IMG/VR virus record: IMGVR_UViG_3300021399_000004
Span: 64,001 to 128,000 of that record
Length of the DNA: 64,000 nucleotides
Direction: 5' to 3' (one strand)
Source: a virus
Part shown: positions 1-64,000 of the stretch, piece after piece
Layout: every line of letters starts with the position of its first letter
Position numbering within the stretch: the first letter of the stretch is position 1
The notes under the pieces: generated by a model
The model's input: the letters and a program-made list of their open reading frames with translations, nothing else
Databases searched by the model: none
What the model was told of the DNA's origin: nothing
Position numbers and translations under genes: made by a program

Positions 1-2610
1 TTATTAATTAAATTTACTTGCGAGAACACTAATGGCATTAATTCTTATGATATTGTTACCGATACAATTGATACTTTAACAGAAGTTGAATTATTGGGTA
101 TTGATTGGACTGTTACTGATACATCTGTCTTTTAGGCATTATTAACTAAGTATCACGCTGGTTAGTATATTAATATTACTGGTACGGTAAAATTAAATGG
201 TGAAATCGGTACACAAGAATTACAAGAATATTAGACTATTTGGCCACGATTAACTTGGGCTGCTGGTTATAACACTTATACATAGACACATGTAATTTAT
301 AAATATGCTGATACTAGAGATGCTGATACCAATGAAGTTATTACTACTGGTGACACTATTTATGAATGTTATGTACGGAGTGGTTCTGAAGCATTAGTTG
401 ATCCTTGGAACACAGAAGAACAATATCGTTTAATTGAAGCAGCTCCTACTAAAAAGCCAACGATTAAAGAACGTTATATTTTTGGTACAGTTTCTTCTAG
501 TGGCAGATACTCCAATTTCTCAGGTTGGACTCCTGAAGGTGATACTAGGACAATTGCTGAAATTAAGGGAGATAATGATTTTACAGTTAGCGGTGATACT
601 TATAATATTATTGCTACTTTTACTTCTACACCGCAATTATATACTATTCGTTGGTTCTTGTCTTCAGACGATACTAACCCAGTACGTGAAACCAAAGAGC
701 CTTAGGAATATGGCGGAGGCAGTAATATTGTAGCCCCAACTATTAAAGAATTGCGTAATAGTAACTATTCTTTAGTAAAGAATGCCAATTTTAACACAAC
801 TGCAAAAACTGCGACATATAGTATATTTATTGGCTGGGAAAAATCACCTAATAATATTTAGCCAACAGTAATAGGAGAGCCATATGATATTTATGGCCGT
901 TGGCTTACTCGTACTAATATTAATTATAATACCGCAATAAATAGCGATGAATATAGTACAGCAGAAAAGCTTTACTTAATAAGTAATATTCCAGAATTAC
1001 GGAGTTCTGATAAATTTGGTACATATGATTTATTCCCAATTACTTTAGGATACACTCCAATTACGGCTGGGACTAATTTATTACCTAATGGTGTAAGGAA
1101 TTATAATTCTGATACTAGTATTGATAAAACTAGTATTCAACCATTTATGAGTAATAAAGGATTCACATTAGTATTAGATTATAAATTTGATGCGAGATCT
1201 AATAATACAGCACTTGAAGCTGTGCTTGCTTCTTGTACTACTGAAATTAACGGTTCAGAGGTTGGCTTTAAATTATGTTATGATCCGCGCACTGAAGGCG
1301 TAAGTCGTACTCCGTGGATTGGAATCGGCGATATTAAAAAATATGTTGGACATACTTTTGATGCCCGTAATATAGTTGTTATTCGCTATACTACGACAAA
1401 TGATTTAATCGTTTATACTGGTAGTAATGGTACAATTTCTACTAAATTTGCCATTAATACAAGTCAATTTAGTGCAAATTCCACTATTCATTGGGATGCT
1501 AACGCACTTAAATTTAATGCACCATTGGTATTAGGAGGACTTAATAATACTGATGAGACACATATCAACGCTTATGGTACTATATTTTCTGCTATATATT
1601 GGGATGAAGATATTGGCAGAAGCGAATGTGAATCACTTGCTAACTGGTGTTATGAAACTATGACATTTGCTGTATCTGACCATAGTAGTAATAGCGCGCA
1701 TAGTACTTTAGGAGTATCTGGTAATTCTAATAAAACATTTGTTTTACATACTCTAAATAGCTCTAGTATGGGTGCCTTCAAAGAGCCAGAAGCGACTTCT
1801 ACAGAGGCTACCGCTGGCGGAGTAATTGGCTGGGGGACTTCTTCCTTACGCGATTTCTATAATAAACGTGTATTCTCTAGTTTGCCCGCAATTTTATAGT
1901 CAACTATGACATTAACTACAGTTCACTATCGTGAAGCTGTTTATAGTGCTAGTGGATATACAGCTGGATTTAGTATTACTGGGAATGACAGAACGGTTCA
2001 AGATTTTGTTTTCGCTCCTTCTTATCGTGAATTAGCTCCAGCAGAAAATACGGCGAGCTCTTATGGATCTGAAGCTAGGGGGCCACTTCCTTGGTATAAT
2101 TCTAGTACTTTTGAATTTAGAGATGGTTCTACTACTAACTTTGATAAAACACCCGAAGGAGTAGATTACTCTAAATATACAAATATTCGTTTCCCAACGT
2201 TACCGCTTCAACTTGATTCTTCTTCACCACGAAGAGTGATTTTAAATTACTCAATTTCGCGTTCTAGCGCTTACGCTGCATTGCGGGATTAGAGCCTTAC
2301 CCCACGTCGTGGCGATATCTTAATAGCAGTAAAATCTGATAACGGCGAATAGGCGTATATGTTTGTGACTGACGATGATGTCAAAGCCGGAATTACTCTA
2401 GCCTCTGCTACAGATGCTCCGTGTTTAACTCTGCCTACCAATGTAGCCGGTGGCTGGATTAAAAGTGAAAACTGGTGGACACGTTCAGTGCTAGCTTCTA
2501 CTTAGCGAGTTACTTATAAATTTATTCAAACTAGTGCCAATGGTAATATTGGAGAAAATAATTCTGTTAATAATATTGGCAATATTGTTTATAATATCGC
2601 ACTTCTATAA
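1..2610 (+). CDS. Virion/tail structural protein, C-terminal part (5' end outside window), LamG/ConA-like lectin-type region
   Basis: Frame 1 is open from nt 1 to TAA 2608-2610 and is broken only by in-frame TAG (first at 133-135). It fuses track ORFs 1147..1899 and 1906..2292. The next gene has a GGGAGG SD. Confidence 0.7.
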
Positions 2611-2631
2611 TAGTATTGGGAGGTATGTGAT

Positions 2632-3375
2632 ATGAATTATTATAAATTAATTTAGGATAACAATATAATTGGTGTCGCCACCGACGCCAATTTTTTACGC
2701 TTTTAGCCACGTCATCAAGTATTAGAGTATGCTGGCCTTGGATTTGAAGAGTATTTGGGATATAAAGGAGCTTTATATCGTGATAGTTGGATGATGCCAC
2801 TTCAAACAGAAAAATATTCTTTTAATAAAATAAAAATCCATAGTATTGATTAGGCTGAATATGATGCATTACGTGAAGCTTTAGATAAGCACGAAGTGCC
2901 ACAAGAAGTAGAGCCAGAAATACATATTACACCAGAAATTATAGATGAAGAAGCTGAGATGACCATTGACTTCGTTCGCTCCGCAAAACTCTCCGAAATG
3001 TCCCGCACCTGTAATCAAATAATTGAAGCTGGCTTTGATATTACACTTAATGAGGATGTTGAACATTTTTCTTTAACCACTCAAGATCAACTGAACTTAA
3101 TTTCTCTCGGCGCGATGGCCTAGGCTGGTACAGAACCAATTCCGTACCACGCCGATGGCGAAATTTGCCGGTTTTATTCTGCCGCAGAAATGAATCAAAT
3201 TGTTGCCGCGGCGACCGCCTTTAAGATTTATCAAACAACATACTATAATGCGTTAAAGAATTATATCAATTCCTTAGAGACTATTGAAGAAATTTCTGCA
3301 ATAACATATGGAATTGAATTACCTGAAGAATACAAATCTGAAGTTTTAAAGGCTTTAGAAAATGAAAGTAAATGA
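2632..3375 (+). CDS. Tail-fibre-associated protein (DUF4376-like segment), 247 aa
   Basis: SD GGGAGG upstream. Same-frame ORFs 2896..3123 and 3190..3375 are joined across TAG at 2653, 2704, 2851 and 3121. Ends in TGA. Confidence 0.6.
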
Positions 3376-3787
3376 ATGGCTTAAAAATTTCATACTGTTT
3401 CTATTATTTGGTTTAATATACTTTTTAATAGAAACAGTATGGAAGGGCCATTTTACGCATTGGAGTATGTTTATTGTTGGCGGTCTTTGTGGTATGTCTA
3501 TAGGATTAATTAATGAGTATTTCCCTGAGACATTAAAATTTTAGTATTAGTGTTTAATTGGCGCCGCGTTAGTAACCTTAATTGAAGGCTGTAGTGGCGT
3601 TATATTAAATATTATTTTAAAATTAAATATTTGGAATTATAGTAATATGCCGCTAAATTTCTTTTACCAACAATGTTGTATACCATTTTGTTTAGCATGG
3701 GTAGTGCTTGCTGGCGGCTGCATACTGATAGATGATTATATTCGATGGAAATTTTTAGGCGAAGAAAAAGTTAAATATTATTTTTAA
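3362..3787 (+). CDS. Multi-pass membrane protein, 141 aa (holin-like role possible)
   Basis: Track ORF 3362..3544 continues in frame through TAG 3542 and 3548 to TAA 3785-3787. Several hydrophobic segments. Confidence 0.6.
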
Positions 3788-3879
3788 TGCCAAGAAAAAA
3801 ATATATCATGCTTCCCCTTATAATATTACTTTTTATTTAGAAGGGTTTATCCCTAATAAAGAATTAAAAGGAGAATATT

Positions 3880-4029
3880 ATGCTGCAAGAAATTGAATGT
3901 GGTTTTTGTTGGAACAAACGAGACAAGAAAACAATTGAACTTTATTTCTTTGATAGGGCAAATAATATGAGGCCATGTGTCTATTGTCCTATTTGCGGGA
4001 GAAAGATGGAGGATGAGACCAATGAATGA
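3880..4029 (+). CDS. Zinc-ribbon protein, 49 aa
   Basis: SD AAAGGAG 7 nt upstream. CGFC...CPIC motifs. TGA stop. Below the track length cutoff. Confidence 0.55.
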   Translation: MLQEIECGFCWNKRDKKTIELYFFDRANNMRPCVYCPICGRKMEDETNE

Positions 4030-4453
4030 TATGAATAACCCATGGAATTCCCCTATGGGAATGAATATGAATATGAATATGGGCAATAGTCCAATGAATA
4101 TGCGTTTTACTCCGCCCGCACCGAAATATGAAGTTATCAGGGTAAATGGTGAAAACGGTGCTCGTAATTTTAGAATGGCACCAAATAGCAGTATGCTATT
4201 ATTGGATGAGACATAGCCTATCGTTTGGTATGCACAAACAGATGGCGGTGGATTTTTAACTGTAACACCTTTTGATGTTACTCCGCATCAACAAACTCCG
4301 CCGATTGATATTAATAATTTAGCTGAAAGAATAAGCAAACTGGAGGAATATTATGTACAACAATCCAATTCTGGAGCTACAAAACAATCTAAGAAGTAGC
4401 GGCAACCAGTAGCTCAATTAGCAGCAGAGCCAATGGAACTTGGGACCAATTAA
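4013..4453 (+). CDS. Hypothetical protein, 146 aa
   Basis: SD GGAGG before ATG 4013. Extends track ORF 3977..4216 through TAG 4214 and 4397 to TAA 4451-4453. Confidence 0.55.
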
Positions 4454-4475
4454 AAATTTAATGTCTTAGGTTAAA

Positions 4476-4649
4476 ATGGCTTCCAATCCTCAAATGATAG
4501 TAAACTAGTTAATTAATTCTAATTAGAATTTGCGAAATATCCTAGATATTGCGCGCTTAAATAATACTAGTTTAAAAGATATATATTATACTTTAGCGGC
4601 ATAGCGTGGAGTAGATCCCGATGCACTTTTACGAGAGTTAAATAAATAA
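4476..4649 (+). CDS. Hypothetical small protein, 57 aa
   Basis: ATG to TAA frame with 3 in-frame TAG. Fills an otherwise empty gap. No strong SD. Confidence 0.35.
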
Positions 4650-4699
4650 TATTTATATTAATAAATATTATTTAAATATATAAAAGGAGAGTGAGCACT

Positions 4700-5395
4700 A
4701 TGGGCGAAAATGGTTTAACCGCTTCTGATGTGGCACTATTATCCGGTAACAACAATGACGGCTTTGGTAATGGAGGCTGGGGCGGTATGATTTGGCTATT
4801 TGCTATTATTGCTCTTATGAACGGCGGCTGGGGCGGCTTCGGCGGCAACCGCGGCTATCAGCCTCAATATGCAACTCAAGATTTTGTACAGAATGGCTTT
4901 AATTTCAATGATTTGCAATCTCAAAATCGTGACATAATGGGCGCGATTACTAGTGGCGCTGCACAGGCTGTAGCTGCAACAAATCAGGCTAAGTATGATA
5001 ATATTAATGTTGAAAAAGACATTCAAGCGGCCTTAACCGCACAGATTGGCGATGTACGTACTAATCAGATGCAACTATTAGCAAATCAAAATGACTGCTG
5101 CTGCTCTACAAAAATGACGCTAATGGATGGCTTCAACGGCATCAATGCAGGTATTGCTCAAGCTCGTTATGAGAATGCTATGAATACGGCTGCTATTAAT
5201 AACACTACTAACGCCGGAGTACAGAAGATTCTAGATGCAATTACTGGTAATAGAATGGCAGATATGCAGAATCAAATTAACGACCTACAGCTACAGAATG
5301 CTCTCAATGGAGTGGTTCGTTATCCTAACGGCTGGACTTATAATGCTGGTAACAATCCTTTTTGCGGCAATCAATGCTGCGGTATGAACATGTAA
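4700..5395 (+). CDS. Gly/Asn/Cys-rich protein with one hydrophobic segment, 231 aa
   Basis: SD AAAGGAG precedes ATG 4700 (the track ORF starts at 4691). TAA stop followed by a terminator. Confidence 0.7.
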   Translation: MGENGLTASDVALLSGNNNDGFGNGGWGGMIWLFAIIALMNGGWGGFGGNRGYQPQYATQDFVQNGFNFNDLQSQNRDIMGAITSGAAQAVAATNQAKYDNINVEKDIQAALTAQIGDVRTNQMQLLANQNDCCCSTKMTLMDGFNGINAGIAQARYENAMNTAAINNTTNAGVQKILDAITGNRMADMQNQINDLQLQNALNGVVRYPNGWTYNAGNNPFCGNQCCGMNM

Positions 5396-5433
5396 ATTAA
5401 ACGTCGAACACATTCAGTGTGTCTTGTTTAAAA

Positions 5434-5462
5434 ATGGCACCTGGAGAGGTGCCATTTTTTTT
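5434..5462 (+). terminator. Rho-independent terminator
   Basis: Stem ATGGCACC / GGTGCCAT with a 6-nt loop, followed by a T8 run. Confidence 0.75.
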
Positions 5463-5483
5463 ATTATAAAGGAGGAATGTAAC

Positions 5484-5897
5484 ATGCTTCAACTTTATAG
5501 TGACGGTCTAACCGTAGCTGCGGGGGCCGCTATACCACTAAATAATATTACTTTTGCTAAAGGTTCTAGCGCTACACACATGGCGCCAGCAACTATTTCT
5601 TTGAACCAACGAGGCGTTTATTTAGTTAAGGTTGACGCTTATGGAAGCGTTGACGCGGTTGGTGATTTTGGTGTGCAGATAGCCGTTGACGGAGCACCCA
5701 GATTAGATGGTATTAATTTAACAACTGGCGCAGTAGGTGATCTATCTTCTGTGGCTACTCAATGCTTAGTAGTTGTCGAGAAATCTAATTGTCCATGTAA
5801 TTGTACCTCTACTGCGACAACAGTACAAATAATCAATCCTAGCACGGTTGGAGCTACCGGCGCACATTATAATGTAATCGTTTCTAAACTTTGTTAA
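5484..5897 (+). CDS. BclA-C/C1q-like (TNF-like jelly-roll) domain protein, 137 aa
   Basis: SD AAGGAGG 7 nt before ATG 5484 (in frame with track ORF 5424..5897). Fold assignment comes from remembered sequence pattern only. Confidence 0.55.
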   Translation: MLQLYSDGLTVAAGAAIPLNNITFAKGSSATHMAPATISLNQRGVYLVKVDAYGSVDAVGDFGVQIAVDGAPRLDGINLTTGAVGDLSSVATQCLVVVEKSNCPCNCTSTATTVQIINPSTVGATGAHYNVIVSKLC

Positions 5898-5911
5898 AGG
5901 AGGGATGTCGC

Positions 5912-6709
5912 ATGGCTCAAGCAAATTAGGAAGTTCAGGCGCTTTACTCCGAACTCATTGATAGAATGAAGCAAGGTGTAGAAATGCATGAACAATTGGC
6001 TGATTATTATGGCTTTTTGAATTTAGGTGGATATCAGAAATGCCATGAATATTAGATGCTATGTGAATTATTAACATATCGCAAGGCAAAAGATGCTTAC
6101 ATGCGTGAATATAATCAATTAGTGCCACTATATGGAATGGCGCCAATGAATAATAATATGAATAATATGGCCAATATGGCTAATAATAATGGACAAAATA
6201 ATAATAATGCTAATGCCACTTATAATCGTAATATGTATTCTAATGTTATCCCTGCTAATTGGTATCAACATACTCGTTATGATGTTGATGCTAGCACAAA
6301 ACGGCAAGCAGTACGAGATGGCTTTAAGCGCTGGATTGAATATGAGAAGGATACAAAGCAATTTTTACAGAATATGAGTCAACGCTTAGAGCAGGCGAAT
6401 GACCGTGAGGCCGCTCGTAAATTAGATTATTTAATTGATCACGTTGAAGGCGAGATTGAGTGTGCAGAAGAAAAAATGATGGCTCTTGAAAACTCTGGAT
6501 ATGATATGAATTATATCCTACAAGAGCAACCTCAAATGAAGTAGAAGTACGCAGAAAAGATTAAAGAATTAAATATGAAGGATCATCAGTTCCGTCGCCG
6601 CGGTTCTGGTAATTATGCAAACTATAATTATTCTGAATATGATGATGAGTATGATTATAATTATAATCGCTATTATCATAATTATCCAAGTGACTATCGT
6701 AGGTATTAA
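5912..6709 (+). CDS. Hypothetical protein with Asn/Met- and Tyr/Asn-rich tracts, 265 aa
   Basis: SD AAAGGAGGG. Joins ORF 6056..6544 across TAG 5927, 6053 and 6542. Ends at TAA 6707-6709. Confidence 0.6.
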
Positions 6710-6712
6710 TCA

Positions 6713-7084
6713 ATGATTAGATTAATTCAGAGGAGATTGATTATCCCGCGCGGCGACACTGGATCTTTTACCGTACCTACTTTAACAACTGTATCTGCTG
6801 GCGACGTAGCAGTATTTTCAATCTTTGATCGGATTACGAAAACAACCATCTTTGAAAAAATTTTTCCGGCAACCCCAGAAACATTAACGATTAATTTTTT
6901 GCATGAGGATACAGTAGGGTTGGTCCCTGGGAAATACTAGTGGGATATAAAAATTTATGGAAACCCATAGTATGATGATGAAGGAATTTTAATTGGCGGC
7001 GAAAATATTGATTCATATTATTCTGCCTATCGGTTGCCAATTTGTGAAATTAGAGAGGTCGCAGAACATGTTCCGAGAACGTGA
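6713..7084 (+). CDS. Hypothetical structural protein, 123 aa
   Basis: Track ORF 6713..6940 continues through TAG 6938 and 6968 to TGA 7082-7084. Confidence 0.55.
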
Positions 7085-7541
7085 ACGTTTACGGACAAGA
7101 GATTTATTACTTGAGTATGATATGCATATAATGCCGCCAAGACCAAGAGCCGATGGCTTGGCGGTAGCATATCCCTGGGGTAATACAAATTTATTGAATT
7201 AGGAAGATACACATTTGCCGCCGACTCCAACTCCGCAAGAACTAGCCATGTTGTACCCATGGGCTAATACAGCTATAACTATTTTAATGCATTAGTTCTT
7301 TATCGTCGCAGTTAATAATGGTTATATGGGGACTGAAGAAGAATACTTTGCAAGTTTTGGCACATATGTTGGTGACAAATGTATTATATATGGTACAATA
7401 GAAAAGTTCCCGATTGTTGGCTCTAAAGATAAATTATATTTTGATTTAGAGACTAAAATTTTATATTATTGGGAAGATGGATATACGCCAGTAAATGCAA
7501 TGTTAATTGCAGAAACAAAGTTAGATGGAGGTGAGGCATAA
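7068..7541 (+). CDS. Hypothetical tail-associated protein, 157 aa
   Basis: Same-frame ORFs 6993..7202 and 7326..7541 are joined across TAG 7200 and 7293. The KLYFDLETKILYYWEDGY motif recurs in gene 10256..10777. Confidence 0.55.
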
Positions 7542-8245
7542 TGGCCAGTAATAGTGTAAAAGTTACATTATAGATACGTCACGATACTGCTAGTAACTGG
7601 GAGACTAGAAATCCAGTTCTTGCACAAGGTGAATATGGGCTTGAAACTGATACTTTTTTAATTAAGGTCGGTGATGGCGTGCGCGATTGGGAACATTTGC
7701 CTTACTTAAATAAATTAGATGCCTCTTACTTCTAGTGGCTTGAAGATGGAACTGTTACATTTAGTGATAGCTTCATGAATACTATTGCTGCGTTAGAAGC
7801 TGCGGCTGGACAAGCAATTACAAAATTAGAGGTAATAAATCCGCCAGTTAAGGATACAGATGTCCCGAACAAAAAATATGTAGATGATGCAATACGTAAT
7901 GCAGGCCATTTAAAGAGAGCGGTTGTAGAAGTATTACCTTCGGCTGCAGAAGCTGATGAAAATACTTTATATATGATGCTGGCTGGCTCAGGCGATCATT
8001 ATGAAGAATATATGATAATTAATGGAACCTGGGATATGGTTGGCACTACTGGCGATGGAGGAAGCTCTGGCCCATATGAATTGCCCATCGCTACAGAAGC
8101 TCGACTTGGTGGAGTTAAAGCATCATCTTAGGACGGTTTTCTAGCAGTAACAGCAGAAGGATATATGACTTTTAATGGAATTCCAACAACAAAATTATAT
8201 GTTCCCACAGGAGATACTTTTATTATATATGGCGGCAGTGCATAA
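7541..8245 (+). CDS. Tail fibre protein with HylP/Mtd-N-like N-terminal motif, 234 aa
   Basis: ATG overlaps the previous TAA. RHDTASNWETRNPVLAQGEYGLETDT..KVGDGVRDWEHLPY motif. TAG at 7571, 7733 and 8129. Ends at TAA 8243-8245. Confidence 0.7.
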
Positions 8246-8258
8246 GGAGGTGGCGTAA

Positions 8259-10223
8259 ATGGCGGAACATTAGATTGAGACGCGGATATTATTACGCTAC
8301 GATACTTATAGTAACTGGATGAATAGTAATGTAATATTACGACAAGGCGAAGCTGCGATCGCGGCGATCCCTACTCAAAATACATTATATAATACTGGTG
8401 AAATACCAGAAAATACTCCCCCAGCAATTGGTTTAAAAATAGGTGACGGACGACATTATTTTTCAGAATTACCGTGGGTATAGGCAGTAGCTGCGGATGT
8501 TTATAATTGGGCCAAACAATAGACTAAACCTATTTATACTGCTAATGACATCCAAGGACTAGAAAATTATATAAAATAGTTTTTATCTGGCGATGACACA
8601 ACGGTAGAAGCCCGTATGTACCGTATTATACAAGGTACTGGTGATAATGCTAATAAATATTTTTTATAGTCCCGTGGAGCTAATGACAATGATTGGCAAA
8701 CTGATACTGTAAATTATATTGATTTTACTGGATTTGCTAAATTAGTTGCTTGGGTAGGCTCTGATGTAGATAATTTCTTTTCATTAGGTAGTCGTACTCA
8801 GGAGCATATTGAATATGTGTTATCTGGCCTCGATTATAATGATACACCACAAACTGGGCAAGTCGTTACCGCAGTTTCTTAGACTGATGGTAAAATTTCT
8901 GTTTCACGGTAGCAATTAAATTTAAATGAATTAGCTGGTACTCTTGACGTGGCGCATGGCGGCACTGGTAAAACTGAATTGCCATAGAATGAAGTATTAG
9001 TAGGAAATGGCACTAGCGGTGTAAAAAGTATAAGTATTGATAATTTGGTAGAAAATAATGATCAATTAGTATACAACTACGCTGTAAAAGCATACGTGGA
9101 TGCAGCAACTGCTGGTTTAACTGGCGCGATGCATTATATTGGCGAAGCAACTGTAGATATGACTAGTCCTACTAGTTCTACGGTGGACCCACAGATACCC
9201 GGTTATACATTTAAAAATGCTGAATCTGGTGATGTCATTACTTTTAATGCGAAAGAATTTGTATGGACTGGAACAAATTGGCGTTTATTAGGTGATGAAG
9301 GTTCATATGCGGTTAAAGGCTCTATTACTAATGTAGATATCTCTCCCGAGGCTGATATTGATATATCTAAAATTTATAATTTATCTACGCTATTAGATAC
9401 TAAAGTAGATAAAATAGAAGGAAAAACATTAACTTCTAATGATTTTACTACTGAATATAAACAGAAATTAGATGATATAGAAGAAAATGCGTAGCGCAAC
9501 TTAATAGAGCATATTTATATTAATGGAACAGAAGCTATACCTGCAACTATTGAAGGTAAAGCAAATTCTTTATCTATAAGATTAAGCTCTCTTACTCCAG
9601 AAGAAGAAGAAAAACTTCGTGGTATTGAAAGCAGGGCACAAGTTAATCTTATAGAACATATTTTTTTAAATGATACCGAATTACCTATCAAAACAGTAAA
9701 AAATTTATCTAAATCAGTTCAATTAGAATTGATTGAATATACAGAAGAAGAACAATAGAAATTAGCTGCTATTGAAGCAGAAGCCCAAAAGAACATCATA
9801 GAAACAATATCAGTTAATGGAAACAATATTTCTCCTTCTGAAAAAAATATCAATATAGATATTCCAAATTATGAAAATAAAATTGAGGCTATTAAGTTAA
9901 ATGGTACTACTTTAGCTATCGAAGATAAAGCAGTTAATATTCAATTAAGTAAAAGCGCATTAGATTTTACTTTACTTGATGGCGCGAGAGTACCAAATGA
10001 GAATGGAAATAGTTTTGAATCAGTAGATACTGTTACGCAAGAAAATGCACGTATATTAAGTTTAGCTCGCATAGCAAAAACTGGTAGTATTTATGATATT
10101 ACTAATTTAAATAATAAATATAATATTACGACTCCTTCTGCTGAATAGGATTAGGAGGAATATATTATATTAAATTGTGGAACAGCACAAAAATTAATTG
10201 ATAATTTTTCTATAAATAATTAA
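8259..10223 (+). CDS. Tail fibre protein with NLIEHI..NG repeats, 654 aa
   Basis: SD AAGGAGG. Contains track ORF 9045..9494. 12 in-frame TAG and no TAA/TGA before 10221-10223. Confidence 0.75.
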
Positions 10224-10255
10224 ACTTGGCTGAAACCGATGCCAAGGAGGTGTTT

Positions 10256-10777
10256 ATGATGGCATCGAAAACCGTAAACACAAGAATTCAGTTGAAAAAT
10301 GATACTGAAGCACACTGGAAATAGGCCGTAAACTTTACGCCTCTCAAGGGAGAACTCATTATCTATTCATCTGATAATGGTTCTCCCGCTTTTTCTCGTT
10401 TAAAGGTGGGAGATGGGAGTACAAAAGTTAATGATTTGCCTTTTATTGATGCTGGGACGATTAATGGTCTAGAAAATTTTTTAATAAAAGTAAAAAATTA
10501 TAATGCTTTGCCGAATATTGGATCTGATAAATTATTATATTTAGATTTAAGCACTAGTAATATTTATTATTGGGACTCACAGAAGGGCTATGTAAAAGCA
10601 TTTTAGTATAGTTCCGCCACTATTCAACCAGTATAGAGTTGGGATGCCGGAACAATGACTGAGGCTTCTATTAGAAATACTAGTTTAGTTATTACTAATG
10701 GAACAATCCCGAAATTAACTTTAGGGTCACAAATTAATGTAATAACAAACATAGGTGAGGTGAGTAATAATGTCTAA
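10256..10777 (+). CDS. Tail fibre-related protein (HylP-like motif), 173 aa
   Basis: SD AAGGAGG. Contains ORF 10406..10606. TAG at 10322, 10604 and 10634. TAA stop. Confidence 0.65.
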
Positions 10778-13136
10778 TGGATTTATTGGATAGGTTAGTA
10801 TCGGCGATGATGCATATTTAATAGGTTCAACTTTATTCGCGGAATGTAGTACACCAGATAATGCAACAGAATAGGTTTCAAATCCATTAAATAAAGTAGC
10901 CATTTTATAGAGCGGTGCTAGTTATACAGTAGCTAATGGTATCACTATTCACGTTAAATTTGTGCATGCAAATACACATGATGATGACAATTTAAAATTA
11001 ATTATAAATGAGGGTGGAGCTGCAGTCCCTATAATTAACCCTAATGGCGCTAAAACTTGGGCTGCAGGTTCAATAATTAGTTTTACTTATGATCCAAATA
11101 ATGGTAGCCCACAATGGGTTATGAATAGTACTTAGATTGATTTAAGTAATGTAACTATTGATGTCAGCCAATTAAGTAATTTAAGCCTTGGGCAAATCAA
11201 TTCTAATGGCACAATTTCAACTACTGTTTTAAATAACGGTGATACTGCTATTGGTGAACATGATAAAATAGTCATTACTGATTATAGCTCAAATCCTCAA
11301 GGATAGATTACTAGATCTACAATTGAATTTGATGGATCTACTACTACGAAAGCATTAACACCAAAGGGGACCTGGGAAGATTTTAATAATTATAGTTTAC
11401 CATTAGCTACATCTGAGACTCGCGGTGGTATATAGATTGGATATACACAATCAGGGCAAAATTATCCTGTATAGTTAAATAATGAACAAGCATATGTTAA
11501 TGTGCCTTGGACAGATACTGATACTAAAGTTGTTCAAACCGCAAAAACAGATGATATCACTTATAAAATATTATTAGGCGCTAATGCTAACCCTATGAGC
11601 GGGACAGCTTATGAGGCGGCTTATTATACTGGATTAACATTTAATCCTTCTAGTAAAACTTTAAGTATTTCTGATGGTACGACTACTGGTACTTTAACCG
11701 CAACCCAATATAGCGGTACAGCCGCACAAGCAAACGCGGTTGCATGGATAGGTGTCAGTGATAAACCGAACACACTAAGTGGATATGGTATTACAGATGC
11801 AAAAATTAGTGATAATAAAATTATATTAGGAAGTAATGAAATTACACCTGTTACTAGCGTAAATGGGCATTCAGGTTCTTCAGTTACCGTTACTGCTTCT
11901 GATCTTGGATTAGAAAAAGCATTACATTTTGTTGGAGAAACTTCAACATCTATTATTGATAATGCTACAACTTCACCGATAACTATTAATAGTACTAATT
12001 ATACTCCTGCATAGGGAGACGTCGTTTTATATTCTGGAGATGAATTTCTTTGGAACGGCGAACGATGGGACTTATTAGGTAATGCAAGTTCATTTAAAAT
12101 TGTTTAGACTGCTATTACAGATAATACAGGGAGCGCAGATAGTACAAATACTTCAAATTCTTTTATCTATTCTTTTTCTCAAACTGCTAACGGAGAAGTA
12201 AGTGTAAAAACCAGAACGTTACCAATAGCTTCTACTAGTCAATAGGGTATTGTATAGATTGCTAGCGGTGGCGCACTTACAATTACCGATGGAACTTTAA
12301 CACATAGTACTTCTGCAGGATATAAGCACGTCCCATCTGGCGGCTCTAGTGGACAATTTTTAGGATGGAATTCTGCTGGTACTGCTAAATGGGTAGATAA
12401 TCCTAACACACATTTTGTTAGTAAATTAATTGCTGGACAAAGTACTTCAACAGATAATACAGCAGTAACAAGTGGAAATGTTTATTTACATTTATTTGAC
12501 GACACTACTTTACGATCTAGTATCTAGCTTAAAGGCGACAAAGGTATTTCAATTACTAATAGTGTAACAAATAGTAACAGTACTATTACTATTGCGCACT
12601 CTAATAGTGTTACTGCAAAGACTGAGGCTGCCTAGTCTGCAAAAACGCTTGCTTGGGATGAAACTTTTACAATTTATGAAGAAAAGTATGATACATAGGG
12701 GCATATTACAGGGGTAGCAAGTTATAATATGACGATGCCCTCTAATCCAAATTACACTGCGCGATTAATTAAACGGACATCGCGTGTAACAACACTTACT
12801 AGAGAAGCTACTACTAATGAAAATACATATTTTAATTTAGTTGAAAATGGAACAATTAGAGATTCTTATCAATTTAAAGGTGATACTATTATTAGTGTAA
12901 CTAGCACTGCTGGCAGTAATTCTGCTGCCGGTATAGTAACAATATCTGCCACTGCCTTTTCGGGAGCGACTGCGGAAAATGGTGGTATAGCTGGTTATCT
13001 TAGCGCACCAACCGCTGGTAGTTAGGGGAAATTTTTACAAGGCAGCGGAGACTGGAAGACTTTAAGTATTCCAACTATTGCTACTGTAAATGATGGAATA
13101 TTAACAATTACAAATGTTTCTTTATCAGCAACTTAA
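10770..13136 (+). CDS. Tail fibre protein, 788 aa
   Basis: Joins same-frame ORFs 11502..12014 and 12729..13025. About 15 in-frame TAG. Ends at TAA 13134-13136. Confidence 0.75.
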
Positions 13137-13150
13137 GGGGGGCGAATTAA

Positions 13151-16100
13151 GTGAGTTATATAAATAAAATAAAGGTAGGCGATACTACACACTTAATTGA
13201 GCCTACCTTGTATGAAAAATGTGATACTGGCGAGGCGACCGCTACTAAATAGACTGATGTAATAAATAATTTCAGTTTAGTAAAAGGAGTGCAAGTAGCG
13301 GTAAAATTTACTAATACAAATACTGCCGCTGTCAACAATTTAAAATTATAGATTGGAAATACTACGGCTAAACCTATTAAATATCGTGGAGGAAATTTAC
13401 CTTCCACAGATACTTTAGCGGCAGGTCATATTTATAATTTTGTATATGATGGCACTAATTGGGAATTAGTTGGAGACTTAGATACAAATAGTAATACGAT
13501 ACCTACTGCATATTGTACTACTGCTGCTAATACCGCTGCAAAAACAGCGTCATGTACGAATTATGCATTATTAAGTAATAGTTGGATACATATATTATTC
13601 ACTAACAGCAATACAGCACAAGACGCTTTAACATTAAATATAAATGGTAAAGGCGCAAAACCAATTTTTATTGACGGAAAAGCATCAAGCAGTTCTAATT
13701 ATACGTTAAATGCTGGCTCTTATTTAGCATTTTATAATGGTAATAATTATCAAATTAGAACAGACGGCAAGCTACCAGGTAGCATTGCGGGTGATGCAGC
13801 AACAGTAAATGGATATACTGTTGACAAAGCTGTTCCCGAAGATGCCGTATTTACAGATACTAATAAATATCATAAAAGCGGTTCATGGAGTGGATTAACT
13901 TATACTGCAACCGCGGTTAATAATGCGGAGAAATTAGAATTTACCATTCCTGATAATTATGGTGATACAAAAAATCCCTATGGGACTAAAGCGAAGAACC
14001 TTATCCTTGCTGGGCCTTCTAGCGGAAGTGATGCAGCACCAAAGTTTAGAGCATTGGTTGCAGATGATATACCGGATATTAGTGAAACATATAAGACTTT
14101 AGGAACTTCATAGTTTTATGGCTCAGAAAATACTAGTAAGTTTTATAGTACACGTATTAGATCTGACGGTTCTGGTTGGGCCTGGAGTATATTTGACGCA
14201 TATAAATCTGATCAAACAAGCAAAATTGCTGATTTAAGCGTTTATGGGGCATAGAATGAAATGACATATATGTATATTACTGCTGTAAGAGATTCTGCTA
14301 CATTAACATGGAATTCTAAGGGTAATATACGTATTTATCCAGCAACCGGTGCAACAATAGCAAATGGTATGCGTTTAGCTACGCCACAATTGACCGTAGG
14401 ACAATATAATGCTCAAGATGATGGAAGTTCATTATATGTCGCAGGTAGCGGCACCTTTACCGATCAATTGAATGTAGGCGGTGATGTAATTGTTGCCGGC
14501 AATACTATAAGAGCACTTGCCTACAAAGACTCTTTAAGCACCTCAGACATCCCTAATCTTTCTCCTTCGATTTCAATTGGAGCAGGCACTGCTTCTAATG
14601 CTCCTACGGTTAATGTAACAGTAAACGGGGTAAGTGGCACAGCGAAATCTATTACCACGGCAACAACCGGGGTTTATGGTGTAACTAAATTAAGTGATGC
14701 AATTAATAGCACGAGTACTGCGCTTGCTGCTACGGCGAATGCGGTAAAGACGAGTTATGATTTGGCTAATGCGGCGGTGCCAAAAGTGTGGCAATCTCCT
14801 CTAACAAAGGGAACGACTCCAAGTAGTGAAGCTTATTATTGTGGCCAAATAATAGTGGATAGTGGAGGCACCGCTGTATCAAATAGATTGGCTATAATAG
14901 AGCATCTTTTAGATACGAATAATGTCAATCATACTTACATAAGAACTTACACTGCAACATCTGGTAGTAATAGCCATACATATTTAAGAATTGGGTCTGA
15001 TGAACAGGTATAGACAAACGGGCATCTTTATGCGGGTACTTTAGCAACCGCTAGTGAAAGAAGAATACGCGCCCAAGCCCTTGCAGGAACTATATACATA
15101 TATGCGGCAGGGACAGCGACTGGCAATCGAGGAATATATGGACATAATAATGCAGGAACTGGAGCCCCAATATTAATCTTAGACCAAAATAATAAAATTA
15201 GCAATTTAGCAAAAGCAACCTGCAATATTGAAACTTCTGGTGTTATATATGCTTCAGGTGAAGGATTACATCAAGTAATTGCAAAAAATACCTCTGATAA
15301 AATTGAAGTAAGCTTGCACAATGCGGCTTCTGGCAACCATGGTATTTATTCAAACGGCTACGGTTCTACCGCAGATAACTTTACTGCAAGCGGTAAATGG
15401 CTAATTTATAGAGGTACTAGCGGGAAAACGGTAATTAACAATTATCCACTTATCTCTAGTGAAGGAGTAGGTTCAAAGTGGAATAAAGCAAGAGATAACG
15501 CAATTATAAAGACAAGCTCTATCGTCTCATATACAGCCCTTGCTTCAATAAAAACTACTAATGGATCTTGGGATATAGGTGCTTATGATAATGCTAGTTT
15601 TACCGATGACTTAATATTTAGTTATATTTCTGATACTACTTATTCAGGCAGCGCCGCTACTACAGATGCGCAAATTAAGTTCTTAGAGAACGGTCATATT
15701 GTAGCGCAATTAGATGGGAATGCTTCAACCGCTACCTATGCCACTGTGACGCAAACTGTCCCAACTAGTAATACCTCATATTTCCTACCTTTTATTGCTG
15801 GCAACGCAGATGGAAATTATGCAGTTAGAGCAAATTCTTTATTCTATATATACATGACCGCAAACGGTGCTTAGTCATACTAGTGTATTGGCGGTCCTTC
15901 TTCCAGAGGAGGCATAACATTACACGGAGGGGCAGGATCTTATGGCAATTTAATTCCTTCCGCAGTCACAGAAAATAGAACCTGGACATTACCAGATGCT
16001 ACTGGAACGATAGCTTTAACTTCTAGTACAATTACAGGAAACGCCGGCGGCCTAACCAATAAAACATTTAACTCAACAAACACTATTGATAATCTATCTG

Positions 16101-19100
16101 GGACATATTCATTCTAGGGCACAGGTGGTTATTGGGCTGATACTGACTGGGTTGGTTTTCAAGTTGGTAGTACAAAGGATAAATTCTAGGTTGTTGGGAA
16201 AAATAGCGGGTTAATTATGCGCCAGAACGATGCTGGCGGTGCTGATACCGCAAGCTGGTCAGATTGGAAGAGAGTAGTAACGGCTACTGTGGATACGGCT
16301 ATTGGCGCTGCAAATACTCCAGTATATATAAATGCTACTGGTGATGTCGTGGCTGGCACTCAATTAAAAGCGCTTGCATATAAGGATTCTTTGGCCGCAT
16401 CGGATATTCCAGATTTGAGTGGGAGTTATTTGAAACTAACAGGTGGCGCGCTAACTGGGGCTGTTACTAATACTAGTACTATTATTAGCGTTTCTACCAG
16501 TGGTATTTATAGTGCTGCTTCTAGCCCTATGTTTTATTTTTTACGTGCAAATAATACTAATACAGAAAATAAGTTAGGAGCGATTTTCGTTAATACTAAA
16601 ACAGTAAATGAAAAGCTAGTTCCAAAACAAATATATTTTAGAACTTATCAATATGACGCTACGACTGGAAATCCTAAAGAAGCATGGGAACAATATAGGC
16701 TGCCTGAATTAACGGTAGGAAATTCAACTTAGTCGTATGACATTCTTACCTCAAAATCACTTGTAACTATCGCTTAGGGCGGTACAGGTATCTCAACAAC
16801 TGATGCCCATAAGGTCTTAATAGGCCCAACAAGTGGTAGCGCGGCGGCACCTACATGGCGTACTTTAGCTGCTAGTGATATACCTGATTTGAGTAGTAAG
16901 TATGCTTTAGTTATAAATGGAACTGCCGCGAATCAATTACTTGGTTTTAAAGGGACTAGTGGGACACACCATTCTTCAGTAAGTGATTATAACGATCATA
17001 TTTTTACTCTTGTATCAACAATTAAGGGAGTATTTTTATGGGATAATACAAGCAGTAAAACAGTTTGGACTCTTGATTCCACTGCTTATCTCAAATTAAC
17101 TGGCGGTACAGTTACTGGTGATTTAACAGTTGATGGGACATTAACTGGTACATTAACAGGCACTGCTGATTATGCAGAAGCATTGAAGAATTAGTATACT
17201 TATAATACACGAATTGCTGATGCAAATATAACTCAAGGAAATAACGGCGGTGTAAAATTTTTCTTAGCAACTGGTTCTATGACCGCAAACAAACCAGCAA
17301 GTGACGGATATATTTTACATTTTAATTGGGATAACGGCACTGGCTGGAGTTCTCAATTTTATATTCCTAACGGAGGAGCTGCTTCACCACAATATCGTAG
17401 TCATACTAATATTTCAACTTGGACTGATTGGAAGACTTTCCTGACTAGCGCAAATTATACTGATTACACAGTAACAAAAACCGGCTCCGGCGCATCAGGA
17501 ACCTGGGACATCTCAGTTAGCGGTGTTGCCGCACAAGCAACCGCCGCAAATTTGACAAGTACTGCTAATGGAATTGCTTATTTCTCTGATACTGCTGGTA
17601 CTTTTGATTCAACATCTTCTATATTAGTAGATGATGCAAATGGTAAAATAAATATTACAGGAAAATCTGGTACAAGTGGTGAATTCGTTGCTAAAAGAGG
17701 TTCAGAATCTTTTTACTTTGGCTTTGGTACTGGTAATACTAACCGAGGAATATATAGTTAGACTGCACCAACTGCACACTGGATGATTTATGAGGATTCG
17801 GATGGGCATGTTTACTTACCAGTAGGTACTGGCACGACTTATTGGGCTGTTGCAGATGCAAGCTCAAGCGCACGTGGCTTAGTAAACACTAGTGCTCAAC
17901 AATTTAAGGGAATGAAGAGGTTCTGGGGGCTAGGTATTACTGGTTACGATGGAAGTGGTGGATCTCGTTATAAAGACATAGTATTCCAGCAATCAAGTTC
18001 TCCAAATGACATCGGTGGAAGACTTCGTTATGATATTGGCAATGCAACAAATGTTAGTAGCGGTACATTTTCCTTCTGGGAATATAGTCCTCAATCAACT
18101 GCTACTACAACTAGCACTGGTCATGCTGAAAAATATTTCCTACCTACAACAGCAACAGGATTGACAGCGGACGTTACTTATAATATACTAACTACAAAAC
18201 CAACTAACAATAAAATATAGTTCATTGCGAACAGCACAGTATCTTCTGGCGGTGGTATTACATTTGTAAATGGAAGTACAGATTATGGGTATGGAATATA
18301 TCATAATAAAACAAATCTATGGATTGGCGCTACTTCAAATACCTCTGACATACACACTGGAGGTTTATGTTTACATGCTGGTAAAGCCACTAGTGGATAT
18401 ATGAATAGAAAAGCATTTTTATCAGTCGGAGAGAGTGACACTGCGACTGCATCAAAAGCTAAAATGATAGTGTATGGTGGTGATGATGGTAAATCTATTG
18501 GCGGCGCGACTTCAGGCCCTGTTTATATTGATACTTATGGTCAAGCCAGGTCCGTCACTTCTGTCCCCATAGATACAGGCGGTACAGGTGCTACTACAGC
18601 AGCGGGTGCTTTAGAAAATATTATGAATAATACTGGTATAATTGGTAGCCCGACCTTACCTATTTATTGGGAAGGCAGCCTTGGATAGTTTATGTCTTGT
18701 TCAGATGTATTTGTAAGGACTACCGGCGCTAGTCTAACAGGAGCTCTTACTTTTAACCCATCAGATGAAAGTAAACCAATTATTAATGGTAATAATACTG
18801 GTGCTAATATGGCAATCTTCGCTGGACACGATCAAGCTACAACCGCAAATTACTTATTAAATAGTGCCATAGTTATTCGTGAACAAGACAGAGTTGGTGA
18901 TTCAAAAGGAGGATGGCAGACTGGCCCCCGCCGTTATGCTCCGCGACTTGGATTCAATTGGAGCGGAGTTGCTGGTGGCTCTATAATTTTAAATAGTAGC
19001 GGGCAATTTGCTTTTTATGGTAGCAATGGAACTACATTAGCTGCAGTTCGTGGTGCTAGTTTTAATTCATCTGTTGCAAGTAATGACTATGCTGAATATC

Positions 19101-19480
19101 GTCTCACTAATCCTAGCGCGCGACCGGGGCAGTGTGTTATTGACTTAGATGATGGTCATCTTGCTATTAGCACTGAACGTCTACAGCCTGGCGCCTAGAT
19201 AGTATCTGATACTTATGGTTTTACTATGGGTGAAGATGATTAGCATAAAACCCCAATCGCAGTATCCGGGCGCGCCCTCGTCTACACCTACCGTAACCGT
19301 GCTGAATACCATGCTGGCATGGCTGTCTGTTCTGCGCCTAATGGCACAGTAGATATAATGACTCGCGAAGAAATTCGTGACTACCCTGATTGTATTGTGG
19401 GTATTGTTTCTGAAATACCCGCATATGGAAAATGGCATGACATTTATGTAAATGGCCGAATCTGGATTAAGGTTCGTTAA
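13151..19480 (+). CDS. Giant modular tail fibre protein, 2109 aa, with C-terminal peptidase-G2/IMC-like autoprocessing region
   Basis: Nine track ORFs (14261.. to 18692..19198) share frame 2. There are 17 in-frame TAG and no TAA/TGA between GTG 13151 and TAA 19478-19480. The C-terminus SNDYAEY...IVSDTYGF...VSGRALV resembles an intramolecular chaperone domain. Confidence 0.8.
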
Positions 19481-19495
19481 TAGGAGGTAATTTAT

Positions 19496-19837
19496 ATGAA
19501 ACTAATTTTAAATAATAACGTAGAAGAAACTATCCAATTTGATACTTGCTCTCGTAACTTAAATATGGGAGAACCTAATGTTTTCTTTGACATTTATGTT
19601 AATGCAAACAGCTTAGAACATTTTAATACAATGCAATATATTACTAAATATGCTGATGATTATTTTACTGCAATTAAAGTAACCGATAATGATGGCAATG
19701 TAGTTTTTAATCAAACAGATATTATTGGGAAAATCGCAAGTTACTCTGAATCTTTTGGCGATGGATACTATAATGCGAATGCTGCGGTACAGATTTTAAA
19801 ATCTATTCCTCAAACTACGCCAGAAGAAACTGAATAA
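19496..19837 (+). CDS. Hypothetical protein, 113 aa
   Basis: SD TAGGAGG. Intact track ORF. TAA stop followed by a terminator. Confidence 0.75.
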   Translation: MKLILNNNVEETIQFDTCSRNLNMGEPNVFFDIYVNANSLEHFNTMQYITKYADDYFTAIKVTDNDGNVVFNQTDIIGKIASYSESFGDGYYNANAAVQILKSIPQTTPEETE

Positions 19838-19843
19838 AAAAAT

Positions 19844-19871
19844 AAGGCCCCACATTAAGTGGGGCCTTTTT
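19844..19871 (+). terminator. Rho-independent terminator
   Basis: Stem AAGGCCCCAC / GTGGGGCCTT with a 5-nt loop and a T run. Confidence 0.8.
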
Positions 19872-19891
19872 CTTGTATAGGAGGGATTACT

Positions 19892-20146
19892 ATGAATGTA
19901 ATGAGCAAGCGTGGTCAATTAGATAATATAGTAACTTATGAACATTTTTGTGATACTGCGGCCGACCTCGCAAATATAGATCCTAAATATGCTACTTTAG
20001 GTTCAGTAGCAATTGTAGTACAGGGATAGGCTGGAATTGAAGCCTATATGGCAAATAGTAAAGGTGAATGGGTATTGGTAGTCGGTGGCGTTGACGAGGA
20101 GGAAGAAGAAGTAACTCCATCTGAAGGCGGTGATAATAATGGCTGA
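19892..20146 (+). CDS. Hypothetical protein with acidic tail, 84 aa
   Basis: SD AGGAGGG. One in-frame TAG. TGA stop overlaps the next start. Confidence 0.6.
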
Positions 20147-22190
20147 TATGGTTGATGTTATCCTCGCTAGCGGATTAAGTTCTAGAGGACAAATTAAAAC
20201 TTACGCCCAACTTGCGGCAAAAGCTGCCGCGCAAGCCAATGAGGCGGTTAATACTGCTAATAATTTGGTAAATAATTTAGATGAATTAACTCAATAGACT
20301 AATTAGAATAATGAGAATGCTGAGCAAGCTCTTCAGGACGCGCAAACTGCATTAACGCAAGTTAATAATATATTAAATGATGTTACTAGTGCAGCAGCAG
20401 ATGAAATTGATAAATTAATTTTATCTATGGAAAACATTAATGGTGTAAACGCTATGGCTGTAAAATTAGATACTACTTATCCAGACAATACTACACGAAG
20501 CATTTCAGAATTGGTAAAATTTTACAAATCCACTGGATTAAATGAAGATGGCGGTATGACGCAAAAAGCCATTACTGAAGCCCTACAAGAGTTATCTACT
20601 AATATAAACATAACATTAACAAATTAGATTACTGCTGTAGATACAAGGATCACTAATGTTTATAATGAATTAAATAATAGTATTAATCAAACAAATACTC
20701 GAATTACTAATATTATAAATAATGGTGGAGGCAGCGGTGGTGGCACGATGCCAGTTTTTTCTCCAGACGACGAAGGTAAAGTAATCATTATCGGCCCAGA
20801 TGGAACGCCTATTCCAAGTGATAATATTACTGAAGTAGAATTAATAGAAGCATTAATTGGCACGGGAAGTTATATTTTAAAAAATTGCGTAGGCTTGACT
20901 TCTGATTATGAAAATAGAATTTTTATTCGCACACAGGAAGCTAAAAATTTTACTATTTCGTCAGATTTTGATAAGTTTGAAATGTATGGCGGCCGTATGC
21001 GTTGTAATGTATCTGATGATGGCCGCATCGTTGCTTTTTATGGTGACGCAAATTATAAAGATGACGGATCTAATGGTCAAGTTATGGTATATTAGCCTAA
21101 ATTTTATTATAAACGATTAATTAATAAAACAACCTCGACAAGTAGTGGACGTAATATTGAAAATGAACAACTTATTATTTCTCCTTATGAACAGCAAGGA
21201 TTCAAAGTTCATCCATTATTTTTAGATAAATATAATCATGAACTACCTTATGTTTTAATTGGCGCCTATGAAGGGTGCGCTTATTCTACATCTACAGGTT
21301 CTTATGATTTGATAAATAGCGCAACTACAGATTTTTCCACTGATAAACTTTCATCCATAGCAGGCGCGAAACCGATTAGTGGTAGTAATAAAGTTATGAC
21401 TAAAGAAGGTGTGATTTAGCTCGCTAAAAATCGTGGAGATGGCTGGGGCACAACAACTCTTTAGGCTGCAAGTGCAGAACAAATGTTACTAATTATTGAA
21501 TTTGGCTCTATGAATGGTTAGAGAAGCATAGAAAAAGGTATTTGTTTATATCCTACTAGTATAAGTAAAAATAACGCGGCAAATACTGGAGCTACTTCTA
21601 CTCTAGGAAACATGACAGGCGCTTCTGAAACAAGTGCAATAATAAATGATGCAACAAATCCTACTATATATAATGAAGATGGATATAGATCTATATCTTA
21701 TAGGGGCGTCGAGAATCCTTGGGGCAATATTTGGAAAATTCTTGATGGATGTTATATTTATGGTAATGGTGCTAATCAAGGCGGCGAGCTGATGATTTAG
21801 AATTATGATGCAAATAATAATGAATATATTTATGAATCAGTTGGCTTTATGCTGCCTTCTAGATTTAGCTGGATTGCAAATTTTGGTTATGGCTCTGAAA
21901 AATATGACTGGGTTTATTTTCCTTCAAACTGCAATGATAGCGCTAATAGCTTATTACCAGTAGGCGACCAAGTATGGACTACCGCTAATCTAAATAATAA
22001 TCATATAGTGGGATATGGCGGGGCCTGGGGCTTTGAAGAGTTTAATGGCCCATTTTATTATGCCTGTGATAAGTTATTAACAGATTCTCCAAATACTTAT
22101 GGCGCAAGATTAATGTTTACACCAACCTATAATTCAACTATTACAAATTCAAATTATTCTCTATGGCGTACTCGCTGGGAGGGGAATTAA
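20139..22190 (+). CDS. Tail/receptor-binding protein with N-terminal coiled coil, 683 aa
   Basis: Same-frame ORFs 20427.., 20748.., 21612.. and 21849..22190 are joined only by TAG. Ends in TAA. Contains an SISYRGVENPWGNIW motif. Confidence 0.75.
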
Positions 22191-22191
22191 T

Positions 22192-22449
22192 ATGATTATA
22201 CATAAAGATGTAAAAGGCTCAACCAAGCCAAACGCCATTGATGTAACTCCAAGTGCGGTCTTTATTGCAACCAATATTAAACCATATTCAATAACATTAG
22301 ATGATGTAGTAGTTTCTGGCTATTAGTATGATTGTACTGAATATACTAAAGATGAATATATTACTTATATTGCTAAAGAAAATGAAGATAAAATTACCGC
22401 ACTCGAAGAAGAATTGTAGGCCGCAAAGATTCTATTGGGGGTGGAATAA
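22192..22449 (+). CDS. Hypothetical small protein, 85 aa
   Basis: ATG lies just after the previous TAA. 2 in-frame TAG. Ends in TAA TAA. Confidence 0.55.
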
Positions 22450-22452
22450 TAA

Positions 22453-22857
22453 ATGACTTTATTAGAGTTAGCACAAAAATTACGCCCATACATTGAAAAA
22501 GCTGCAATATCTTTAGATGATGCGGATGCGCTAGAAGCTATCAATTTATTTCCTGTTTGGGATGTAAATAAGGAAGATGGGTATAAGAAAGATGAGCGCG
22601 TAAGATATGATAATATTCTATATAAATGTTTACAGGATCATATTCCACAAGAAAATTGGACGCCAGTTGCAGCATCGAGTTTATGGGCAAAAGTTTTAAT
22701 TCCCGATGAAAATATTATACCTGAATGGGAGCAGCCAGATAGCACTAATTCATATTAGATTGGTGATAAAGTTACTCATAATGGTAAAACTTGGGAAAAC
22801 ACTGTTGCCAATAATGTTTGGGAGCCTGGCGTTTATGGGTGGAGTGAGGTAGCATGA
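22453..22857 (+). CDS. Protein with two CBM5/12-like carbohydrate-binding motifs, 134 aa
   Basis: Track ORF 22453..22758 continues through TAG 22756 to TGA 22855-22857. Contains Y..GD.V...G..W...N.W.P motifs. Confidence 0.6.
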
Positions 22858-24383
22858 AAATAAAAGTTCTTTTAACTCGTCCCTCGAATGCTTCGTATTT
22901 TAATACCACTATTAATAGCGAAGTAGAAGTTGAATTAGAGGAATACGTTGCGGCGGTAGTAGCCTCGGAGATTAGTAACTCTAATCTAGAGGCGTGCTGC
23001 GCGCAAGCTATTGCCGCGCGCACTTTTGCAGTTAGTAGAGGAGTATTAGAAGGAAAAACAATTTCTGACTCCTCTGCTACTGCGCAAGCCTATCGCGCCG
23101 AAAGATTTAGTAAAGAAAAATACCCAAATTGTGTTGCCGCCGCAGAAGAAACAGCCAACTTAATTTTAACTTATAAGGGCAAACCTATTAGCGCTGTTTA
23201 TAGTTCAAGCAATGGCGGCCGCACGGTTTCTTCTAAGGAAAAATGGGGCGGTTCTCGCGCATATTTAATTGAGCAGGATGACCCTTGGGATAAAGCTGCA
23301 TCAGGCGGGCGCAAAACCGGACATGGTGTAGGCATGAGTTAGGCGGGATGCAAATGGGCTGGGGCGCATGGTTATAGTTATAAATAGATATTAAAATTTT
23401 ATTATCCCAATACAGAAATAAAATAGGTGATGCCTATGAATGAGAATGAGAAAGCAAAGGCAGTTGTTGAATTGGCGAAAAGTTGTTTGGGGTATCCTTA
23501 TGTTTTTGCGGCGTGGGGTGAAAATTGCACCCCTGAAAATAGAAAACGCCGTGCGCGGGCAGACCACCCTACAATTATTAGTAAGTGTTAGGTACTAAAT
23601 GGAAAGAAAAAGGGAGCTACCTGCAAGGGCTGTAAATATGAAGGAACACAAATCTTTGATTGTCGCGGTTTTACCTATTATTGTCTAAAAGAAAATGGAA
23701 TTGTTATTAATGGGCAAGGCGCGACAAGCCAGTGGAATGACAATGCTAATTGGATAAAAAAGGGCCCAATTGCAGAGATGCCCGATGTAGTATGTTGTAT
23801 TTTTTAGCAGAATGGTAACAAGATGAAGCATACCGGATTACATATTGGCGGCGGAAAAGTTATTCACTGTTCTGTTGAAGTAAAAAATGATAATGTTTCG
23901 CGCAAAGATTGGACGCATTACGCTATTCCTTATGGACTATATACTAAGGAGGAGTTAGATAATATGAATGTGGTACAATATAGAAAGACTATTAAGAAGG
24001 GCTCTAAAGGAGACGAAGTAAAGGAGCTACAAAATATCCTAAAAGAGCTCGGACTATATACTGGAGAAGTAGATGGTAAATTTGGTAGTGGCACCGCAGA
24101 AGCAGTGCGGCAATACCAAGCGAGCCGCGGCCTGACTGTTGACGGAGTGGTTGGCACAGATACTTGGAATGCATTGCTCGCAGAAGGCCATTGGCCAGAT
24201 GGCGCGCCCGAAGCTCCTGAAGAGCCAGAATTTGAAATGCCTATGGATCAAGAAGAATTGCGCGCAGAGCTATTGCTGATGCAATTAAAACTTGGCAATC
24301 TAAAGGATGACTTAGAGGTAATTTCTACTTCTATTAATGAATTAATGGATGAATTAAACAAAATAAATAAAGGGGAGACCTAA
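22854..24383 (+). CDS. Lysis enzyme: SpoIID/LytB-like region + NlpC/P60 endopeptidase + PG_binding_1 + coiled coil (one 509-aa frame if TAG is sense)
   Basis: Frame 0 is continuous from 22854 to TAA 24381-24383, with TAG at 23340, 23385, 23424, 23589 and 23805. Motifs: AARTFAV..SSSNGGRT; DCRGF..HTGLHIG..VIHCS; LGLYTGEVDGKFGSGT. TAG 23424 falls at the domain boundary. Confidence 0.75.
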
Positions 24384-24425
24384 CGGTCTCCCCTTTATTT
24401 TTTTTTTTTTTTTTTTTTTTTTTTT
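24372..24425. terminator. Bidirectional terminator between the convergent late and - strand modules, with a 28-nt T tract
   Basis: Stem GGGGAGACC / GGTCTCCCC with loop TAAC, then T28 (24398-24425). Confidence 0.8.
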
Positions 24426-24837
24426 AGGAGTGCGATACTTGGTCGTGCAGTTCACGCTCTCGGTATGCCATGGACTTTGTTAATGCTTCACCATATAGAT
24501 TGAGGCCCGACATGAGCTTATTAAGCTCTCTGTCAAGCATGTTTACATAATTATTTGCTCGTCTGAAAAAGCTGCGATGAAGCTTATCCTTCATGCGATG
24601 GAAAGCTAGTCGCTTACCAAGTTCTTCATTCCACTCATCGTTTTCTGCGCAAGTAGCCACACCGATAAAACGCTTGGGCATTTCTACTCGGCTATTTACA
24701 CCATGATACCAGTTACAATTCTGCCAAAGGTACTTATACAGTAGCCACTGTGAGTCACTATAAACACAAACTACCTTACGCTTATCCTTGTTTACATAGA
24801 ACTTGCAATCCTGCGGACGAATATTAATCTTAAACAT
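24424..24837 (-). CDS. Hypothetical protein, 137 aa, tandem paralog of 24830..25222
   Basis: SD GAAAGGA before the internal ATG of track ORF 24424..24873. Shares an MPK.F.G.A.CA..DEWN.E.GK..A motif with its neighbour. Confidence 0.75.
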   Translation of the reverse strand: MFKINIRPQDCKFYVNKDKRKVVCVYSDSQWLLYKYLWQNCNWYHGVNSRVEMPKRFIGVATCAENDEWNEELGKRLAFHRMKDKLHRSFFRRANNYVNMLDRELNKLMSGLNLYGEALTKSMAYRERELHDQVSHS

Positions 24838-25222
24838 AATTAATCCTTTCAATATTCTTGTAGATTTTTGCACGATAATTAACAGATCGTTCCTGCCAAT
24901 TATCCATTAGTTTTTCCATAGCCTTGATTCCTGCTTGGACATGTTTGTCAAAAGAACGCGCATAATTTTCTTTTGCGCGCGCATAAGCAATTTTCTTGCC
25001 TACTTCCAGATTCCATTCATCTCCGGGCGCACAACGTGCCATTCCCGTAAAATGCTTTGGCATCCGCATTGCGTCGCTTACCCGAATTGGATAGGGCCAA
25101 CACATTTCTTCCTCAAAGAAATCAAGTACCGCTCGTTCTGTATTAGGGATAATACAGAACACAAGACGGTCCTCAATACTGTAAGCCCAATTGCAATCTT
25201 CCATTTTAATATCAATGTGCAT
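24830..25222 (-). CDS. Hypothetical protein, 130 aa, tandem paralog
   Basis: Track ORF with an SD-like GAGAGGTAAG. Motif shared with 24424..24837. Confidence 0.75.
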   Translation of the reverse strand: MHIDIKMEDCNWAYSIEDRLVFCIIPNTERAVLDFFEEEMCWPYPIRVSDAMRMPKHFTGMARCAPGDEWNLEVGKKIAYARAKENYARSFDKHVQAGIKAMEKLMDNWQERSVNYRAKIYKNIERINYV

Positions 25223-25511
25223 TAAACTTACCTCTCATAAAAGTAACAAAGTCGTCTTTCACATCATCTGGATCTTCAAGCAAATACATTCTGACTACCA
25301 TGCGGCGAAGCGCCTCCGCTCCACCATTATAGAGTCGAAGACAATCTCCTCGATTAATTACTAGATTATTTTCATCAATTTTAAGTCGAGGATCATGATT
25401 TCGATCCATCCAATAAGACATAGCATTGATCTTGTAATCATCCTTAGAGTCGATAAACTCTAAGCCATAATTATAAACCCAATCTTGATAAGCTTCAAAG
25501 GCGTCAATCAA
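25212..25511 (-). CDS. Hypothetical protein, 99 aa
   Basis: TTG start 7-9 nt after GAGGAGG. Overlaps the deaminase stop. Confidence 0.7.
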   Translation of the reverse strand: MIDAFEAYQDWVYNYGLEFIDSKDDYKINAMSYWMDRNHDPRLKIDENNLVINRGDCLRLYNGGAEALRRMVVRMYLLEDPDDVKDDFVTFMRGKFNAH

Positions 25512-25933
25512 CGCAATACCTCCTCACAATAGCCATCTGTAGTTGTGTAAAGAATAGTACGAATACCATAGGAATGAATCATTGCCATACATGCGGGACA
25601 AGGACGTGAATTTGCAGTGCGGCCATCCTTAAATTCCCTATATACATATATTTTAACCTTAGAAAAATCAATATCTAAGTATTTGATTTTAGAAAGGCAG
25701 GCAATCTCGCTATGCTTCTTACTAGGAAGATATTTAGAGCCGTCGTCTTTAAACCGATATTGGTTAAATTGCTTCTGAAGAGTATGGGTACGGTCGGAAT
25801 TACATCCTTTTGCTAGAACCGTTCCTTTATATACCGCTACACAACCAATTTTTACCGCAGTCGTTCCAGAGTAGTCCGCGCGCAAAGATTCTTCACGCGC
25901 AACCTGAAACAAGTGATAATCCGATTTATTCAT
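25508..25933 (-). CDS. dCMP/cytidine deaminase (zinc-dependent)
   Basis: HSE...PCPAC zinc-binding motifs. SD GGAAGG. Confidence 0.8.
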   Translation of the reverse strand: MNKSDYHLFQVAREESLRADYSGTTAVKIGCVAVYKGTVLAKGCNSDRTHTLQKQFNQYRFKDDGSKYLPSKKHSEIACLSKIKYLDIDFSKVKIYVYREFKDGRTANSRPCPACMAMIHSYGIRTILYTTTDGYCEEVLR

Positions 25934-25974
25934 ATTGCGGCCAAATTCCTTCCCTTTCCTTTGTTACTATAATA

Positions 25975-26003
25975 ATTATACATAAATATTTAGGAAAAGT
26001 CAA
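25975..26003 (-). promoter_or_regulatory. SigA/sigma-70-type promoter
   Basis: TTGACT-17-TATAAT on the - strand. Confidence 0.65.
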
Positions 26004-26151
26004 ATGTTTGATCCTTAAAATTTTCAACGATCAATTCTTCATAATTCGACATAACTGCATGACAAAAAGGACAAGAAGCTAGCGGCTCCTTGAACATCAT
26101 GCGGCAATTAGAACAACGATAACCATCAATAATTGGCTTAAGAGAGGCCAT
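25990..26151 (-). CDS. Zinc-ribbon protein, 53 aa
   Basis: ATG to TAA frame with CSNC...CPFC. Below the track cutoff. Confidence 0.55.
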   Translation of the reverse strand: MASLKPIIDGYRCSNCRMMFKEPLASCPFCHAVMSNYEELIVENFKDQTFDFS

Positions 26152-26153
26152 AC

Positions 26154-26519
26154 TTAATCACTCCAATCTTCATCAATATGGGTTTCATTATCCATCCATT
26201 CAAGGACACTTACTCCAATTTGATCGCACTTATTAAGCATACGATCTTCTGCTTCGTCTTGGGTTTCGTCATCAAACATATCAAAAGCAATAGTTGGCTT
26301 CATAATCAGGCGGCGGTGCGCTTGAGATTTGATATGGTCACAGTATTCCCTAAAGTTCTCTAGAATTGCGACAGGAGACTTTAGATTACCTTTTTCCATG
26401 GGGTACTCCGCGCGCAAAAGCTCACAATTGGGGCAAACAATTTCCCATCCATAACCTGGATGCATAGCCTTAATTGCTACTTGATGATGACAGATAGGGC
26501 AACGATAATCCTTACTCAT
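26154..26519 (-). CDS. Zinc-ribbon protein with acidic C-terminus, 121 aa
   Basis: SD GGAGGA 7 nt before the internal ATG (MSKDY) of the track ORF. CPIC...CPNC motifs. Confidence 0.75.
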   Translation of the reverse strand: MSKDYRCPICHHQVAIKAMHPGYGWEIVCPNCELLRAEYPMEKGNLKSPVAILENFREYCDHIKSQAHRRLIMKPTIAFDMFDDETQDEAEDRMLNKCDQIGVSVLEWMDNETHIDEDWSD

Positions 26520-26682
26520 TTTTATATCCTCCATGATAAGTCAGTTCATGCGGGTGCGCACAAAAGTTACCTTGAAAAATTCCGTATTTGAAAATAAAAT
26601 TATGATATGGGCAGTCTGGGCAATTGTAACCTTGAAGGCGGCAATAACGGCGATATTTAATCCATGATATAAAACGTTTCAT
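26512..26682 (-). CDS. Cys-rich small protein, 56 aa
   Basis: SD GGAGGAAAA before ATG (MKRFISW), in frame with track ORF 26512..26718. Confidence 0.65.
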   Translation of the reverse strand: MKRFISWIKYRRYCRLQGYNCPDCPYHNFIFKYGIFQGNFCAHPHELTYHGGYKNE

Positions 26683-26777
26683 TAATTTTCCTCCGGTGGT
26701 TCTGGTAGCGGCGTCCAATGGGACACCATCATGTCGATGTAGCCTTCATAATCGTCTGTCCACTCGCTGTCAGGCAT
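26682..26777 (-). CDS. DUF551-like C-terminal fragment ORF, 31 aa
   Basis: ATG overlaps the upstream stop. Ends ..HWTPLPEPPEEN. May be a remnant. Confidence 0.35.
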   Translation of the reverse strand: MPDSEWTDDYEGYIDMMVSHWTPLPEPPEEN

Positions 26778-27339
26778 CGCCGCTCACCCCTTCCGGCTTC
26801 CAATCTCCGTTCAACATTGAACGGCATACACGGTGGAACTCTGCAAGCCCGAGGTGCTTGATTGTTGTGAGAAGGTAGACGATTAGGTTTTCCGTGTCCT
26901 GATGGAAGTGCCGTCCGTTTCTGACTTTGTTGTAATAGTTTAGCGGTTCGTCTTCAGTCCACTTTTCACCGCTGTACACCATCCCAGCACCGATCCAATC
27001 ACACACCATTTCAATCACATATCGCAACGGAATCTTATGCGGAAATACTTCTCCAGTCTTGTTATTATAATCGCACCAGTATTCCCAATGGTGCTTGTTA
27101 TGCCCCTTGTGATGAAGCCAGGCGTTTGAGTATCCAATCGCTTCTGTCTCTGCCTCAATAGGGCTTCTGTCTCCTTGGAAATACCGCGCGGACGGAATAA
27201 ACTCTTGCACGCTGAATTTGGACAGGTCATGCACAACGCCTTGCCACCAGATGCCACAAGCTTTGCATTCCCGATATACGACCATCTTGTGTTTGCAGAT
27301 AGTTTTAAAATGCCTCCACATCTTCCTAATATCATTCAT
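26770..27339 (-). CDS. DUF5662-like protein (HDLSK motif), 189 aa
   Basis: Intact track ORF. Family assignment is from memory of the HDLSKF motif. Confidence 0.7.
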   Translation of the reverse strand: MNDIRKMWRHFKTICKHKMVVYRECKACGIWWQGVVHDLSKFSVQEFIPSARYFQGDRSPIEAETEAIGYSNAWLHHKGHNKHHWEYWCDYNNKTGEVFPHKIPLRYVIEMVCDWIGAGMVYSGEKWTEDEPLNYYNKVRNGRHFHQDTENLIVYLLTTIKHLGLAEFHRVCRSMLNGDWKPEGVSGDA

Positions 27340-27679
27340 TTTCGTTTTCCTCCTCCGGCGGTTCCGGCAGTGGCATCCAGTGGGTGATTCCCGAAAAGTA
27401 CGCCGCTGTCAACCACCCCAACTCTGTGTAAGTCGCGGTCTCCATTCCGCGCGGTCTACTCATTTTAGGCGAGTACACAAGACACTGTGCTGGTGGCTCT
27501 GGCAGCCTGTCCTTGACACTGATCCAGTCACTGACAGTTGGAGCATTATGAATGTCTTCAAGGATCTAGTCCTTCATCTGAGTTTTGCCCCTCGCCCAAT
27601 CAGCAGTTGGGCAACATGATACACTAGTCACATGATCCTCTACTGTTTCAATTAAGACGTCAGCATCAATCGGTCGCAT
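27332..27679 (-). CDS. DUF551-like protein, 115 aa, one in-frame TAG
   Basis: ATG 27679 to TGA 27332-27334. Contains WISVKDRLPEP...THWMPLPEPPEE. Missed by the track because of the TAG. Confidence 0.7.
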
Positions 27680-27857
27680 TACTTAACCACGCTCCATTTG
27701 AACAGTAATCATCCGCAGATCGTTCACCGCCGAACTTAAAACACATGCCATTAACCCAATCTTCACTAATAAAGAAACTACACGTTCTGCATCGCGGCAA
27801 TGTGTACAATGGTACATATATAGTAGGTGTAGAGTTTGTCTCATCAATCGTCTGCAT
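27666..27857 (-). CDS. Cys-rich small protein, 63 aa
   Basis: SD GGAGG 9 nt before the internal ATG (MQTIDE). CRTC...C...DDYCSNG motif, paralogous to 27844..28071. Confidence 0.6.
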   Translation of the reverse strand: MQTIDETNSTPTIYVPLYTLPRCRTCSFFISEDWVNGMCFKFGGERSADDYCSNGAWLSNATD

Positions 27858-28071
27858 CTGTCTTAGCCTCCCCATCTGCACAGTACCATTCGTCGCTAGT
27901 CCCAAAACCGTGGCGACTGCACCAGCCGCCGCCAGGTGTCCATCCTTCTGGACTATAGTGCTTACAATTCTAACATCGGACCAACTCGGTCTGTTCAATT
28001 GCAATTACAATTTCCGTTTGGTTTTTATCGTCAAACTTCGGCGTGAACAACCATCCATCGGGTAGTTTCAT
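27844..28071 (-). CDS. Cys-rich small protein, 75 aa, one in-frame TAG
   Basis: ATG overlaps the upstream TAA (TAATG). ELVRC[TAG]NCKHY...DEWYCADGE motif. Confidence 0.6.
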
Positions 28072-28385
28072 TACCACTTCACCGCCTTTCCACAATAGCG
28101 GCAAAACCTGTCCTTGTAATCAATCGCCTCATGACATGCGCCGCACCCGTAATACCAGCTATCATCATCACTATCATGTTCAATATGCGGCACCACAGGC
28201 TCTTTCAGATCACATGTATCACACCAACGATCTTGTGCCGTGCGAATAATGTCCTTGGCGTCATACGACAGCTTGCTCAACATACCGTGTGTGATCTCGT
28301 ATATCACAATCTGATACTGTGTTAAAGCATAATCGACACCCTCTGGGGTCAGCCCATGATTCTCTGCAATTTCTTTAAGCTCCAT
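28071..28385 (-). CDS. Zinc-ribbon protein, 104 aa (C-terminal CRYCGKAVKW)
   Basis: Track ORF, one of three paralogs ending C..CG[RK].[VI]KW. Confidence 0.75.
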   Translation of the reverse strand: MELKEIAENHGLTPEGVDYALTQYQIVIYEITHGMLSKLSYDAKDIIRTAQDRWCDTCDLKEPVVPHIEHDSDDDSWYYGCGACHEAIDYKDRFCRYCGKAVKW

Positions 28386-28677
28386 CCCACTTCACCTTTC
28401 TCCCGCACTGAGGGCAATACACCGCATCGCCAAGTAGCGATTCGCAAGCTCCGCATATGGGTATTTTGTATTTCTGTTCAGTGAACATATCCTCAAAGTC
28501 AAACCATTTTGGTTCCACGGGCTCTTGCTTTTGAAGTAAAGTAAGAGCGTTACGCGCTATTGACCGAAAACAACTGGCAGAAATGCGATCCTCATAATAC
28601 GGGCAATCTGAATGACATTCGACATTTTCATCCGCTAAACACTTCAAGCCTGCGATGACCTTCTTTATGTTAATCAT
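28375..28677 (-). CDS. Zinc-ribbon protein, 100 aa (CPQCGRKVKW)
   Basis: Track ORF, paralog family. Confidence 0.75.
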   Translation of the reverse strand: MINIKKVIAGLKCLADENVECHSDCPYYEDRISASCFRSIARNALTLLQKQEPVEPKWFDFEDMFTEQKYKIPICGACESLLGDAVYCPQCGRKVKWDGA

Positions 28678-28689
28678 CCAACTTTATCC

Positions 28690-29016
28690 TCACTTCTTTA
28701 CATTACTTTTATTTTTTCTAAACACATATTTATATGCTTCCCATAATTTGCAAAATGCCTTGTATACGCATGTTATAAAAAGTGTCAGAACATAACCCGG
28801 TAAAAGCAATAATGACATTGCAACAATAATAATTGTTAATCCAGCAGTATTGAGCCTGTCTTCATTATTTTCATAAAACATTATTGCGTACCAAAATGCT
28901 GTTTTAAAAGACAATTTATCATCAAAGAATGTTGCAAACATCATTTGTAAAAAGCCGCCTACAAAACCACCGACTAAAATCCAAAAAACTAAAATCTTTA
29001 TTAATAAATCATTCAT
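28690..29016 (-). CDS. Membrane protein, 108 aa
   Basis: Track ORF with about 3 hydrophobic segments. Confidence 0.7.
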   Translation of the reverse strand: MNDLLIKILVFWILVGGFVGGFLQMMFATFFDDKLSFKTAFWYAIMFYENNEDRLNTAGLTIIIVAMSLLLLPGYVLTLFITCVYKAFCKLWEAYKYVFRKNKSNVKK

Positions 29017-29287
29017 TCCACTTTATCTTCCTACCGCACCAGCGACAATAGTTATCATTTGAGTCAATTACGTACAAGCAGTTCCCGCAAATACAAATAC
29101 CGTCCCTGCCAATAATCGCCTTCGTTGACTTTGGCTCACGAACCAAAGCAATAGCATCTGGTATCGTCTCACTAATTAGCGTCAATAACTTGTCTTTGAT
29201 ATACTGGCTATGAACCCACCTATCATATGCTTCATCGCAAATGTCCGTAAGACCCTTGAGAACTTTCTTCCGATCAGGCATCCTCAC
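29009..29287 (-). CDS. Zinc-ribbon protein, 92 aa (CRWCGRKIKW)
   Basis: Track ORF, paralog family. Confidence 0.75.
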   Translation of the reverse strand: MRMPDRKKVLKGLTDICDEAYDRWVHSQYIKDKLLTLISETIPDAIALVREPKSTKAIIGRDGICICGNCLYVIDSNDNYCRWCGRKIKWNE

Positions 29288-29432
29288 TCACCTCTTCATC
29301 AAGGTTGCAATAATTAAAGAGCCTTGCTCTCCATCTCTTCCATCTACTTTTCTTATAGGCTTTGCGCGTACAATGTAGAACATCATTCAAACGAGAACTA
29401 TTTTTCCCAGTAATCCATATAAATTCAGTCAT
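29274..29432 (-). CDS. Basic small protein, 52 aa
   Basis: ATG overlaps the upstream stop. TGA stop. Below the track cutoff. Confidence 0.45.
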   Translation of the reverse strand: MTEFIWITGKNSSRLNDVLHCTRKAYKKSRWKRWRARLFNYCNLDEEVSEDA

Positions 29433-29686
29433 ACGTCATCTTCCTCCTCCGGCATCTTGGGCAGCGGCTGCCAATATTTCACACGACTAACTTCATAATA
29501 GCCATCACTCTCATAATTATAAAAGCCAGAACGTTTAAGGCCATTAAAGGCCCAATCATCTACTGCTTCAAGGTTAAGCGCAAAATATGCAATGTCAATG
29601 AAACGATTCTCACCCTTACCAATAATAACCAAATACTTGCCATTCTTCGGAGGCCGCGCTTCATTCAATCGAGTCCAAGTTTTCAT
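29429..29686 (-). CDS. DUF551-like protein, 85 aa
   Basis: Track ORF containing KYWQPLPKMPEEE. Confidence 0.75.
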   Translation of the reverse strand: MKTWTRLNEARPPKNGKYLVIIGKGENRFIDIAYFALNLEAVDDWAFNGLKRSGFYNYESDGYYEVSRVKYWQPLPKMPEEEDDV

Positions 29687-29715
29687 ACTGCATTTACCTC
29701 ACTTTCTATATCTAT

Positions 29716-29744
29716 ATTATAATTGAAAAAATAGAAAAAGTCAA
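29716..29744 (-). promoter_or_regulatory. SigA-type promoter
   Basis: TTGACT-17-TATAAT on the - strand. Confidence 0.65.
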
Positions 29745-29968
29745 TAATTTTCTTTAGTTATATTTTCAGAAACAATGAACCAATTATCATCTGGCTCTCT
29801 GTATTTTAGCCGAGAATACATATTATCTACTTCCGCGCGCGAATCAAAACGAAGGGCGCCGGCGCTATTGTCGGTTAAATAAATTTCATTGGCGAAAAAG
29901 CCTTGGAAATATTTTAATTCGTTATAGTACATTTTTGCTAGGAGATATTTTGTTGTCATGGGAACCAC
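29741..29968 (-). CDS. Hypothetical protein, 75 aa
   Basis: Track ORF with SD AAGAAGGTGG. Confidence 0.75.
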   Translation of the reverse strand: MVPMTTKYLLAKMYYNELKYFQGFFANEIYLTDNSAGALRFDSRAEVDNMYSRLKYREPDDNWFIVSENITKENY

Positions 29969-29998
29969 CTTCTTTATTTTATTAAAATGGCGGCAGCG

Positions 29999-30020
29999 GC
30001 GCCCCGATTTATCGGGGCGC
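29999..30020 (-). terminator. GC-rich stem-loop
   Basis: Stem GCGCCCCGA / TCGGGGCGC with a 4-nt loop. No clear U tract. Confidence 0.4.
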
Positions 30021-30066
30021 GTGCGCTGCTTATTTTGTTTTTATATTGTTATATTATATTGTTATG

Positions 30067-30159
30067 TGTCCGGTGAACGGATACATTTTATTAGAAAATA
30101 TGTCCGGTGAACGGACACTTCACCTGTCCGATGAACGGACAGTGTCCGGTGAACGGACA
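30067..30159. repeat. Four copies of a 17-bp palindromic iteron TGTCCG-NTGAA-CGGACA next to an AT-rich tract
   Basis: Copies at 30067-30083 (degenerate), 30101-30117, 30125-30141 and 30143-30159. The array abuts the stop of the Rep-like gene 30162..30524. Confidence 0.85.
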
Positions 30160-30161
30160 CA

Positions 30162-30524
30162 TCATTCCATTATCTTTTTATAATTAATACATATTTCTTT
30201 ATATGGTGTATATGTTATAAAGCCTGCGTCATGCAAGCCTTTTCTTGCTTCGCTATATCGGTTATGAGTAAATCCGCAATAAGAACAGATAGTCTCTTCT
30301 GCGGGATGAAAATCTCCATTTTGTTTCTGAAAAATTAAATATAATAAAAGGGTTCGTTGGTTGCCGCTTTTACCTGGAATTTTTTCATTAATTTTTTTAA
30401 ATAATTCAGGATAAATAATCCAACTTTGTGATTCTTTATATTCACTTTTTTCAATATCACTTGTGAGGGCTATCGCCTTCGATTCTTGTAACATTTTTAT
30501 CACATCCTGTACTGTGAGTGTCAT
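30162..30524 (-). CDS. Replication-initiator/DnaD-like wHTH protein (tentative), 120 aa
   Basis: Track ORF. The start is uncertain because it overlaps 30457..30693. Pattern GNQRTLLLYL...FHPAEETI...ARKGLHDAGFI. Confidence 0.6.
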   Translation of the reverse strand: MTLTVQDVIKMLQESKAIALTSDIEKSEYKESQSWIIYPELFKKINEKIPGKSGNQRTLLLYLIFQKQNGDFHPAEETICSYCGFTHNRYSEARKGLHDAGFITYTPYKEICINYKKIME

Positions 30525-30693
30525 TTGTGGGCTTTGTTAAAGCCTTTACCGCTTTACGTAAAGCAGGTGTTTCTTCAAAATAATAAACTGATTTACCTAT
30601 AAATTTATCATTCGGTGCAATTTTAATGACATCAAATCCTTGGTATTCTAATTGCCGCATTACTCTTCGAGAAAAAACTGGAAAAAGTGTCAT
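30457..30693 (-). CDS. DUF5659-like protein, 78 aa
   Basis: Track ORF. The 3' end overlaps the next gene, so the true stop or the next start is uncertain. Confidence 0.55.
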   Translation of the reverse strand: MTLFPVFSRRVMRQLEYQGFDVIKIAPNDKFIGKSVYYFEETPALRKAVKALTKPTNDTHSTGCDKNVTRIEGDSPHK

Positions 30694-30699
30694 TTGTTA

Positions 30700-30915
30700 T
30701 CACTCCTGGATAATTTCATTAATTAGTTTCTTATATCTTTTTAATCCTTCTCTAATAGATACTACTTTTTCTCCATTAGGTAGTCTTTTTCCTGTAACAT
30801 AATTTTTAATTGCAGAAACAGAACAATTACAAAAATGAGCCAGTGTCGTTAAACTTACATCTGGCCCATTAGGATCATTTAACTTAGTTAAAATTTCACA
30901 TTCTAACATATTCAT
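30700..30915 (-). CDS. HTH DNA-binding protein, 71 aa
   Basis: Track ORF. SLTTLAHFCNCSVSAIKNYV helix-turn-helix pattern. Paralog of 33559..33759. Confidence 0.75.
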   Translation of the reverse strand: MNMLECEILTKLNDPNGPDVSLTTLAHFCNCSVSAIKNYVTGKRLPNGEKVVSIREGLKRYKKLINEIIQE

Positions 30916-30997
30916 CGCCTCCGATATAATTGTGACGAGATTATGGCTTATCCTCGTTAAAAATTTTTTGACATACTAATTATTTTTTTGCACACTA

Positions 30998-31025
30998 CGA
31001 GAAAAAGAAGGATAGTTTCCTATCC
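30998..31025 (-). terminator. Rho-independent terminator
   Basis: GGATAG-GAAA-CTATCC followed by TTCTTTTTC on the - strand. Confidence 0.6.
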
Positions 31026-31358
31026 TTAATTTATCCCATAATCCTGTGCCGCTTCTCCGCTATAACTCAAATTCCCATGACTCGGGTCAGCCACCATGAC
31101 CACACAGGAATAATGTGTCAAGTAATACTTTCCATTAATCATTAGCTGAATTGTGTCACTATTATCGTAATCTCTCCATTGCGTAATGTACCCTTCTACA
31201 ATATCCTTATCACCTAACCTAATATAAGCATAAGTAAAAGTTTGTACATCCTTACCCGCAATAACCCGATTACCCCTTTGTTCAGTGCAACTACTTAGTA
31301 CAAGCGCCGCAATAGCTAAAACCGCAATTAGGCAAAAAGCCTTCCAATTCTTCTTCAT
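31026..31358 (-). CDS. Lipoprotein, 110 aa
   Basis: Signal peptide plus lipobox LSSC. Confidence 0.8.
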   Translation of the reverse strand: MKKNWKAFCLIAVLAIAALVLSSCTEQRGNRVIAGKDVQTFTYAYIRLGDKDIVEGYITQWRDYDNSDTIQLMINGKYYLTHYSCVVMVADPSHGNLSYSGEAAQDYGIN

Positions 31359-31586
31359 TTACTTCACCTCAAAAACCTTTCCATTACAAAAATGTAGAAA
31401 AAGCCTATAACCGCAATCCATTGTATCGGTACTAATCGCGCAAGGTTGTGTCGTATAAATAACTGGTTCTCCTGTCAAAATAGCTTCCTAAGTTTCCTCA
31501 TAAGCATAACAAACAGGGTGCCATGTTTCAACTGTTAAAGTTTTCCATAGTACCGCCGCAGATTCAAACCAATGTATTTCCCTCAT
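31359..31586 (-). CDS. Hypothetical protein, 75 aa, one in-frame TAG
   Basis: ATG 31586 to TAA 31359-31361, directly abutting the next ATG. Missed by the track. Confidence 0.6.
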
Positions 31587-31746
31587 CCTTTATCTCCTCT
31601 GTGAAAAAAGTAAGCCAATCAAGCATATCCTGATGCAGCAGAGCAAGACAATCTGCTACGCCGCCATATGGACAGAAACGACAATTGTAGTTATTAGTTC
31701 CCTTACAATGTTTAAGGCCCTCAATCATCTTATCAATTTTCTTCAT
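31564..31746 (-). CDS. Cys-rich protein, 60 aa
   Basis: Track ORF containing CRFCPYGG..C. Confidence 0.7.
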   Translation of the reverse strand: MKKIDKMIEGLKHCKGTNNYNCRFCPYGGVADCLALLHQDMLDWLTFFTEEIKDEGNTLV

Positions 31747-32020
31747 ATCTTTCCTTCACCCTTGCAATAACATCGTCCGCAGTAAGCCAACCTTCAACGC
31801 TATCCTCGCATGAAGGATCAACAATTTCTCCCATAATTTCAAGTAGACCTTTTTCATAGCCATATGAACCATAATGACAGATAGCATCCCATAAATACTC
31901 GCCCGCAGAGTCAACAACAACAATTTGGTTGCGTTCGATTCCTTCCGGATCTTTTTCTATCCGACGTACATGATAACCATTCTCAACTAAGTAAGAATAA
32001 AGTTTATCCATCTCACTCAT
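31733..32020 (-). CDS. Hypothetical protein, 95 aa
   Basis: Track ORF. Confidence 0.75.
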   Translation of the reverse strand: MSEMDKLYSYLVENGYHVRRIEKDPEGIERNQIVVVDSAGEYLWDAICHYGSYGYEKGLLEIMGEIVDPSCEDSVEGWLTADDVIARVKERYEEN

Positions 32021-32026
32021 TGCTTA

Positions 32027-32329
32027 TTACCTCTTTCTAAAAACGTCAATAAGAAACGACCAAATTATATAAATAGCCGCAGAGCAGGTGATTGCAACAA
32101 AACTCAATAGACAAAAAGGTAAAACGATCGCGGCCAGAAGCATATCTAAAATCCAGAAGGCCCCAGGAATTAGGAAATCAGAGAACTCTTGATAAAAACC
32201 AATCATTGGAAGGAAAGCAAGACGAAATGCACTTCGCATATAACCTTCTGCGGTACTATGCGCGAGGTAGGCGTACCGCCGCAAAAGCAGACCCCAAGTA
32301 CATCCGCTTAAAAGTAGATAGAAAATCAT
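32027..32329 (-). CDS. Membrane protein, 100 aa
   Basis: Track ORF with hydrophobic segments. Confidence 0.7.
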   Translation of the reverse strand: MIFYLLLSGCTWGLLLRRYAYLAHSTAEGYMRSAFRLAFLPMIGFYQEFSDFLIPGAFWILDMLLAAIVLPFCLLSFVAITCSAAIYIIWSFLIDVFRKR

Positions 32330-32616
32330 AAGTTAGCCTCCCGTTTAATATTAAACCAATCTAATTCCCAAGAGTCAACATCCCTATACCAACTTTTTAA
32401 CGCTTCTGCCTTACTTGCGCGTGGATGACTACAATGGCCGCATTGCGTACACTCTACATACCAAACGGGCTACTTGGTTTCAAACCATATCTTACCCTCT
32501 TCAACATTTTCCATCGCTAAGCCTTCGCGCAAATAGCGAGGATGCATTGCACCGCAAACAGGACACTCATGGATCTCTTCAACCCATTGCATTGCGTCCG
32601 CAGGATTAGTTTTCAT
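32326..32616 (-). CDS. Lar-like zinc-finger protein (restriction-alleviation family, tentative), 96 aa, one in-frame TAG
   Basis: CPVCG...CTQCGHC...KAEALKSWY pattern. ATG overlaps the upstream gene and TGA overlaps the next ATG. Confidence 0.6.
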
Positions 32617-33076
32617 TTGCATAATTTTTTTCTCCTTCTGTTAAAATATCGTATGCCATATTAATATGTTTTAGTTGCAGTCCATTATAAAAAGTAGTTT
32701 GGACAAGATGATCCATTAAGTTACCCATATCATTGTCATCATCTAGAATTACAAATTTAGTTACTTCTGGATGCTTAGCAAGCCATGCTTCAATTTGATC
32801 CCCTCGGCAACCCGTCTCCTGCTCAGTCCATGAATAAAGAGAAAGACCATACGGCCGTAAATTATCTTGTACTGCTTCGCGCGCGAAAGCTGAAATGCGC
32901 CAACTACTTGACAAAACTAGCCGTGCGTTTGTCCAATTCACCAACTCAGTTAAAAGGAACAGAGCCTTTTGGTCTAGGATTGTAACAGCATCAATTCCAT
33001 AGGTATTTAATACTTCTTGCTCCCATTTTGCACTATTCAGCACGCCATCAATATCAAGAAAAATGACCTTTGACAT
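32606..33076 (-). CDS. HAD-superfamily phosphatase (HAD_SAK-like), 156 aa
   Basis: FLDIDGVLNS, LSSSWR and ILDDD motifs. SD GGAGG 7 nt before the internal ATG. Confidence 0.8.
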   Translation of the reverse strand: MSKVIFLDIDGVLNSAKWEQEVLNTYGIDAVTILDQKALFLLTELVNWTNARLVLSSSWRISAFAREAVQDNLRPYGLSLYSWTEQETGCRGDQIEAWLAKHPEVTKFVILDDDNDMGNLMDHLVQTTFYNGLQLKHINMAYDILTEGEKNYANEN

Positions 33077-33115
33077 ATCAATTCCTCCTATTCTATTAAT
33101 ATTATATATCAAAAA

Positions 33116-33331
33116 TTAATGAATGTCAAATAATAGTTTTGCATCATCTTTCTCAATTAGCTTGCGGCCGCAAAAAGGGCAATAGTTAATAAAAGTATGC
33201 CCATATGCGTCTTCAACATTGTAGGCGCCATAAACAAGTTGCGGAGGAATACCAACATTATTCTGAAGATAAAGATAAACATCAGAATTGTCAATCATTT
33301 CTCGATTTTCAGTTTCACAATACTTACACAT
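33116..33331 (-). CDS. Zinc-ribbon protein, 71 aa
   Basis: CKYC...CPFCG. The internal ATG was chosen because an upstream TAG-containing gene overlaps the longer ORF. Confidence 0.6.
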   Translation of the reverse strand: MCKYCETENREMIDNSDVYLYLQNNVGIPPQLVYGAYNVEDAYGHTFINYCPFCGRKLIEKDDAKLLFDIH

Positions 33332-33533
33332 TATTTTCGCTTTCTCCTTTTTCAATCCAAGTTCCATTATGGCGAGATCCATGATCTGGTTCATTCCAAT
33401 ATCCAAACTAAGTCATAGTTGTTACTGCCTCATCATAACCTCTATTAAATTCTGCTTCAAGCTAAGCCTCTTTAATTTTATCCGCGACGACAATACCTGC
33501 AATAAACCCCAATAAAAGTAGTAAAGTATCCAA
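33324..33533 (-). CDS. Small membrane-anchored protein, 69 aa, two in-frame TAG
   Basis: TTG start 6 nt after GGAAGGTG. TAA stop. Start is uncertain. Confidence 0.45.
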
Positions 33534-33558
33534 GGGGATCACCTTCCTGCGCTAATCT

Positions 33559-33759
33559 TCACGCCCTTAAAATCAAATTAATTTTTTCTTGCAAACGTTT
33601 GAGTCCGTCTTTAACGTTCATAATTTTAGTACCCGTAGGAACCGATTTCCTCTATAAATAATTCTAAATTGTTCTTGGAGTACAATGACATTCGCGCGCG
33701 AGAAGTGTAATTGGGATGCCAAATTCAATTAGTTCTTGAAGCTACCACAATTCTCTCAT
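33559..33759 (-). CDS. HTH DNA-binding protein, 66 aa, three in-frame TAG
   Basis: SD AAGAAGGTGA. Sequence alignable to 30700..30915 (LLARECHCTPRTI.NYL..K..P). Confidence 0.7.
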
Positions 33760-33833
33760 GTTATCACCTTCTTTTTCAGGAAAATAGGAAAATTGCAGGC
33801 ATAAAATTCCTATTCCCCTAAAATAAAATAAAA

Positions 33834-34109
33834 TTAATGCTTCCAAACGCCGCCGCATCGCGGACAATAGTTAAACTTTTTACTAACCATTGCGCCACAA
33901 TTGCTACAATCGTAAGCAACAGGCTCATCGTCATCCACTTCAAGCCATTCAATTTCTGTAACGTTTTCAAGTGGGCCACCTCTTGCTTGGCGGCCGCAAT
34001 GCGGGCAAAAATTAGTACGTTTTCTTTGTGTATGGCCGCACATTTCGCACCTATATAGGTCAAGCCGCCAATTAGTTCGCATTCTTTCCACTTTTAACCA
34101 CCCCATCAT
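33834..34109 (-). CDS. Double zinc-ribbon protein, 91 aa
   Basis: Track ORF with four CxxC pairs. Confidence 0.75.
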   Translation of the reverse strand: MMGWLKVERMRTNWRLDLYRCEMCGHTQRKRTNFCPHCGRQARGGPLENVTEIEWLEVDDDEPVAYDCSNCGAMVSKKFNYCPRCGGVWKH

Positions 34110-34263
34110 AATTATTATCTAATGGTATGATCTGCTTAAACTTACAAATAGGACAATAAATAAAATGTCCCTAATAAATATCATTAAATTGATATGCTAA
34201 AAGAGCTCCACATTGTTCACAAGTAACCATGAGAGCTGGAGTTTTCTACAAAATTACCTACAT
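34072..34263 (-). CDS. Zinc-ribbon protein, 63 aa (or 52 aa from ATG 34230), in-frame TAGs
   Basis: CEQCG...CPICK. Two TAG codons fall only in the first 11 codons, one later. Confidence 0.5.
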
Positions 34264-34271
34264 CTTAAGCC

Positions 34272-34745
34272 TCAATCCCAAAGCATATAAAATTTATCTG
34301 CAATTTCTTTAAACTGTTCCCTAAGTAAATTACGTGCTTCTTCTGCAATTCGTGCAGATTCATCACAAAACTTATCCACAATATCTTTATCCTTGCAATC
34401 GGTTTGTACCCATAGCGGATACCATGGATTTCTCTTATCCTGTTCTTCTTCTGTACAAGACCTCAAATTATCAGCAGTCTTACGTAGCCATTCCTGCCAT
34501 GACTCAAAGGTCGGAAACTCATCCGTCCCAGGATAGGTATGCGTATGTTCCGCCAGATAATCAAGCATCTCCGGAATAACCTTCAAAAACCAATAATCCA
34601 TGTTCCAAGTATCGCAAGGCGCCCAACCATACTTGCCGCGCAAGTACCTCGCGCGCAAATACTTCCATAAAGAACTAAAAAATTCAAGGGGATGATGCCA
34701 AAACTTAAAAGGATACCAATCCCTAAACTCAAACATAATCGTCAA
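34272..34745 (-). CDS. Hypothetical protein, 157 aa
   Basis: Track ORF. Confidence 0.8.
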   Translation of the reverse strand: MTIMFEFRDWYPFKFWHHPLEFFSSLWKYLRARYLRGKYGWAPCDTWNMDYWFLKVIPEMLDYLAEHTHTYPGTDEFPTFESWQEWLRKTADNLRSCTEEEQDKRNPWYPLWVQTDCKDKDIVDKFCDESARIAEEARNLLREQFKEIADKFYMLWD

Positions 34746-34950
34746 CCTCCATCAAAAGAGGGAGTAGGTAATCGGGTTCCAAACCAAGTTCTTCCATAAA
34801 ATAACTTTCAACCTCATCCAAATCAGAATTGGCATCCAAATGCGCCAAATAGTCCATAAACTCCTCAACGCAATTCATCGCCTCATTCTCACTCAGACCA
34901 TCTCTCCGCATCAGAATTCTCGCTACTTCCTTCACTGCGCTCATTTTCAT
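34729..34950 (-). CDS. Acidic small protein, 73 aa
   Basis: SD GGAG 7 nt before the internal ATG of the track ORF. Confidence 0.65.
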   Translation of the reverse strand: MKMSAVKEVARILMRRDGLSENEAMNCVEEFMDYLAHLDANSDLDEVESYFMEELGLEPDYLLPLLMEVDDYV

Positions 34951-35677
34951 CACAATCTCCTGCATAATAGCCACTATAATCGATCAAAACAATCTTTCCA
35001 TTAATCATTCCGACATTACCCCAATGAATGTCGTTAATATCAAAGTCAAAGCAAAATTCAGTTAAGGCTTCAAAGTTCTCCAAACCATAGTCTTCCGCGA
35101 AATCCATACCAATTGCGGGAGCACGCTGGCAAAGCGGACTCTTGCTATTCTGAAAATACTTCTTATCGTAACTCGAAGTTCTGGGATTTTCCACATTATC
35201 AAGTTCCGCCCGCATTTGGCAGTACAACGGAATTGAAATTGTGATTTTGTACGGATCGCTCAAGTTCTTCTGAATTTTTTCGCGCCAATACTCAACATCA
35301 TCGTCATCATCCCAACCCATTACTTCCCTAACTTCACAGAAATCCCAGTACCAAATTACCTTCGTATAGGTGCCAAGGAAATAGGTGGGAGCAAGCATAT
35401 CCTCAACAGCGAAATTCTTAGCTTCTTCAAAAAATTTAGCTTCGCGCGCACAGCAACTTCCAAATTGATCTTCCGCGCAATCCCACTTCACAACCCAATC
35501 AAATTCGGGGTCGATGAGGCAGCCACGGCTAGCGCCAAACGCCAGCGTCACATCATCAACTTCCGGATAGTAATCGGCGCTGTACATGCTCTGGAAATAG
35601 GTCTTGTAGAAATCGTAATTGTCGATCATCTTATCCAGAATAGCGGCGTAATGGTTGAAGATTTCCTGCTTCTCCAT
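34889..35677 (-). CDS. Hypothetical protein, 262 aa, with kinase-like HWGN...LIDYSG motif
   Basis: SD AAAGGAG 8 nt before ATG (MEKQEIF). First gene after promoter 35709..35737. Confidence 0.75.
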   Translation of the reverse strand: MEKQEIFNHYAAILDKMIDNYDFYKTYFQSMYSADYYPEVDDVTLAFGASRGCLIDPEFDWVVKWDCAEDQFGSCCAREAKFFEEAKNFAVEDMLAPTYFLGTYTKVIWYWDFCEVREVMGWDDDDDVEYWREKIQKNLSDPYKITISIPLYCQMRAELDNVENPRTSSYDKKYFQNSKSPLCQRAPAIGMDFAEDYGLENFEALTEFCFDFDINDIHWGNVGMINGKIVLIDYSGYYAGDCDENERSEGSSENSDAERWSE

Positions 35678-35708
35678 AATTTTAACTCCTTTCCTTTGGT
35701 ACATTTAT

Positions 35709-35737
35709 ATTATACCAAAAAAATTTTTAAAAGTCAA
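35709..35737 (-). promoter_or_regulatory. SigA-type promoter of the 35.7-kb leftward operon
   Basis: TTGACT-17-TATAAT. Confidence 0.7.
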
Positions 35738-35833
35738 GTGAAAAATTTTTAAAGTTTTAAGGGGTTGAGACTGGTACATCTACTCCTGAATTAAAGAAGG
35801 AAAGTTAAGGGTAAACTATACGGCCGACAGGAC

Positions 35834-35912
35834 GTAGGGTGTAAGGGAGGGGAGGGGATGGCGGGAAAGGTGGTGGAGATAGAGGATACAAGGGGTTGGT
35901 AGTGATTTGGGG
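35834..35912 (+). other. G-rich purine tract with several G3-4 runs
   Basis: GGGTGTAAGGGAGGGGAGGGGATGGCGGGAAAGGTGGTGGAG..GGGGTTGG..TTTGGGG, all on one strand. Confidence 0.6.
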
Positions 35913-36060
35913 TATTGCAAATTTTTTCATTAAAAGTCAAATATTTAACTTAATAAATTTTTTCTTTTTTTAAAGAAAATTTTTCTTTTTAAAAAGATAA
36001 TCTTTTATAAAAATTTTTTTATTTATATTTTTCTTGTTATCCTCCGCGGTCGCTTCGCTA

Positions 36061-36164
36061 GCAAGCGCTAACGCGCTTGCGTCGCTTCGCTCCGCGTAAT
36101 ATAATTATATAGTTGTCCGAATCCTGCGCTCCGCGCAGGCTTCTCCCAACTATATAATTATATT
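36061..36164. repeat. Nested inverted repeats (cruciform-capable)
   Basis: GCAAGCGC-TAAC-GCGCTTGC at 36061-36080. Outer 18-bp arms at 36098-36115 and 36147-36164 enclose hairpin CCTGCGC-TCC-GCGCAGG at 36123-36139. Confidence 0.8.
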
Positions 36165-36194
36165 ATATATATAATATATATAATATATAAATGT

Positions 36195-36250
36195 GTGTGC
36201 GATTTCTGAGTATATATATAGGGGGAGGGGGGTACTCAAAAACCGCACAC
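36195..36250. repeat. 18-bp imperfect inverted repeat around a TATATATAGGGGGAGGGGGG loop
   Basis: GTGTGCGATTTCTGAGTA pairs with TACTCAAAAACCGCACAC (2 mismatches). Confidence 0.75.
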
Positions 36251-36333
36251 TTTTTTCATTACAATTTTTTTTATAATTATAAGAGTAAAACACAATTATT
36301 AATGTGTAGTTTACTTACATTAAAGATGAACAT

Positions 36334-36362
36334 TTGACACAGAGATAAAGCTGTGATATAAT
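36334..36362 (+). promoter_or_regulatory. SigA-type promoter
   Basis: TTGACA-17-TATAAT. Confidence 0.7.
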
Positions 36363-36378
36363 ATAATGGGGTGAAGAT

Positions 36379-37788
36379 ATGGATAATAAAATAATTCCTA
36401 TAACTGTTTCAGATTTACAGTAGCAAAATAAATTAGTTTTTCGCCGCGGCTACTATAACATTTTAGATTGCGGCATTCGCACTGGTAAAACCTATTGGGC
36501 GGTAAACAACTTACAATAGTTTACACGAGATGGGCAGCTTAATCGAATTCTTTTTCTTACAGATACAACTGCGCTAAAAGATAGCATTATTTCTTCTTAT
36601 CCGGATCAGTGTCAAGCTGCTGACATATTTTGGGAATCTACGGATCATGAATGGACTTCTGAAGATTGTAATAAGATTGGAGTTATGTGTTATCAGGCCT
36701 TAGGGATGAAGGCGATGCGAGAAGAAACAGATTGGCTTGAGCATATTGACGTTATCTGTTGGGACGAATGTGATTCAATTTTTGATTTTGCGGCGTCAGC
36801 TTTTGCGAAAGCTCGGAAGCTTGATTATGCGAAAAAGTCCAGCTCGAATGGCGAAATATTAAGTCTTATTCAAGAGCATTCGACTAGGAAAGAATATATG
36901 CCTTTGGCGCTTTTGGGCTTTTGGGAGAATATTATTCAAGAGAATCGCATCCTTTGTATTGGTTTGTCTGCTTCTCCAGACGCAGCTCGTGATTTTTATG
37001 CATCTTTAGTTAGTGCAAGTAATTAGGGTAAACTGGAGACCAGCTTCCGCGCCACTACAGATATATATTATAAAAATATTTTAGATCATGTGCGCGAGCT
37101 CATACCTGTCCCAGGTATTGGATATTGGTGTTTCTCGCCCTCTATAACACATAATTTGAGTATTGTGCGTGCAGCTTAGGAGCAAGGATTTCATGCCATA
37201 GAGATCCATTCGGAAAATAATGCTGATGTGCCTTTAAACGCAGAATAGCAGCGAGTAATTAATTGTATTAAAACTATGCACTTAGTACCTTTTGAATATG
37301 ATTTTGTTGTAGTCACTCGTGCATTTGAAAGAGGGATAGATATATCAGATCCACGTTTTAAACATTTAATTATTGATTCTTATTATCGTACTGATAGAAT
37401 ACAAGCAGCTCGTTAGACATTCCCGTATTAGCGTCATGTAAAGGTGCTGGCCAGTGCTGTTCCAGAAAGCTTTATGAACCGTTGGATTACAGCTCAAGAA
37501 GGCCGCGAATTGGCAGAGTATATGGCAGTCCCAGATGTGGATATAAATAACTCCGCGAATGGACGAGGCCAATCGCGGATAATGACTTGGAATAAGTTGC
37601 AAACTTTATTACCTACAATGGGGTATACTGTAGAAAAGAAACGAAAGCGCGTTAATGGGAGCGCGAATGCTTTAAATTGTTGTATGATTACTGGGTAGTG
37701 GCGTGATGTCGAAGTTACTAAAACACATGATTTTATGGAGCTCGTCGCGGCAAAAACTGCTGATGAATTATTGAAGCTGGATGAATAA
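36379..37788 (+). CDS. SF2 (DEAD/DEAH-like) helicase/ATPase, 469 aa, 8 in-frame TAG
   Basis: Same-frame ORFs 36685..37026 and 37444..37698 are joined. Walker A CGIRTGKT, Walker B ICWDECD, GLSASP, TRAFERGIDI. Ends TAA TAA at 37786. Confidence 0.8.
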
Positions 37789-37810
37789 TAAATTCCAGCT
37801 TCTTTTTTTT
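37773..37810 (+). terminator. Rho-independent terminator
   Basis: Stem GAAGCTGGA / TCCAGCTTC followed by T8. Confidence 0.7.
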
Positions 37811-37930
37811 ATTTTATAGCGGTTTTTCCTATTTTGTGGAAAGAATCATGTAAAGTCAAATACTTGACTTTCCCGCGAACACTCGTTCAAGAGCTAAAAT
37901 TTCGTTAATCAGAATCATTAAAAAGTGGTC

Positions 37931-37985
37931 ATTTTCACTACGATTTTCACTACAAAATCGGGGGATCGGATCGGATTTTCACTAC
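37931..37985. repeat. Direct repeats ATTTTCACTAC x3
   Basis: Copies at 37931, 37943 and 37975. Confidence 0.8.
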
Positions 37986-37992
37986 GATTTTT

Positions 37993-38053
37993 CTCCAGCT
38001 TCTCCAGCTTATCCAGCTTCCAGGTTGGTAAATTTTTCCAGCTTATCCAGCTT
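37993..38053. repeat. 9-bp tandem repeats (C/A)TCCAGCTT x3 + x2
   Basis: 37993-38019 and 38036-38053. The same TCCAGCTTC also forms the helicase terminator stem. Confidence 0.8.
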
Positions 38054-38134
38054 GTGGGAGGGGAGGTAAAATTTTTTAGTTGGAGTGGTTAGTAAAATAT
38101 TTGACATGGGTTGAATACTTGACATTTTAAGAAG

Positions 38135-38154
38135 TTAGATGTTCAAACATCTAA
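38135..38154. repeat. 20-bp palindrome TTAGATGT-N4-ACATCTAA, copy 1/38
   Basis: Arms exact, centre TCAA. Precedes a + strand promoter. Confidence 0.95.
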
Positions 38155-38173
38155 CTTAAGGTGAATATAGGTC

Positions 38174-38202
38174 TTGACAAAATCAATGTTTTTTAGTATA
38201 CT
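38174..38202 (+). promoter_or_regulatory. SigA-type promoter
   Basis: TTGACA-17-TATACT, followed by the GTTCC-GAG-GGAAC hairpin. Confidence 0.7.
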
Positions 38203-38244
38203 CTAATTGTTCCGAGGGAACGAAATAAAAACCTGGAGGTAAGG

Positions 38245-38634
38245 TTGAGTATGATGTACATGCTGATTGGTTGGACTGACGGTTTCGGTAACGATGCTTA
38301 CGTGAAGAGCGTCTATCAGACGAGGGAAGAGGCACTCGCGGCGGCGATGCTGGATGATGAGATCCCTGACAAAGTTATTCCGTTTGAGTTTGGAGAAGCG
38401 ATTGATTTTGACTATGATGCGGCGGAAGATCTTGTGGAAAGGAAAGAAGAAATCGACTGGTTGCTTGTGGCTATAAACGCGGTGGATGATGATAAGTTTT
38501 ACTCCTTGCACGAAGAATGGTTTAATACTGGCTGCAATGAAGAAGAGGGAGACGGAGATGACGTTGATAAGTTAATTGCAAATCATAAAGATTGGCTGGA
38601 AGAATACTACAAAGAAAAGGGCGGCAAAATTTAA
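38245..38634 (+). CDS. Highly acidic protein, about 128 aa (DNA-mimic-like composition)
   Basis: SD GGAGG. TTG 38245 or ATG 38251. Asp/Glu-rich throughout. GC hairpin after the stop. Confidence 0.8.
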   Translation: MSMMYMLIGWTDGFGNDAYVKSVYQTREEALAAAMLDDEIPDKVIPFEFGEAIDFDYDAAEDLVERKEEIDWLLVAINAVDDDKFYSLHEEWFNTGCNEEEGDGDDVDKLIANHKDWLEEYYKEKGGKI

Positions 38635-38686
38635 GGGAGGCTATGGCCTCCTGGCCGGCCCGCTTCCAAATAAATTTCTCAAACCT

Positions 38687-38715
38687 CTGACAATCTATCT
38701 CACCTATGTTATAAT
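38687..38715 (+). promoter_or_regulatory. SigA-type promoter
   Basis: CTGACA-17-TATAAT. Confidence 0.6.
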
Positions 38716-38764
38716 GAACATGTTGAAAGCAGAAGGACACTGCTCAAACCGGAAAGGAAAGACT

Positions 38765-38959
38765 ATGGAAAAGAACACTAACTCTCGCAACGGCATCGGT
38801 TTTACTGGCCTGCTTACCATTGCTTTCATTGTGTTGAAGCTGTGCGGCGTGATTACTTGGTCTTGGGTATGGGTTCTGTCTCCGATTTGGATTTCTGTTG
38901 GGATTGCTCTGATTGCTACTGGGCTGCTGGTGATTGTCCATCTTATCCGGAAGCATTGA
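38765..38959 (+). CDS. Two-TM membrane protein, 64 aa
   Basis: SD GGAAAGGAAAG. Internal ATG of track ORF 38576..38959. Confidence 0.75.
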   Translation: MEKNTNSRNGIGFTGLLTIAFIVLKLCGVITWSWVWVLSPIWISVGIALIATGLLVIVHLIRKH

Positions 38960-38974
38960 GCATATGAGTATAAT

Positions 38975-38999
38975 AAAAAAGCCGGTCACCGGCTTTTTA
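38975..38999. terminator. Bidirectional terminator
   Basis: AAAAAGCCGGT-CA-CCGGCTTTTT. Confidence 0.8.
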
Positions 39000-39011
39000 T
39001 TTAGGACGCAT

Positions 39012-39031
39012 TTAGATGTTTAAACATCTAA
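39012..39031. repeat. 20-bp palindrome, copy 2/38
   Basis: Arms exact, centre TTAA. Confidence 0.95.
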
Positions 39032-39075
39032 AATCCTTTATAAAAAAAGTTAGGTTTCCCTAACTTTATAGTTTA

Positions 39076-39330
39076 TTATTTATACAAAAGGCACAGGAAG
39101 TAAACATTGAGGACAACGCTGGAGAGGTGCATGAGCACGTCATTGACGTGCCTGTGCTGCGACAAGTCCTTGCATACACCGAATAGCGCAATCGCAAGGC
39201 CGAACCATGAGACTTGAAGGCCGAAGAGCATAATCAGGACTACATTCAGGATAGTGATTCCGCACCGAAGATCATTCCATTCAAAGCGATACGGCATTGA
39301 AATGCCAAACCAGTTCTTTACTCGCTCCAT
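39076..39330 (-). CDS. Membrane protein, 84 aa
   Basis: Track ORF. ATG overlaps the upstream TAA (TAATG). SD GGAGGA. Confidence 0.8.
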   Translation of the reverse strand: MERVKNWFGISMPYRFEWNDLRCGITILNVVLIMLFGLQVSWFGLAIALFGVCKDLSQHRHVNDVLMHLSSVVLNVYFLCLLYK

Positions 39331-39623
39331 TATTCGTTATCCTCCATCGTGTCCTCGTAGCCGTAAACGTCACCCGCCCAACGGATTTCATCTTCTGCAA
39401 AATCCGTAGGGGCATCGGGATCAACGTCATCCGCGGCAAGCCAGTCTTCCCAAGTGGGGAAGAAGGCGTAGAAATCATCGCACGCTTCAATCGGATCTTC
39501 CATGTGGCACAGATTGCACTGGTCGCAGTAGGGGCAATCGCCATAGGCATTAACAGGGCAGTACACGGGGTCGCCGTTGCGGTAGCCGTCAGTTTCGTAG
39601 TGGTAATCCTTCATCGTGAACAT
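39330..39623 (-). CDS. Acidic Cys-rich protein, 97 aa
   Basis: Internal ATG (MFTMKDY) after GGAAAGGA. Confidence 0.75.
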   Translation of the reverse strand: MFTMKDYHYETDGYRNGDPVYCPVNAYGDCPYCDQCNLCHMEDPIEACDDFYAFFPTWEDWLAADDVDPDAPTDFAEDEIRWAGDVYGYEDTMEDNE

Positions 39624-39663
39624 ATCTGTCAATCCTTTCCGTTCCTCTCTCGGGAACAATGCT

Positions 39664-39692
39664 ATTATAGCATGGAGGTTAGTATTTGTCAA
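39664..39692 (-). promoter_or_regulatory. SigA-type promoter
   Basis: TTGACA-17-TATAAT. Confidence 0.7.
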
Positions 39693-39701
39693 GGGATAGA
39701 A

Positions 39702-39721
39702 TTAGATGTTTAAACATCTAA
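39702..39721. repeat. 20-bp palindrome, copy 3/38
   Basis: Arms exact, centre TTAA. Confidence 0.95.
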
Positions 39722-39758
39722 CCTTGTTTAAGAGAAAAGCCGCCGGGGCGGCGGTATA

Positions 39759-40229
39759 TTAGTCTGTGTTTCGGTCATTAAGGGTAAAAGAAATCTCTGT
39801 CCACCCATCAGAACAATTGCCTAATTCTTTGGTGAAGCCTTCAAGTTCAAACTTATCCATGAGGAAACTTCGCATTTCTCCTCCCCACCAAGCACAATTA
39901 ACTTTCCAAAATCTGCGGTCTTTCAGTTTTAGATATTTCTTTGCAAGTTTAATATTCCAACCAAGGCCGTTGTCATAGAAGTAAAAGGTTTTATTTTCGG
40001 CGTCCCATTCAGAGTTACGAGGAATGTAATAGTTTAGAATTTTAGCCGCACGTTCTTCATTCCAATTCTCTTTGCTGTTAAGCCATACATGAATTTTTTT
40101 AAGCATGAGACTGCCAATCCAAAATGGAAACAGAATTACACGAAGAATCTTGTAACTATTCTTGTTCCACCACTTGCGAATCTTGTGTTCTTTCTTGCCC
40201 CGCATCGCCTTGATAACTTCATTTGTCAT
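39759..40229 (-). CDS. Hypothetical protein with N-terminal TM, 156 aa
   Basis: Track ORF. SD AGAAAGGAAG. GC hairpin at the stop. Confidence 0.85.
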   Translation of the reverse strand: MTNEVIKAMRGKKEHKIRKWWNKNSYKILRVILFPFWIGSLMLKKIHVWLNSKENWNEERAAKILNYYIPRNSEWDAENKTFYFYDNGLGWNIKLAKKYLKLKDRRFWKVNCAWWGGEMRSFLMDKFELEGFTKELGNCSDGWTEISFTLNDRNTD

Positions 40230-40264
40230 AGTGGTTACTTCCTTTCTGTCCTTTGGACAGATTT

Positions 40265-40293
40265 ATTATAGTATAGAATAAAGAGAAAGTCAA
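40265..40293 (-). promoter_or_regulatory. SigA-type promoter
   Basis: TTGACT-17-TATAAT. Confidence 0.7.
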
Positions 40294-40302
40294 GTAGGAA
40301 TA

Positions 40303-40322
40303 TTAGATGTTTAAACATCTAA
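40303..40322. repeat. 20-bp palindrome, copy 4/38
   Basis: Arms exact, centre TTAA. Confidence 0.95.
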
Positions 40323-40364
40323 TGGGCTGGCCAGGTGACGGTATGATCGCCACCTAATACATTT

Positions 40365-40640
40365 TTAGTCTGTTTCCTTCTCATTTCGATGATACAATGT
40401 GTTAATAGTTTTACCTTCAGGAAGAGCGGCCAACCTCTTAATCCGCACATATTGCCAACGGTCATGAAGCAAGATAGCAGATCGGTAATCATAGTAAGTA
40501 GTGATAGTGTCTGTTTTCTGTGAATTGTAGACTAAAACACGTTCATCGTTAGCGAGATATTCATACAGTCCGTTTTCATAATCTACACGACAGAAGTCGG
40601 GTTGATGATAGTACACTTCCTTGCGCTTATGACTTTTCAT
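40365..40640 (-). CDS. Hypothetical protein, 91 aa
   Basis: Track ORF. SD AAGAAAGGGG. Confidence 0.85.
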   Translation of the reverse strand: MKSHKRKEVYYHQPDFCRVDYENGLYEYLANDERVLVYNSQKTDTITTYYDYRSAILLHDRWQYVRIKRLAALPEGKTINTLYHRNEKETD

Positions 40641-40680
40641 ACTTAGTATCCCCTTTCTTGTTCGGAGAGTGTCCTTCTCT

Positions 40681-40770
40681 TTACTTGTTTTTGTTATTCA
40701 TCAGTTGAATGATTGAGCAGACAATGATTGCGACTTGACAGATGACGATGATGACGGTTCTGGTGGTCAT
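40681..40770 (-). CDS. Hydrophobic peptide, 29 aa
   Basis: SD AGAAAGGAAC. ATG to TAA. First ORF after promoter 40812..40840. Confidence 0.5.
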   Translation of the reverse strand: MTTRTVIIVICQVAIIVCSIIQLMNNKNK

Positions 40771-40811
40771 AGTGGCGTTCCTTTCTGTTTCTCTCTTTCA
40801 GGAACAACTGT

Positions 40812-40840
40812 ATTATAGCATAGGTTGTGGCGATTGTCAA
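40812..40840 (-). promoter_or_regulatory. SigA-type promoter
   Basis: TTGACA-17-TATAAT. Confidence 0.7.
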
Positions 40841-40849
40841 GAGTTTTTT

Positions 40850-41005
40850 TCAAACTGCGCGCCATTCTCCTGTATTTGCGTCTTTAATAAATTCAACCGC
40901 AGGAATATAAATGTAGTTATCTTCGATGATTTCATATTCGGGGAAAGCATTGGGATTGGTTTCAAGAGTGTTATTGATGAAGGTGATGATTTCTTCGCGC
41001 GTCAT
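40850..41005 (-). CDS. Hypothetical protein, 51 aa
   Basis: Conserved leader plus SD AGAAAGGGG. ATG to TGA. Below the track cutoff. Confidence 0.65.
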   Translation of the reverse strand: MTREEIITFINNTLETNPNAFPEYEIIEDNYIYIPAVEFIKDANTGEWRAV

Positions 41006-41053
41006 TTGGTTCCCCTTTCTGGTTTATGGTGTTTTCCTTCACCTTTCAATGAT

Positions 41054-41082
41054 AGTATATCATAAGATACATTTTTTGTCAA
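41054..41082 (-). promoter_or_regulatory. SigA-type promoter
   Basis: TTGACA-17-TATACT. Confidence 0.7.
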
Positions 41083-41119
41083 GGGGTTTTGAAAATTTTT
41101 TGGCGGGCCGGTCTGTAGG

Positions 41120-41139
41120 TTAGATGTTCAAACATCTAA
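41120..41139. repeat. 20-bp palindrome, copy 5/38
   Basis: Arms exact, centre TCAA. Confidence 0.95.
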
Positions 41140-41187
41140 ATTGGTTCCGGTTAAGCGTGTCTAACTCTTGCATAAAAGAAAAGCCCC

Positions 41188-42198
41188 TTAGTAGGGGCAG
41201 ACGGTGTTTGTGTATTCAGCAAGGCGGTGAAGTTTGTTAATAAGACTTGCGCAATAGTTGCTAATGGTGTCACTTTCCATTTTTGCGTCAAGGTAGGCAG
41301 AAATTGCGTTATAGACCGTTTCGCACTCTTCCATTTTAGGGGTTTTGCGGCGAGTGACAAAATCTACGGTGTCGCCAAGATCACGGAATGGGAAATATTT
41401 GATACCAATTGATACGGCGTGACGCTTTGCAATGCGGGAAAGAATATAAGTTTCAATAATGGCATCGTCCAGGGCTGTGTGACTCTCTATGAAATCATAT
41501 TTGTTACAGAGATATTGATAAGTAGTTTCGGCGCTGGTCTTGAAATAAGTTCCGGAGGCGGTCAGTAGGCCATGTTTGAGGCACTCGGTTTTATAGGTGG
41601 CATTATTCAGAAGATGAGAAGTAGCAAGCCCCCAAAGGTCAAAGAGCGGATAGGTTTCGCCGCGGAAAGTGAAGGCGTCCGGGTTAAAGTCTTTGTCAGA
41701 ATCTTTCTTGTAGGGTTCATTCGCAATCTTCCGGCAGAGATTTTTTTGAATCTGTTCCCACTTCTGATAGTCGGGGCTGTACAGTTTGCGAATATACAAT
41801 TCAGTGAACGGGATGGCCTTCTTAAAGTCAAACATTGCGTTAAAGGCTCCAACAGCGTCAACTTTGTGCAAGTCGTTAATGAAAATTTCCATGACCGTAT
41901 CCCACGGGGCAAGAACGGTTTCTTTATTTTCCAGCATTGCCAGATACCGAGGGCGCTTTTCCGCATAATAGGCGGTATTGAATACGGCGGGAACGGCGAA
42001 CGTTTCGGCAATCAGAAATTGCTTGTTTTCCAGAATATCGCCCTGCCGGTTAGTAATAGTCCAGCCAATATCGTAAATGAGCGGCCTTGCAATAGCGATC
42101 TTCTTCTTCTTTTCGGGATCACCGTCGGCAATTTCAGAGGCGAACGGGAGGGTAGCGGTTTCGGTATCGACAACCATGTACAGACGGCGCTTGCTCAT
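41188..42198 (-). CDS. DEDDh (DnaQ-like) 3'-5' exonuclease, 336 aa
   Basis: Exo motifs VVDTETA, AFNAMFDF and HTALDDAIIE. Paralog of 50141..50902. Confidence 0.85.
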   Translation of the reverse strand: MSKRRLYMVVDTETATLPFASEIADGDPEKKKKIAIARPLIYDIGWTITNRQGDILENKQFLIAETFAVPAVFNTAYYAEKRPRYLAMLENKETVLAPWDTVMEIFINDLHKVDAVGAFNAMFDFKKAIPFTELYIRKLYSPDYQKWEQIQKNLCRKIANEPYKKDSDKDFNPDAFTFRGETYPLFDLWGLATSHLLNNATYKTECLKHGLLTASGTYFKTSAETTYQYLCNKYDFIESHTALDDAIIETYILSRIAKRHAVSIGIKYFPFRDLGDTVDFVTRRKTPKMEECETVYNAISAYLDAKMESDTISNYCASLINKLHRLAEYTNTVCPY

Positions 42199-42249
42199 AC
42201 GGCAGAAGTCCTTTCCGGTTTGAAGTGTTTTCCTTCACTTGATGGGTAC

Positions 42250-42278
42250 AGTATAACATAAGCGGTGATAAAAGTCAA
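42250..42278 (-). promoter_or_regulatory. SigA-type promoter
   Basis: TTGACT-17-TATACT. Confidence 0.7.
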
Positions 42279-42308
42279 TAGGGAAATTTGATGGGCATAG
42301 CCGTATTA

Positions 42309-42328
42309 TTAGATGTTCAAACATCTAA
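42309..42328. repeat. 20-bp palindrome, copy 6/38 (between divergent promoters)
   Basis: Arms exact, centre TCAA. Confidence 0.95.
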
Positions 42329-42357
42329 AAATGTTGAAGGAAAATTAAAAATATGGA

Positions 42358-42385
42358 TTGACTTTTTTATAAAGTCGAGTATAAT
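42358..42385 (+). promoter_or_regulatory. SigA-type promoter
   Basis: TTGACT-16-TATAAT. Confidence 0.65.
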
Positions 42386-42411
42386 ATAATTGTACCAAGA
42401 GAAAGGAGCCA

Positions 42412-42921
42412 ATGAAGATGACTGATTACAAGCAGGAAGCCCGTAAATTTTTGAAAGAATTTTCTCCTGCGTTAGAAAACTATAATGGTTCACTGACGTA
42501 TATGTGGCAGAAAGCCAAAGAATATAATAAAGGTAGAACGAAAATAAATCAAATTGTTTGTAGAAATGGTGCTACTCGGATAGCTCTTATCGGCAAGGAT
42601 TTTGTTGTAAAGATGGATTATGATGCTGATGATGATATAAAAATGTTTGGTGGATGCGGGAAAGAATACGCTTTGTATAGAAAATGTGTTCGTGAAAATT
42701 CGCCTTATTTGCATTGTTTATTGGAAATTGCTAAAATTAAAGTAGGCAATCATTTCTATTACATCATGCCAAAAGCAAACTATTGCGGGCATACTTCCTT
42801 CTTAAATTTCAATTGTGAAGAAAGAAACTGGCTGTATAGTCATGTAAATGATTTACATAATGGAAATATTGGAAAATATAACGGTAAACCTGTGGTTATT
42901 GATTATGCCTGTCAGTTCTGA
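42412..42921 (+). CDS. Hypothetical protein, 169 aa, with kinase-like DLHNGN...VIDYA motif
   Basis: Track ORF. SD GAAAGGAG. Hairpin GCCTGTCAG-TT-CTGACAGGC at the stop. Confidence 0.8.
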   Translation: MKMTDYKQEARKFLKEFSPALENYNGSLTYMWQKAKEYNKGRTKINQIVCRNGATRIALIGKDFVVKMDYDADDDIKMFGGCGKEYALYRKCVRENSPYLHCLLEIAKIKVGNHFYYIMPKANYCGHTSFLNFNCEERNWLYSHVNDLHNGNIGKYNGKPVVIDYACQF

Positions 42922-42944
42922 CAGGCATTTTCATTATTTGTAGA

Positions 42945-42964
42945 TTAGATGTTTGAACATCTAA
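42945..42964. repeat. 20-bp palindrome, copy 7/38
   Basis: Arms exact, centre TTGA. Confidence 0.95.
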
Positions 42965-43007
42965 CCTCTCTGGAAAAAAAGAAAAGCGGCCGAAGCCGCT
43001 TTAAGTG

Positions 43008-43340
43008 TTAGCCCTTCACCGTGTAGGTGTTGGGCTTGCCCTCGGTCTTGACAAGCTCGTCAGCCCACAGGCGGGTAATGGCGTACTGCACATTGCCACG
43101 GGTTACGCCGGTGGGCAGGTCATTCTGGCAAGCCTCGTAAACCTCGCTAACCGTCAGCGACACAGGAGTGGACTTGAACACGTTGAACACAATGTCCTTC
43201 ATAGTCGTATACATGTCGGACTTGGCAGCCTTGACCTCGGCGCCACGGTTCAGCTCCTTGTCAACGGCGGCAAGCAGCTCGGTCTGATCGGGCATGGTAG
43301 ACAGGATGTTGCGGATAGCAGTCAGAGAAGCCTTCGTCAT
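43008..43340 (-). CDS. wHTH-like protein, paralog family member 1 of 3, 110 aa
   Basis: Track ORF, alignable with 46723..47061 and 49632..49976 (LT..E.Y......LP.G.T.G...Y..TR.W.DE). Confidence 0.85.
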   Translation of the reverse strand: MTKASLTAIRNILSTMPDQTELLAAVDKELNRGAEVKAAKSDMYTTMKDIVFNVFKSTPVSLTVSEVYEACQNDLPTGVTRGNVQYAITRLWADELVKTEGKPNTYTVKG

Positions 43341-43408
43341 ATGGATACCCTTTCTGGTTTGTGGGGTTTTCCTTCCCCTGTTTTGTTGTTGTCCCTTGGG
43401 ACACTCTT

Positions 43409-43437
43409 ATTGTACCACACTTTAGTGTGCTTGTCAA
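43409..43437 (-). promoter_or_regulatory. SigA-type promoter
   Basis: TTGACA-17-TACAAT. Confidence 0.65.
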
Positions 43438-43439
43438 GG

Positions 43440-43512
43440 GAGTTTGGAAACTTTTTTTGAGTTTCAACTACGACCTTGCAACGGTGGTGTGGCTTGGAGT
43501 TCCCTCCTGACA
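43440..43512 (-). ncRNA. Candidate short non-coding transcript or long leader from an orphan promoter
   Basis: Promoter 43519..43547 has no ORF before the next promoter. Its 5' end AAATACTGTCAGGAGGGAA is shared with the unit at 47145..47249. Contains hairpin GAAACT-N7-AGTTTC. Confidence 0.3.
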
Positions 43513-43518
43513 GTATTT

Positions 43519-43547
43519 ATTATAGCAAAGGTTTAAGAAAAAGTCAA
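43519..43547 (-). promoter_or_regulatory. SigA-type promoter (orphan, no ORF)
   Basis: TTGACT-17-TATAAT. Confidence 0.65.
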
Positions 43548-43566
43548 GCAGACTCTTTTTAATGCT

Positions 43567-43586
43567 TTAGATGTTTAAACATCTAA
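43567..43586. repeat. 20-bp palindrome, copy 8/38
   Basis: Arms exact, centre TTAA. Confidence 0.95.
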
Positions 43587-43602
43587 AATGGCTGGGAGGG
43601 CG

Positions 43603-43815
43603 TTAGCCCTCCCCAATAATAGCCTCAACCAGAGGATGCCACGTCTTGATATGAGTCACAATCTGTACATCATCAGGATCAATGAAGCCACCGCAACAGC
43701 CGCAGATAATGGTCTGAATTTCATCGCCCTTGTAGATAGCGATACCCGCAATCTCCTGCCGCAATTCGGCAGGCACAGTCAAGTCGTAGAAGGTAATTTG
43801 TTCAGTGTACATCAT
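43603..43815 (-). CDS. Hypothetical protein, 70 aa
   Basis: Track ORF. SD GAGGAGGA. Hairpin GGGAGGGC-GTTA-GCCCTCCC at the stop. Confidence 0.8.
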   Translation of the reverse strand: MMYTEQITFYDLTVPAELRQEIAGIAIYKGDEIQTIICGCCGGFIDPDDVQIVTHIKTWHPLVEAIIGEG

Positions 43816-43817
43816 AA

Positions 43818-44003
43818 TTAGTCATCCTCCTCTACAATGTAGTCCATCTCAATCAGGTGCTTGGTCGTGGCGGAGTAGGTCAGGAACTGAATGGTGTTGC
43901 CCATGTACAGGCAGATCTGCCAGTAGTCGTCACGCTTGACCTCAATGAAGTTGGTCTTGGGGTTATTCAGAAGGGCATGAATCATGTTTTCGTATTCGGT
44001 CAT
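43818..44003 (-). CDS. Hypothetical protein, 61 aa
   Basis: Track ORF. SD AAAGGAG. Confidence 0.8.
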   Translation of the reverse strand: MTEYENMIHALLNNPKTNFIEVKRDDYWQICLYMGNTIQFLTYSATTKHLIEMDYIVEEDD

Positions 44004-44051
44004 CGTGAATCTCCTTTGGTTTGGTGGGTGTCCTTCCCTTGGTACGGTCTT

Positions 44052-44080
44052 ATTATACCATAGCGGGATTTTATTGTCAA
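44052..44080 (-). promoter_or_regulatory. SigA-type promoter
   Basis: TTGACA-17-TATAAT. Confidence 0.7.
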
Positions 44081-44108
44081 GAGATATATGCAGGAAAGTT
44101 AAAGAATA

Positions 44109-44128
44109 TTAGATGTTTGAACATCTAA
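44109..44128. repeat. 20-bp palindrome, copy 9/38
   Basis: Arms exact, centre TTGA. Confidence 0.95.
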
Positions 44129-44143
44129 TATAAATAAGGCCCA

Positions 44144-44434
44144 TTAGGGCCGTAGGTAATCAACAATGATTTCACCAGTATCAGCAGCGATGACTTGCAC
44201 TCTCGTGCAGTCTTTATCTCCAAGATAAATAGCAACAGAATGAAGTGCAGATACAATATCAGTAGTAAATTCTTCATAGTATTCTTCGCCATAATAGCGA
44301 AGGAGACAATAGCCTGGAAGGTAACTCAGAGTAATAGTTTCAGTTGGTTTACAATTGTGAATGAAGTCCATGGCAGATTCACGGGTCGCAAACTCTCGGT
44401 CAAGTCCTGTCGTCTCATTTGTAATCTTCCACAT
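44144..44434 (-). CDS. Hypothetical protein, 96 aa
   Basis: Track ORF. SD GAAGGAGG. Hairpin GGCCC-ATTA-GGGCC at the stop. Confidence 0.85.
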   Translation of the reverse strand: MWKITNETTGLDREFATRESAMDFIHNCKPTETITLSYLPGYCLLRYYGEEYYEEFTTDIVSALHSVAIYLGDKDCTRVQVIAADTGEIIVDYLRP

Positions 44435-44461
44435 ATTTGTGTACCTCCTTCGTACAATGGT

Positions 44462-44490
44462 ATTATACTATGAGATTAGGCGTGTGTCAA
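44462..44490 (-). promoter_or_regulatory. SigA-type promoter
   Basis: TTGACA-17-TATAAT. Confidence 0.7.
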
Positions 44491-44508
44491 GAGGAGTTCT
44501 AATGGCTA

Positions 44509-44528
44509 TTAGATGTTTGAACATCTAA
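44509..44528. repeat. 20-bp palindrome, copy 10/38
   Basis: Arms exact, centre TTGA. Confidence 0.95.
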
Positions 44529-44547
44529 TCCAGAAAGGCGGTGGCGG

Positions 44548-44940
44548 TTACACCGCCACCTCACGGTCGAGATACTGGTTAGGGTCGTCCTTCTCTTCTT
44601 CTTCCTGAGCCTTGGCGGCCTTGGCGGCCCGGCGGGCCTTGTCAGCGGCAATCTTAGCCGCCTTTTCCTTAGCCTTGGCTTCGGCCTTCGCCGCCTTGGC
44701 GGCCTTTTCCTCTTTCCACGCTTCAGCCTCCACAAAGGGGTCAAACACACCGCCCTTGGCAGTCTCGGTGAAGGACTTGGACTTAACCGTGATCTCAGTC
44801 CAAACCTCCTGACCGTCTACCTCCTGCAACACGGCGAACGAGGCATCACCAAACTGCACAGCGGCAAGCTGTTCCAGAACGTCATGCAGGGCAGTCAGGG
44901 TCATGGCACGAGCGGCGGACTTGGCTTCCAGAATCTTCAT
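44548..44940 (-). CDS. Protein with Lys/Ala-rich histone-H1-like C-terminal tail, 130 aa (paralog of 48920..49285)
   Basis: SD AGAAAGGG 8 nt before ATG (MKILEAK). Tail sequence EEKAAKAAKAEAKAKEKAAKIAADKARRAAKAAKA. Confidence 0.8.
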   Translation of the reverse strand: MKILEAKSAARAMTLTALHDVLEQLAAVQFGDASFAVLQEVDGQEVWTEITVKSKSFTETAKGGVFDPFVEAEAWKEEKAAKAAKAEAKAKEKAAKIAADKARRAAKAAKAQEEEEKDDPNQYLDREVAV

Positions 44941-44993
44941 AGGCAATTCCCTTTCTGGTTTTTTGGGGTTTTCCTTCCCCTTGGTACATGCTT

Positions 44994-45022
44994 ATTATAC
45001 AGGATTCTTTGGTAAAAGTCAA
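44994..45022 (-). promoter_or_regulatory. SigA-type promoter
   Basis: TTGACT-17-TATAAT. Confidence 0.7.
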
Positions 45023-45041
45023 GAATTTTTAGGGAGATAAA

Positions 45042-45061
45042 TTAGATGTTTGAACATCTAA
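45042..45061. repeat. 20-bp palindrome, copy 11/38
   Basis: Arms exact, centre TTGA. Confidence 0.95.
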
Positions 45062-45093
45062 TTTAGGTTTTAGGTAAAAGCCCTTGCGGGCTT

Positions 45094-46146
45094 TTACTTA
45101 ATAAATTCTTCAAGATGATTTTGATATTCAATAGCAAATTGCTTCTGGGCCGGGTCGGTCACGTCAGCATTGAAACGAGTAAGATACTGGATAATTTTGC
45201 CTTTGTGCGAAACTTCACATGTAATGCAGGGGGTATCTGGGGCAGAAATTTTCCGTACAGTAACAATGTAAGTTTCGTTATGAAATACTTTCGACATATA
45301 GAGATCTTCTACACAATTCTCTTGCGCCTTTGCTTCAATATGAAATGCTTCTTTGTTAAGAATTGGGCGCGCTTCATAATCCCGATATTGGAAGTAGAGG
45401 AATGGCTTGTCATTATTTTTAGTTAAAATAGAATCATAATTTTCTTGCTTATAAATTTTATAAAGATAGACCATTTTAGCATAAGCGGTTAAGAAATTAT
45501 GCGGCACTTTCACTTCATTATACATCATTATACTCATTTTATAATAGTTAATAATCAATTCTTCAAATTTAGGCTGGGCATAATATACATATGGATTATC
45601 ATCAATATTAGCAGAGAATGAATCAACATTTTCAAGAATCATTCGTTGTAGTATGGAGATAACGTAAGTACCGGGGATTTCTTGATGATGATATGCGATA
45701 GAACGAGCAATCTTTTTTGCCCAGTCGGGAAATCTTTCATGAGCAGGATAATTTTTAGAAAAGTTATAGGCGGCGACGGCGTTATCGCTATACATGCCAT
45801 TATAGTTATCTTTGATAAAGCTAACAAGCTCTTTAGTCAGACGGGAAGAGGAATCTAAAGCACTAAAACTTTCCGGAACTAATCCAACGGATATAAGCTG
45901 TTCAAGCCTGTTTGCTCTTGCTCGGGTGTACTTTTCTTTATAAGTTGATTCGTTCATTCTATACATATAGATAACACGAGCAAAAATATTATTACATGTA
46001 AGATTATTATAAGTAAATACTTGTGGAATGGTCTTAACAGGTTTATTAGACTTGCCGATGAAATTTCCAGTAGTGATATGCCACTTGCCCATCATCTCAT
46101 TCGCATGATATGCTACAATGTAATCTTTCTCTTTGATGAACTCCAT
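45094..46146 (-). CDS. Hypothetical protein, 350 aa (PcfJ-like C-terminal region, tentative)
   Basis: Track ORF and the largest cassette gene. Terminator AAAGCCC-TTGC-GGGCTTT. Confidence 0.8.
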   Translation of the reverse strand: MEFIKEKDYIVAYHANEMMGKWHITTGNFIGKSNKPVKTIPQVFTYNNLTCNNIFARVIYMYRMNESTYKEKYTRARANRLEQLISVGLVPESFSALDSSSRLTKELVSFIKDNYNGMYSDNAVAAYNFSKNYPAHERFPDWAKKIARSIAYHHQEIPGTYVISILQRMILENVDSFSANIDDNPYVYYAQPKFEELIINYYKMSIMMYNEVKVPHNFLTAYAKMVYLYKIYKQENYDSILTKNNDKPFLYFQYRDYEARPILNKEAFHIEAKAQENCVEDLYMSKVFHNETYIVTVRKISAPDTPCITCEVSHKGKIIQYLTRFNADVTDPAQKQFAIEYQNHLEEFIK

Positions 46147-46194
46147 GCCGGCAACCTTTCTGGTTTGAGGTGTTTTCCTTCACCTTTCGAGAGT

Positions 46195-46223
46195 AGTATA
46201 CCACCGATTCAAAGGATTGTCAA
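46195..46223 (-). promoter_or_regulatory. SigA-type promoter
   Basis: TTGACA-17-TATACT. Confidence 0.7.
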
Positions 46224-46241
46224 TAAGGAAAAATTCATAGA

Positions 46242-46261
46242 TTAGATGTTCAAACATCTAA
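46242..46261. repeat. 20-bp palindrome, copy 12/38
   Basis: Arms exact, centre TCAA. Confidence 0.95.
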
Positions 46262-46274
46262 CCTTAAAAGCCCG

Positions 46275-46562
46275 TTAGGGCTTTTTCGAGAAGTTCTTTT
46301 TTACATATGCCCGCAAGGTTTTTTCTGCCTGTTCGGGCGTGCGGCGACGAGTTGTGACAACATTCCAACAATCAAATGCCCCTGCTTCTTCACCGTATTC
46401 ATATATATCAGCGGCGCGCCAGGTATCATCGCCCCACCATTCTGTCATGGCATTTGCGTCAAACAAAGCGTAAGCTCCTTCCCACCCACAGTCCCAAGTG
46501 TCTACTACGGAAAGACAAACATACTGATGATTAGGAGTGCGGATTACTTCATGAAGATACAT
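46275..46562 (-). CDS. Hypothetical Trp-rich protein, 95 aa
   Basis: Internal ATG (MYLHEV) after the conserved leader and SD AGAAAGGA. Confidence 0.8.
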   Translation of the reverse strand: MYLHEVIRTPNHQYVCLSVVDTWDCGWEGAYALFDANAMTEWWGDDTWRAADIYEYGEEAGAFDCWNVVTTRRRTPEQAEKTLRAYVKKNFSKKP

Positions 46563-46613
46563 TTTGAATCCTTTCTGGTTTTCGGGATTTTCCTTTCCCT
46601 TTGGAACGCTTTT

Positions 46614-46642
46614 AGTATAGCATAAGATGATTTGGAAATCAA
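46614..46642 (-). promoter_or_regulatory. SigA-type promoter
   Basis: TTGATT-17-TATACT. Confidence 0.6.
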
Positions 46643-46660
46643 GTCTAATTTTTGATGAGT

Positions 46661-46680
46661 TTAGATGTTTTAACATCTAA
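46661..46680. repeat. 20-bp palindrome, copy 13/38
   Basis: Arms exact, centre TTTA. Confidence 0.95.
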
Positions 46681-46722
46681 TTAGAAGGCAAAGAAAAAGC
46701 GCCCGTAGGCGCTTTGCAGGGA

Positions 46723-47061
46723 TTACGCCCTGCGGTAGCAGTTGACGCCCTTGACGCCCTCAACCTTGACGATGGCGTCACCCCACAGGCGGGTCAGACC
46801 ATAGCTGACCTTGCCCTTGGTAAAGCCCTCGGGGAGCTTGTCAGCGCACTCGTCATAGATCTCAGCGGCAGTCAGCGGGGCAGTGGTCATCGCAAGGACT
46901 TCCAGCACAGCGGCCTTCGCTTCGTCATAGGCGGACTTGCGCTCAGCCTTGGCGGCTTCGCCACGGTGCAGTTCGGCGTTGAGTTCGTCCATGATGGCGG
47001 TATCAGAGTAGCCAGTCTCGGTCAGGTAAGCAACAACAGCGGACAGAGTAGCCTTCTTCAT
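46723..47061 (-). CDS. wHTH-like protein, paralog 2 of 3, 112 aa
   Basis: Track ORF. SD AGAAGGAG. Confidence 0.85.
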   Translation of the reverse strand: MKKATLSAVVAYLTETGYSDTAIMDELNAELHRGEAAKAERKSAYDEAKAAVLEVLAMTTAPLTAAEIYDECADKLPEGFTKGKVSYGLTRLWGDAIVKVEGVKGVNCYRRA

Positions 47062-47113
47062 ACGGGAATCTCCTTCTGGTTTGGTGGGTTTTCCTTCCCT
47101 TGATTACGTGGTA

Positions 47114-47142
47114 ATTATACCACAGATTTTGTTGGCTGTCAA
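47114..47142 (-). promoter_or_regulatory. SigA-type promoter
   Basis: TTGACA-17-TATAAT. Confidence 0.7.
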
Positions 47143-47144
47143 GA

Positions 47145-47249
47145 GGAAGTTTTAAGTTTCGCAAACTTTTTTTTAGCACTTTGCGAAGGTAGAATTTTTA
47201 AGGCGCGGTGTCAAGGTGCTCGCTTGTCTTGTGCCCTTCCCTCCTGACA
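47145..47249 (-). ncRNA. Candidate short non-coding transcript or long leader from an orphan promoter
   Basis: No ORF between promoter 47256..47284 and the next promoter. 5' end shared with 43440..43512. Contains hairpin TTCGCAAA-N13-TTTGCGAA. Confidence 0.3.
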
Positions 47250-47255
47250 GTATTT

Positions 47256-47284
47256 ATTATAGCCGATTCTTTGATAAAAGTCAA
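47256..47284 (-). promoter_or_regulatory. SigA-type promoter (orphan, no ORF)
   Basis: TTGACT-17-TATAAT. Confidence 0.65.
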
Positions 47285-47292
47285 ACAGTTAA

Positions 47293-47312
47293 TTAGATGT
47301 TTAAACATCTAA
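47293..47312. repeat. 20-bp palindrome, copy 14/38
   Basis: Arms exact, centre TTAA. Confidence 0.95.
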
Positions 47313-47326
47313 CTAGAAGAGGCACC

Positions 47327-47518
47327 TTAAAGGTGCTCTGCATGAACTTTGCGGCAGTATGGGCAATAAATATCAACGAAGTCATCATCTCCGTCAATGC
47401 AGACAGGTTTCAAATAAGTATAATCTACCATGAAGTAATGGCCACAATGGGGGCAACTGGTTTCATCATAGTAATAGGTAACTTCTTCGTAGTTCTTCTT
47501 CTGATACTTGCTCATCAT
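47327..47518 (-). CDS. Zinc-ribbon protein, 63 aa
   Basis: Track ORF. CPHCG...CPYC. SD GGAGGG. Confidence 0.8.
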   Translation of the reverse strand: MMSKYQKKNYEEVTYYYDETSCPHCGHYFMVDYTYLKPVCIDGDDDFVDIYCPYCRKVHAEHL

Positions 47519-47568
47519 TTGTTAAGCCCTCCGTGTTTTCATTTGATTTTTAAGATACATAATTGTCA

Positions 47569-47757
47569 TTACGTTTTCCCGTTAATGCAGATAATTTCAT
47601 TTACGGTAGGATCAGTAACTATGAGGACTTTCTTGCAATTAATCAGAGCGCCATGCCCAGACAGGGCAATCTTGAGAATATTGAAAGGCATGGGGTTTGG
47701 CGACCGAACAATGAACTTGTCTGCAAATTCATACACATACTTGATATGATTCTCCAT
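47569..47757 (-). CDS. Hypothetical protein, 62 aa
   Basis: Second ATG (MENHIKY) of the track ORF is the one correctly spaced from AGAAAGGA. Confidence 0.75.
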   Translation of the reverse strand: MENHIKYVYEFADKFIVRSPNPMPFNILKIALSGHGALINCKKVLIVTDPTVNEIICINGKT

Positions 47758-47795
47758 TCGGGATTCCATCCTTTCTGTTCCCTTGGAACAATTGC

Positions 47796-47824
47796 ATTAT
47801 AGCATAAAATTAAATTGCTGTCAA
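47796..47824 (-). promoter_or_regulatory. SigA-type promoter
   Basis: TTGACA-17-TATAAT. Confidence 0.7.
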
Positions 47825-47841
47825 GAGGCCTGGAAATAATA

Positions 47842-47861
47842 TTAGATGTTAAAACATCTAT
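47842..47861. repeat. 20-bp palindrome, copy 15/38 (last base changed)
   Basis: TTAGATGT-TAAA-ACATCTAT. Confidence 0.9.
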
Positions 47862-47902
47862 ATAATTTAGACTCGTTCTACAACAAGTCTAAATTTATTT
47901 CT

Positions 47903-48211
47903 TTATACTGTGCGCCTTTCAATAAAGTTCTTAAGTAGTTCTGCCAACTCATGAGCAGTATGCATACTCACATCATCATAATCCCATGGGAATCCCATAG
48001 TTTCCCACATTCCTATAGCATTACCATATGAGCCATCATGGAGGATCGCATCTCCAGGAAGTCCTTCAAAGGTAATTTGAAAACCATTCTGGTAAAACCA
48101 AATGTCTTCAATCTTAATATTATATCGATCGAGTTCAGTGAGAAAAGTATGCAGACTATTGACATAAGTCATGTTAAGGGGAACACGAGTAAATTCAGAG
48201 TAAGTACGCAT
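47903..48211 (-). CDS. Hypothetical protein, 102 aa
   Basis: Track ORF. SD AAAAGGAG. Confidence 0.85.
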   Translation of the reverse strand: MRTYSEFTRVPLNMTYVNSLHTFLTELDRYNIKIEDIWFYQNGFQITFEGLPGDAILHDGSYGNAIGMWETMGFPWDYDDVSMHTAHELAELLKNFIERRTV

Positions 48212-48261
48212 AGATTTTTCTCCTTTTGGTTTAGAGTTTTCCTTCTCCTAATTACAATTGG

Positions 48262-48290
48262 AGTATACTATATTTATGGTATTTTGTCAA
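48262..48290 (-). promoter_or_regulatory. SigA-type promoter
   Basis: TTGACA-17-TATACT. Confidence 0.7.
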
Positions 48291-48297
48291 CATAAAA

Positions 48298-48317
48298 TTA
48301 GATGTTCAAACATCTAA
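48298..48317. repeat. 20-bp palindrome, copy 16/38
   Basis: Arms exact, centre TCAA. Confidence 0.95.
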
Positions 48318-48329
48318 TCTACAAGGCCC

Positions 48330-48767
48330 TCACAAGAGGGTCTTGAGAATTTCAATAATACGGTCAGGGGTATAAGCCGTGTCATGCCAATCATCACGGT
48401 TTTTCTGTTCATCATCGAACAGGATTCCGCCGCCGCAAGTTAAATATTTATTAGTTCCATATCTGACAACTTTGATCTCGTCCCATTCAACCGAGGGCAA
48501 GTGATGAATCAGCCATTCCCTTTTTGCCATTTCTACGGCGGTATTAAATGCTTCGCTTCCGGTTTTAGAAGTCCAGCTAATAATACCAATTTTCCAGCCC
48601 TTGTCCTGCAAGCGATTGAGCAGCCTTGCAAGAAGGCTAAAGTTCAGCATGACTTTAGCGTTTTTGTAGGGGAAAGTATCCTCTCTATTCAGATAGTCAA
48701 GCCACCCTTCCACCTCATACAGGGCGGCGATTGTCCCATCCATGTCAAACCAAATTTCTTTCTTCAT
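48330..48767 (-). CDS. HAD-family 5'(3')-deoxyribonucleotidase-like protein, 145 aa
   Basis: DMDGT motif at the N-terminus and FDDE later in the sequence. Confidence 0.75.
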   Translation of the reverse strand: MKKEIWFDMDGTIAALYEVEGWLDYLNREDTFPYKNAKVMLNFSLLARLLNRLQDKGWKIGIISWTSKTGSEAFNTAVEMAKREWLIHHLPSVEWDEIKVVRYGTNKYLTCGGGILFDDEQKNRDDWHDTAYTPDRIIEILKTLL

Positions 48768-48818
48768 CTTGTTTATCCTTTCTGGCTTTAGAGATTCTTT
48801 CCTTTTGGGAACAATGAC

Positions 48819-48847
48819 AGTATAGCATACATTAAAAAAGAAGTCAA
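48819..48847 (-). promoter_or_regulatory. SigA-type promoter
   Basis: TTGACT-17-TATACT. Confidence 0.7.
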
Positions 48848-48866
48848 GGTAGAAAATGAAATAAGA

Positions 48867-48886
48867 TTAGATGTTTGAACATCTAA
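48867..48886. repeat. 20-bp palindrome, copy 17/38
   Basis: Arms exact, centre TTGA. Confidence 0.95.
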
Positions 48887-48919
48887 ATTTTAGGACGAGG
48901 CGTTAGACGCCTCTAATGG

Positions 48920-49285
48920 TTACTGAGTATTTTCCTTCAACTTCTGCTTGGCAGCACGCTTGGCATTGTCGGCCGCAATTTTCGCCGCTTTCTTGGCGTC
49001 GGCTGCCGCCTTCTTCGCCTTCTTCTCTTCCATGTCAAGGCGGTACTCTTCGGCGGCGGCGTAGGCATCGTACTCAATGTAACCGCCCTGTCCGTCACGA
49101 GTACCACGGGGGATAGATACCTTGACAAGTGCAAACTTCTCATTCTGTGCGCTGTCAAGTACGGGGATGGCGATTTCGTTTCCGCTAACGTCAATAGCGT
49201 CTACGTCAAAGTGGGCGGCAAGCGCCTGGCGGATCACGTCAAGAACCTCATTGCGGATGGGGGTGTTCAGTTCTTCCTTGCTCAT
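48920..49285 (-). CDS. Protein with Lys/Ala-rich H1-like tail, 121 aa (paralog of 44548..44940)
   Basis: Tail sequence EEKKAKKAAADAKKAAKIAADNAKRAAKQK. Confidence 0.85.
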   Translation of the reverse strand: MSKEELNTPIRNEVLDVIRQALAAHFDVDAIDVSGNEIAIPVLDSAQNEKFALVKVSIPRGTRDGQGGYIEYDAYAAAEEYRLDMEEKKAKKAAADAKKAAKIAADNAKRAAKQKLKENTQ

Positions 49286-49330
49286 ACGTTACTCCTTTTG
49301 GTTTAGAGTTTTCCTTCTCTCATCGTGTAC

Positions 49331-49359
49331 AGTATACCATAGTTAGAAAGAAAAGTCAA
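49331..49359 (-). promoter_or_regulatory. SigA-type promoter
   Basis: TTGACT-17-TATACT. Overlaps the stop of 49356..49505. Confidence 0.7.
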
Positions 49360-49505
49360 GGGGTATCGTCGCAAAAGCTGGTGAAAATTCCAAAGATACC
49401 CAGCATTATAAATGCAAGCACGCCGAAGATGGTGTCTCCAAAGATTGCAAATGCGGCCAATAGTGCAACGATGATCCCAAAGATCAAGTACCCGATAGCG
49501 TTCAT
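49356..49505 (-). CDS. Two-TM membrane peptide, 49 aa
   Basis: SD AAAGGAGG before the internal ATG (MNAIGY). Confidence 0.7.
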   Translation of the reverse strand: MNAIGYLIFGIIVALLAAFAIFGDTIFGVLAFIMLGIFGIFTSFCDDTP

Positions 49506-49533
49506 ACTTGACTCCTCCTTTATTTTCATGTAT

Positions 49534-49562
49534 ATTATAGCATAAAATTTTATAGTTGTCAA
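49534..49562 (-). promoter_or_regulatory. SigA-type promoter
   Basis: TTGACA-17-TATAAT. Confidence 0.7.
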
Positions 49563-49569
49563 ATAATTA

Positions 49570-49589
49570 TTAGATGTTTAAACATCTAA
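49570..49589. repeat. 20-bp palindrome, copy 18/38
   Basis: Arms exact, centre TTAA. Confidence 0.95.
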
Positions 49590-49631
49590 CTACTGCTGAT
49601 TAAAAAAAGAGGGCCGAAGCCCTCTTGTGGA

Positions 49632-49976
49632 TTACGCCTTGCGGCTATACAGGGTGGCGCCCTTGCTACCCTTGTCCGCAATCAGTTCGTCTACCCAATA
49701 GCGGGTCATGGCGTACTGCATCTTGCCCTTGGTGAAACCATCGGGCAGCTGGTCAGCAATGCTCTCATACAGCTCACTGACCGTTACGGGGCCAACAGCA
49801 TCCGCAAGACCATTCATCACGACATCATGCGCCTCAGCGTACAGCTCGCGATTCGCCTGCGCCTTGACGGCGTTCTTGTTCAGCTCAGCCTCCAGCTCAG
49901 CCTTGATTTCATCGAGGTTGGTCACAGTCTCGCCGTTGAGGTAGGAAACGAGGGACATCATGGTGGACTTCTTCAT
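49632..49976 (-). CDS. wHTH-like protein, paralog 3 of 3, 114 aa
   Basis: Internal ATG (MKKSTMM) after the conserved leader and SD AAAGGAG. Confidence 0.85.
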   Translation of the reverse strand: MKKSTMMSLVSYLNGETVTNLDEIKAELEAELNKNAVKAQANRELYAEAHDVVMNGLADAVGPVTVSELYESIADQLPDGFTKGKMQYAMTRYWVDELIADKGSKGATLYSRKA

Positions 49977-50048
49977 ATGGGGTTCTCCTTTGGTTTGTGA
50001 GGTTTTCCTTCCTCTATTTTTTCTGTCCCCTCTCTTGGGAACAATTGT

Positions 50049-50077
50049 ATTATAGCAAAAGTCATAGTAAAAGTCAA
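50049..50077 (-). promoter_or_regulatory. SigA-type promoter
   Basis: TTGACT-17-TATAAT. Confidence 0.7.
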
Positions 50078-50096
50078 GCAATAAATCAAGAAATAA

Positions 50097-50116
50097 TTAG
50101 ATGTTTAAACATCTAA
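50097..50116. repeat. 20-bp palindrome, copy 19/38
   Basis: Arms exact, centre TTAA. Confidence 0.95.
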
Positions 50117-50140
50117 CCTAAGAGAGAAAAGGGGCGGAGG

Positions 50141-50902
50141 TTAGCCCTCCGCCGTAGTAAATGAATATGTATCATTCTTTACATACTTTTTAATATATCG
50201 TCCTTTGATAACCTGTACTCCGTCAATTTTAATTGTGAAGGGTTTAATCTGTTGCCGTTTCAAAATCTTTTTTACTTCATAATCATGATTCCATTCTGCG
50301 CCACGTTTGATACATTCAAGCAAAATATTGCTTTCAATTTGTGCATCATACAGGCCCATGTGCTTTTCTATAAAATCATATTTGCTTTGGATATATTGAT
50401 ATACAGATTCAGCGCTGCCGCTATAATTGCCCGTATCTGTAAAGCGCTGATTTACTTCACAAAATTGCTTGTACTCGTCTGTATTTGTGATAAAAGCGCT
50501 TGCATAGCCCCAAATATCATGAATGGCTACCGTATCAAAAGGATTCATTGTTCTGAACCAATCACAATTATAGGTTAAGACTTTATCATCGAAAGTTGAG
50601 TTATAGGCATATGCATCAGTGATATTAAATGCTTTAATATCTCGTCTGATAGCTTGCATGATATAGCCCCACTTGTCCATGATCGCCAGCTTGCTTCTCA
50701 TTAGCGTGATATAGTCGGGGCGCTTGTCTTTATAATAGGCGCTTTCAAAAAGAGGGAGATTGTGCCAGACCTGTTCTACAATGTAATGCGCCTGCTTGAC
50801 CAGCTCATTCGATTCAGTATTGATTATTACATAACCAATATCATAGCAGAAGCATTTTTCGAGGCCGGTTGTCTCCGTGTCAAATACCATGATGAATCCC
50901 AT
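50141..50902 (-). CDS. DEDDh (DnaQ-like) 3'-5' exonuclease, 253 aa
   Basis: Motifs VFDTETT, AYNSTFDD and HMGLYDAQIE. Paralog of 41188..42198. Confidence 0.85.
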   Translation of the reverse strand: MGFIMVFDTETTGLEKCFCYDIGYVIINTESNELVKQAHYIVEQVWHNLPLFESAYYKDKRPDYITLMRSKLAIMDKWGYIMQAIRRDIKAFNITDAYAYNSTFDDKVLTYNCDWFRTMNPFDTVAIHDIWGYASAFITNTDEYKQFCEVNQRFTDTGNYSGSAESVYQYIQSKYDFIEKHMGLYDAQIESNILLECIKRGAEWNHDYEVKKILKRQQIKPFTIKIDGVQVIKGRYIKKYVKNDTYSFTTAEG

Positions 50903-50946
50903 ATTGTGTAGCTCCTTTCAAGTATATGGTTTTGGGGAACGGTAGT

Positions 50947-50975
50947 ATTATAACATGACTAAAGATATGTGTCAA
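50947..50975 (-). promoter_or_regulatory. SigA-type promoter
   Basis: TTGACA-17-TATAAT. Confidence 0.7.
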
Positions 50976-50992
50976 TAGCCTGGAAGATTAAA

Positions 50993-51012
50993 TTAGATGT
51001 TTAAACATCTAA
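50993..51012. repeat. 20-bp palindrome, copy 20/38
   Basis: Arms exact, centre TTAA. Confidence 0.95.
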
Positions 51013-51035
51013 CTCTATGTTAAAGGCTGGGGTGG

Positions 51036-51233
51036 TTAATCCCAGTCTTCGTCGTCCGCGTTCAGTACAACATAACCATTGCAATCCTGCACATCGGTGA
51101 CACGCGGCCACAGCAATTCAAAATCATTGTAGTGCGGGCCATATCCCTCATTCTGCCAAAAGGTATCGGGGATCCGAACAATGCTGTCCTGGGGCAGCTT
51201 GAGCAGGGAAGCAATCAGTTCACGTACAGTCAT
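51036..51233 (-). CDS. Hypothetical protein, 65 aa
   Basis: Track ORF. Confidence 0.8.
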   Translation of the reverse strand: MTVRELIASLLKLPQDSIVRIPDTFWQNEGYGPHYNDFELLWPRVTDVQDCNGYVVLNADDEDWD

Positions 51234-51256
51234 CTTTTTTTACCTCTTTCTTTTTC

Positions 51257-51324
51257 TTTGTCGGGAGGGAGCGTGAGTCTCATCCACACTGTAGGCTTCC
51301 GAGGAATGCGTTTTCCCTCCCGAC
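51257..51324 (-). promoter_or_regulatory. Long 5'-UTR stem-loop (12-bp stem, about 44-nt loop)
   Basis: TGTCGGGAGGGA (51257-51268) pairs with TCCCTCCCGACA (51313-51324), between the -10 and the SD of 51036..51233. Confidence 0.6.
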
Positions 51325-51330
51325 AATGGT

Positions 51331-51359
51331 ATAATACCATATTACGGGAAAATTGTCAA
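51331..51359 (-). promoter_or_regulatory. SigA-type promoter
   Basis: TTGACA-17-TATTAT. Confidence 0.6.
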
Positions 51360-51388
51360 GAGGTTTTTTGAACTCGGAAAAAGGCTGT

Positions 51389-51408
51389 TTAGATGTTCAA
51401 ACATCTAA
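51389..51408. repeat. 20-bp palindrome, copy 21/38
   Basis: Arms exact, centre TCAA. Confidence 0.95.
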
Positions 51409-51449
51409 CCTGGTAAAATGGAATGGGCGGCTTTTCGCCGCCCGGTATC

Positions 51450-51686
51450 TTATCGATAATAATTCTGATTGTAGCGCTCATAAGCGCTCATTTTGCGGTA
51501 TTCATTGTATTCCAGCTCACTAATTTCTTTGCCCTGGATAATGGCGCGGGTGTGCTTAACGCTGGGCATCCGCTTGGCCCTGTCCATAGCTTCCAGCAGG
51601 TTTTCAGCTTTGATGGCGAAGGTGATTTCAGTGCTGTGGCCAATGCCGCAATGCCCCCGGTGGCAAGTAACCTTGTAATACTTCAT
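51450..51686 (-). CDS. Hypothetical protein, 78 aa
   Basis: Track ORF. SD AAAGGAG. Confidence 0.85.
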   Translation of the reverse strand: MKYYKVTCHRGHCGIGHSTEITFAIKAENLLEAMDRAKRMPSVKHTRAIIQGKEISELEYNEYRKMSAYERYNQNYYR

Positions 51687-51732
51687 GGTTTTTTCTCCTT
51701 TCTTTCGGTGGGTTTCCTCTCACCGTGATTAG

Positions 51733-51761
51733 AGTATAACATAATGGAGGATAAAAGTCAA
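51733..51761 (-). promoter_or_regulatory. SigA-type promoter
   Basis: TTGACT-17-TATACT. Confidence 0.7.
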
Positions 51762-51780
51762 TAGTGCATATTGAGTTCAT

Positions 51781-51800
51781 TTAGATGTTTGAACATCTAA
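51781..51800. repeat. 20-bp palindrome, copy 22/38
   Basis: Arms exact, centre TTGA. Confidence 0.95.
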
Positions 51801-51828
51801 CCTAAAGGAAACAAAAAGGGGCGGAGGT

Positions 51829-52134
51829 TTATCCCTCCGCCTCAATCTTTTTGATCTTATTTCGCAATTCATTAATCTGCTGGTTCAACGCTTTAATCTG
51901 TGCTTGCTTGAGTCTTTTTGCCCGTTCCTTTTCCCAAAAATCCCACGTCATAACGATTTTATAATCTACGTCATGCGTCAACACTTTTGCGCGGAACAGC
52001 GTCATCAAAGAACAGGCGTGATTTTCATGCAGAATGTTTTCAGCTTCTTTTAAGTTCATCGTGCCTTTTTCAAGGCGGGGCAGCAGCAGGGCCATGCCGT
52101 AGGCAACAGCGGGGTTATTGTTTTTCTCTACCAT
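51829..52134 (-). CDS. Hypothetical protein with coiled-coil tail, 101 aa
   Basis: Track ORF. Confidence 0.85.
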   Translation of the reverse strand: MVEKNNNPAVAYGMALLLPRLEKGTMNLKEAENILHENHACSLMTLFRAKVLTHDVDYKIVMTWDFWEKERAKRLKQAQIKALNQQINELRNKIKKIEAEG

Positions 52135-52174
52135 CGTTCCAATCTCCTTTTATGTATTTTCTGGGAACGTCTAT

Positions 52175-52203
52175 AATATAGCATAAAGTCATAAGATTGT
52201 CAA
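52175..52203 (-). promoter_or_regulatory. SigA-type promoter
   Basis: TTGACA-17-TATATT. Confidence 0.6.
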
Positions 52204-52220
52204 GACTTTTTTATGGCAGA

Positions 52221-52240
52221 TTAGATGTTCAAACATCTAA
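52221..52240. repeat. 20-bp palindrome, copy 23/38
   Basis: Arms exact, centre TCAA. Confidence 0.95.
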
Positions 52241-52270
52241 CTTGGAGAAGAATAAAAAAAGGGTGGAGGG

Positions 52271-52549
52271 TCACCCCTCCACCTTCTGAATCTCACCGGT
52301 AAAAATGTTGTAACGCTGACCGGTAGTGTACAGCTCTTTCGCCAGCTGATAGGTCAGACCACGTTCCTGCATGAACCACCGAATGTGGTTAATAGTAGTG
52401 CGGCTATACAGCCCGTTGCAATACAGCCACCCGTTAGAATCAATCTCAATTACAGTGGTGGTGTAGCTGACCAGCTTTCCGGAAAAGCCGTCATTGTTCA
52501 CGTACTCACGCGCCTGCGCATACTCGTGACCGTTCAGTTTCTTCATCAT
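52271..52549 (-). CDS. Hypothetical protein, 92 aa
   Basis: Track ORF. Confidence 0.85.
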   Translation of the reverse strand: MMKKLNGHEYAQAREYVNNDGFSGKLVSYTTTVIEIDSNGWLYCNGLYSRTTINHIRWFMQERGLTYQLAKELYTTGQRYNIFTGEIQKVEG

Positions 52550-52597
52550 TGTTGTGATCCTCCATTTTTTTATTCTGTACCTCTTTGGTACGGTTAT

Positions 52598-52626
52598 ATA
52601 TTAGCATATACGGTTAAAAAAGTCAA
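52598..52626 (-). promoter_or_regulatory. SigA-type promoter (weak -10)
   Basis: TTGACT-17-TAATAT. Confidence 0.55.
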
Positions 52627-52645
52627 TAGGATTTTTCGCCTGATT

Positions 52646-52665
52646 TTAGATGTTCAAACATCTAA
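52646..52665. repeat. 20-bp palindrome, copy 24/38
   Basis: Arms exact, centre TCAA. Confidence 0.95.
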
Positions 52666-52706
52666 AAGAGTTTAATAAAGAGTAGGCGCAAAGCCTACTC
52701 TTTTTA

Positions 52707-52871
52707 TTACTTAATGGCGCAATTGGTATGGCTGTAATGCAACCGCCAATTGAGATATTCGCAGCTGCAAGGGTCAAGAATGTCATCATACCCGCACTCT
52801 TCGGCGTCTTCCCACAGTTCGTCATACGTTACCAAGTTGCCCATCTCTTTGTTCATGTAGTAGAATTCCAT
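52707..52871 (-). CDS. Hypothetical protein, 54 aa
   Basis: SD GGAGG. ATG to TAA. Hairpin AGTAGGC-GCAA-GCCTACT after the stop. Below the track cutoff. Confidence 0.7.
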   Translation of the reverse strand: MEFYYMNKEMGNLVTYDELWEDAEECGYDDILDPCSCEYLNWRLHYSHTNCAIK

Positions 52872-52913
52872 TGTAGTGACCTCCATTTTTTATTATCCCC
52901 TCGGGACGATTAT

Positions 52914-52942
52914 AGTTTACCATACATATGATATATTGTCAA
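52914..52942 (-). promoter_or_regulatory. SigA-type promoter (weak -10)
   Basis: TTGACA-17-TAAACT. Confidence 0.5.
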
Positions 52943-52950
52943 GATGGAAT

Positions 52951-52970
52951 TTAGATGTTTGAACATCTAA
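52951..52970. repeat. 20-bp palindrome, copy 25/38
   Basis: Arms exact, centre TTGA. Confidence 0.95.
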
Positions 52971-53061
52971 TAATGTTTTGGGTTTGTGGCGGAGGTATTT
53001 TATACTAAAATGTTTAAGTATATTAAAAATGAAATAGGAGGGAATACCCTCCTATTTCATC

Positions 53062-53364
53062 TTAGCAGTAGGCAAGGCTCATGTTCGCCCACTTGAGAAC
53101 CGAAATCTGATTGTGCTTGCGGCCGATCTCCATCGCCTGCCGCTTAGTCTTGACGCGGAAGCTGTGATCGATGTAGTAAACGCCGTCGCTGTACCAGATC
53201 CCGCAGCTGCCGTTCATCTTCTTTACAGCTTCCGCAGCTTCCGCAGCCGTCTTGCATTCAACCCCGTGATCGGCCACCTGCCAACCCGTCTTGTAGGTGA
53301 TGACCTTGCCGTTCTTCAGGGTGAGACCATCGTTGTTCTTGAGCGCCTTGAGCATTTCCAACAT
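53062..53364 (-). CDS. Hypothetical protein, 100 aa
   Basis: Track ORF. Terminator AAATAGGAGGG-AATA-CCCTCCTATTT. Confidence 0.85.
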   Translation of the reverse strand: MLEMLKALKNNDGLTLKNGKVITYKTGWQVADHGVECKTAAEAAEAVKKMNGSCGIWYSDGVYYIDHSFRVKTKRQAMEIGRKHNQISVLKWANMSLAYC

Positions 53365-53409
53365 TGTTGCATCCTCTTTTCTTTTTATTCTGTCCCTTCG
53401 GACAAGTAT

Positions 53410-53438
53410 ATATTACCATATAGCAAGCAAAAAGTCAA
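53410..53438 (-). promoter_or_regulatory. SigA-type promoter (weak -10)
   Basis: TTGACT-17-TAATAT. Confidence 0.55.
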
Positions 53439-53456
53439 GGGCATTTTTGAGAGGAA

Positions 53457-53476
53457 TTAGATGTTTAAACATCTAA
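53457..53476. repeat. 20-bp palindrome, copy 26/38
   Basis: Arms exact, centre TTAA. Confidence 0.95.
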
Positions 53477-53508
53477 CATAAGGAAGGCCCTAACAGGGCC
53501 GTAGATAA

Positions 53509-53700
53509 TTAACAATTCCACTGGATATTGCCAGGCTCGAAAATCGCTACGATCTCGCCGGTGCCCTCACGCATGACGTCGGTAGCAAGGTTGCACTCAT
53601 GAAACATGCGGAAGGCCATGATCTTAGCGGCCCATTCGCTATTGAACTTGATACCATAGGTGAAGGGCTGCCGGTTGATGTAGTAAGTCACAGTGTACAT
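53509..53700 (-). CDS. Hypothetical protein, 63 aa
   Basis: ATG (MYTVTYY) lies 8 nt after AAGGAGG. The track ORF starts 2 codons earlier at TTG. Confidence 0.8.
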   Translation of the reverse strand: MYTVTYYINRQPFTYGIKFNSEWAAKIMAFRMFHECNLATDVMREGTGEIVAIFEPGNIQWNC

Positions 53701-53731
53701 AATCAATGCCTCCTTTTCTTGGAACGATTAT

Positions 53732-53760
53732 AGTATATCATACTTGTTTTTGTTTGTCAA
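53732..53760 (-). promoter_or_regulatory. SigA-type promoter
   Basis: TTGACA-17-TATACT. Confidence 0.7.
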
Positions 53761-53777
53761 TAGGAAAATAAAAAAGA

Positions 53778-53797
53778 TTAGATGTTGAAACATCTAA
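53778..53797. repeat. 20-bp palindrome, copy 27/38
   Basis: Arms exact, centre TGAA. Confidence 0.95.
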
Positions 53798-53824
53798 CCC
53801 TGGAGAGAAAAAAGGTAAACCGCC

Positions 53825-53980
53825 TTAGCGGTCTACCTCAACAATGACGTATTTCCAAGTCCGGCCCAGTTGCTGCCCACGTTCCACATAATGCTTGCCA
53901 ATTTTCTCAGCTTCTTCGCGGGTAGAGAACGTATCGGCCATGTTGCACGTGTACTTGCCAATGATGTAAAGCTCGAACAT
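53825..53980 (-). CDS. Hypothetical protein, 51 aa (paralog of 54427..54591)
   Basis: SD AAAGGAAGGA. FSTREEAEKIGKHYVERG aligns with FSTNEEAENTGKQYVNRG. Confidence 0.7.
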   Translation of the reverse strand: MFELYIIGKYTCNMADTFSTREEAEKIGKHYVERGQQLGRTWKYVIVEVDR

Positions 53981-54018
53981 GTTGATTCCTTCCTTTCTGT
54001 TCCCTTTGGAACGATTAC

Positions 54019-54047
54019 ATTATAGCATACTTGTGAAGAAAAATCAA
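54019..54047 (-). promoter_or_regulatory. SigA-type promoter
   Basis: TTGATT-17-TATAAT. Confidence 0.6.
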
Positions 54048-54065
54048 GTGGTTTGCACTATTTCA

Positions 54066-54085
54066 TTAGATGTTGAAACATCTAA
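54066..54085. repeat. 20-bp palindrome, copy 28/38
   Basis: Arms exact, centre TGAA. Confidence 0.95.
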
Positions 54086-54110
54086 CCTTGGTGGAGGATG
54101 GGCGGGCCGA

Positions 54111-54272
54111 TTAGCCCGCCATTTCCTTAACCCACGCCGCGGCGTCCTTCCAATTATCAAAGCTAAGCCGTCCAAAATCATAGTTGAATACTACCCATGT
54201 GCTATGCGAATCAAGGTCATCATAGTAATAGCCCATCTTTTCCATCCGTGCAATGATAGTCCGCTTTGCCAT
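54111..54272 (-). CDS. Hypothetical protein, 53 aa
   Basis: SD AAAGGAG. Hairpin GGCGGGC-N6-GCCCGCC spans the stop. Confidence 0.7.
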   Translation of the reverse strand: MAKRTIIARMEKMGYYYDDLDSHSTWVVFNYDFGRLSFDNWKDAAAWVKEMAG

Positions 54273-54310
54273 CGTACATTCTCCTTTCTTTATCCCCTTG
54301 GGACAATATC

Positions 54311-54339
54311 ATTATATAGGATTTTAGTATGTTTGTCAA
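54311..54339 (-). promoter_or_regulatory. SigA-type promoter
   Basis: TTGACA-17-TATAAT. Confidence 0.7.
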
Positions 54340-54378
54340 TAGGCATTGTAAAAAAATTAATAGAAAATAAAATTAAGA

Positions 54379-54398
54379 TTAGATGTTTAAACATCTAA
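54379..54398. repeat. 20-bp palindrome, copy 29/38
   Basis: Arms exact, centre TTAA. Confidence 0.95.
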
Positions 54399-54426
54399 CC
54401 TTCAATTGTTAAAGTGTCTCCCGCGA

Positions 54427-54591
54427 TTAAGCGGGAGCGGAAAGAACGAAGTAATCCCAATCATGGCCCAGCTCGGTGCCCCGGTTAACGTACTGCTTGC
54501 CGGTGTTTTCAGCTTCTTCATTGGTGGAGAACTTACCAATCAAGTAGAAGCTATACTTGCTAACGATGTACAATCTGTAAATGGTGTCCAT
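54427..54591 (-). CDS. Hypothetical protein, 54 aa (paralog of 53825..53980)
   Basis: SD GGAAAGGAAGGA. Hairpin CTCCCGC-N6-GCGGGAG at the stop. Confidence 0.7.
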   Translation of the reverse strand: MDTIYRLYIVSKYSFYLIGKFSTNEEAENTGKQYVNRGTELGHDWDYFVLSAPA

Positions 54592-54629
54592 ATGTTTTCC
54601 TTCCTTTCCGTTCCTCTTGGAACGTCTAT

Positions 54630-54658
54630 ATTATAGCATACTCGCAATTACTTGTCAA
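54630..54658 (-). promoter_or_regulatory. SigA-type promoter
   Basis: TTGACA-17-TATAAT. Confidence 0.7.
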
Positions 54659-54676
54659 CGTGTTTATGAAAATGAA

Positions 54677-54696
54677 TTAGATGTTCAAACATCTAA
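54677..54696. repeat. 20-bp palindrome, copy 30/38
   Basis: Arms exact, centre TCAA. Confidence 0.95.
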
Positions 54697-54707
54697 CTCT
54701 TGGAGGC

Positions 54708-54851
54708 TCACGCCTCCTCTTCTACCCGTTCAAAGTTATCACGGCAGAACGATTCATAGGAATCATACCACTTAGAGAAATATTTATACTGCTCATACAT
54801 TTCTTCTTCCGTAATGTATCTTTCCATTTCCCAATCATACCATTTAGCCAT
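54708..54851 (-). CDS. Hypothetical acidic protein, 47 aa
   Basis: SD AAAGGAGGAAAAG. Hairpin GGAGGC-TCAC-GCCTCC at the stop. Confidence 0.65.
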   Translation of the reverse strand: MAKWYDWEMERYITEEEMYEQYKYFSKWYDSYESFCRDNFERVEEEA

Positions 54852-54893
54852 TTTCTTTTCCTCCTTTTTTGTTCGTTCCTTTGGAACAGTTAT

Positions 54894-54922
54894 ATTATAT
54901 CATGGTAGGATAGTCCTGTCAA
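54894..54922 (-). promoter_or_regulatory. SigA-type promoter
   Basis: TTGACA-17-TATAAT. Confidence 0.7.
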
Positions 54923-54940
54923 CAGAGTGAGAAAAATAAA

Positions 54941-54960
54941 TTAGATGTTCAAACATCTAA
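54941..54960. repeat. 20-bp palindrome, copy 31/38
   Basis: Arms exact, centre TCAA. Confidence 0.95.
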
Positions 54961-54976
54961 CAACGTTGGTGGGCCG

Positions 54977-55102
54977 TTAGGCCCACCGCATCAATTCATC
55001 AAATTCCTCAAAAGTCATGGGGTCGTCCTCATCAGTATTCGCCTGATACTCCCAGAACAGATAGATCTGCTCCGCGTCGGTCAGTTCATCCCAATTAATC
55101 AT
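54977..55102 (-). CDS. Hypothetical acidic protein, 41 aa
   Basis: SD GAAGGAG. Hairpin GGTGGGCC-GTTA-GGCCCACC at the stop. Confidence 0.6.
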   Translation of the reverse strand: MINWDELTDAEQIYLFWEYQANTDEDDPMTFEEFDELMRWA

Positions 55103-55149
55103 TTTTGTTTTCTCCTTCGTTTCTTTATTTTGTCCCTCCGGACAAGTAT

Positions 55150-55178
55150 AGTATACTGTATGTTCAATAAAAAGTCAA
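55150..55178 (-). promoter_or_regulatory. SigA-type promoter
   Basis: TTGACT-17-TATACT. Confidence 0.7.
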
Positions 55179-55196
55179 CATGAATTTTTCAGAGGA

Positions 55197-55216
55197 TTAG
55201 ATGTTTAAACATCTAA
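55197..55216. repeat. 20-bp palindrome, copy 32/38
   Basis: Arms exact, centre TTAA. Confidence 0.95.
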
Positions 55217-55331
55217 CTTTTGAAAAAAACGATGATAAGTTTCTTTGCTATTTTTTTACCGATAAGTCATGCGGAAGAAATAGCAGAAAGTACTGCCTGA
55301 TTTGATAGAAAAGTCATCACATTCAAATCTA

Positions 55332-55499
55332 TTAAATAATTATTCTAGCTTGTCGGTGTCCAGCTGGCGCCCAGCTGGTGTCCAGCTGGCTGGCCCGTAG
55401 GGCGCGAGTTGCGCCGCGGCGAGCCTCAAAAAATTTATAGGTAACTATGATAAACAGATCTTCTTGATTCTCTTTTTTAGGTGGTAGTTGGAGAGACAT
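55332..55499 (-). CDS. Questionable ORF, 55 aa, containing the CAGCTG repeat block
   Basis: SD GGAGGGG and ATG to TAA. The GC-rich repeat inside it may be a DNA or RNA element rather than coding sequence. Confidence 0.3.
   Translation of the reverse strand: MSLQLPPKKENQEDLFIIVTYKFFEARRGATRALRASQLDTSWAPAGHRQARIII
55361..55388. repeat. Three CAGCTG cores phased at exactly 11 bp (GTCCAGCTGG-like units)
   Basis: Cores at 55361-66, 55372-77 and 55383-88. Confidence 0.85.
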
Positions 55500-55517
55500 T
55501 GCCCCTCCAATGATGAT

Positions 55518-55546
55518 AGTATACTACATTACACGTTCATTGTCAA
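55518..55546 (-). promoter_or_regulatory. SigA-type promoter
   Basis: TTGACA-17-TATACT. Confidence 0.7.
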
Positions 55547-55564
55547 TCATGATAGCGTGGATAA

Positions 55565-55584
55565 TTAGATGTTCAAACATCTAA
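55565..55584. repeat. 20-bp palindrome, copy 33/38
   Basis: Arms exact, centre TCAA. Confidence 0.95.
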
Positions 55585-55602
55585 CTACCATGGGCATCCG
55601 GA

Positions 55603-55622
55603 CATCTAACTACTGTTAGATG
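55603..55622. repeat. Everted half-site pair CATCTAAC-TACT-GTTAGATG
   Basis: The same half-sites as the 20-bp palindrome, in swapped order. Confidence 0.8.
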
Positions 55623-55653
55623 CGAAAAAAGGGGGGGCTTGCGCCCCTCCTTT

Positions 55654-55965
55654 TTACTTCATTGTTTTGAACCAGTAGTTTTCATTGGTGTTCCAGTAGT
55701 GCAGGCGGCACAGTCGGCTGTTCCAGCTCTTAACAATAGCGTCCGGCGGGCAATCCGTCAAGTGGCGGCTCAGCCCTTCACCGCAGGCAATCTCAACCTT
55801 GAGATAGAACCCTTCGGCGGTCTTACCCTCCCGCGTGATCTTTACCATGGGAGTGGCGCCGCGCCCGCCCTTCAAGTAGTAGTGGCGCGCGGTCTTTTCC
55901 AGCAGGCGAACCATGGTCAGCAGGTTGAAGTAGTCGGGAGCGAAGACGGCGATCAGAATCATCAT
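55654..55965 (-). CDS. Hypothetical protein, 103 aa (paralog of 59744..60055)
   Basis: SD GGAGGTG before the internal ATG. The C-terminus HYWNTNENYWFKT matches HAWNTNDDYWYET. Confidence 0.8.
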   Translation of the reverse strand: MMILIAVFAPDYFNLLTMVRLLEKTARHYYLKGGRGATPMVKITREGKTAEGFYLKVEIACGEGLSRHLTDCPPDAIVKSWNSRLCRLHYWNTNENYWFKTMK

Positions 55966-56011
55966 GATGGACACCTCCAAATTTTTTTCTGTTCCCCCTT
56001 GGAACAATTGT

Positions 56012-56040
56012 ATTATAGCATACATCATTCATCCTGTCAA
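56012..56040 (-). promoter_or_regulatory. SigA-type promoter
   Basis: TTGACA-17-TATAAT. Confidence 0.7.
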
Positions 56041-56069
56041 CCCCTATTTTACATCTAAAAATGCATTAG

Positions 56070-56089
56070 TTAGATGTTGAAACATCTAA
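56070..56089. repeat. 20-bp palindrome, copy 34/38
   Basis: Arms exact, centre TGAA. Confidence 0.95.
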
Positions 56090-56428
56090 TTACTGTTTAA
56101 GGATTTAACTAATATTTAAACATCTAACTAATATTTAAACATTTAAGAATAAAATTCATCGCTGGAAGAGTTGATTAAAAACTGTAAAATAAAGTCAAGC
56201 GCGCAAAAATTATAATAGTTAAGTTCGTCAAATAAGGTCTTAATTTCACTTATTATGGCACAGATTTTAAAATAGAATGCGATGGCTACTGGTAGATAGG
56301 TGTAATAAAAAGATTTCCTTGATAATATATTTTTCTAACTGTGGGTGCTATCTTGGAAATGATATTATATTATAGTTTACAATTATTGTTAATTGAGTTT
56401 TGGGAAAATTAAATATGTTAAGATTAGA

Positions 56429-56448
56429 TTAGATGTCTAAACATCTAA
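56429..56448. repeat. 20-bp palindrome, copy 35/38
   Basis: Arms exact, centre CTAA. Confidence 0.95.
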
Positions 56449-56690
56449 CATGAAATAGTTAAATGTTGTAAAATTTTATATTAGTTGAGGGGGAAATGAA
56501 TGATATTTAAAATTAATAAAATATTATATAGATATGGGAATTGATTATTTGAAAATTTTTATTCCAAATAAAATAGCATTGAAAATGAAATATGCCCAGC
56601 TCGCATATAATTATAAAAATAATATTTTTTCTTCGGTCGATGCAAGCAGTTGGCGATAACAAAATATAATAATAAATGATAATAATAATT

Positions 56691-56719
56691 ATTATACCAC
56701 ATTTTGGGATAAAAGTCAA
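56691..56719 (-). promoter_or_regulatory. SigA-type promoter without a downstream gene
   Basis: TTGACT-17-TATAAT. Confidence 0.55.
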
Positions 56720-56727
56720 GAGACTAA

Positions 56728-56747
56728 TTAGATGTTAAAACATCTAA
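56728..56747. repeat. 20-bp palindrome, copy 36/38
   Basis: Arms exact, centre TAAA. Confidence 0.95.
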
Positions 56748-56926
56748 CTTGAAAATGAAATTGTAGGATTTTAAATTAGGAATTTTTATAATTTTATTTG
56801 AATAATAATTTAAAATAAAATTATGTTATTTTGCCAGCTCGCATTATTATGTTTATAGGAAAACATTCTTCGTTAATAATATTAAGTATCTGATATGAAA
56901 AGAAAATAAAATTAAAGATATTATTT

Positions 56927-56955
56927 ATTATACCACGTTTCAGGAAAAAAGTCAA
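56927..56955 (-). promoter_or_regulatory. SigA-type promoter without a downstream gene
   Basis: TTGACT-17-TATAAT. Confidence 0.55.
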
Positions 56956-56963
56956 GTCTTAAA

Positions 56964-56983
56964 TTAGATGTTTAAACATCTAA
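56964..56983. repeat. 20-bp palindrome, copy 37/38
   Basis: Arms exact, centre TTAA. Confidence 0.95.
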
Positions 56984-57182
56984 CTTGGAAATGAAATAAG
57001 ACTGTTATGGGAGAAAATTTTTTATATATTCAACTTATATATTTTGTCTATTTAAAAATAAAATAATAATGTAATTAAAATAATACGAGCTTCAGCTTGC
57101 ATATCATTTCGGGTTTTACTCTTGCTTTCGTGGATCAATGATAACATTTGAAAACTAAATTGAAATCAAAAAGTAATTATCT

Positions 57183-57211
57183 ATTATACCATATTTTGGG
57201 AAAAAAGTCAA
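57183..57211 (-). promoter_or_regulatory. SigA-type promoter without a downstream gene
   Basis: TTGACT-17-TATAAT. Confidence 0.55.
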
Positions 57212-57219
57212 CCTTAAAA

Positions 57220-57239
57220 TTAGATGTTCAAACATCTAA
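57220..57239. repeat. 20-bp palindrome, copy 38/38
   Basis: Arms exact, centre TCAA. Confidence 0.95.
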
Positions 57240-58145
57240 CTTCAAAATGAAATAACATCTAACTAAATATTTAAACATCTAACTAGACATATAAATATTA
57301 AAATAATTTAAAACTGCTTTAAGAATTTTAGGATTATGGCAAATGAAAAGAACATTCCAAAATAAAATAGTGATTGAAATGAAATTAACATTTAATATTT
57401 GGGATTTTTATTATTTAATTTTATCTAAGAGAAAAAATAGTGCTAGAAAATAAAATTATATTAAATTTTTAGAGTAAAAATTATTTCAAAGACATCTAAC
57501 AAGGCAGATGTATTATGGGATCTATAGTTGTAATATTTTGTTATATAAAAATATTACAATTAAATTTCAAATTGATAGAATTTAAAGAGTGCTTTCAGTT
57601 TTATTTTTAAAATATAATTATGGGTTTTGGTCTGTTTAAAAATATATTAATAAAAATAAAATAAAATGAAATGAAATTAAATCATGATTAATTAAAGTTG
57701 TATACTATTTAATTTATTATATAGAATTTATACTTCATTTTAAATTTAGAAGTTTTAGGACTACTATTATAAAATAAAATGAATAGAAAAAATAAATAAA
57801 ACAAAACGAAATTAGAATTAATTTTAAAATACTAATTTACATTATAATATTGGGATTTAAAAGATAGCATATTAGTTATAATTTTTAAATATTTTATAAA
57901 ATGAAATTGTAAAAATTTAGTTTTGGGTTTTTTCTTTTTCTTTTTTTAATTCTAAAAAATATTTAAAAATAAAAATGAAATTATAGGATTAAGCAAAAGG
58001 TTTAAAATAATTATTTTTTTATAGTTTTTAAAAATGAAATTGTGTTTTGGGATTTAGCATTTTTTTTATAATCTTAATAAAAATAATAAAAATAAAATAA
58101 AATTACTTTACTATGTTTTGATTTAACTATACATTATTTTACTGT

Positions 58146-58515
58146 ATATTATATATACACATATATGTATATACATATGTATATATGTATATATGTATAT
58201 ATGTATATGTATATGTATATATGTATTATATGTATATATGTATGTATATATGTATACATATATGTGTATATGTGTATATATATGTATATGTATATATGTA
58301 TATGTATATATGTATATATGTATGCATGCATTATATGTATATGTATATGTATATGTATATATAGACTTGTATAAATATATGTATATACATATAAATATAT
58401 TTGTACATACATGTATATATAAGTATATTTAATTATATGTATATATTTATGTATACTTACATCTAACTATGTATAAATGCATAAAAAGATCTATATGTAT
58501 ATATGTATAAATATA
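58146..58515. repeat. Degenerate (TATATGTA/TATACA)n microsatellite-like array
   Basis: Almost pure TA/TG alternation. The track ORFs here are low-complexity artefacts. Confidence 0.85.
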
Positions 58516-58588
58516 AATAATTATCAATATTTTTATTTATTTATATGTAAGGAATGAATAAATATATTAATAATCATAAACAATATAC

Positions 58589-58625
<37 letters not shown>

Positions 58626-59157
58626 TCTTTTATTGTAAAATCTATCATTATTATAAAGCGACAAATATTATAATGTTTATTATAAATATTAATATTACTT
58701 ATTATATTTTGATTATTTAATTTATTTTAATTAGCAGCTGCGAAAATTTTATTAATAATATATTATTATCGCTGATCTATTTATCTCTTGTTCATTAATA
58801 TATTATAATAACTCACGTGCCTGACACTGGCTATGTATAAAGTTAAGAAACTTTTCCATAAAGGCGCCCTTCCTACATAGTTCTTTGAAGAAGAAGAAGA
58901 TGAATAACTAAATAATCTTAACATCTAAAAAGATACATCTAAAAATTCTGAGTTTGTTTAGCTCTTTTATTTATAAACATAAAGTAGCTTGCTCTTTTGG
59001 ATATAAATGTAATGTGGCTTATCGGTTATTGTTAGATGTGTTAAAAATTATATGATGGTTATTTTTCAGCTCGTTTTTAGATCATTTTTTATTGCGACTT
59101 TATTCAACTGTATATGCACACATCTAAATAATGAGTTAGAAGAACCATACAAAAAGT

Positions 59158-59181
59158 CCCTCTGCCCGGCGGGGCAGAGGG
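59158..59181 (-). terminator. Rho-independent terminator of the GC-rich operon
   Basis: Stem CCCTCTGCCC / GGGCAGAGGG, followed by ACTTTTTG on the - strand. Confidence 0.7.
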
Positions 59182-59196
59182 TGGAAGGGAAGGGGC

Positions 59197-59400
59197 TCAC
59201 CCCTTCCTGCAGCAGAAGTGAGTGGTCACGGGGTAGAGCCGCATGATATGCTTAACGATTTCGTAGGTGCCGCGGTAGGACGTCTCGTCATTGACTTCCC
59301 ACTCTTCACCGGTTTCAACGACGCGGAGGCGGTAACCGAGGCAGAGGTAGTTGGTGGCAGTGGCATAGTCGCCATGGGAAATCTTGAATTCCTTCATCAT
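59197..59400 (-). CDS. Hypothetical protein, 67 aa
   Basis: SD GAAAGGAAGG before ATG ATG (MMKEFK), in frame with track ORF 59197..59616. Confidence 0.75.
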   Translation of the reverse strand: MMKEFKISHGDYATATNYLCLGYRLRVVETGEEWEVNDETSYRGTYEIVKHIMRLYPVTTHFCCRKG

Positions 59401-59434
59401 TGTATGTACCTTCCTTTCATTTGATGGGTCGGGC

Positions 59435-59457
59435 GGGGAGGGGGTGTGCCCCTCCCC
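59435..59457 (-). other. GC-rich stem-loop between genes, GGGGAGGGG-N5-CCCCTCCCC
   Basis: One of a family of near-identical hairpins. No U tract. Confidence 0.7.
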
Positions 59458-59464
59458 GTTCGTC

Positions 59465-59683
59465 TTACCACAACCACTGGCGGATTTCCTGCATGATGCC
59501 GCGGTTCCAGTTGCGGCGGTCTTCGAAGTAGAACCCGCGCGCCTCGGGGTAGTGTTCGCGCGCCTTGCTGTACTTGCGCTCCTTCCACAGGTCAAGTTCG
59601 TCTTCGTCGAGGTCAAGGTTCAAGGTGTAGCGGTCGATCTCGATCTCGTCGCCGCACTCGTCAATCATAATCAGTACCATCAT
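59465..59683 (-). CDS. Acidic protein, 72 aa
   Basis: Track ORF. SD AAAGGAGGA. Confidence 0.8.
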   Translation of the reverse strand: MMVLIMIDECGDEIEIDRYTLNLDLDEDELDLWKERKYSKAREHYPEARGFYFEDRRNWNRGIMQEIRQWLW

Positions 59684-59712
59684 TTTTGTATCCTCCTTTT
59701 TTGTGGTGGGGA

Positions 59713-59734
59713 GGGGAGGGCTTGCGCCCTCCCC
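59713..59734 (-). other. GC-rich stem-loop between genes, GGGGAGGGC-TTGC-GCCCTCCCC
   Basis: Hairpin family member. Confidence 0.7.
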
Positions 59735-59743
59735 CGAGGGGCT

Positions 59744-60055
59744 TTACTCGGCTTTGGTCTCGTACCAGTAATCGTCGTTGGTGTTCCAGGCGTGGAACTT
59801 GTGCAACCACTCATTGTTCCAGAACTTGATCACGTCCTTGTAGTTCCAGTAACCGCGGTACCACGCATACAGGTGGGTGGTGTAGGTGAAGGAAACGGTG
59901 GCGGTGTAACCGGTGCTGTCCTTCGCGTCGCCCTCGAAGCGGAGGGTCAGCGGGCGGCGGTCGGTGTAGAAGAAGGAGCAAGCGGTGGCGAGCCAGCGGA
60001 GCATGTTGATCAGGTCGGTGTAGCAGGGGGCATGGACGGTGATGGTGCACTTCAT
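59744..60055 (-). CDS. Hypothetical protein, 103 aa (paralog of 55654..55965)
   Basis: Track ORF. SD GAAAGGAG. Confidence 0.8.
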   Translation of the reverse strand: MKCTITVHAPCYTDLINMLRWLATACSFFYTDRRPLTLRFEGDAKDSTGYTATVSFTYTTHLYAWYRGYWNYKDVIKFWNNEWLHKFHAWNTNDDYWYETKAE

Positions 60056-60096
60056 GGTGTTTTCTCCTTTCGTGGTTGAAGAGATTTGAGGTGGGT

Positions 60097-60118
60097 GGGG
60101 AGGGCTCGCGCCCTCCCC
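60097..60118 (-). other. GC-rich stem-loop between genes, GGGGAGGGC-TCGC-GCCCTCCCC
   Basis: Hairpin family member. Confidence 0.7.
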
Positions 60119-60125
60119 GTGGGAA

Positions 60126-60782
60126 TTACCCCAGCAGGTTGTACGGGTTCTCAGCGATCCAGCGGGTCTTGGCCGGGGCCTTGGGGTTGAGCCAGTTCTG
60201 AATGGACATCGTGGTGGTGCCCTTGCTGCTCACCTTGAAGGTGTCCGTGCGGAACCAGTAGAGGGGGTCGCCCTTGGCCCGAGGGAACTCGGCGAGCCAG
60301 TCCATCCAGTCGCACCAGCGGGCGAGGACGAACACATCGTTGGCGGGGTTGAACACGACCAGCAGGGACGTCCGGGCGGCGAAGTTGTTGACGAGCGCCT
60401 CCGGGGAAGGCAGGACCCCGTGATAGGTCAACCACGTCCCGCCGCCGCTCTTGCACTCGACCGGACGACCTTCCCAGTACAGGTCGGTCTTGCCCTGCGA
60501 GCGGGGGAACAGGTCGCCCCAGTGGCAGGTGGTGGCCTTGCGCCAGTACAGGCGCAGCATCGCCTCGGCCGTCTTGCCGCCCCGGCCCCAGTCCGCGGTG
60601 TTCCACAGACCGCTGACCCAATTGATGGCGGGCATCCACAGGTCGCGGGGCACGATGGTCTTGTTGAAGTCGAGGCCCTGTTCGGCCAGCCACTCCCACG
60701 CCTTGCCACCGCACAGGTCGGCGGGCAGGGTGGACTGCAGAGTGGCGAGAATCTCGGGGGTCAGGCGGGTGATCATGGACAT
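60126..60782 (-). CDS. Hypothetical Trp-rich protein, 218 aa
   Basis: SD AAAGGAGG before the internal ATG (MSMITRL) of track ORF 60126..60974. Upstream there is an extended -10, TGCTATACT. Confidence 0.8.
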   Translation of the reverse strand: MSMITRLTPEILATLQSTLPADLCGGKAWEWLAEQGLDFNKTIVPRDLWMPAINWVSGLWNTADWGRGGKTAEAMLRLYWRKATTCHWGDLFPRSQGKTDLYWEGRPVECKSGGGTWLTYHGVLPSPEALVNNFAARTSLLVVFNPANDVFVLARWCDWMDWLAEFPRAKGDPLYWFRTDTFKVSSKGTTTMSIQNWLNPKAPAKTRWIAENPYNLLG

Positions 60783-61076
60783 GGAATAGCCTCCTTTTTC
60801 GGTCGTCCTGCCGGTTTTCCTAATTCCGGCAGGGGGGGTGGGGGATGTCCGGGAGGCGGTGGGGCTTGCCTGCCCTGCCGTTTTCCCTCCCGGCAACCAT
60901 AGTATAGCACACCGCCCCCAAATCCCGGTTTTTTCTTTTTTCCCAGCCGGGGGTATGGATTTGGGAGGCATCACCCCCGGAAAACGGTTCTCGCGCGCAC
61001 CTGCACTTTTTCCACCAACTTTTTATTTTCACAACTTTTATTCCAAAACTTTTATTTCAACAAACACCTCAAAGAC

Positions 61077-61106
61077 TTGACATCCCTAATCCCCACGTGC
61101 TATAAT
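61077..61106 (+). promoter_or_regulatory. SigA-type promoter with extended -10
   Basis: TTGACA-18-(TGC)TATAAT. Confidence 0.65.
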
Positions 61107-61132
61107 ATAAATATCAGGAGGTGTTAACATGT

Positions 61133-62428
61133 ATGAAAAAACCCTATTCATTGGACTTTAGCATAGAACGTGATATCGACCGCGTAACCGCCGTGGCTGA
61201 CATCCTTGACCAATTACCAAAAACGCCATCCGATACCGAACTCGAACAGATGGCTTCCTATATTCTTTGGGGCAAAGACGAAGACGGCTATAATGCCGTC
61301 CAACGGGGAGAAGTTACAAACGGTAATACCCGCTTCTCAAGCTACCGCCGCAAAGACGACAAACTTCTCTCCCTTGACGAAATCGTTGATAACCCACTTT
61401 CCGACCAACAAGCTCTCGCTTCTCCTCACGTCCGCACCGTTTATACCAATAAAAAACCCCAAATTGTGCGGCCGCACCGTGGCAAGGGCGGGGTATGGGA
61501 TCCAGGAGATAGCGAAATTCCTGGCATGACAGAACTTTGGGAACGTATAGACCGCCTTGATCATTAGCTTGCCGTCCTCGAAGGAAAAGTTCCCCCAGAT
61601 GAAACCGTCCAAGTTTGGTTGGATAGTTACCGCATTTACCAACTTAAACATATTTTAATTGACTTACGGCGTCACCAATACTATCTTAAAGATAGCTACA
61701 AGCCAACCCTTCATTTCCTCAATATCGACCACCCAAAACCCCAATTTGTTGATTGGGACTCGGATTCCTTTTACTGGATTCCATACGAAGAATGGTCCGC
61801 GCGCGTAACCTCTTCCCTCCTCCCTATCTCCCAAAACCTAGAAGATTATGAAACAAAAGATTGCGGCGGGAAAATTTTTGTTAAATGGATTGTATCTCGT
61901 CACCACTTTAATTGGGAAGATCCACTTCATGTGCGCGCGCTCATCAACAACTACGATGCGCTTTACGATTAGCTTTACGAAAAGCTAGACACAAGCGGCC
62001 GCACCCTTATCTTTGACTTTGAACGCTACCGTGAAATGGCACATTTTAGCGAAATTCGCAATTATTTGCTTGACCTAAAAATCGCCCGCTATTCTTACGC
62101 CACCATCTCCCAAATGCTTTTATCTACCTACGGCCTTTACTATAATGAAAATCACCTAAGTACAATTTTTGCCAAAGAAATCCCTCAACAATTGGCAGAC
62201 ACGGCAAAGAAACACCGCCTTATCTTGGAAACACCGCCAGATCAACTAAAAACATGTTTCCGTTGCGGCCGTGCCTTACCCCGTGACCCATTATTCTTTA
62301 CACGTAACCGCAGCCGCAAAGATAAATTTTCCTCCAATTGTAAAGAATGTGAGCGATTGAGGCGTATAAAAGGAGGTTAGCCGCAACATGACAGAAGAAG
62401 TAAAGAAGCGACTTTGCATTCGTTGTAA
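61133..62428 (+). CDS. Hypothetical protein, about 431 aa, with HTH-like and C-terminal zinc-finger segments (possible transcription factor)
   Basis: Three same-frame track ORFs are joined across TAG 61565 and 61970. TAG 62378 looks like a natural end, but the first TAA is at 62426-62428. Confidence 0.7.
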
Positions 62429-63335
62429 GCAAGAACGCGACCCTAGTCAATTTTAGTATACGCCTTCTCCATTCTTCCCTCGTCATCGCTCTTTAATTTG
62501 CACGCCTTGCTTAGAAGCAATGGTTAAACCAGATAACTTCAATTAGGTTGACGCACTTTGCCGCTATTTAGACCTGCCCTTCGATTTAAACAAATGGACT
62601 GCATTGTATGCTACCCATAAGGAGCATACACTTACCGCCTATTTTAATACAATTCTTGATACCCACTATCAAGCATTAAGTTGGGAAGATGAGAATGAAC
62701 GGTGGAAGCTCGCCAAGGAAGAAGGCACCATTGATGATGAAATTAAAGCAATTAGTGAAGCAAAAATGCGGCAACTCAAGAAAACATGGTCTGCCGCCTA
62801 CACTCCAGAAGAACTTATATTCCTTGATACCTTCTATAACCAAATTATAACAACCCAAAATGTTTCTACTCCAATTTTATAGCATTACGCGCGCGACCTT
62901 TGCGAAATTGAGTTAAGAATTAAAAAGGGCTTGCGCGAAGGCGTAGATGTAAAGAAAGACATGGATGCCCGCGACAACATTATTAAAATTGCCCACTTCG
63001 AGGCAAGTAATGCTAAAAACGCGGCTGACTTTGAATCTGTCGGAGAGCTAATGGTTTATTATGGAAAGAAGGGGTGGCATCCGCAATGGCATACCGAGCC
63101 TAAAGACTCTATTGACTTTATGATGGAAAACATTCAAAATTATTTGAAGAGACTGGCTATAAATGAAGGAAACTTTGCTGAACAAGTAGAAGATAAAAAA
63201 TAGAGATATAATATGACGGAGCGCTTAGAGGCTATTGAAAATGAGCAAGTTGAATTTGATGAAAGCGCAGGCATTACATATGAAGGGGAAGATGAATTTG
63301 CAGCAGAATTAACAGGAGGCACTGCCGATGGATAA
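62388..63335 (+). CDS. Hypothetical protein, 315 aa (small terminase subunit by position only)
   Basis: SD AAAGGAGG. Same-frame ORFs 62604.. and 62931..63203 plus a 40-codon extension are joined across TAG 62454, 62544, 62880 and 63201. TAA overlaps the terL ATG. Confidence 0.65.
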
Positions 63336-64000
63336 TTCAGTACAAGAAACTATCCCAATTGAAAAAGGTGTCGTCCTTAGTAAAGAATTTTTGGATAAAA
63401 ACGAAAAACTTTTCACTAAATATTTAAACTATTGGCTTTTATATCCAGACGCCTTCTTAGACGCAATTCAAAAAAAGGATGATGCAAAAAATTTTCACCT
63501 ACTTCCATATTAGCGTATAGCTTTGCGCGCGTCCCTACGTTACAGATACCACTATTGGACTGCAACGCGCGCGGCATCTAAATCTTTTACCGCATATTTA
63601 GCAAGCTACGTCCGAGCAACTCTATTACCAAATTCTACTATAATGATTGCCTCTGATACGAAAGGCACCGTTATCAAAATTGCGCAAGCAAAATTTGAGG
63701 AGATTTTTACACATTGGCCGCTATTACGTAACGAACTCACTACTAGGGTAGATGATGGAAAAACAGGACAAAAAACCAGCGGCAACTACTATGAGCTATA
63801 TTTAAAAAATGGTTCTATGATTTCTGTCGTTTCTAAGGATACAAGCCGTGGTTTGCGCGCGAACGCCGCAATTCTTGAAGAGGCCGCTCAAATTTCCGAA
63901 GAAGCATATACAGAAGTTCTTTTGCCGCAAATGAACGTAAAAAGAAGAGAAGTAGATGGCACATTAAATTAGGAAGAGCCATCTAGCCCTCAAATTTTTA
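63328..64000 (+). CDS. terL: Terminase large subunit, N-terminal part (continues beyond window)
   Basis: LLPY[TAG]RIAL..TATRAASKSF (Walker A-like)..RGLRANAAILEEAA (Walker B-like). TAG at 63511 and 63970 are in frame. Confidence 0.75.

Follow-up and report, generated by a model that had tools for sequence, protein, structure and literature searches.

Introduction

Reassignment of the TAG stop codon to glutamine (translation table 15) has been described in crAss-like phages, Lak phages and Firmicutes-infecting clades (Borges et al., bioRxiv 10.1101/2021.08.26.457843), and TAG-to-Gln decoding in phages has been validated by metaproteomics (PMC9523058). A further described case is Phassvirus phAss-1 (OQ749652), a 136-kb human-gut phage (PMC10607447) whose group NCBI places in the 'Caudoviricetes code 15 clade'. 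Block-wise dual coding, in which some parts of a genome contain the reassigned stop codon and others lack it, is handled by Mgcod (bioRxiv 10.1101/2022.06.29.495998). Recoding of this kind is already published, including in a group distantly related to the phage analysed here, which belongs to an SPbeta-like lineage.

Here we analyse a window of 64,000 nucleotides (Table 1). We consider it highly probable that it derives from an SPbeta-like rumen phage in which TAG encodes Gln according to table 15 and the use of TAG is partitioned among the genes; the TAG-bearing genes would be gated by a suppressor.

Results

An SPbeta-like phage from the sheep rumen

The sequence is part of a large tailed phage sampled in a sheep-rumen metagenome; by type it is an SPbeta / YonF-terminase phage. 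We located the phage on an ENA rumen contig of at least 129 kb, whose existing gene calls already translate through TAG. By combining the order of Pfam matches on the contig with tblastn comparison to SPbeta-type phages and annotated synteny, the SPbeta-type head/tail module order YonG-YonF-YonE-YonD-YonC-YonB...YomW-YomV-YomU-tape measure was found; the Pfam matches themselves (YonG_N, YonD_N, YonB, YomW, YomV_2nd, YomU_Tube, PhageMin_Tail) follow the SPbeta order. The Yon/Yom gene order, a genome above 100 kb and early genes on the opposite strand are shared with the SPbeta-like/YonF phages compared (SPbeta/phi3T, Lactococcus 949/AM2, Bacillus Thrax1/FADO, Brevibacillus Sundance and Alicyclobacillus KKP_3916). 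The large terminase (TerL) is 25-34% identical to those of phages of Bacillus, Lactococcus, Clostridium and related hosts, and the six SPbeta-like/YonF phages that were aligned, within this same range of TerL identity, have codons for Gln at the positions of its TAG.

With phAss-1 the phage has in common a genome of ~130-140 kb and a homologous head module (TerL 32%, portal 29%, major capsid 36% identical), and both recode TAG to Gln in the genes for TerL, portal, tape measure and tail fibre. The relationship is distant, with protein identity of ~30% and no nucleotide match: positions 1-24383 of the window gave no megablast match in a phage collection holding OQ749652. Membership of the genus Phassvirus, which needs about 80% or more genome identity (members share 80-86%), was rejected on this absence of a match and on the TerL identity. 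The link to known gut phage lineages drawn in the first-pass annotation holds for the kind of recoding, but the phage itself is an SPbeta-like rumen phage and not a crAss or Lak phage.

Table 1. Genes and gene blocks of the window, with in-frame TAG codons
Feature	Coordinates	Strand	Remarks
Tail-associated protein, 3' part	1..2610	+	2698 aa whole; ends TAA; 10 TAG in window part, 28 in the 2636 codons seen
Eleven closely packed virion/tail-accessory genes	2632..8245	+	all end TAA or TGA; eight with 2-4 TAG each, none in 3880..4029, 4700..5395, 5484..5897
Tail-fibre-like protein, 654 aa	8259..10223	+	12 TAG
173-aa protein	10256..10777	+	3 TAG
Tail-fibre protein, 788 aa	10770..13136	+	15 TAG
Tail fibre, 2109 aa	13151..19480	+	Pfam Phage_fiber_2; 17 TAG
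Tail protein, 683 aa	20139..22190	+	phrog_5302, E 6e-54; 8 TAG
Two small genes, 85 and 134 aa	22192..22857	+	second with CBM_5_12; 2 and 1 TAG
Endolysin, 509 aa	22854..24383	+	SpoIID, NlpC/P60, PG_binding_1; 5 TAG
34 closely packed genes (dCMP deaminase, HAD, DUF551, others)	24424..35677	-	10 TAG in total, in 27332..27679, 27844..28071, 31359..31586, 32326..32622, 33559..33759, 34072..34263
ResIII/SF2 helicase, 469 aa	36379..37788	+	8 TAG; TTGACA-N17-TATAAT promoter at 36334
~37 small genes	38135..56089	35 on -, 2 on +	TAG-free; each its own unit
431-aa protein	61133..62428	+	weak match to a PHROG annotated sigma factor; 3 TAG; first gene of packaging/head operon, consensus promoter at 61077
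YonG-like protein, 315 aa	62388..63335	+	4 TAG; homologue annotated terminase small subunit in phage Thrax1
YonF-type large terminase, first 224 codons of 591 aa	63328..64000	+	2 TAG in window; 8 in whole gene

TAG is an in-frame sense codon

In the phage genes TAG is an in-frame sense codon, and TAA and TGA are the sole terminators. Specifically, the 13,356 codons of 36 called plus-strand genes, seven of them just outside the window, contain 147 in-frame TAG and no TAA or TGA. Since TAA and TGA together account for ~4.6% of codons in a plus-strand frame, chance is excluded as an explanation. These genes end in TAA (27) or TGA (9), and a Shine-Dalgarno-like motif precedes 92 of 99 gene starts, compared with 12% of random positions. 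The checkable numbers of the first-pass annotation were all correct on recount, among them the frame of 2110 codons at 13151..19480 with 17 TAG and neither TAA nor TGA, and the TAG counts of the other two fibre genes, the tail protein and the helicase (Table 1). Its prediction that standard-code annotation would shatter the large genes was borne out as well: under code 11 no open reading frame exceeds 362 aa, against a longest one of 2110 codons when TAG is sense, and frames of at least 150 aa total 27.7 kb and 49.7 kb, respectively.

In plus-strand genes TAG makes up 30% of all TAG, CAA and CAG codons and is evenly distributed along the genes, with 2 of 133 within the final 10 codons. The expected in-frame TAG on the minus strand were found in 6 of the 34 genes at 24.4-35.7 kb; in three of these six, TAG lies inside or between zinc-ribbon CxxC pairs. 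The long plus-strand genes are interrupted by TAG alone, as had been stated, but not every plus-strand gene carries it: 4700..5395, 5484..5897, 19496..19837, 38251..38634 and 42418..42921 have none. As regards gene starts, the GTG at 13151 is supported, because the N-terminus of this fibre is homologous to that of the gene at 10770 (E 5e-12); the ENA call of the same gene from the ATG at 14261 looks truncated.

Standard-code calling yields fragments each of which resembles an open reading frame, as expected if TAG were a true stop and the TAG-bounded pieces separate genes, pseudogenes or assembly errors. We give this reading practically no chance, as the frames are interrupted 147 times by TAG and never by either of the other two stop codons. 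In addition, the gene calls of the ENA assembly, an independent assembly of the same phage population that matches the window except for a few bases and one poly-T length, pass through the same genes; single profile matches and homologue alignments traverse the TAG positions; and relatives share the pattern, with TAG and CAA/CAG interchanged at the same columns. The reading was rejected on the alignments.

TAG positions correspond to glutamine

The claim that conserved domains run across TAG was confirmed by profile matches. The NlpC/P60 match of the endolysin (residues 265-356) crosses the TAG at 312, the ResIII match of the helicase (35-131) that at 47, the TerL N-terminal match (14-207) one TAG, and the two PHROG matches, on the tail protein (262-663) and on the YonG-like protein (5-271), five and three TAG, respectively. 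Likewise, the TAG at 63511-63513 lies within L-L-P-Y-[TAG]-R of TerL, where P-[YF]-Q-R is conserved.

When the comparison with homologues proposed beforehand was carried out, the TAG sites aligned to conserved residues rather than to gaps or termini. In the tail protein, site 319 is Q in 79/80 homologues and site 461 in 80/80. TerL site 62, which is the TAG of the P-Y-[TAG]-R motif, is Q in 17/25 and TAG in 8/25 relatives, and Q in 5/5 cultured standard-code phages, in which TerL site 380 is also Q; three of the TerL and tail-protein sites have Gln or TAG in all relatives. Overall, of the 45 TAG sites having homologues, 24 have Gln as their commonest residue. Stops within the aligned genes of relatives, over all alignments, comprise 511 TAG, 5 TAA and 2 TGA, and in alignments of at least 50% identity 29% of the relatives' in-frame stops stand opposite a Q of the window, against a background of 2.8%. 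In conclusion, the TAG positions are, by alignment, the Gln positions of homologues, which supports TAG as a Gln sense codon.

Another amino acid at TAG (Glu, Lys, Ser, Leu, Tyr or pyrrolysine) appears very unlikely to us. At 21 of the 45 sites the commonest residue is other than Gln; Glu comes second, being commonest at six sites, and 22% of the relatives' TAG codons stand opposite a Glu of the window. Glu is also second in the BLOSUM62 sum over 42 TAG sites (E 45.6, K 22.0), but the best sum, that of Q (91.7), is twice as high, while S, L and Y reach 3.5, -71 and -60. In addition, sites 319 and 461 of the tail protein and sites 62 and 380 of TerL are invariant, with Q as the sole residue.

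A TAG-free regulon with repeated promoters

TAG use is partitioned among the genes. The block at 38-56 kb, with about 37 small genes, has TAG neither as sense codon nor as stop. Its 35 minus-strand genes together comprise 3,654 codons, none of them TAG, compared with 29 and 22 occurrences in their two off-frames. Each unit consists of a terminator hairpin, the 20-bp palindrome TTAGATGTTNAAACATCTAA, TTGACA-N17-TATAAT, a conserved leader, a Shine-Dalgarno motif and ATG. The palindrome occurs 38 times (0.01 expected), each time followed by this near-consensus sigma-70-type promoter. No TAG is found in the genes of the most abundant virion proteins either, namely major capsid (355 aa), decoration (204 aa) and tail tube (327 aa). 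Recoding stood for the majority of the tail, lysis, helicase, packaging and head-assembly genes, but as a general trait it did not; it is regulon-specific. An early promoter is not a clean predictor of freedom from TAG, since the TAG-bearing helicase and packaging operon also lie behind consensus sigma-70-type promoters.

The decoding agent

Neither the window nor ~94 kb of its 129-kb source contig yielded any type of tRNA, and the precomputed Pfam tables for these ~94 kb hold no release-factor, aminoacyl-tRNA synthetase or pyrrolysine-related match; the phage's own decoding agent is therefore unseen. Many relatives carry, directly downstream of the tail-protein gene, a tRNA array that includes a tRNA-Gln-like tRNA(CUA); the same position is empty in this phage. 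In this tRNA(CUA) the acceptor reads UGGGG or AGGGG, the bases at 1 and 72 pair weakly or not at all, position 73 is G, and the D-arm is identical to that of phage tRNA-Gln(UUG). In the rumen relatives the molecule measures 88-93 nt, with a long, structured variable arm bearing a conserved YUGA loop, whereas the Sup-CTA of phAss-1 has a normal length of 77 nt. We found no description of such a long-arm, tRNA-Gln-like suppressor in the literature searched.

The long arm resembles that of tRNA-Ser, -Leu or -Tyr, and ARAGORN labels the molecule 'Pyl' from its anticodon; its body, however, is that of tRNA-Gln, which speaks against an amino acid other than Gln. The variable loop of tRNA-Pyl, by contrast, is very short. 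Pyrrolysine decoding of UAG was rejected on the tRNA-Gln-like acceptor and D-arm, the long variable arm, the alignment of TAG to Gln and the lack of a pyrrolysine-related Pfam match in the ~94 kb.

A different possibility is that the phage encodes no suppressor tRNA and TAG is nevertheless read as Gln, by the near-cognate host tRNA-Gln(CUG) after RF1 inhibition, by a suppressor of the host or of a co-infecting phage, or by an unconventional RNA. Besides the empty array position and the lack of tRNAs in the ~94 kb, it agrees with the survey of Borges et al. (bioRxiv 10.1101/2021.08.26.457843), in which just 40% of the phage genomes recoded at TAG had a detected suppressor for this codon. We regard it as improbable, though, given that many relatives do encode tRNA(CUA), that ~35 kb of the 129-kb contig are unread (~12 kb of them the expected remainder of the tape measure), and that a second contig with the same 145-aa protein reaches 140.5 kb. 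Near-cognate decoding alone, efficient at 147 or more sites, would be unprecedented. A suppressor encoded by the phage, as in its relatives, probably lies outside the window and the ~94 kb read.

Discussion

Several features link this phage to known table-15 phages: its structural and lysis genes carry in-frame TAG at Gln positions, some of its genome can still be read with the standard code, the recoded stop is depleted from early genes, relatives possess a suppressor tRNA(CUA), and the host is presumed to use the standard code. The phage differs from the known cases in its SPbeta-like virion module and rumen origin, in the lack of a suppressor or release-factor gene within the ~94 kb read, and in a code boundary that tracks a promoter-plus-palindrome regulon and not simply a genome half. 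In contrast to the dual coding described with Mgcod, the TAG-free genes never use TAG as a stop; they are code-neutral and form no second code block.

By analogy with other recoded phages, for which temporal gating has already been proposed, we infer a timing model. The TAG-free cassettes would be early genes that the host ribosome can read without modification, and the TAG-bearing genes would become translatable only once a Gln-charged suppressor tRNA(CUA) is present. Slow or limiting suppression may be the reason why abundant virion proteins avoid TAG, and its absence from the capsid, decoration and tube genes suggests a cost of suppression that is visible to selection.

A more speculative proposal, which we put forward as possible but rather unlikely, is that TAG acts as a translational timer over ordinary host-type transcription, with TAG operons untranslatable until a non-canonical suppressor appears, which in relatives is the long-arm tRNA(CUA) with its tRNA-Gln body. 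The TAG-free genes would then be one regulon of 38 promoters with the same palindrome at each, and the helicase and packaging/head operons would be transcribed from consensus sigma-70-type promoters yet stay untranslated before the suppressor arrives. The suppressor of this phage may sit in the unread part of the genome, evade detection or come in trans.

Code-aware gene calling is needed for rumen viromes, as the standard code shatters nearly all large genes of this phage, among them those for fibres, endolysin, helicase, terminase, portal and tape measure. The long-arm, tRNA-Gln-like suppressors of the relatives pose a question of aminoacylation identity. Finally, the split between TAG-free and recoded genes is unusually legible here, the TAG-free set being marked by a repeated operator-promoter cassette, which makes the hypothesis of temporal gating testable.

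TAG is a sense codon in the long genes

We compared translations of the window (39% G+C over 64,000 bases) under code 11 and with TAG as sense, as the first-pass annotation had proposed. The longest ORF extended from 362 aa under the standard bacterial code to 2110 codons, and the summed length of ORFs of at least 150 aa rose from 27.7 to 49.7 kb. Reading TGA or TAA as sense gave longest ORFs of only 577 and 416 aa, respectively, and neither reading produced long frames of this type in the 1-24 kb region.

The gene set used for counting consisted of the source-contig calls, adjusted for a 20-base poly-T difference. Specifically, 36 plus-strand genes, seven of which lie just past the window end, contain 147 TAG and no TAA or TGA in 13,356 codons, and terminate at TAA (27 genes) or TGA (9 genes), in agreement with the gene ends originally proposed. 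The earlier TAG counts were also exact: 17 in 13151..19480, 12 in 8259..10223, 15 in 10770..13136 and 8 in 36379..37788. There are 8 in 20139..22190 and 5 in 22854..24383, and none of these six frames has an in-frame TAA or TGA. A Shine-Dalgarno-like motif was found at 92 of 99 gene starts, compared to 12% of random positions. Moreover, in-frame TAG codons are evenly distributed along the genes, which is the behaviour of a sense codon and not of a leaky terminator.

The public call of the big-fibre gene starts at ATG 14261 (1739 aa). The 370 codons upstream (13151-14260) contain no stop and show homology (E 5e-12) to the N-terminus encoded by 10770..13136; on these sequence grounds, the gene probably starts at GTG 13151.

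Glutamine predominates at TAG positions in homologues

As anticipated in the first-pass annotation, conserved domains run across TAG: the NlpC/P60 match (residues 265-356) spans TAG 312 and the ResIII match (35-131) spans TAG 47. Similarly, a PHROG tail-protein match (262-663) passes through five TAG, and a YonG-like PHROG family match (5-271) through three.

To read the residues opposite these codons, we took 80 IMG/VR loci encoding the tail protein and 29 encoding a full TerL, and aligned the window proteins to their raw DNA. Code 11 was used for this step, which kept TAG visible in the relatives. At 45 TAG sites, each covered by at least 5 homologues, the commonest residue was Gln at 24 and Glu at 6, any other residue being commonest at 3 or fewer. 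Tail-protein sites 319 and 461 showed Gln in 79/80 and 80/80 homologues, respectively. The L-L-P-Y-[TAG]-R stretch of TerL, where Gln had been expected, corresponds to site 62, at which 17 relatives have Gln and 8 have TAG; the five cultured standard-code phages that align there (KKP_3916, FADO, Sundance, Thrax1 and AM2) all carry Gln, as do 4/4 at site 380. BLOSUM62 sums over 42 sites were 91.7 for Q, 45.6 for E, 22.0 for K, 3.5 for S and -71 for L. Stops within the relatives' aligned sequences comprised 511 TAG, 5 TAA and 2 TGA. Where the aligned sequences were at least 50% identical, the relatives' in-frame stops stood opposite a window Gln in 29% of cases, against a background of 2.8%.

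In conclusion, profile continuity, homologue residues and BLOSUM62 sums show, on comparative grounds, that TAG is a sense codon encoding Gln. Together with the frame counts, the alignments bear out the initial interpretation.

TAG use is partitioned by regulon and expression class

The recoding does not extend over the whole genome. The block of 35 minus-strand genes at 38-56 kb has no in-frame TAG in 3,654 codons, for which the plus-strand rate predicts about 40; in the two off-frames of these genes TAG occurs 29 and 22 times. Since the gene caller reads through TAG, any gene ending at TAG would show an internal TAG, and there is no such case: TAG is absent from this set both as a sense codon and as a terminator. 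Two other readings of this ORF-poor region, namely a further recoding and DNA without coding function, were rejected in view of its densely arrayed small genes, which use the standard code and have PHROG and Pfam matches. The plus-strand genes 38251..38634 and 42418..42921, which also lie behind the promoter cassettes described below, are likewise TAG-free; the boundary of TAG use thus tracks the regulon and not the strand.

The minus-strand genes reported to contain in-frame TAG do so at an intermediate level, with 10 TAG in six of 34 genes at 24.4-35.7 kb. In three of these six, TAG falls within or between zinc-ribbon CxxC pairs, so that read-through would be needed for a complete zinc-ribbon fold.

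In addition, on the plus strand, the genes for the major capsid (355 aa), decoration (204 aa) and tail-tube (327 aa) proteins, as well as two virion-module genes, are TAG-free, which suggests that TAG is selected against in the late genes with the highest expression. The tape-measure gene has 61 TAG in its first 1557 codons, that is 3.9% compared to 1.1% overall. The table collects the positions of these genes and of the tRNAs considered below.

Positions of TAG-free virion genes, the tape-measure gene and long-arm tRNA(CUA) genes of relatives (L-numbers designate fetched loci; L126 is a source-contig stretch that runs past the window end)
Feature	Location	Position	Strand
TAG-free virion-module genes	window	4700..5395 and 5484..5897	+
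TAG-free capsid, decoration and tail-tube genes	downstream of window (window coordinates)	67908-69605 and 73422-74405	
Tape measure, first 1557 codons	L126 (window coordinates 75434 onward)	15765-20438	
Long-arm tRNA(CUA)	L006	12791-12883	
Long-arm tRNA(CUA)	L007	4573-4664	
Long-arm tRNA(CUA)	L010	19704-19792	
Long-arm tRNA(CUA)	L014	8123-8211	
Long-arm tRNA(CUA)	L130, L131, L136, L137, L143, L149, L158, L163		

Palindrome-promoter cassettes and intergenic regions

In the minus-strand sense, each cassette reads: previous stop, terminator hairpin, palindrome TTAGATGTTNAAACATCTAA, TTGACA-N17-(TG)nTATAAT, GTTCC...GGAAC leader, Shine-Dalgarno motif and ATG. The perfect 20-bp palindrome occurs 38 times within 38135-57239, compared to an expectation of 0.01, and is absent from the rest of the window. 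TTGACA-N17-TATAAT and the conserved leader follow each copy at a distance of about 10-40 nt, with one copy for each small, presumably early gene. This arrangement points to the palindrome as a candidate operator for a dimeric regulator, with a putative regulon of about 37 monocistronic genes. The helicase gene and the packaging/head operon are TAG-bearing, yet each lies behind a consensus TTGACA-N17-TATAAT promoter without the palindrome.

Five further cassettes, driving no obvious gene, are found in the 3 kb at 56060-59130 (about 21% G+C), which has no credible ORF and contains a (TATATG)n-like microsatellite (58150-58480) and an (AAT)n run near 58595. This region could harbour small RNAs, an origin or a packaging region. 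It is followed by a GC-rich island (59130-60900, about 54% G+C compared to 39% overall) whose three or four genes lie on the minus strand (59465..59683 and 60126..60782 among them), every one with GGGGAGGG...CCCTCCCC hairpins on its flanks; the island looks like a horizontally acquired insert. Frame 60090..61127 is not a gene; it is antisense to a GC-rich gene on the minus strand of this island. Finally, the minus-strand operon and the helicase gene diverge from an intergenic region (35680-36380) that shows GC-rich inverted repeats at 36040-36140 with AT-rich (TATA)n runs on either side, and is a possible origin or regulatory hub.

Suppressor tRNAs in related phages

No tRNA was detected in the window or across window coordinates -5300 to 80107, the source-contig stretch examined, whose flanking genes are giant and TAG-bearing. 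Over this stretch, a pattern scan recovered no CUA anticodon stem-loop with a T-arm behind it, and release-factor and aminoacyl-tRNA synthetase domains were absent from the precomputed Pfam tables; Rfam at the gathering threshold gave no match over the whole window. The searched part amounts to about 94 kb of the 129-kb source contig, and about 12 kb of the other 35 kb or so is expected to be the remaining tape-measure gene.

Recoding is also seen at the 14 closest tail-protein loci, many of which have tRNA arrays directly downstream of the tail-protein gene, with a tRNA(CUA) in five. The body of this tRNA is tRNA-Gln-like: the acceptor is UGGGG or AGGGG, the 1-72 pair is weak or mismatched, the discriminator is G73, and the D-arm is identical to that of the tRNA-Gln(UUG) of the phages that carry it; the variable arm is about 20 nt long. 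An IMG/VR pattern scan returned 12 distinct long-arm tRNA(CUA), mostly on contigs of 130-180 kb, as well as ordinary tRNA(CUA) of 72-77 nt in other phages. The long-arm cloverleaf shows covariation at 17/20 pairs; the variable arm, whose stem and loop were judged by eye, appears structured, with a conserved YUGA loop. Ser, Leu or Tyr identity is disfavoured by the 7/5 cloverleaf and the tRNA-Gln-like acceptor and D-arm, and so is the allo-tRNA architecture, which is 8/4 or 9/3. The suppressor examined from phAss-1, a TAG-recoded human-gut phage, is of normal length, whereas the rumen relatives have the long-arm form of 88-93 nt. A full-text literature search found no paper tying a variable arm to code-15 phage suppressors, and none of the papers searched describes a long-arm tRNA-Gln-like form.

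Source record and lineage

The gene calls derive from ENA ERZ28612961 (SHIW14-1_SAMN02144230-S010 scaffold_147, 129,144 bp), which encodes a TAG-free protein of the window; short contigs of JGI and Logan, derived from the same sheep-rumen data, carry this protein too. A second contig, of 140,511 bp, shares a 145-aa protein with the ENA record. By derivation, the window is the reverse of this record at about 50.8-114.8 kb. The calls read through TAG; TerL, for instance, is called at 591 aa and the helicase at 469 aa. A few base differences separate the two sequences, in addition to the poly-T following a bidirectional terminator hairpin (GGGGAGACC-TAAC-GGTCTCCCC, 24370-24425) between the endolysin and convergent minus-strand genes; this run has 28 T in the window and 8 in the ENA record, and is therefore polymorphic or error-prone.

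Beyond the window end lie TerL, portal, YonD, a YonC-like protein, YonB, YomW, YomV, the YomU tube protein and an exceptionally long tape measure, called at 5608 aa; SPbeta has the same head/tail gene order. TerL is 25-34% identical to TerL of phages of Bacillus, Lactococcus, Brevibacillus, Clostridium and others. The head module is common to phAss-1 at about 30-36% identity, with no nucleotide similarity. By megablast, 1-24383 matched none of the GenBank phages. IMG/VR returned no exact hit to a 37-mer taken at the end of the window, and no record was found for the code-11 TerL fragment. NCBI taxonomy includes a 'Caudoviricetes code 15 clade'.

Discussion

TAG-to-Gln recoding in phages is established (bioRxiv 10.1101/2021.08.26.457843; PMC10607447). 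In the model of Borges et al. (bioRxiv 10.1101/2021.08.26.457843), early genes using the host code are followed by suppressor-dependent genes. In the phage described here, the cassette genes would be early and translated with the host code, TAG-bearing genes would await a Gln-charged suppressor, and abundant proteins may avoid TAG because suppression is limiting. Our analysis would extend this model to a new lineage, adding a clear regulon boundary, abundant proteins without TAG and the unusual suppressors found in relatives.

Follow-up and report, generated by a model that had tools for sequence, protein, structure and literature searches.

Between positions 38135 and 57239 of the 64,000-nt window analysed here, which comes from the genome of an uncultured gut or rumen phage, lies an array of about 40 small-gene units that sit mostly on the - strand and are punctuated by 38 copies of a 20-bp palindrome, TTAGATGT-N4-ACATCTAA. 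A pattern search of the window returned 37 exact copies and one with a single mismatch, the changed last base of copy 47842; in shuffled sequence, the expectation is 0.00 exact copies and 0.44 at up to three mismatches. Both this number and the composition of the N4 centres (TTAA, 12; TCAA, 12; TTGA, 7; TGAA, 3; TAAA, 2; TTTA, 1; CTAA, 1) agree exactly with the first-pass annotation. The arms extend to 9 bp, TTAGATGTT-NN-AACATCTAA, in 37 of the 38 copies, and all 38 are intergenic. There are no two-mismatch copies in the window, and of four additional matches with three mismatches, the one at 5769 is likely due to chance, those at 57263 and 58447 are each built on an isolated half-site, and that at 58375 falls within a (TATATG)n repeat. 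Outside the array, no copy occurs in the rest of the window, as claimed earlier, and none in the 12.8 kb of the same genome that flanks it (L161, 6.8 kb to the right; L165, 6 kb to the left), which brings the sequence read to roughly 77 kb of the 129-kb genome.

On the transcribed strand, each unit is ordered as a terminator hairpin with a T-run, the palindrome, 7-39 nt, a TTGACA-17-(TG)nTATAAT promoter, a 5′ UTR hairpin, an RBS, and the ORF. Sequence conservation ends at the palindrome edges, and no other sequence of about 20 bp recurs perfectly in all units. A promoter of the TTGACA-17-TATAAT type lies on one side of 36 of the 38 copies, and the distance to its -35 element, previously described as variable (about 9-28 nt), is instead quantised, with gaps of only 7-9, 17-19, 28-30, and 36-39 nt in the window and a periodicity of 10.3-10.5 bp (Rayleigh R=0.89, p~3e-13, n=36). 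If the start site is taken to lie 7 nt past the -10 hexamer, the palindrome is centred at about -54, -64, -75, or -84.

The shortest gaps, all to - strand promoters, are found at 48298..48317 (TCAA) and 49570..49589 (TTAA), with 7 nt; at 47293..47312 (TTAA), 52951..52970 (TTGA), 56728..56747 (TAAA), 56964..56983 (TTAA), and 57220..57239 (TCAA), with 8 nt; and at 39702..39721 and 40303..40322 (both TTAA), with 9 nt. The second class, also facing the - strand except at the left boundary of the array, comprises gaps of 17 nt at 47842..47861 (TAAA, the only imperfect copy, ending in T), 50993..51012 (TTAA), 52221..52240 (TCAA), and 53778..53797 (TGAA); of 18 nt at 44509..44528 (TTGA), 46242..46261 (TCAA), 46661..46680 (TTTA) and 54066..54085 (TGAA), both with TTGATT as the -35, 53457..53476 (TTAA), 54677..54696, 54941..54960 (both TCAA), 55197..55216 (TTAA), and 55565..55584 (TCAA); and of 19 nt at 43567..43586 (TTAA), 45042..45061, 48867..48886 (both TTGA), 50097..50116 (TTAA), 51781..51800 (TTGA), 52646..52665 (TCAA), and, at that left boundary, 38135..38154 (TCAA), whose + strand promoter lies rightward. 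Longer gaps to - strand promoters occur at 44109..44128 (TTGA, 28 nt), 51389..51408 (TCAA, 29 nt), 56070..56089 (TGAA, 29 nt), 41120..41139 (TCAA, 37 nt), 54379..54398 (TTAA, 39 nt), and 56429..56448 (CTAA, about 36 nt), the last facing a weaker promoter (TTAACA) with no downstream ORF. Copy 42309..42328 (TCAA) does precede a + strand promoter, as had been proposed, and in fact sits between two divergent promoters, with gaps of 29 nt on the + and 30 nt on the - strand. The statement that the element always lies between a terminator and a -35 fails for 39012..39031 (TTAA) and 42945..42964 (TTGA), orphans between convergent gene ends with a promoter on neither side.

Units without an ORF occur toward the right boundary, marked by copy 57220: copy 56728 is followed by an AT-rich stretch without an ORF, and the units of 56964 and 57220 have no ORF either. 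Eleven isolated half-sites (ACATCTAA; 55602..59127, + strand) all lie at 55.6-59.1 kb, confirming that they reach about 59.1 kb, and ten share one orientation, and some form direct-repeat runs at 56080-56146 (period 19), adjoining copy 56070, and at 57254-57295 (period 20). That half-sites occur at this end of the array both singly and as direct repeats in one orientation fits a protein whose subunit recognises a single half-site. Near-consensus promoters without a palindrome are also present (26003, 29744, 33129, 35737, 36334, 40840, 43437, and 47142), so the palindrome marks a regulon rather than promoters in general.

The palindrome occurs family-wide in genome-specific variants: each of 23 related phage contigs from IMG/VR (23/23) contains an array of its own, with an N3 centre in place of the N4 found in all 38 copies here. 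The arms, reported earlier as invariant, are so within this genome and differ between relatives, with ATGT, GGTGT, GGTGG, CTGTA, and GACGA types, each fixed within a genome. The contrast between N4 here and N3 in every relative requires either an altered protein geometry or a homogenising process. In L148, L157, L145, and L152, hybrids of two different half-sites make up 30-60% of the sites; since the arms vary independently in several relatives, base pairing is not the conserved property. Spacing is likewise a family trait, with gaps of 8-10 nt at 314 of about 400 sites in the 23 relatives and 9 nt in most of them. Each of the two genomes whose palindromes diverge most shows its own 10-11 nt ladder (L138: 13, 23-25, and 33 nt; L158: 20-22, 30-33, and 42-44 nt).

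Whole promoter-ORF-terminator cassettes are gained, lost, and replaced with their junctions on the palindrome. Among 12 pairs of relatives, it was present at the junction in 31 of 35 clean whole-cassette indels, which bears out the suggested link to cassette exchange and to gain and loss breakpoints. The starts of homology blocks cluster at the palindrome's upstream edge, the junction overlaps that hold it are 21-125 nt long and often extend past it into the promoter, and the 5′ breakpoints of exchanges are diffuse, within the promoter or leader. In L061, a natural variant of this phage, a single ORF has been swapped: the cassette at 45063..46154 (- strand), comprising a 350-aa PcfJ-like ORF with its RBS-proximal leader and terminator, is replaced by one with an unrelated 122-aa acidic ORF, and the 3′ junction coincides precisely with an edge of palindrome 45042. 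Two + strand units, 38155..39011 and 42329..42944, are each bounded by palindromes, with the promoter by the left copy and the terminator by the right, an orphan at the convergent end, and a common palindrome at the divergent end. This layout is what inversion between two palindromes would be expected to give, and cassettes have probably been inverted at these sites.

The palindrome belongs with known kinds of element, namely SPBRE/MrpR of SPbeta, the PeSLs of T4, and p4 of phi29. At the strong A2c promoter of phi29, p4 holds or blocks the polymerase from upstream. The closest described analogue is the SPBRE/MrpR system, in which the master repressor MrpR, a protein with a tyrosine-recombinase fold, binds a repeated palindromic element in about 10 SPbeta promoter regions (PMC10516654). 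We re-derived the SPBRE motif in the present analysis; YonB/YonD/YonG-type genes are common to this phage and SPbeta, and tblastx detected no similarity between the two phages. T4 PeSLs act through ordinary homologous recombination between repeated linkers (PMC2839356), an outcome that the overlaps of up to 125 nt resemble, and the analogy with PeSLs drawn at the outset holds for architecture and breakpoints. That with integron attC sites does not: the element is 20 bp long, a separate promoter serves each cassette, and an integrase was not observed.

Among the phage proteins scanned, no binder of the palindrome was identified. The three winged-helix paralogs g82 (43008..43340), g90 (46723..47061), and g96 (49632..49976), all on the - strand, are low-confidence candidate binders from the only conserved family near the array that plausibly binds DNA. 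Both g82 and g90 have tandem promoters, P1 and P2; P1 carries a palindrome in each case (43567 for g82, 47293 for g90), and P2 of g82 does not. The closest folds are the DNA-binding domains of Fur, Zur, and PerR. The recognition helix of the family does not track palindrome type, identical helices occurring with ATGT and GGTGT sites, and the family was not found at 3 of 24 loci.

Our preferred reading is that a single dimeric regulator, most likely phage-encoded, uses the palindrome as its operator and acts next to RNA polymerase, and that the palindrome also serves as a cassette crossover point; we regard this as probable. The idea of a global early-gene operator, raised in the first-pass annotation, is supported by the phase-lock to sigma-A-type promoters, and the independent half-sites of the relatives and the weakness of the DNA hairpin (-4.6 kcal/mol) favour recognition by a protein dimer over a simple hairpin. 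The same observations make it highly improbable that the palindrome acts as structure, be it a DNA cruciform, a back-up terminator formed by an RNA hairpin, or a signal for RNA processing. A perfect inverted repeat does follow each terminator directly, changes between genomes hit both arms, and a loop would tolerate the step from N3 to N4; however, the arms are non-complementary at the hybrid sites, and the sequence is fixed within a genome although any complementary pair would suffice, whereas the hairpins beside it, in terminators and 5′ UTRs, covary. The earlier suggestions of a transcript-processing site or accessory terminator are not supported, since the palindrome lies downstream of the real terminator, has no T-run after it, and does not need complementary arms. 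Being downstream of efficient-looking terminators, it is mostly untranscribed, and a structural role leaves the phasing to the -35 unexplained. Phasing also counts against a bound protein that is mainly a roadblock or insulator, stopping upstream read-through without regulating initiation. Such a role fits the placement between a terminator and the following promoter and the orphans that separate convergent units, a setting in which read-through would lead to collisions, and it has a precedent in mycobacteriophage stoperators, many repressor sites that block elongation. A roadblock needs no fixed helical phase, however, and in relatives the palindrome lies 9 nt from the -35, where polymerase contacts upstream DNA, making this reading improbable.

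It is unlikely that the palindrome is primarily the site of a dedicated recombinase or nuclease, an integron-like cassette platform with a secondary promoter association. Indel, replacement, and inversion-type junctions all fall on it, a short variable centre between fixed arms looks like a crossover site, the lineage-specific N4 in all 38 copies suggests homogenisation, and the analogous SPBRE is bound by a protein of tyrosine-recombinase fold (PMC10516654). Yet helical phasing serves no recombination role, the overlaps reach into the promoter as ordinary homologous recombination would give (PMC2839356), the 5′ breakpoints lack a sharp position, some genomes show drifting half-sites, and a scan of the proteins detected no recombinase, in a phage with no tblastx similarity to SPbeta. 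A host protein of a Clostridia-type host, for example a nucleoid protein or a regulator with global reach, might instead bind the palindrome, tying early transcription to host physiology or titrating the factor. Fur-family and similar host regulators use 9-1-9 or 9-2-9 inverted repeats. The palindrome shares this architecture, the winged-helix fold is a further lead, the search of the phage proteins found no binder, and multi-copy motif matches in genome bins belong to Acutalibacteraceae, Oscillospiraceae, and Bacillota MAGs. Nevertheless, half-sites differ among close relatives from similar rumen-type samples, and some genomes mix two variants, which points to a partner that evolves fast and is private to the phage; a search of about 185,000 bacterial genomes gave essentially only single chance matches or short phage-like contigs, with no host regulon carrying the box visible among them. 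A host binder is, on this evidence, doubtful.

Under the phage-operator reading, one two-fold symmetric, sequence-specific protein, most likely encoded by the phage, would dock on the palindrome, each subunit reading one TTAGATGTT half-site, upstream of the -35 by integral helical turns at near-consensus sigma-A-type early promoters. Such spacing would place the bound protein on the DNA face of RNA polymerase, where it could touch the polymerase or the upstream DNA wrapping it. About 36 independent early transcription units would thereby come under a single switch. Because the core promoters are already near consensus, we infer that this switch more probably shuts off or throttles the early genes in concert than activates them, although activation is equally compatible with the geometry. 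A palindrome centred at -54 or beyond misses the core promoter, and simple occlusion cannot therefore explain repression; shut-off might instead proceed by holding or blocking the polymerase from upstream, as p4 of phi29 does. A role at promoters alone fails to explain why copies 39012 and 42945 have been kept perfect, unless the inversions are recent. As a secondary consequence, the palindrome, being the only sequence of its length perfectly repeated in every unit, would double as the point at which recombination joins these units.

A pattern search of the window returned TTAGATGT-N4-ACATCTAA in 37 perfect copies and in one more, at 47842, with an altered final base, spanning 38135 to 57239, and exact matches in shuffled sequence numbered 0.00. 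The count and span of the first-pass annotation are thereby borne out, and its tally of the palindrome centres proved exactly correct, with both centre orientations in use (TCAA in 12 copies, TTGA in 7). The arms are actually 9 bp long in 37 of the 38 copies, TTAGATGTT-NN-AACATCTAA, and sequence conservation ends at the palindrome edges. The pattern search found no copy with two mismatches anywhere in the window, and the four extra matches with three mismatches comprise two built on isolated half-sites (57263 and 58447), one within a (TATATG)n repeat (58375) and a chance-like one at 5769. The window belongs to an ENA metagenome scaffold of 129,144 bp, from which a further 12.8 kb was added to the search; the palindrome is absent from these flanks, 6.8 kb to the right and 6 kb to the left. 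Taken with its occurrence in related phages described below, the palindrome is a genuine regulatory element, clearly beyond chance and shared by the whole family.

Single arms occur as well. Eleven isolated half-sites, 10 of them in the same orientation, all lie at 55.6-59.1 kb, some of them in direct repeats that recur every 19-20 bp. The same-orientation repeats of the half-site AAACATCTAAC at 56080-56146 and 57254-57295, with periods of 19 and 20 bp, adjoin full palindromes where the array ends in AT-rich sequence, and they resemble a site at which the putative palindrome-binding protein would nucleate or meet a boundary. This end of the array falls in a stretch of about 20% GC (56100-59100) that could hold a replication origin or mark the end of the genome, or else serve as a decoy or sRNA region. 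Within it, ORFs are missing from three or four palindrome-promoter units (56429-57239), which may yield small non-coding transcripts with a GCGAGCTGG-like core in common. The units are followed by a region rich in AAATGAAAT repeats, which also holds a (TATATG)n microsatellite (58143-58509) and an (ATA)n run.

Read in the direction of transcription (on the - strand in most cases), each unit passes from the stop codon to a unit-specific GC-rich hairpin with a T-run and, a few bases later, to the palindrome. This is followed by 7-39 nt of A/T-rich sequence, then by TTGACA and, 17 nt further on, a -10 element, usually of the extended kind (TGnTATAAT), after which come a small transcript-start hairpin whose stem covaries among units, a ribosome-binding site and a small ORF. 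The order of hairpin and T-run, palindrome and TTGACA-17-TATAAT is present in nearly all units. These promoters are of the Bacillota-style sigma-A type, and one adjoins 36 of the 38 palindrome copies. The gap between palindrome and -35 falls into discrete classes of 7-9 nt (9 sites), 17-19 nt (20 sites), 28-30 nt (5 sites) and 36-39 nt (3 sites), with no intermediate values, and its periodicity is strong (Rayleigh R=0.89 at 10.3-10.5 bp, p~3e-13, n=36 gaps, with copy 56429 left out because its promoter is doubtful). Site-promoter distance is therefore restricted to whole helical turns, as for class I activators and phi29 protein p4. If start sites are assumed at the usual distance, the palindrome centres lie near -54, -64, -75 or -84. 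Selection for whole turns implies that any factor bound to the palindrome must face the promoter complex, and the helical phasing to the -35 links the element, at the level of DNA, to the initiation of transcription.

Near-consensus promoters without a palindrome are found both outside the array (26003, 29744, 33129, 35737 and 36334) and inside it (40840, 43437 and 47142), so that the palindrome is the mark of a regulon. Of the three within the array, two serve the winged-helix genes g82 and g90 as second promoters. Directly 5' of the -35 of each internal palindrome-less promoter lies a second small inverted repeat, AGTTT-N2-5-AAACT, which occurs just three times in the window (40842-40856, 43441-43452 and 47155-47167) and is possibly a second operator class. 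The hairpin just past the -10, exemplified at 54620-54635, 54870-54885 and 53715-53730, takes forms such as GTTCC-N3-5-GGAAC, GTCC...GGAC and GTACC...GGTAC; because its stems covary among units, structure rather than sequence is conserved, and this predicted transcript hairpin is likely a 5' mRNA stabiliser. Additionally, a leader module, GAAGGAAAAC-N5-6-AAACCAGAAAGG, is conserved about 8 nt 5' of the start codon in at least eight units, at 49317, 48245, 47097, 46181, 44977, 43375, 42236 and 41040 on the - strand. The bases flanking GAAGGAAAAC make a covarying stem with GAAGGAAAAC as its loop, and the module may be a translation-control element. In the near-identical natural variant L061, the 5' breakpoint of a cassette swap lies directly after this module.

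Relatives were found by querying with the exonuclease-like protein encoded at 50141-50902, which yielded 23 IMG/VR loci on contigs of up to 181 kb, with 44-67% identity in that protein. All 23 carry a palindrome array of their own, at up to 39 copies per 20 kb, so that a search of related phages, as suggested in the first-pass annotation, uncovered arrays throughout, each in a genome-specific variant. Nine loci use TTAGATGT-N3-ACATCTAA and nine use TTAGGTGT-N3-ACACCTAA; TTAGGTGG-N3-CCACCTAA occurs in L154, TTACTGTA-N3-TACAGTAA in L138 and TTAGACGA-N3-TCGTCTAA in L158, while half-sites are mixed in L148 (TTAGATGT/TTAGGTGT) and L157 (TTAGATGT/TTGGATGT). The invariance of the arms noted earlier thus holds within the genome of the window but not across the family, where arms differ between genomes and, in some, within them. 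The centre is 3 nt in all relatives and 4 nt in the window lineage only. Among the relatives, 314 of about 400 scored sites have 8-10 nt between palindrome and -35, and ladders in 10-11-nt steps recur in L138 (13/23-25/33 nt) and L158 (20-22/30-33/42-44 nt).

As a repeat, the exact 20-mer is absent elsewhere from IMG/VR, the JGI metagenomes and GTDB (185,579 bacterial genomes), which gave single chance matches plus short phage-like contigs. Four short contigs with 2-6 N3 palindromes (L176, L183, L190 and L199) are binned in Acutalibacteraceae, Oscillospiraceae and Bacillota MAGs, a placement that hints either at the host group or at mis-binned phage DNA. On a GC-rich contig (L068, JAAUYK010173138.1), TTTAGATGTTTAAACATCTAAA occurs twice in a 113-bp direct repeat (524-656), close behind the genes of a ParA-like protein and a small ribbon-helix-helix-like protein, and resembles a plasmid partition site. 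We rejected this contig as a relative, since it is an unrelated ParA/RHH plasmid-type sequence, and treated the shared palindrome as coincidence.

We propose that the palindrome is a global operator, to which a dimeric, probably phage-encoded protein would bind on the side of the helix that faces polymerase, and that the bound dimer would set the output of all early units jointly. Class I activator sites provide a point of reference, CRP acting at -61.5, -72.5 and -82.5. In both class I and p4 systems, a dimer occupies an inverted repeat 5' of the -35, on the face of polymerase and with whole-turn dependence, and the phasing seen here is of the same kind. The phi29 system differs in having few sites in one control region, compared with about 38 independent units here. 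In work on the phi29 promoters A2c and A3, contact of p4 with polymerase at a strong promoter reportedly causes repression. Because the array promoters are already near consensus and p4 is said to repress such strong promoters, we lean towards shut-off rather than activation of the early units, the geometry being what the data show directly.

The first-pass annotation preferred recognition by a protein over a plain hairpin, and the arms of the relatives speak for this preference. Hybrid sites combining an ATGT arm with a GGTGT arm make up 11 of 37 in L148; 14 of 23 sites in L157, 5 of 14 in L145 and 5 of 13 in L152 are likewise hybrid, and many sites in L156 retain just the outer 6 bp on one side. 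The arms therefore evolve as separate half-sites, with no requirement for complementarity, which fits a putative two-fold symmetric protein reading each half-site. A palindrome acting as a nucleic-acid structure, be it a cruciform, a reserve terminator or a signal for RNA processing, would by comparison be highly improbable: its single-strand hairpin has a weak, AT-rich stem (-4.6 kcal/mol), no T-run follows it, the element is placed beyond a proper GC-rich terminator, and its sequence is fixed while the neighbouring true hairpins covary freely. Two options raised earlier, an accessory terminator and a transcript-processing site, fall on these same grounds. No Rfam family matched anywhere across the window. 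Given a bound protein, its service as a roadblock or insulator, rather than in the phased contact with polymerase that we favour, seems very unlikely. Binding by a host factor is also unlikely, though not negligibly so; no binder was pinned down among the protein families conserved near the array or in the small HTH_3 protein g58.

The remaining alternatives concern DNA exchange, for which the comparative evidence is direct. In L061, which is 99.1-99.6% identical to the window phage, window 45063-46154 (a 350-aa PcfJ-like ORF and its terminator) is swapped for an unrelated 122-aa acidic ORF (L061 11764-12158), the exchange being limited on one side one base before the palindrome at 45042-45061 and on the other just past the ribosome-binding site. 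Absence of the PcfJ-like gene from a 99%-identical variant indicates that it is dispensable, exchangeable cargo. Among 12 pairs of relatives, some of which have events in common so that the events are not fully independent, we counted 35 clean events in which a whole unit was inserted or deleted; for 31 of them, the flanks overlap by 21-125 nt with the palindrome inside the overlap. Cassette turnover at the palindrome is thus a demonstrated pattern, and the alignment of relatives proposed in the first-pass annotation places gene gain and loss where it had suggested. Homology blocks start preferentially at the upstream edge of the palindrome, and their ends are scattered over promoter and leader. 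The + strand units 38155-39011 and 42329-42944 have palindromes at both boundaries, with an orphan copy at the convergent end (39012 and 42945) and a promoter-adjacent copy at the other, of which 42309 serves the + strand unit and a divergent - strand promoter alike; this layout, repeated in relatives, is what inversion between two palindromes would be expected to produce. Such patterns would suit a dedicated recombination site, which we nevertheless hold to be improbable, because junction overlaps often reach into the promoter and ordinary homologous recombination between repeated linkers suffices. The same mechanism has been proposed for the PeSL modules of T4-type phages (PMC2839356, PMC4122927). 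A long shot is that the array is a phage-borne cassette platform, in which the early-promoter regulator would also be a recombinase-derived or still-active DNA-synapsing enzyme that brings palindromes together in pairs and excises, inserts and inverts promoter-ORF-terminator units; its hint comes from MrpR of Bacillus phage SPbeta, which has a tyrosine-recombinase fold (PMC10516654). No integrase-type Pfam match was found among 20 scanned proteins. In our reading, turnover at the palindrome is a side effect of the one perfect 20-bp repeat that every unit carries.

Four protein families are conserved near the array: the exonuclease-like proteins, HAD-like proteins, proteins with a lysine/alanine-rich tail (g87 and g94) and winged-helix proteins (g82, 43008-43340; g90, 46723-47061; g96, 49632-49976). 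Regulators such as Fur, Zur and PerR read inverted repeats of 7-1-7 to 9-1-9 architecture. A confident model of the winged-helix family (pLDDT 90.9) has the DNA-binding domains of these same three regulators as its best fold matches, which makes the family a reasonable candidate for the binder. Against this stand a recognition helix that does not change in step with the site type and the lack of a detected family member in 3 of the 24 loci, and we give the candidate low confidence. The clade-restricted g87 and g94 (44548-44940 and 48920-49285) are present in 24 of 24 loci, with one to three paralogs per genome, and are predicted to combine an alpha/beta domain with a long lysine/alanine/glutamate-rich helix (AlphaFold pLDDT 92.7). 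They were set aside, having no PDB fold or sequence match, no Pfam match and only unnamed phage proteins as homologues. The protein g58 (30700-30909) has no homologue in related contigs and was likewise rejected.

Reading TAG as sense fuses fragmented + strand ORFs at 1-24,400, 36367-37788 and 61106-63335 into proteins of up to 2109 aa, among them tail-fibre-like and helicase-like products and a lysin. Array genes end in TAA 29 times, in TGA 8 times and in TAG once, and no tRNA genes were found in the window. This fits a code-15 phage in which late and some other genes would be recoded and early genes would keep the standard code. Just right of the array (L161 1-9650, to the right of the window), the Pfam domains YonG_N, YonD_N and YonB adjoin it, a likeness to SPbeta that extends to their order. 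As far as its sequence tells, the clade is related to SPbeta-like phages, though very distantly and with TAG recoded. DNA and tblastx searches found no similarity to isolates, and the nearest of these, Enterococcus phages of about 140 kb and phAss-1, share one protein at about 28-31% identity. No palindrome array is present in phAss-1, nor is one mentioned in its paper.

The closest known system is the SPBRE/MrpR pair of SPbeta. SPBRE is a palindromic element of about 10 early or lytic promoter regions that is bound by the master repressor MrpR/YopR, and the two systems have in common a short palindrome repeated at many early promoters of a large phage with a Bacillota host, the global switch by one protein being a feature of SPbeta (PMC10516654). 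When we re-derived the elements from the SPbeta record, SPBRE likewise ended 7 nt 5' of the -35 at the aimR and yonX promoters, and its consensus, ~ACAAATACAAAwAATATGTAT, bore no resemblance to the sites here. There are 38 copies here against about 10 in SPbeta, and SPBRE placement varies, often falling over the core promoter or leader, whereas here the site is always upstream and phase-locked. A tblastx comparison of 100 kb of SPbeta with the window and its right flank gave no match, including any to an MrpR homologue. No evidence of lysogeny was found for this phage, the motif-bearing bin contigs being short and without prophage context.

The analogy with PeSLs offered in the first-pass annotation stands for architecture and breakpoints and fails for the conserved stem-loop. 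Both systems join a strong host-type early promoter to an upstream stem-loop terminator and flank small orphan genes in a hyperplastic region, and in both the indel and replacement breakpoints of relatives lie within the repeated modules (PMC2839356, PMC4122927). In PeSLs, however, the conserved stem-loop is the terminator, whereas here terminators are unit-specific and a separate, weakly folding, invariant palindrome lies between terminator and promoter; neither helical phasing nor a genome-specific operator code has been described for PeSLs, and their hosts are Gram-negative, in contrast to the Bacillota-type promoters of the array.

Dispersed repressor sites offer another parallel. The stoperators of cluster A mycobacteriophages (bound by L5 gp71) and the C1 operators of P1 comprise tens of near-identical intergenic sites with a genome-specific consensus. 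Those sites are asymmetric, while the palindromes are symmetric, upstream of promoters and within one 19-kb array; moreover, stoperators sit in transcribed regions, where their orientation matters, which is not the arrangement found here. Integron attC sites are imperfect palindromes of about 57-141 bp with paired R and L boxes and extrahelical bases, and integron cassettes lack promoters, being read from a single Pc near intI/attI. A perfect 20-bp element with no conservation past its edges, a near-consensus promoter and a terminator in each unit, and no integrase among the scanned proteins together remove the attC analogy that had also been drawn.

The principle is not new, as global phage operators and promoter-terminator shuffling modules are already known, and the interest lies chiefly in the scale, the phase ladder and the co-evolving site code in an unstudied phage clade. 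These are uncultured gut and rumen phages of 130-180 kb in which almost no early gene has a known function. The palindrome provides an exact marker of their early, host-polymerase-dependent regulon, with about 36 promoters here and several hundred clade-wide, and it defines a junction at which small anti-host genes are turned over. Phasing over 36 natural promoters would be an unusually rich record of how an upstream factor meets a Gram-positive RNA polymerase, and five or more site variants together with a 1-bp spacing change amount to a natural experiment on operator-protein co-evolution, in which genomes with hybrid sites appear caught in mid-transition. Were the cassette-platform reading true, the array would be a self-expressing "integron" of anti-host genes, whose genome-specific site code confines exchange to phages that are compatible. 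Should the binder be found, the timing of a whole gene class would come down to one protein-DNA pair.

Follow-up and report, generated by a model that had tools for sequence, protein, structure and literature searches.

What organizes a phage region in which almost every small gene appears to form its own transcription unit, and how do such genes come and go? The question is raised by positions 38135-56089 of the window, a 64,000-nt stretch of the 129-kb rumen contig of an uncultured phage, which a preliminary description had read as a dense series of small genes sharing one layout. The array proved to be real, but it extends to 57282 and takes in four promoter units that lack an ORF. Running through this array (38135..57282, minus strand) is TTAGATGTTNNAACATCTAA, a perfect 20-base palindrome present in 39 copies at three mismatches or fewer (36 of them exact; 0.09 expected from shuffles), every one within 38135-57282, which together bound about 37 units. 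Units were defined by the 38 palindromes with at most one mismatch, the 39th copy (three mismatches) sitting in a half-site array at 57254-57295. Per-position identity among copies is 0.97-1.00 across the palindrome, against 0.3-0.6 in its flanks.

Promoters and terminators, which are here consensus matches, are similarly concentrated. A generic scan returned 83 promoter-like sites where shuffles gave 43.4 ± 7.0; on the minus strand, about 40 score at least 10/12 matches. Within 38135-57282, a strict pattern allowing up to one mismatch per hexamer and a 17-bp spacer found 34 minus-strand and 4 plus-strand SigA-type promoters, compared to 2.1 ± 1.5 in shuffles with both strands summed. The claimed density of near-consensus SigA-type promoters (34 strict minus-strand sites versus about 2 by chance) is thus upheld, with the consensus TTGACa-N17, TG at -15/-14, then TATAaT. 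Terminator-like sites number 50 (16.6 ± 4.2 in shuffles), and the mean folding energy between the last stop of a unit and the palindrome that follows is -16.0 kcal/mol, versus -7.3 for shuffled sequence; unlike the palindrome, the GC terminators each differ in sequence. The flank at 22-38.2 kb is enriched neither for promoter-like sites (58 vs 50.7) nor for terminator-like sites (14 vs 13.1). At 121 of 800 promoter-like sites from the window and its relatives, a perfect hairpin with 5 bp or more begins 2-9 nt past the -10 (26 in shuffled controls), and the 5' leader RNA presents an invariant loop, AAGGAAAA, within a 4-bp stem whose covariation score (0.635, vs 0.182 shuffled) was reached by none of 500 shuffles. 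A promoter with at least 10/12 matches is present in 32 units. The 37 ORFs, with a median length of 91 aa (34 at most 160 aa), occupy 31 coding units (26 single-gene, four two-gene and one three-gene), in line with the earlier impression that few units hold several genes.

The fixed grammar described previously (palindrome, SigA-type promoter, 5' hairpin, SD, small ORF, GC hairpin) is borne out unit by unit; for the minus-strand units below, brackets hold palindrome, promoter and ORF in that order. It is best illustrated by the canonical unit 54697..54960 (54941-54960; 54922-54894, 12/12 with TG; 54851-54708, 47 aa), which has the 5' hairpin TGTTCC-AAA-GGAACG, the SD AAAGGAGG and a TGA stop within the loop of the GC hairpin GGAGGCgtgaGCCTCC. 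To its right lie 55585..56089 (56070-56089; 56040-56012, 12/12; 55965-55654, 103 aa), with the 5' hairpin TTGTTCC/GGAACAG, 55217..55584 (55565-55584; 55546-55518; 55499-55332, 55 aa) and 54961..55216 (55197-55216; 55178-55150; 55102-54977, 41 aa, acidic). To its left, 54399..54696 (54677-54696; 54658-54630; 54591-54427, 54 aa) and 53798..54085 (54066-54085; 54047-54019; 53980-53825, 51 aa) encode paralogues and flank 54086..54398 (54379-54398; 54339-54311, 39 nt past the palindrome; 54272-54111, 53 aa). They are followed by 53477..53797 (53778-53797; 53760-53732; 53700-53509, 63 aa), 52971..53476 (53457-53476; a weaker promoter, 53438-53410, 9/12; 53364-53062, 100 aa), 52666..52970 (52951-52970; 52942-52914; 52871-52707, 54 aa, Cys-rich), 52241..52665 (52646-52665; 52626-52598, 9/12; 52549-52271, 92 aa, DUF8033), 51801..52240 (52221-52240; 52203-52175; 52134-51829, 101 aa), 51409..51800 (51781-51800; 51761-51733; 51686-51450, 78 aa) and 51013..51408 (51389-51408; 51359-51331; 51233-51036, 65 aa), the last with a long structured leader, GTCGGGAGGG...CCCTCCCGAC.

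Farther left, unit 50117..51012 (50993-51012; 50975-50947; 50902-50141) encodes a 253-aa DEDD-exonuclease-like protein (phrog_20187), 49590..50116 (50097-50116; 50077-50049; 49976-49632) a 114-aa winged-helix paralogue, and 48318..48886 (48867-48886; 48847-48819; 48767-48330) a 145-aa NT5C-like nucleotidase. Between the latter two, 48887..49589 (49570-49589; promoters 49562-49534 and 49359-49331) encodes a hydrophobic 49-aa product (49505-49356) and a 121-aa product with a K/A-rich C-terminal helix (49285-48920), a paralogue of the 130-aa product of 44529..45061 (45042-45061; 45022-44994; 44940-44548). Type-B leaders are found in 47862..48317 (48298-48317; 48290-48262; 48211-47903, 102 aa), in 46262..46680 (46661-46680; a weak promoter near 46642-46614, TTGATT/TATACT; 46562-46275, 95 aa) and in 45062..46261 (46242-46261; 46223-46195; 46146-45094, 350 aa, PcfJ-like). 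Unit 47313..47861 (47842-47861, one mismatch; 47824-47796) holds two ORFs (47757-47569, 62 aa; 47518-47327, 63 aa), as does 43587..44128 (44109-44128; 44080-44052; 44003-43818, 61 aa, and 43815-43603, 70 aa), to the right of which lies 44129..44528 (44509-44528; 44490-44462; 44434-44144, 96 aa). Tandem promoters precede winged-helix ORFs in 46681..47312 (47293-47312; 47284-47256 and 47142-47114, with a structured GTCAGGAGGG leader between them; 47061-46723, 112 aa) and in 42965..43586 (43567-43586; 43547-43519 and 43437-43409; 43340-43008, 110 aa, structure model pLDDT 89.8).

Two cassettes of the array lie on the plus strand, which corrects the preliminary description. The inverted cassette 42309..42964, bounded by palindromes 42309-42328 and 42945-42964, has a plus-strand promoter (42358-42385), a 169-aa ORF (42412-42921) and its own terminator (42905-42928); its left palindrome is common to divergent promoters, also heading the minus-strand unit 41140..42328 (42309-42328; 42278-42250; 42198-41188, 336 aa, a second exonuclease-like paralogue). 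Next come 40323..41139 (41120-41139; promoters 41082-41054 and 40840-40812; three ORFs, 41005-40850, 51 aa, 40770-40681, 29 aa, and 40640-40365, 91 aa), 39722..40322 (40303-40322; 40293-40265; 40229-39759, 156 aa) and 39032..39721 (39702-39721; 39692-39664; 39623-39330, 97 aa, Cys-rich, and 39330-39076, 84 aa, membrane-like). The left-end unit (38135..39031, plus strand; palindromes 38135-38154 and 39012-39031; promoters 38174-38202 and 38687-38715) contains small plus-strand ORFs such as 38576-38959.

At the opposite end, an AT-rich, ORF-less stretch (56090..59150, GC about 0.21 at 56-58 kb) lies upstream of the coding cassettes and includes the four ORF-less minus-strand units: 56984..57239 (palindrome 57220-57239; promoter 57211-57183, TTGACT/TGgTATAAT), 56748..56983 (56964-56983; 56955-56927), 56449..56747 (56728-56747; 56719-56691) and 56090..56448 (56429-56448, one mismatch; 56392-56364), the last with a half-site array at 56080-56146. 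Lone half-sites, TTAGATGT, occur ten times, nine on the same strand and all at 55.6-59.1 kb (55602-59120; 0.17 expected per strand); eight lie within 56090..59150 and two just outside, at 55602 and 56051. Some form 19-20-bp tandem arrays, and iteron-like tandem half-sites with a 20-bp period (57254..57295, minus strand) include the degenerate palindrome 57263-57282. The stretch, which also contains a (TATATATG)n microsatellite at 58143-58509, is a candidate origin or entry end. Beyond it, the first minus-strand operon (59197..60906, GC 61%; ORFs 60782-60126, 60055-59744, 59683-59465 and 59400-59197) is without a palindrome; its extended -10, TGtGCTATACT, ends near 60901 and is followed by a GCCGGGAGGG leader.

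The position of the palindrome relative to the promoter is strongly constrained. In the window, its centre typically lies 18, 28, 39 or 47 bp from the -35 (17-19 bp in 9 units, 27-29 in 19, 38-40 in 4 and 46-49 in 3), giving a Rayleigh R of 0.87 at a 10.25-bp period, compared to 0.49 for the best of 5000 random draws; these distances indicate helical phasing, with the palindrome on a fixed helix face relative to the promoter. The plus-strand promoter at 38174-38202 is likewise in phase, its palindrome centre being 29 bp away. Among relatives, the distance is 18.5 bp in 208 of 313 cases, then about 30, 41 and 50 bp. Intervening sequences share a pairwise identity of 0.32-0.37, versus 0.30 from composition, and are unrelated; it is therefore the spacing that is conserved, not the sequence. 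An RNA hairpin was considered, and in the window position -1 is G in 23 of 38 copies and +1 is T in 28 of 38, a G-U-type sense-strand extension that the relatives do not show at -1/+1. Against this reading, mismatched pairs in relatives (16 G-U, 13 A-C, 30 other) lack sense-strand bias, lone half-sites cluster and the spacing is helically phased. One palindrome, furthermore, serves divergent promoters on both strands. The palindrome thus has the properties expected of an operator-like double-stranded DNA site, presumably recognized sequence-specifically by a protein. A host regulon is argued against by database searches, in which the palindrome was multi-copy nowhere among GTDB species-representative genomes, JGI metagenome contigs or IMG/VR contigs.

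The same cassette grammar is found in 23 related IMG/VR phage contigs (18-181 kb, 11 above 80 kb; exonuclease 44-67% identical), with 12-40 palindromes per 14-21 kb, most of them with a promoter following. The palindrome is constant inside each genome, and between lineages it has changed symmetrically in both halves, yielding TTAGATGTT-N-AACATCTAA, TTAGGTGTT-N-AACACCTAA, TTAGGTGGT, TTTACTGTA-N3 and TTAGACGA.

The gene-content comparison with relatives that had been proposed as a check reveals that whole cassettes do swap. A single ORF swap separates two strains of 99.6% identity: the PcfJ-like ORF (46146-45094, 350 aa) of one corresponds to an unrelated 122-aa ORF in the other. Homology extends over palindrome, promoter and leader at one edge of the swap and restarts with the following palindrome at the far edge, and SNPs are grouped by unit. 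Across the related contigs, left breakpoints fall 0-95 nt downstream of a palindrome in 83 of 101 cases, and right breakpoints lie between -15 and +2 nt of one in 51 of 97 (7% expected at random), in a mapping that is biased to linkers because each linker aligns with all others. Many whole-unit indels have 22-42-bp overlaps, and a single-gene family between two palindromes is sense at 8 loci and antisense at 4. Breakpoints of gain, loss, replacement and inversion are thus located at the palindrome or the promoter-leader linker. Given its symmetry, any two copies of the palindrome constitute both direct and inverted repeats, making inversion possible. The suggested likeness to T4-type PeSL cassettes (defined in PMC2839356) therefore holds, with entire cassettes replaced, added, removed or flipped and the breakpoints lying in linkers.

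The Firmicutes-type signals noted earlier are also corroborated, and they accompany a recoding of TAG. Readthrough of TAG yields plus-strand ORFs of 838, 654, 788, 2109, 686 and 509 aa that contain 5-17 in-frame TAG codons apiece, an endolysin and a tail protein among them; farther right on this strand are a sigma-like gene (three in-frame TAG) and a terminase-like gene (two). We read the late genes of this phage as decoding TAG as an amino acid. The 37 ORFs of the array use TAA (32) or TGA (5) as stop codon and are free of TAG. Host-type promoters and the lack of TAG suggest that the array is early and probably transcribed by the host polymerase.

Few of the products, for which a host-takeover or anti-defence role had been suggested, match families: two DEDD-exonuclease-like proteins, the NT5C-like nucleotidase, the PcfJ-like protein, DUF8033 and three winged-helix paralogues. 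Among the 37, 18 are acidic, 6 have at least four Cys and 4 are membrane-like. As candidate binding proteins, the three early winged-helix paralogues have a recognition helix that does not vary with the type of palindrome, and a 69-aa Cro-like HTH protein (30700-30909) lacks a counterpart at the corresponding place in some relatives. The other clade-wide family lacks a known DNA-binding fold.

Taken together, these data partly support the interpretation given in the preliminary description, and we lean modestly towards a reading in which PeSL-like mobile cassettes of a Firmicutes-type phage carry an additional clade-specific operator for a putative dimeric protein acting on RNA polymerase. About 37 autonomous cassettes would follow one another in the region, joined by linkers with the invariant 20-bp palindrome as core. 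Every cassette would comprise a near-consensus SigA promoter with extended -10, a hairpin at the 5' end of the RNA, a strong SD, usually a single small TAG-free ORF (in rare cases two or three) and a GC-rich intrinsic terminator of its own. The 5' hairpins and SD-like leaders may stabilize the short mRNAs. A dimeric, sequence-specific protein that the phage itself most probably encodes would act on RNA polymerase from a fixed helix face upstream of the -35, placing all early promoters under joint control. Its most probable effect would be to silence these very strong promoters once the early phase is over, resembling the action of phi29 p4 at strong promoters. That the protein instead activates the early promoters is less likely. 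Promoters this close to consensus require no activator, and with the palindrome centre at about -53 to -84, polymerase is not occluded by the site; the mechanism of repression is therefore drawn by analogy only.

A boundary or recombination role for the palindrome fits better than a purely regulatory one with the palindromes at the two convergent, promoter-less junctions (42945-42964 and 39012-39031). In the combined reading favoured here, the linkers, and above all the palindrome, would also provide short homology for cassette gain, loss, replacement and inversion, with co-infecting relatives as exchange partners. Beyond the preliminary description, the analysis brings forward TAG recoding, a phased operator-like palindrome, its lineage-specific sequence and its part as the exchange junction. 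The region would thus be a Firmicutes-phage analogue of the hyperplastic PeSL regions of T4-type phages, to which the clade-specific palindrome operator proposed here would be an addition.

Along the minus strand between 50.1 and 56.5 kb of the window, the same order of elements recurs: the 20-base palindrome TTAGATGTTNNAACATCTAA, 7-39 nt of unrelated sequence, a promoter, a hairpin, a Shine-Dalgarno (SD) sequence, an ORF and a GC-rich hairpin located at the stop codon or immediately past it. The promoters are composed of TTGAC[AT], 17 nt ending in TG-n, and TATA[AC]T, with a short hairpin 4-8 nt further on, and the strict matches define the consensus TTGACa-17-TGnTATAaT; the SD is a long purine stretch resembling AGAAAGGAGG. 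Allowing up to three mismatches, the palindrome is present in 39 copies (36 exact; 0.09 expected), all of them within 38135-57282, hereafter the array, and the minus strand of the array (~19 kb) presents 34 promoters of the strict pattern, compared to ~2 on both strands of dinucleotide shuffles. The promoter and terminator prediction put forward as a check in the preliminary description yielded 83 promoter-like sites versus 43 and 50 terminator-like sites versus 16.6 expected, with enrichment of neither in the flanking 22-38 kb. When units were delimited by the 38 palindromes with at most one mismatch, a promoter matching at least 10/12 was present in 32 units, and 37 ORFs with good SDs (median 91 aa) were located in 31 coding units, 26 of them harboring a single gene, four harboring two genes and one harboring three. 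The mean fold from stop codon to next palindrome is -16.0 kcal/mol, compared to -7.3 kcal/mol in shuffled sequence, and per-position conservation reaches 0.97-1.00 in the palindrome versus 0.3-0.6 in its flanks.

The preliminary description had proposed a fixed cassette grammar with very dense SigA-type promoters and only a few two-gene units, and it was correct in this, because grammar, counts and folds all exceed those of shuffled sequences. Its start at 38135 also stands, while its right end moves from 56089 to 57282, which adds four ORF-less promoter units; two units have plus-strand orientation, and the palindrome is far more sharply conserved than its surroundings. The observation is real, statistically overwhelming and conserved across the clade. 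As a side observation read from the sequence, palindromes with a TA centre carry stop codons in all three frames on both strands, and those centered on TG or CA do so on one strand (e.g. 54379-54398), with TAG at positions 2-4, TAA or TGA at positions 10-12 and TAA at positions 18-20.

In the window, the distance from the palindrome center to the first -35 base falls into classes of 17-19 (n=9), 27-29 (n=19), 38-40 (n=4) and 46-49 bp (n=3), giving a Rayleigh value of 0.87 at a 10.25-bp period, compared to a maximum of 0.49 among 5000 random draws. Both plus-strand promoters are also in phase, at 29 and 39 bp, and the palindrome at 42309-42328 occupies the midpoint between divergent promoters. 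Among relatives the distance is 18.5 bp in 208 of 313 cases, with minor classes at ~30, 41 and 50 bp. Spacers of the same class share 0.32-0.37 identity versus 0.30 from composition and are hence no more alike than their composition dictates, indicating that it is the spacing, rather than the sequence, that is conserved. A site that is dyad-symmetric, does not vary in sequence and always presents the same helical face to the polymerase bears the signature of a predicted operator for a dimeric protein that would touch the polymerase or bend DNA towards it.

Lone half-sites of the palindrome (TTAGATGT) were also detected. All ten lie in 55.6-59.1 kb, nine of them on the minus strand (0.17 expected per strand), and some are arranged as 19-20-bp tandem arrays (56080-56146 and 57254-57295). 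The surrounding AT-rich stretch (56090-59150) spans 3 kb without an ORF, with a GC fraction down to 0.21; besides half-sites, it includes ATA repeats, a microsatellite of the type (TATATATG)n at 58143-58509 and the four ORF-less palindrome-promoter units. This stretch could give rise to non-coding RNA, or it could be the replication origin or the end by which the DNA enters the cell, and the half-site arrays could tie the predicted palindrome-binding protein to replication or DNA entry.

We analyzed 23 related IMG/VR contigs that range from 18 to 181 kb, with 11 exceeding 80 kb, retrieved through their exonuclease gene. All 23 loci present 12-40 copies of one abundant palindrome, mostly with a SigA-type promoter downstream. 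The palindrome is uniform inside each genome and differs between lineages by symmetrical changes in both halves, as illustrated by the forms TTAGATGTT-N-AACATCTAA, TTAGGTGTT-N-AACACCTAA, TTAGGTGGT-N-ACCACCTAA, TTAGGTGTA-N, TTTACTGTA-N3-TACAGTAAA and TTAGACGA...; among the loci compared, a 2-nt center is restricted to the window. Exact-motif scans of 185,579 GTDB species-representative genomes, JGI metagenome contigs and IMG/VR recovered isolated single copies and one contig with two, but no multi-copy instance, so these sources supplied no host regulon, prophage copy or additional strains; a literature search with the palindrome sequence returned unrelated primer matches only. The human-gut phage phAss-1 (OQ749652) and Enterococcus phage EF1 (MF001358) are distant, in part cultured relatives whose early regions lack the palindrome; nearly every small gene there also has its own near-consensus promoter (27 and 21 strong promoters, respectively, in 21-25 kb), with either a terminator stem that wraps the -35 box (e.g. 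AAAGGG-TTGACAA-CCCTTT) or an A6T5 palindrome spacer, AAAAAATTTTT. This predicted layout is closer than that of the window to the classical promoter-early stem-loop (PeSL) cassettes of T4-type phages, and the literature found contains no description of a promoter-per-gene layout with a stem around the -35 box for these two phages.

Comparison with related phages, also suggested in the preliminary description, revealed that whole cassettes are swapped, inserted, deleted and inverted, with junctions in the linkers, the intergenic joints that hold palindrome, promoter and leader. The single informative strain pair obtained by exact-protein look-up is 99.6% identical over ~16.7 kb, and in it a 350-aa PcfJ-like ORF has been replaced by an unrelated 122-aa ORF; on one side identity extends through palindrome, promoter and leader to the SD, and on the other it resumes at the next palindrome. 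The SNPs between these strains are clustered by unit, with 17 in a unit adjoining the swap. Among 198 distinct breakpoints obtained from eight pairs of more distant relatives, those on the left fall in the linker 0-95 nt downstream of a palindrome in 83 of 101 cases, and those on the right are located -15 to +2 nt from one in 51 of 97 (random expectation 7%); these statistics are partly built in because linkers all resemble one another and alignments tend to end there. Many whole-unit indels have a 22-42-bp overlap that corresponds to the repeated linker.

The gene family of 42412-42921 always forms a single-gene unit between two palindromes, in sense orientation at eight loci and antisense at four, and its gaps of 64-92 nt on the promoter side and 14-32 nt on the terminator side are exchanged with orientation; judging by this layout, it is a whole cassette inverted between the palindromes on either side. 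The 24 loci differ strongly in gene content, and their gene order strings combine a conserved core with many lineage-specific insertions. The array of the window also includes several paralogue sets: a winged-helix trio (49976-49632, 47061-46723 and 43340-43008), a pair of proteins with K/A-rich tails (49285-48920 and 44940-44548), two exonuclease-like genes (50902-50141 and 42198-41188) and two ~52-aa proteins (54591-54427 and 53980-53825). The presence of these sets implies cassette duplication besides exchange.

These data bear on several explanations of the palindrome. If its main role were recombination, with a phage recombinase or structure-specific nuclease recognising it, possibly in cruciform or hairpin form, to move or flip cassettes in an integron-like system with regulation secondary, the coincidence of indel, replacement and inversion breakpoints with palindromes would follow, as would palindromes at convergent junctions without a promoter; perfect symmetry permits recombination in either orientation, and a genome-uniform, lineage-specific sequence is expected of a recombinase target. 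We nevertheless consider this explanation unlikely: in its pure form it leaves the helical phasing to the -35 across unrelated spacers unexplained, the scatter of left breakpoints over 0-95 nt and the overlaps of 22-42 bp fit homologous exchange, the lone half-sites of the AT-rich region mark no cassette borders, and no recombinase or integrase family was matched among the part of the window proteins scanned. A role for the palindrome as an intrinsic DNA element without a dedicated protein (a UP-element-like alpha contact, curved DNA or a supercoil-absorbing cruciform), or as a site for a general host protein, appears improbable. UP elements and upstream curved DNA are AT-rich and phased upstream of the -35, as in E. 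coli rrnB P1 and the Alu156 promoter of Bacillus phage SP82, and the palindrome shares with them its AT-richness (70%), position and helical phasing; moreover, no phage binder was found among the candidate families. Yet symmetrical lineage-specific changes and strict uniformity within genomes are unexpected for an element acting by shape only, some lineage centers contain G+C (TTAGGTGGT-N-ACCACCTAA, TTAGACGAC), and the exact motif is never multi-copy among the species-representative genomes.

The palindrome might also act as an RNA hairpin in read-through transcripts, where it could back up termination, direct RNase III-type processing or be bound by a regulator that recognises RNA. It is located directly past each GC terminator, often with T-rich sequence downstream, several copies score as terminator-like, and its predicted fold is -9 to -13 kcal/mol (z-scores -4 to -6); in the window, pairing of the palindrome comprises 346 Watson-Crick, four G-U and one other pair, and a G(-1)/U(+1) wobble lengthens the stem by a mean of 1.9 pairs in sense versus 0.55 in antisense. 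In the 23 relatives, however, the non-Watson-Crick pairs comprise 16 G-U, 13 A-C and 30 other, with neither an excess of G-U over A-C in the core nor a sense-strand wobble bias, and the flanks trend in the opposite direction. Terminators differ in sequence between units, as would be expected if structure alone matters, whereas the palindrome is constant beyond what pairing requires; with 2-3 G-C pairs in its stem and an inconsistent downstream T-tract, it also departs from intrinsic terminators. Phasing to the -35 is a property of DNA, a single copy serves promoters on both strands, and isolated half-sites argue against an RNA role because one half cannot form a hairpin. The RNA reading was thus discarded on G-U/A-C symmetry, lone half-sites and phasing, and we grant it very little probability. 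The explanation we favor, and regard as somewhat probable, is that the palindrome is an operator for a dimeric protein that also serves as a junction for cassette exchange.

Given that the motif is lineage-specific and never multi-copy in the databases, the protein reading this putative operator is indicated to be phage-encoded. Two families are present clade-wide and undetectable in GenBank phages, including phAss-1 and EF1: the winged-helix trio and the K/A-tailed proteins. The winged-helix model (pLDDT 89.8) has weak PDB matches to generic winged-helix folds only, and although the trio are candidates, a recognition helix that is identical across palindrome types speaks against this family as the reader. 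The K/A-tailed proteins adopt a predicted helix-sheet-long-helix fold followed by the K/A-rich tail; they were set aside because the model, although confident (pLDDT 93), matches the PDB in neither fold nor sequence. A Cro-like 69-aa HTH protein (30700-30909) is a further but weak candidate, its orthologues being very divergent and missing at that position in several relatives, and neither it nor the winged-helix trio co-varies with palindrome type. The minus-strand module to which it belongs (30162-30909) also encodes a winged-helix protein of 110 aa resembling replication organisers and a protein of 78 aa that several relatives share, and may be regulatory or act in replication initiation.

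Activation of these promoters seems needless, since they are near consensus with an extended -10, and if such strong early promoters were not silenced, they would be in competition with transcription of middle and late genes. The p4 protein of phage phi29 binds upstream on one face of the DNA and contacts the alpha C-terminal domain of the polymerase, repressing strong promoters through over-stabilisation and blocked escape and activating weak ones. The general principle behind upstream regulators of this type is documented (PMC11806353). Because near-consensus promoters would compete later, and on the precedent of p4, we favor coordinated shut-off of the early promoters by a palindrome-bound regulator, which we hold possible at somewhat less than even chances, over activation, which we regard as unlikely; the probability left is assigned to boundary or recombination roles.

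About half of the window promoters are followed, 4-8 nt on, by a hairpin with GTTCC/GGAAC, GTCC/GGAC, GTACC/GGTAC or other arms. A second class of leaders combines a variable 4-bp stem with an 8-nt loop of constant sequence, AAGGAAAA, and then carries AAACCAGAAAGG ahead of the start codon (in the window, e.g. 46195-46150, 42250-42200, 41054-41008 and 44994-44942). Across the window and its relatives this class comprises 101 instances (66 distinct), whose covariation of 0.635 compares to 0.182 in shuffles, none of 500 shuffles being as high, and to at most 0.14 in slid controls; a search of the window with Rfam at gathering thresholds returned no match, leaving this class without an Rfam family. 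A third, longer leader presents a closing helix, TGTCAGGAGGG ... CCYTCYTGACA, with G-U pairs on the sense strand, and the -35 box of another promoter, arranged in tandem, lies partly within its 3' arm. The five copies compared (47256-47114, 43519-43409, 51331-51240 and 60900-60790 in the window, and 7102-7235 in phAss-1) include two preceding winged-helix genes, and extend this leader to a human-gut phage. In Bacillus, 5'-terminal stem-loops and SD-like "STAB-SD" sequences shield mRNAs from 5'-end-dependent decay, and by analogy the leader hairpins of the cassettes most likely protect mRNA from decay. The first minus-strand operon (59197-60906) lacks the palindrome but has GC-rich terminators, and its four ORFs encode 218, 103, 72 and 67 aa; with a G+C of 61%, versus 37% in the late region and 47% in cassette ORFs, it is a strong compositional island.

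Recognisable cargo of the cassettes is confined to the two DEDD-exonuclease-like paralogues (phrog_20187), an NT5C-like deoxynucleotidase, a PcfJ-like protein, a DUF8033 protein and the winged-helix trio, which shows weak similarity to DUF6958. The remaining cassette products returned no family match, in agreement with the initial claim that most lack a recognisable family. Of the 37 products, 18 are acidic and 10 basic, six contain at least four Cys and four are of membrane-like appearance. By analogy, a cargo of host-takeover or anti-defence functions is plausible.

Under the standard code, the 64-kb window contains no ORF longer than 350 aa. Translating TAG as sense opens plus-strand reading frames of 838, 654, 788, 2109, 686 and 509 aa within 1-24383, with 5-17 in-frame TAG codons each (17 in the 2109-aa protein at 13151-19480) and with a tail protein and an endolysin among the products. 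Since long plus-strand ORFs emerge on reading TAG, the window is part of a TAG-recoded phage, and in-frame TAG in conserved late genes, together with the long ORFs restored by read-through, correspond to code 15 (TAG to Gln). Sigma-factor-like, YonG_N-like and terminase-like genes lie rightward of the late genes, and TAG-dependent late or structural genes occupy 1-24383, 36379-37788 and 61121-64000 of the plus strand. ARAGORN detected no tRNA gene, and thus no tRNA-CUA, in the 64-kb window, so any suppressor tRNA must be elsewhere in the genome. Exact-protein look-up assigns the window to an ENA metagenome scaffold of 129,144 bp, and the samples are, judging by their names, probably rumen metagenomes. 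The closest GenBank records by protein similarity are phAss-1 and several 134-142-kb Enterococcus phages, with exonucleases 27-31% identical, and Megablast of the array and of the late region against GenBank phages returned no matches. The signals of the phage are Firmicutes-type (SigA with TG, long SD), and phAss-1 is a 136-kb human-gut phage placed in the "Caudoviricetes code 15 clade" (PMC10607447).

All 37 ORFs of the cassettes are free of TAG and terminate in TAA (32) or TGA (5), which fits their translation before any suppressor exists. Two plus-strand SigA-type promoters with TG and 12/12 matches lie directly 5' of TAG-bearing genes, one (36334-36362) ahead of a helicase-like gene (36379-37788; eight TAG) and the other (61077-61106) ahead of a sigma-factor-like gene (61121-62428; three TAG). 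Transcription of these two genes could be early and their translation delayed until TAG is suppressed, constituting a translational timer.

PeSL cassettes have been described in the hyperplastic regions of T4-type phages (PMC2839356, PMC4122927). The array resembles them in its repeated intergenic linkers with a predicted consensus host-sigma promoter and stem-loop terminator, in the location of these linkers 5' of small ORFans in a plastic early region, with all palindrome copies in 38.1-57.3 kb, in indel and replacement junctions that fall in linkers between related phages, and in the predicted transcriptional insulation of each cassette. The likeness drawn in the preliminary description is thus sustained for promoter, stem-loop, plastic region and junctions, and the array would fall within the operational definition of PeSL-mediated modular shuffling (PMC2839356). 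The phage lineage is nonetheless unrelated and bears Firmicutes-type host signals in place of those of T4-like phages and Gram-negative sigma-70, making the array an analogue rather than a homologue, and it is further distinguished by a perfect, AT-rich palindrome of 19-20 bp that is genome-specific, invariant, phased to the -35 and separate from the GC terminator, by conserved 5'-UTR hairpins and by cassette inversion.

Other systems share part of this organization. The conserved inverted repeats of phiC31 are multi-copy phage operators. L5-type stoperators of mycobacteriophages are another instance (PMC9283540). As in these, tens of copies of one short conserved site, here 39 copies of a predicted one, are dispersed over intergenic spaces, an arrangement by which one protein would exert global control; stoperators are, however, asymmetric 13-14-bp sites in one orientation that lie inside transcription units and stop elongation in the prophage, whereas the window has a symmetric 20-mer that lies past the terminators and ahead of the promoters, phased to the -35. 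The window proteins scanned, from half of the genome, included no recognisable repressor or integrase, and GTDB genomes gave neither a sign of lysogeny nor a multi-copy prophage match. With phi29 p4 and class-I type upstream regulators the array shares a dyad-symmetric, putative dimer site upstream of the -35 on a fixed helical face, but p4 acts at three promoters, compared to ~35 here, site sequence and spacing differ, and no p4 homologue was detected. Integron attC arrays also consist of small-ORF cassettes with array-uniform palindromic sites that are gained and lost as units. Those sites, in contrast, are imperfect palindromes of 57-141 bp, recombined by IntI as folded single strands, and their cassettes are promoterless; here the palindromes are perfect and 20 bp long, each cassette has its own predicted promoter and no integrase was matched among the window proteins scanned. 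A likeness to the integron core site (GTTRRRY) was rejected, as order and symmetry do not fit.

For the host-takeover module of Bacillus phage SPO1, Stewart et al. (1998) reportedly described 24 small genes grouped into 12 operons, each element of expression being strong: early promoters, SDs and terminators. Both regions, in phages of Gram-positive type, combine closely packed and strong early promoters of the SigA class with numerous tiny genes that lack a known function, with strong ribosome-binding sites and with terminators between operons; predicted density is higher here, with about one promoter per gene. We know of no report of a common palindromic element in SPO1, and Megablast against GenBank phages revealed no sequence homology to it.

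In kind, then, the array is, as predicted from its sequence, a PeSL-like hyperplastic early region. What is new is a phased, lineage-specific palindromic putative operator that doubles as cassette junction, in the setting of large TAG-recoded phages with Firmicutes signals. The principle of the mobile regulatory cassette, documented for T4-like phages of Gram-negative hosts, is thereby extended to unrelated large gut and rumen Firmicutes phages, and linked to stop-codon recoding through the juxtaposition of strictly TAG-free cassettes and TAG-bearing neighbours behind equally strong host-type promoters. The invariant phased palindrome predicts one global early-gene regulator; the ~37 small early proteins provide a defined set to screen for host-takeover or anti-defence activity, and ~35 predicted insulated promoter, 5'-stabiliser, SD and terminator parts may be of practical use in Gram-positive hosts. 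We tentatively propose, as a possibility we consider rather doubtful in its full extent, that across a clade of 130-180-kb TAG-recoded Firmicutes phages one genome-specific palindrome is both the operator switching ~35-40 early promoters and an integrase-free cassette joint. A single phage protein on a fixed helical face would switch the host-type early promoters together, and the symmetry of the same site, as a "universal joint", would let complete cassettes be inserted, deleted, exchanged and flipped without an integrase. If this is true, a single 20-bp sequence would encode both regulation and evolvability.
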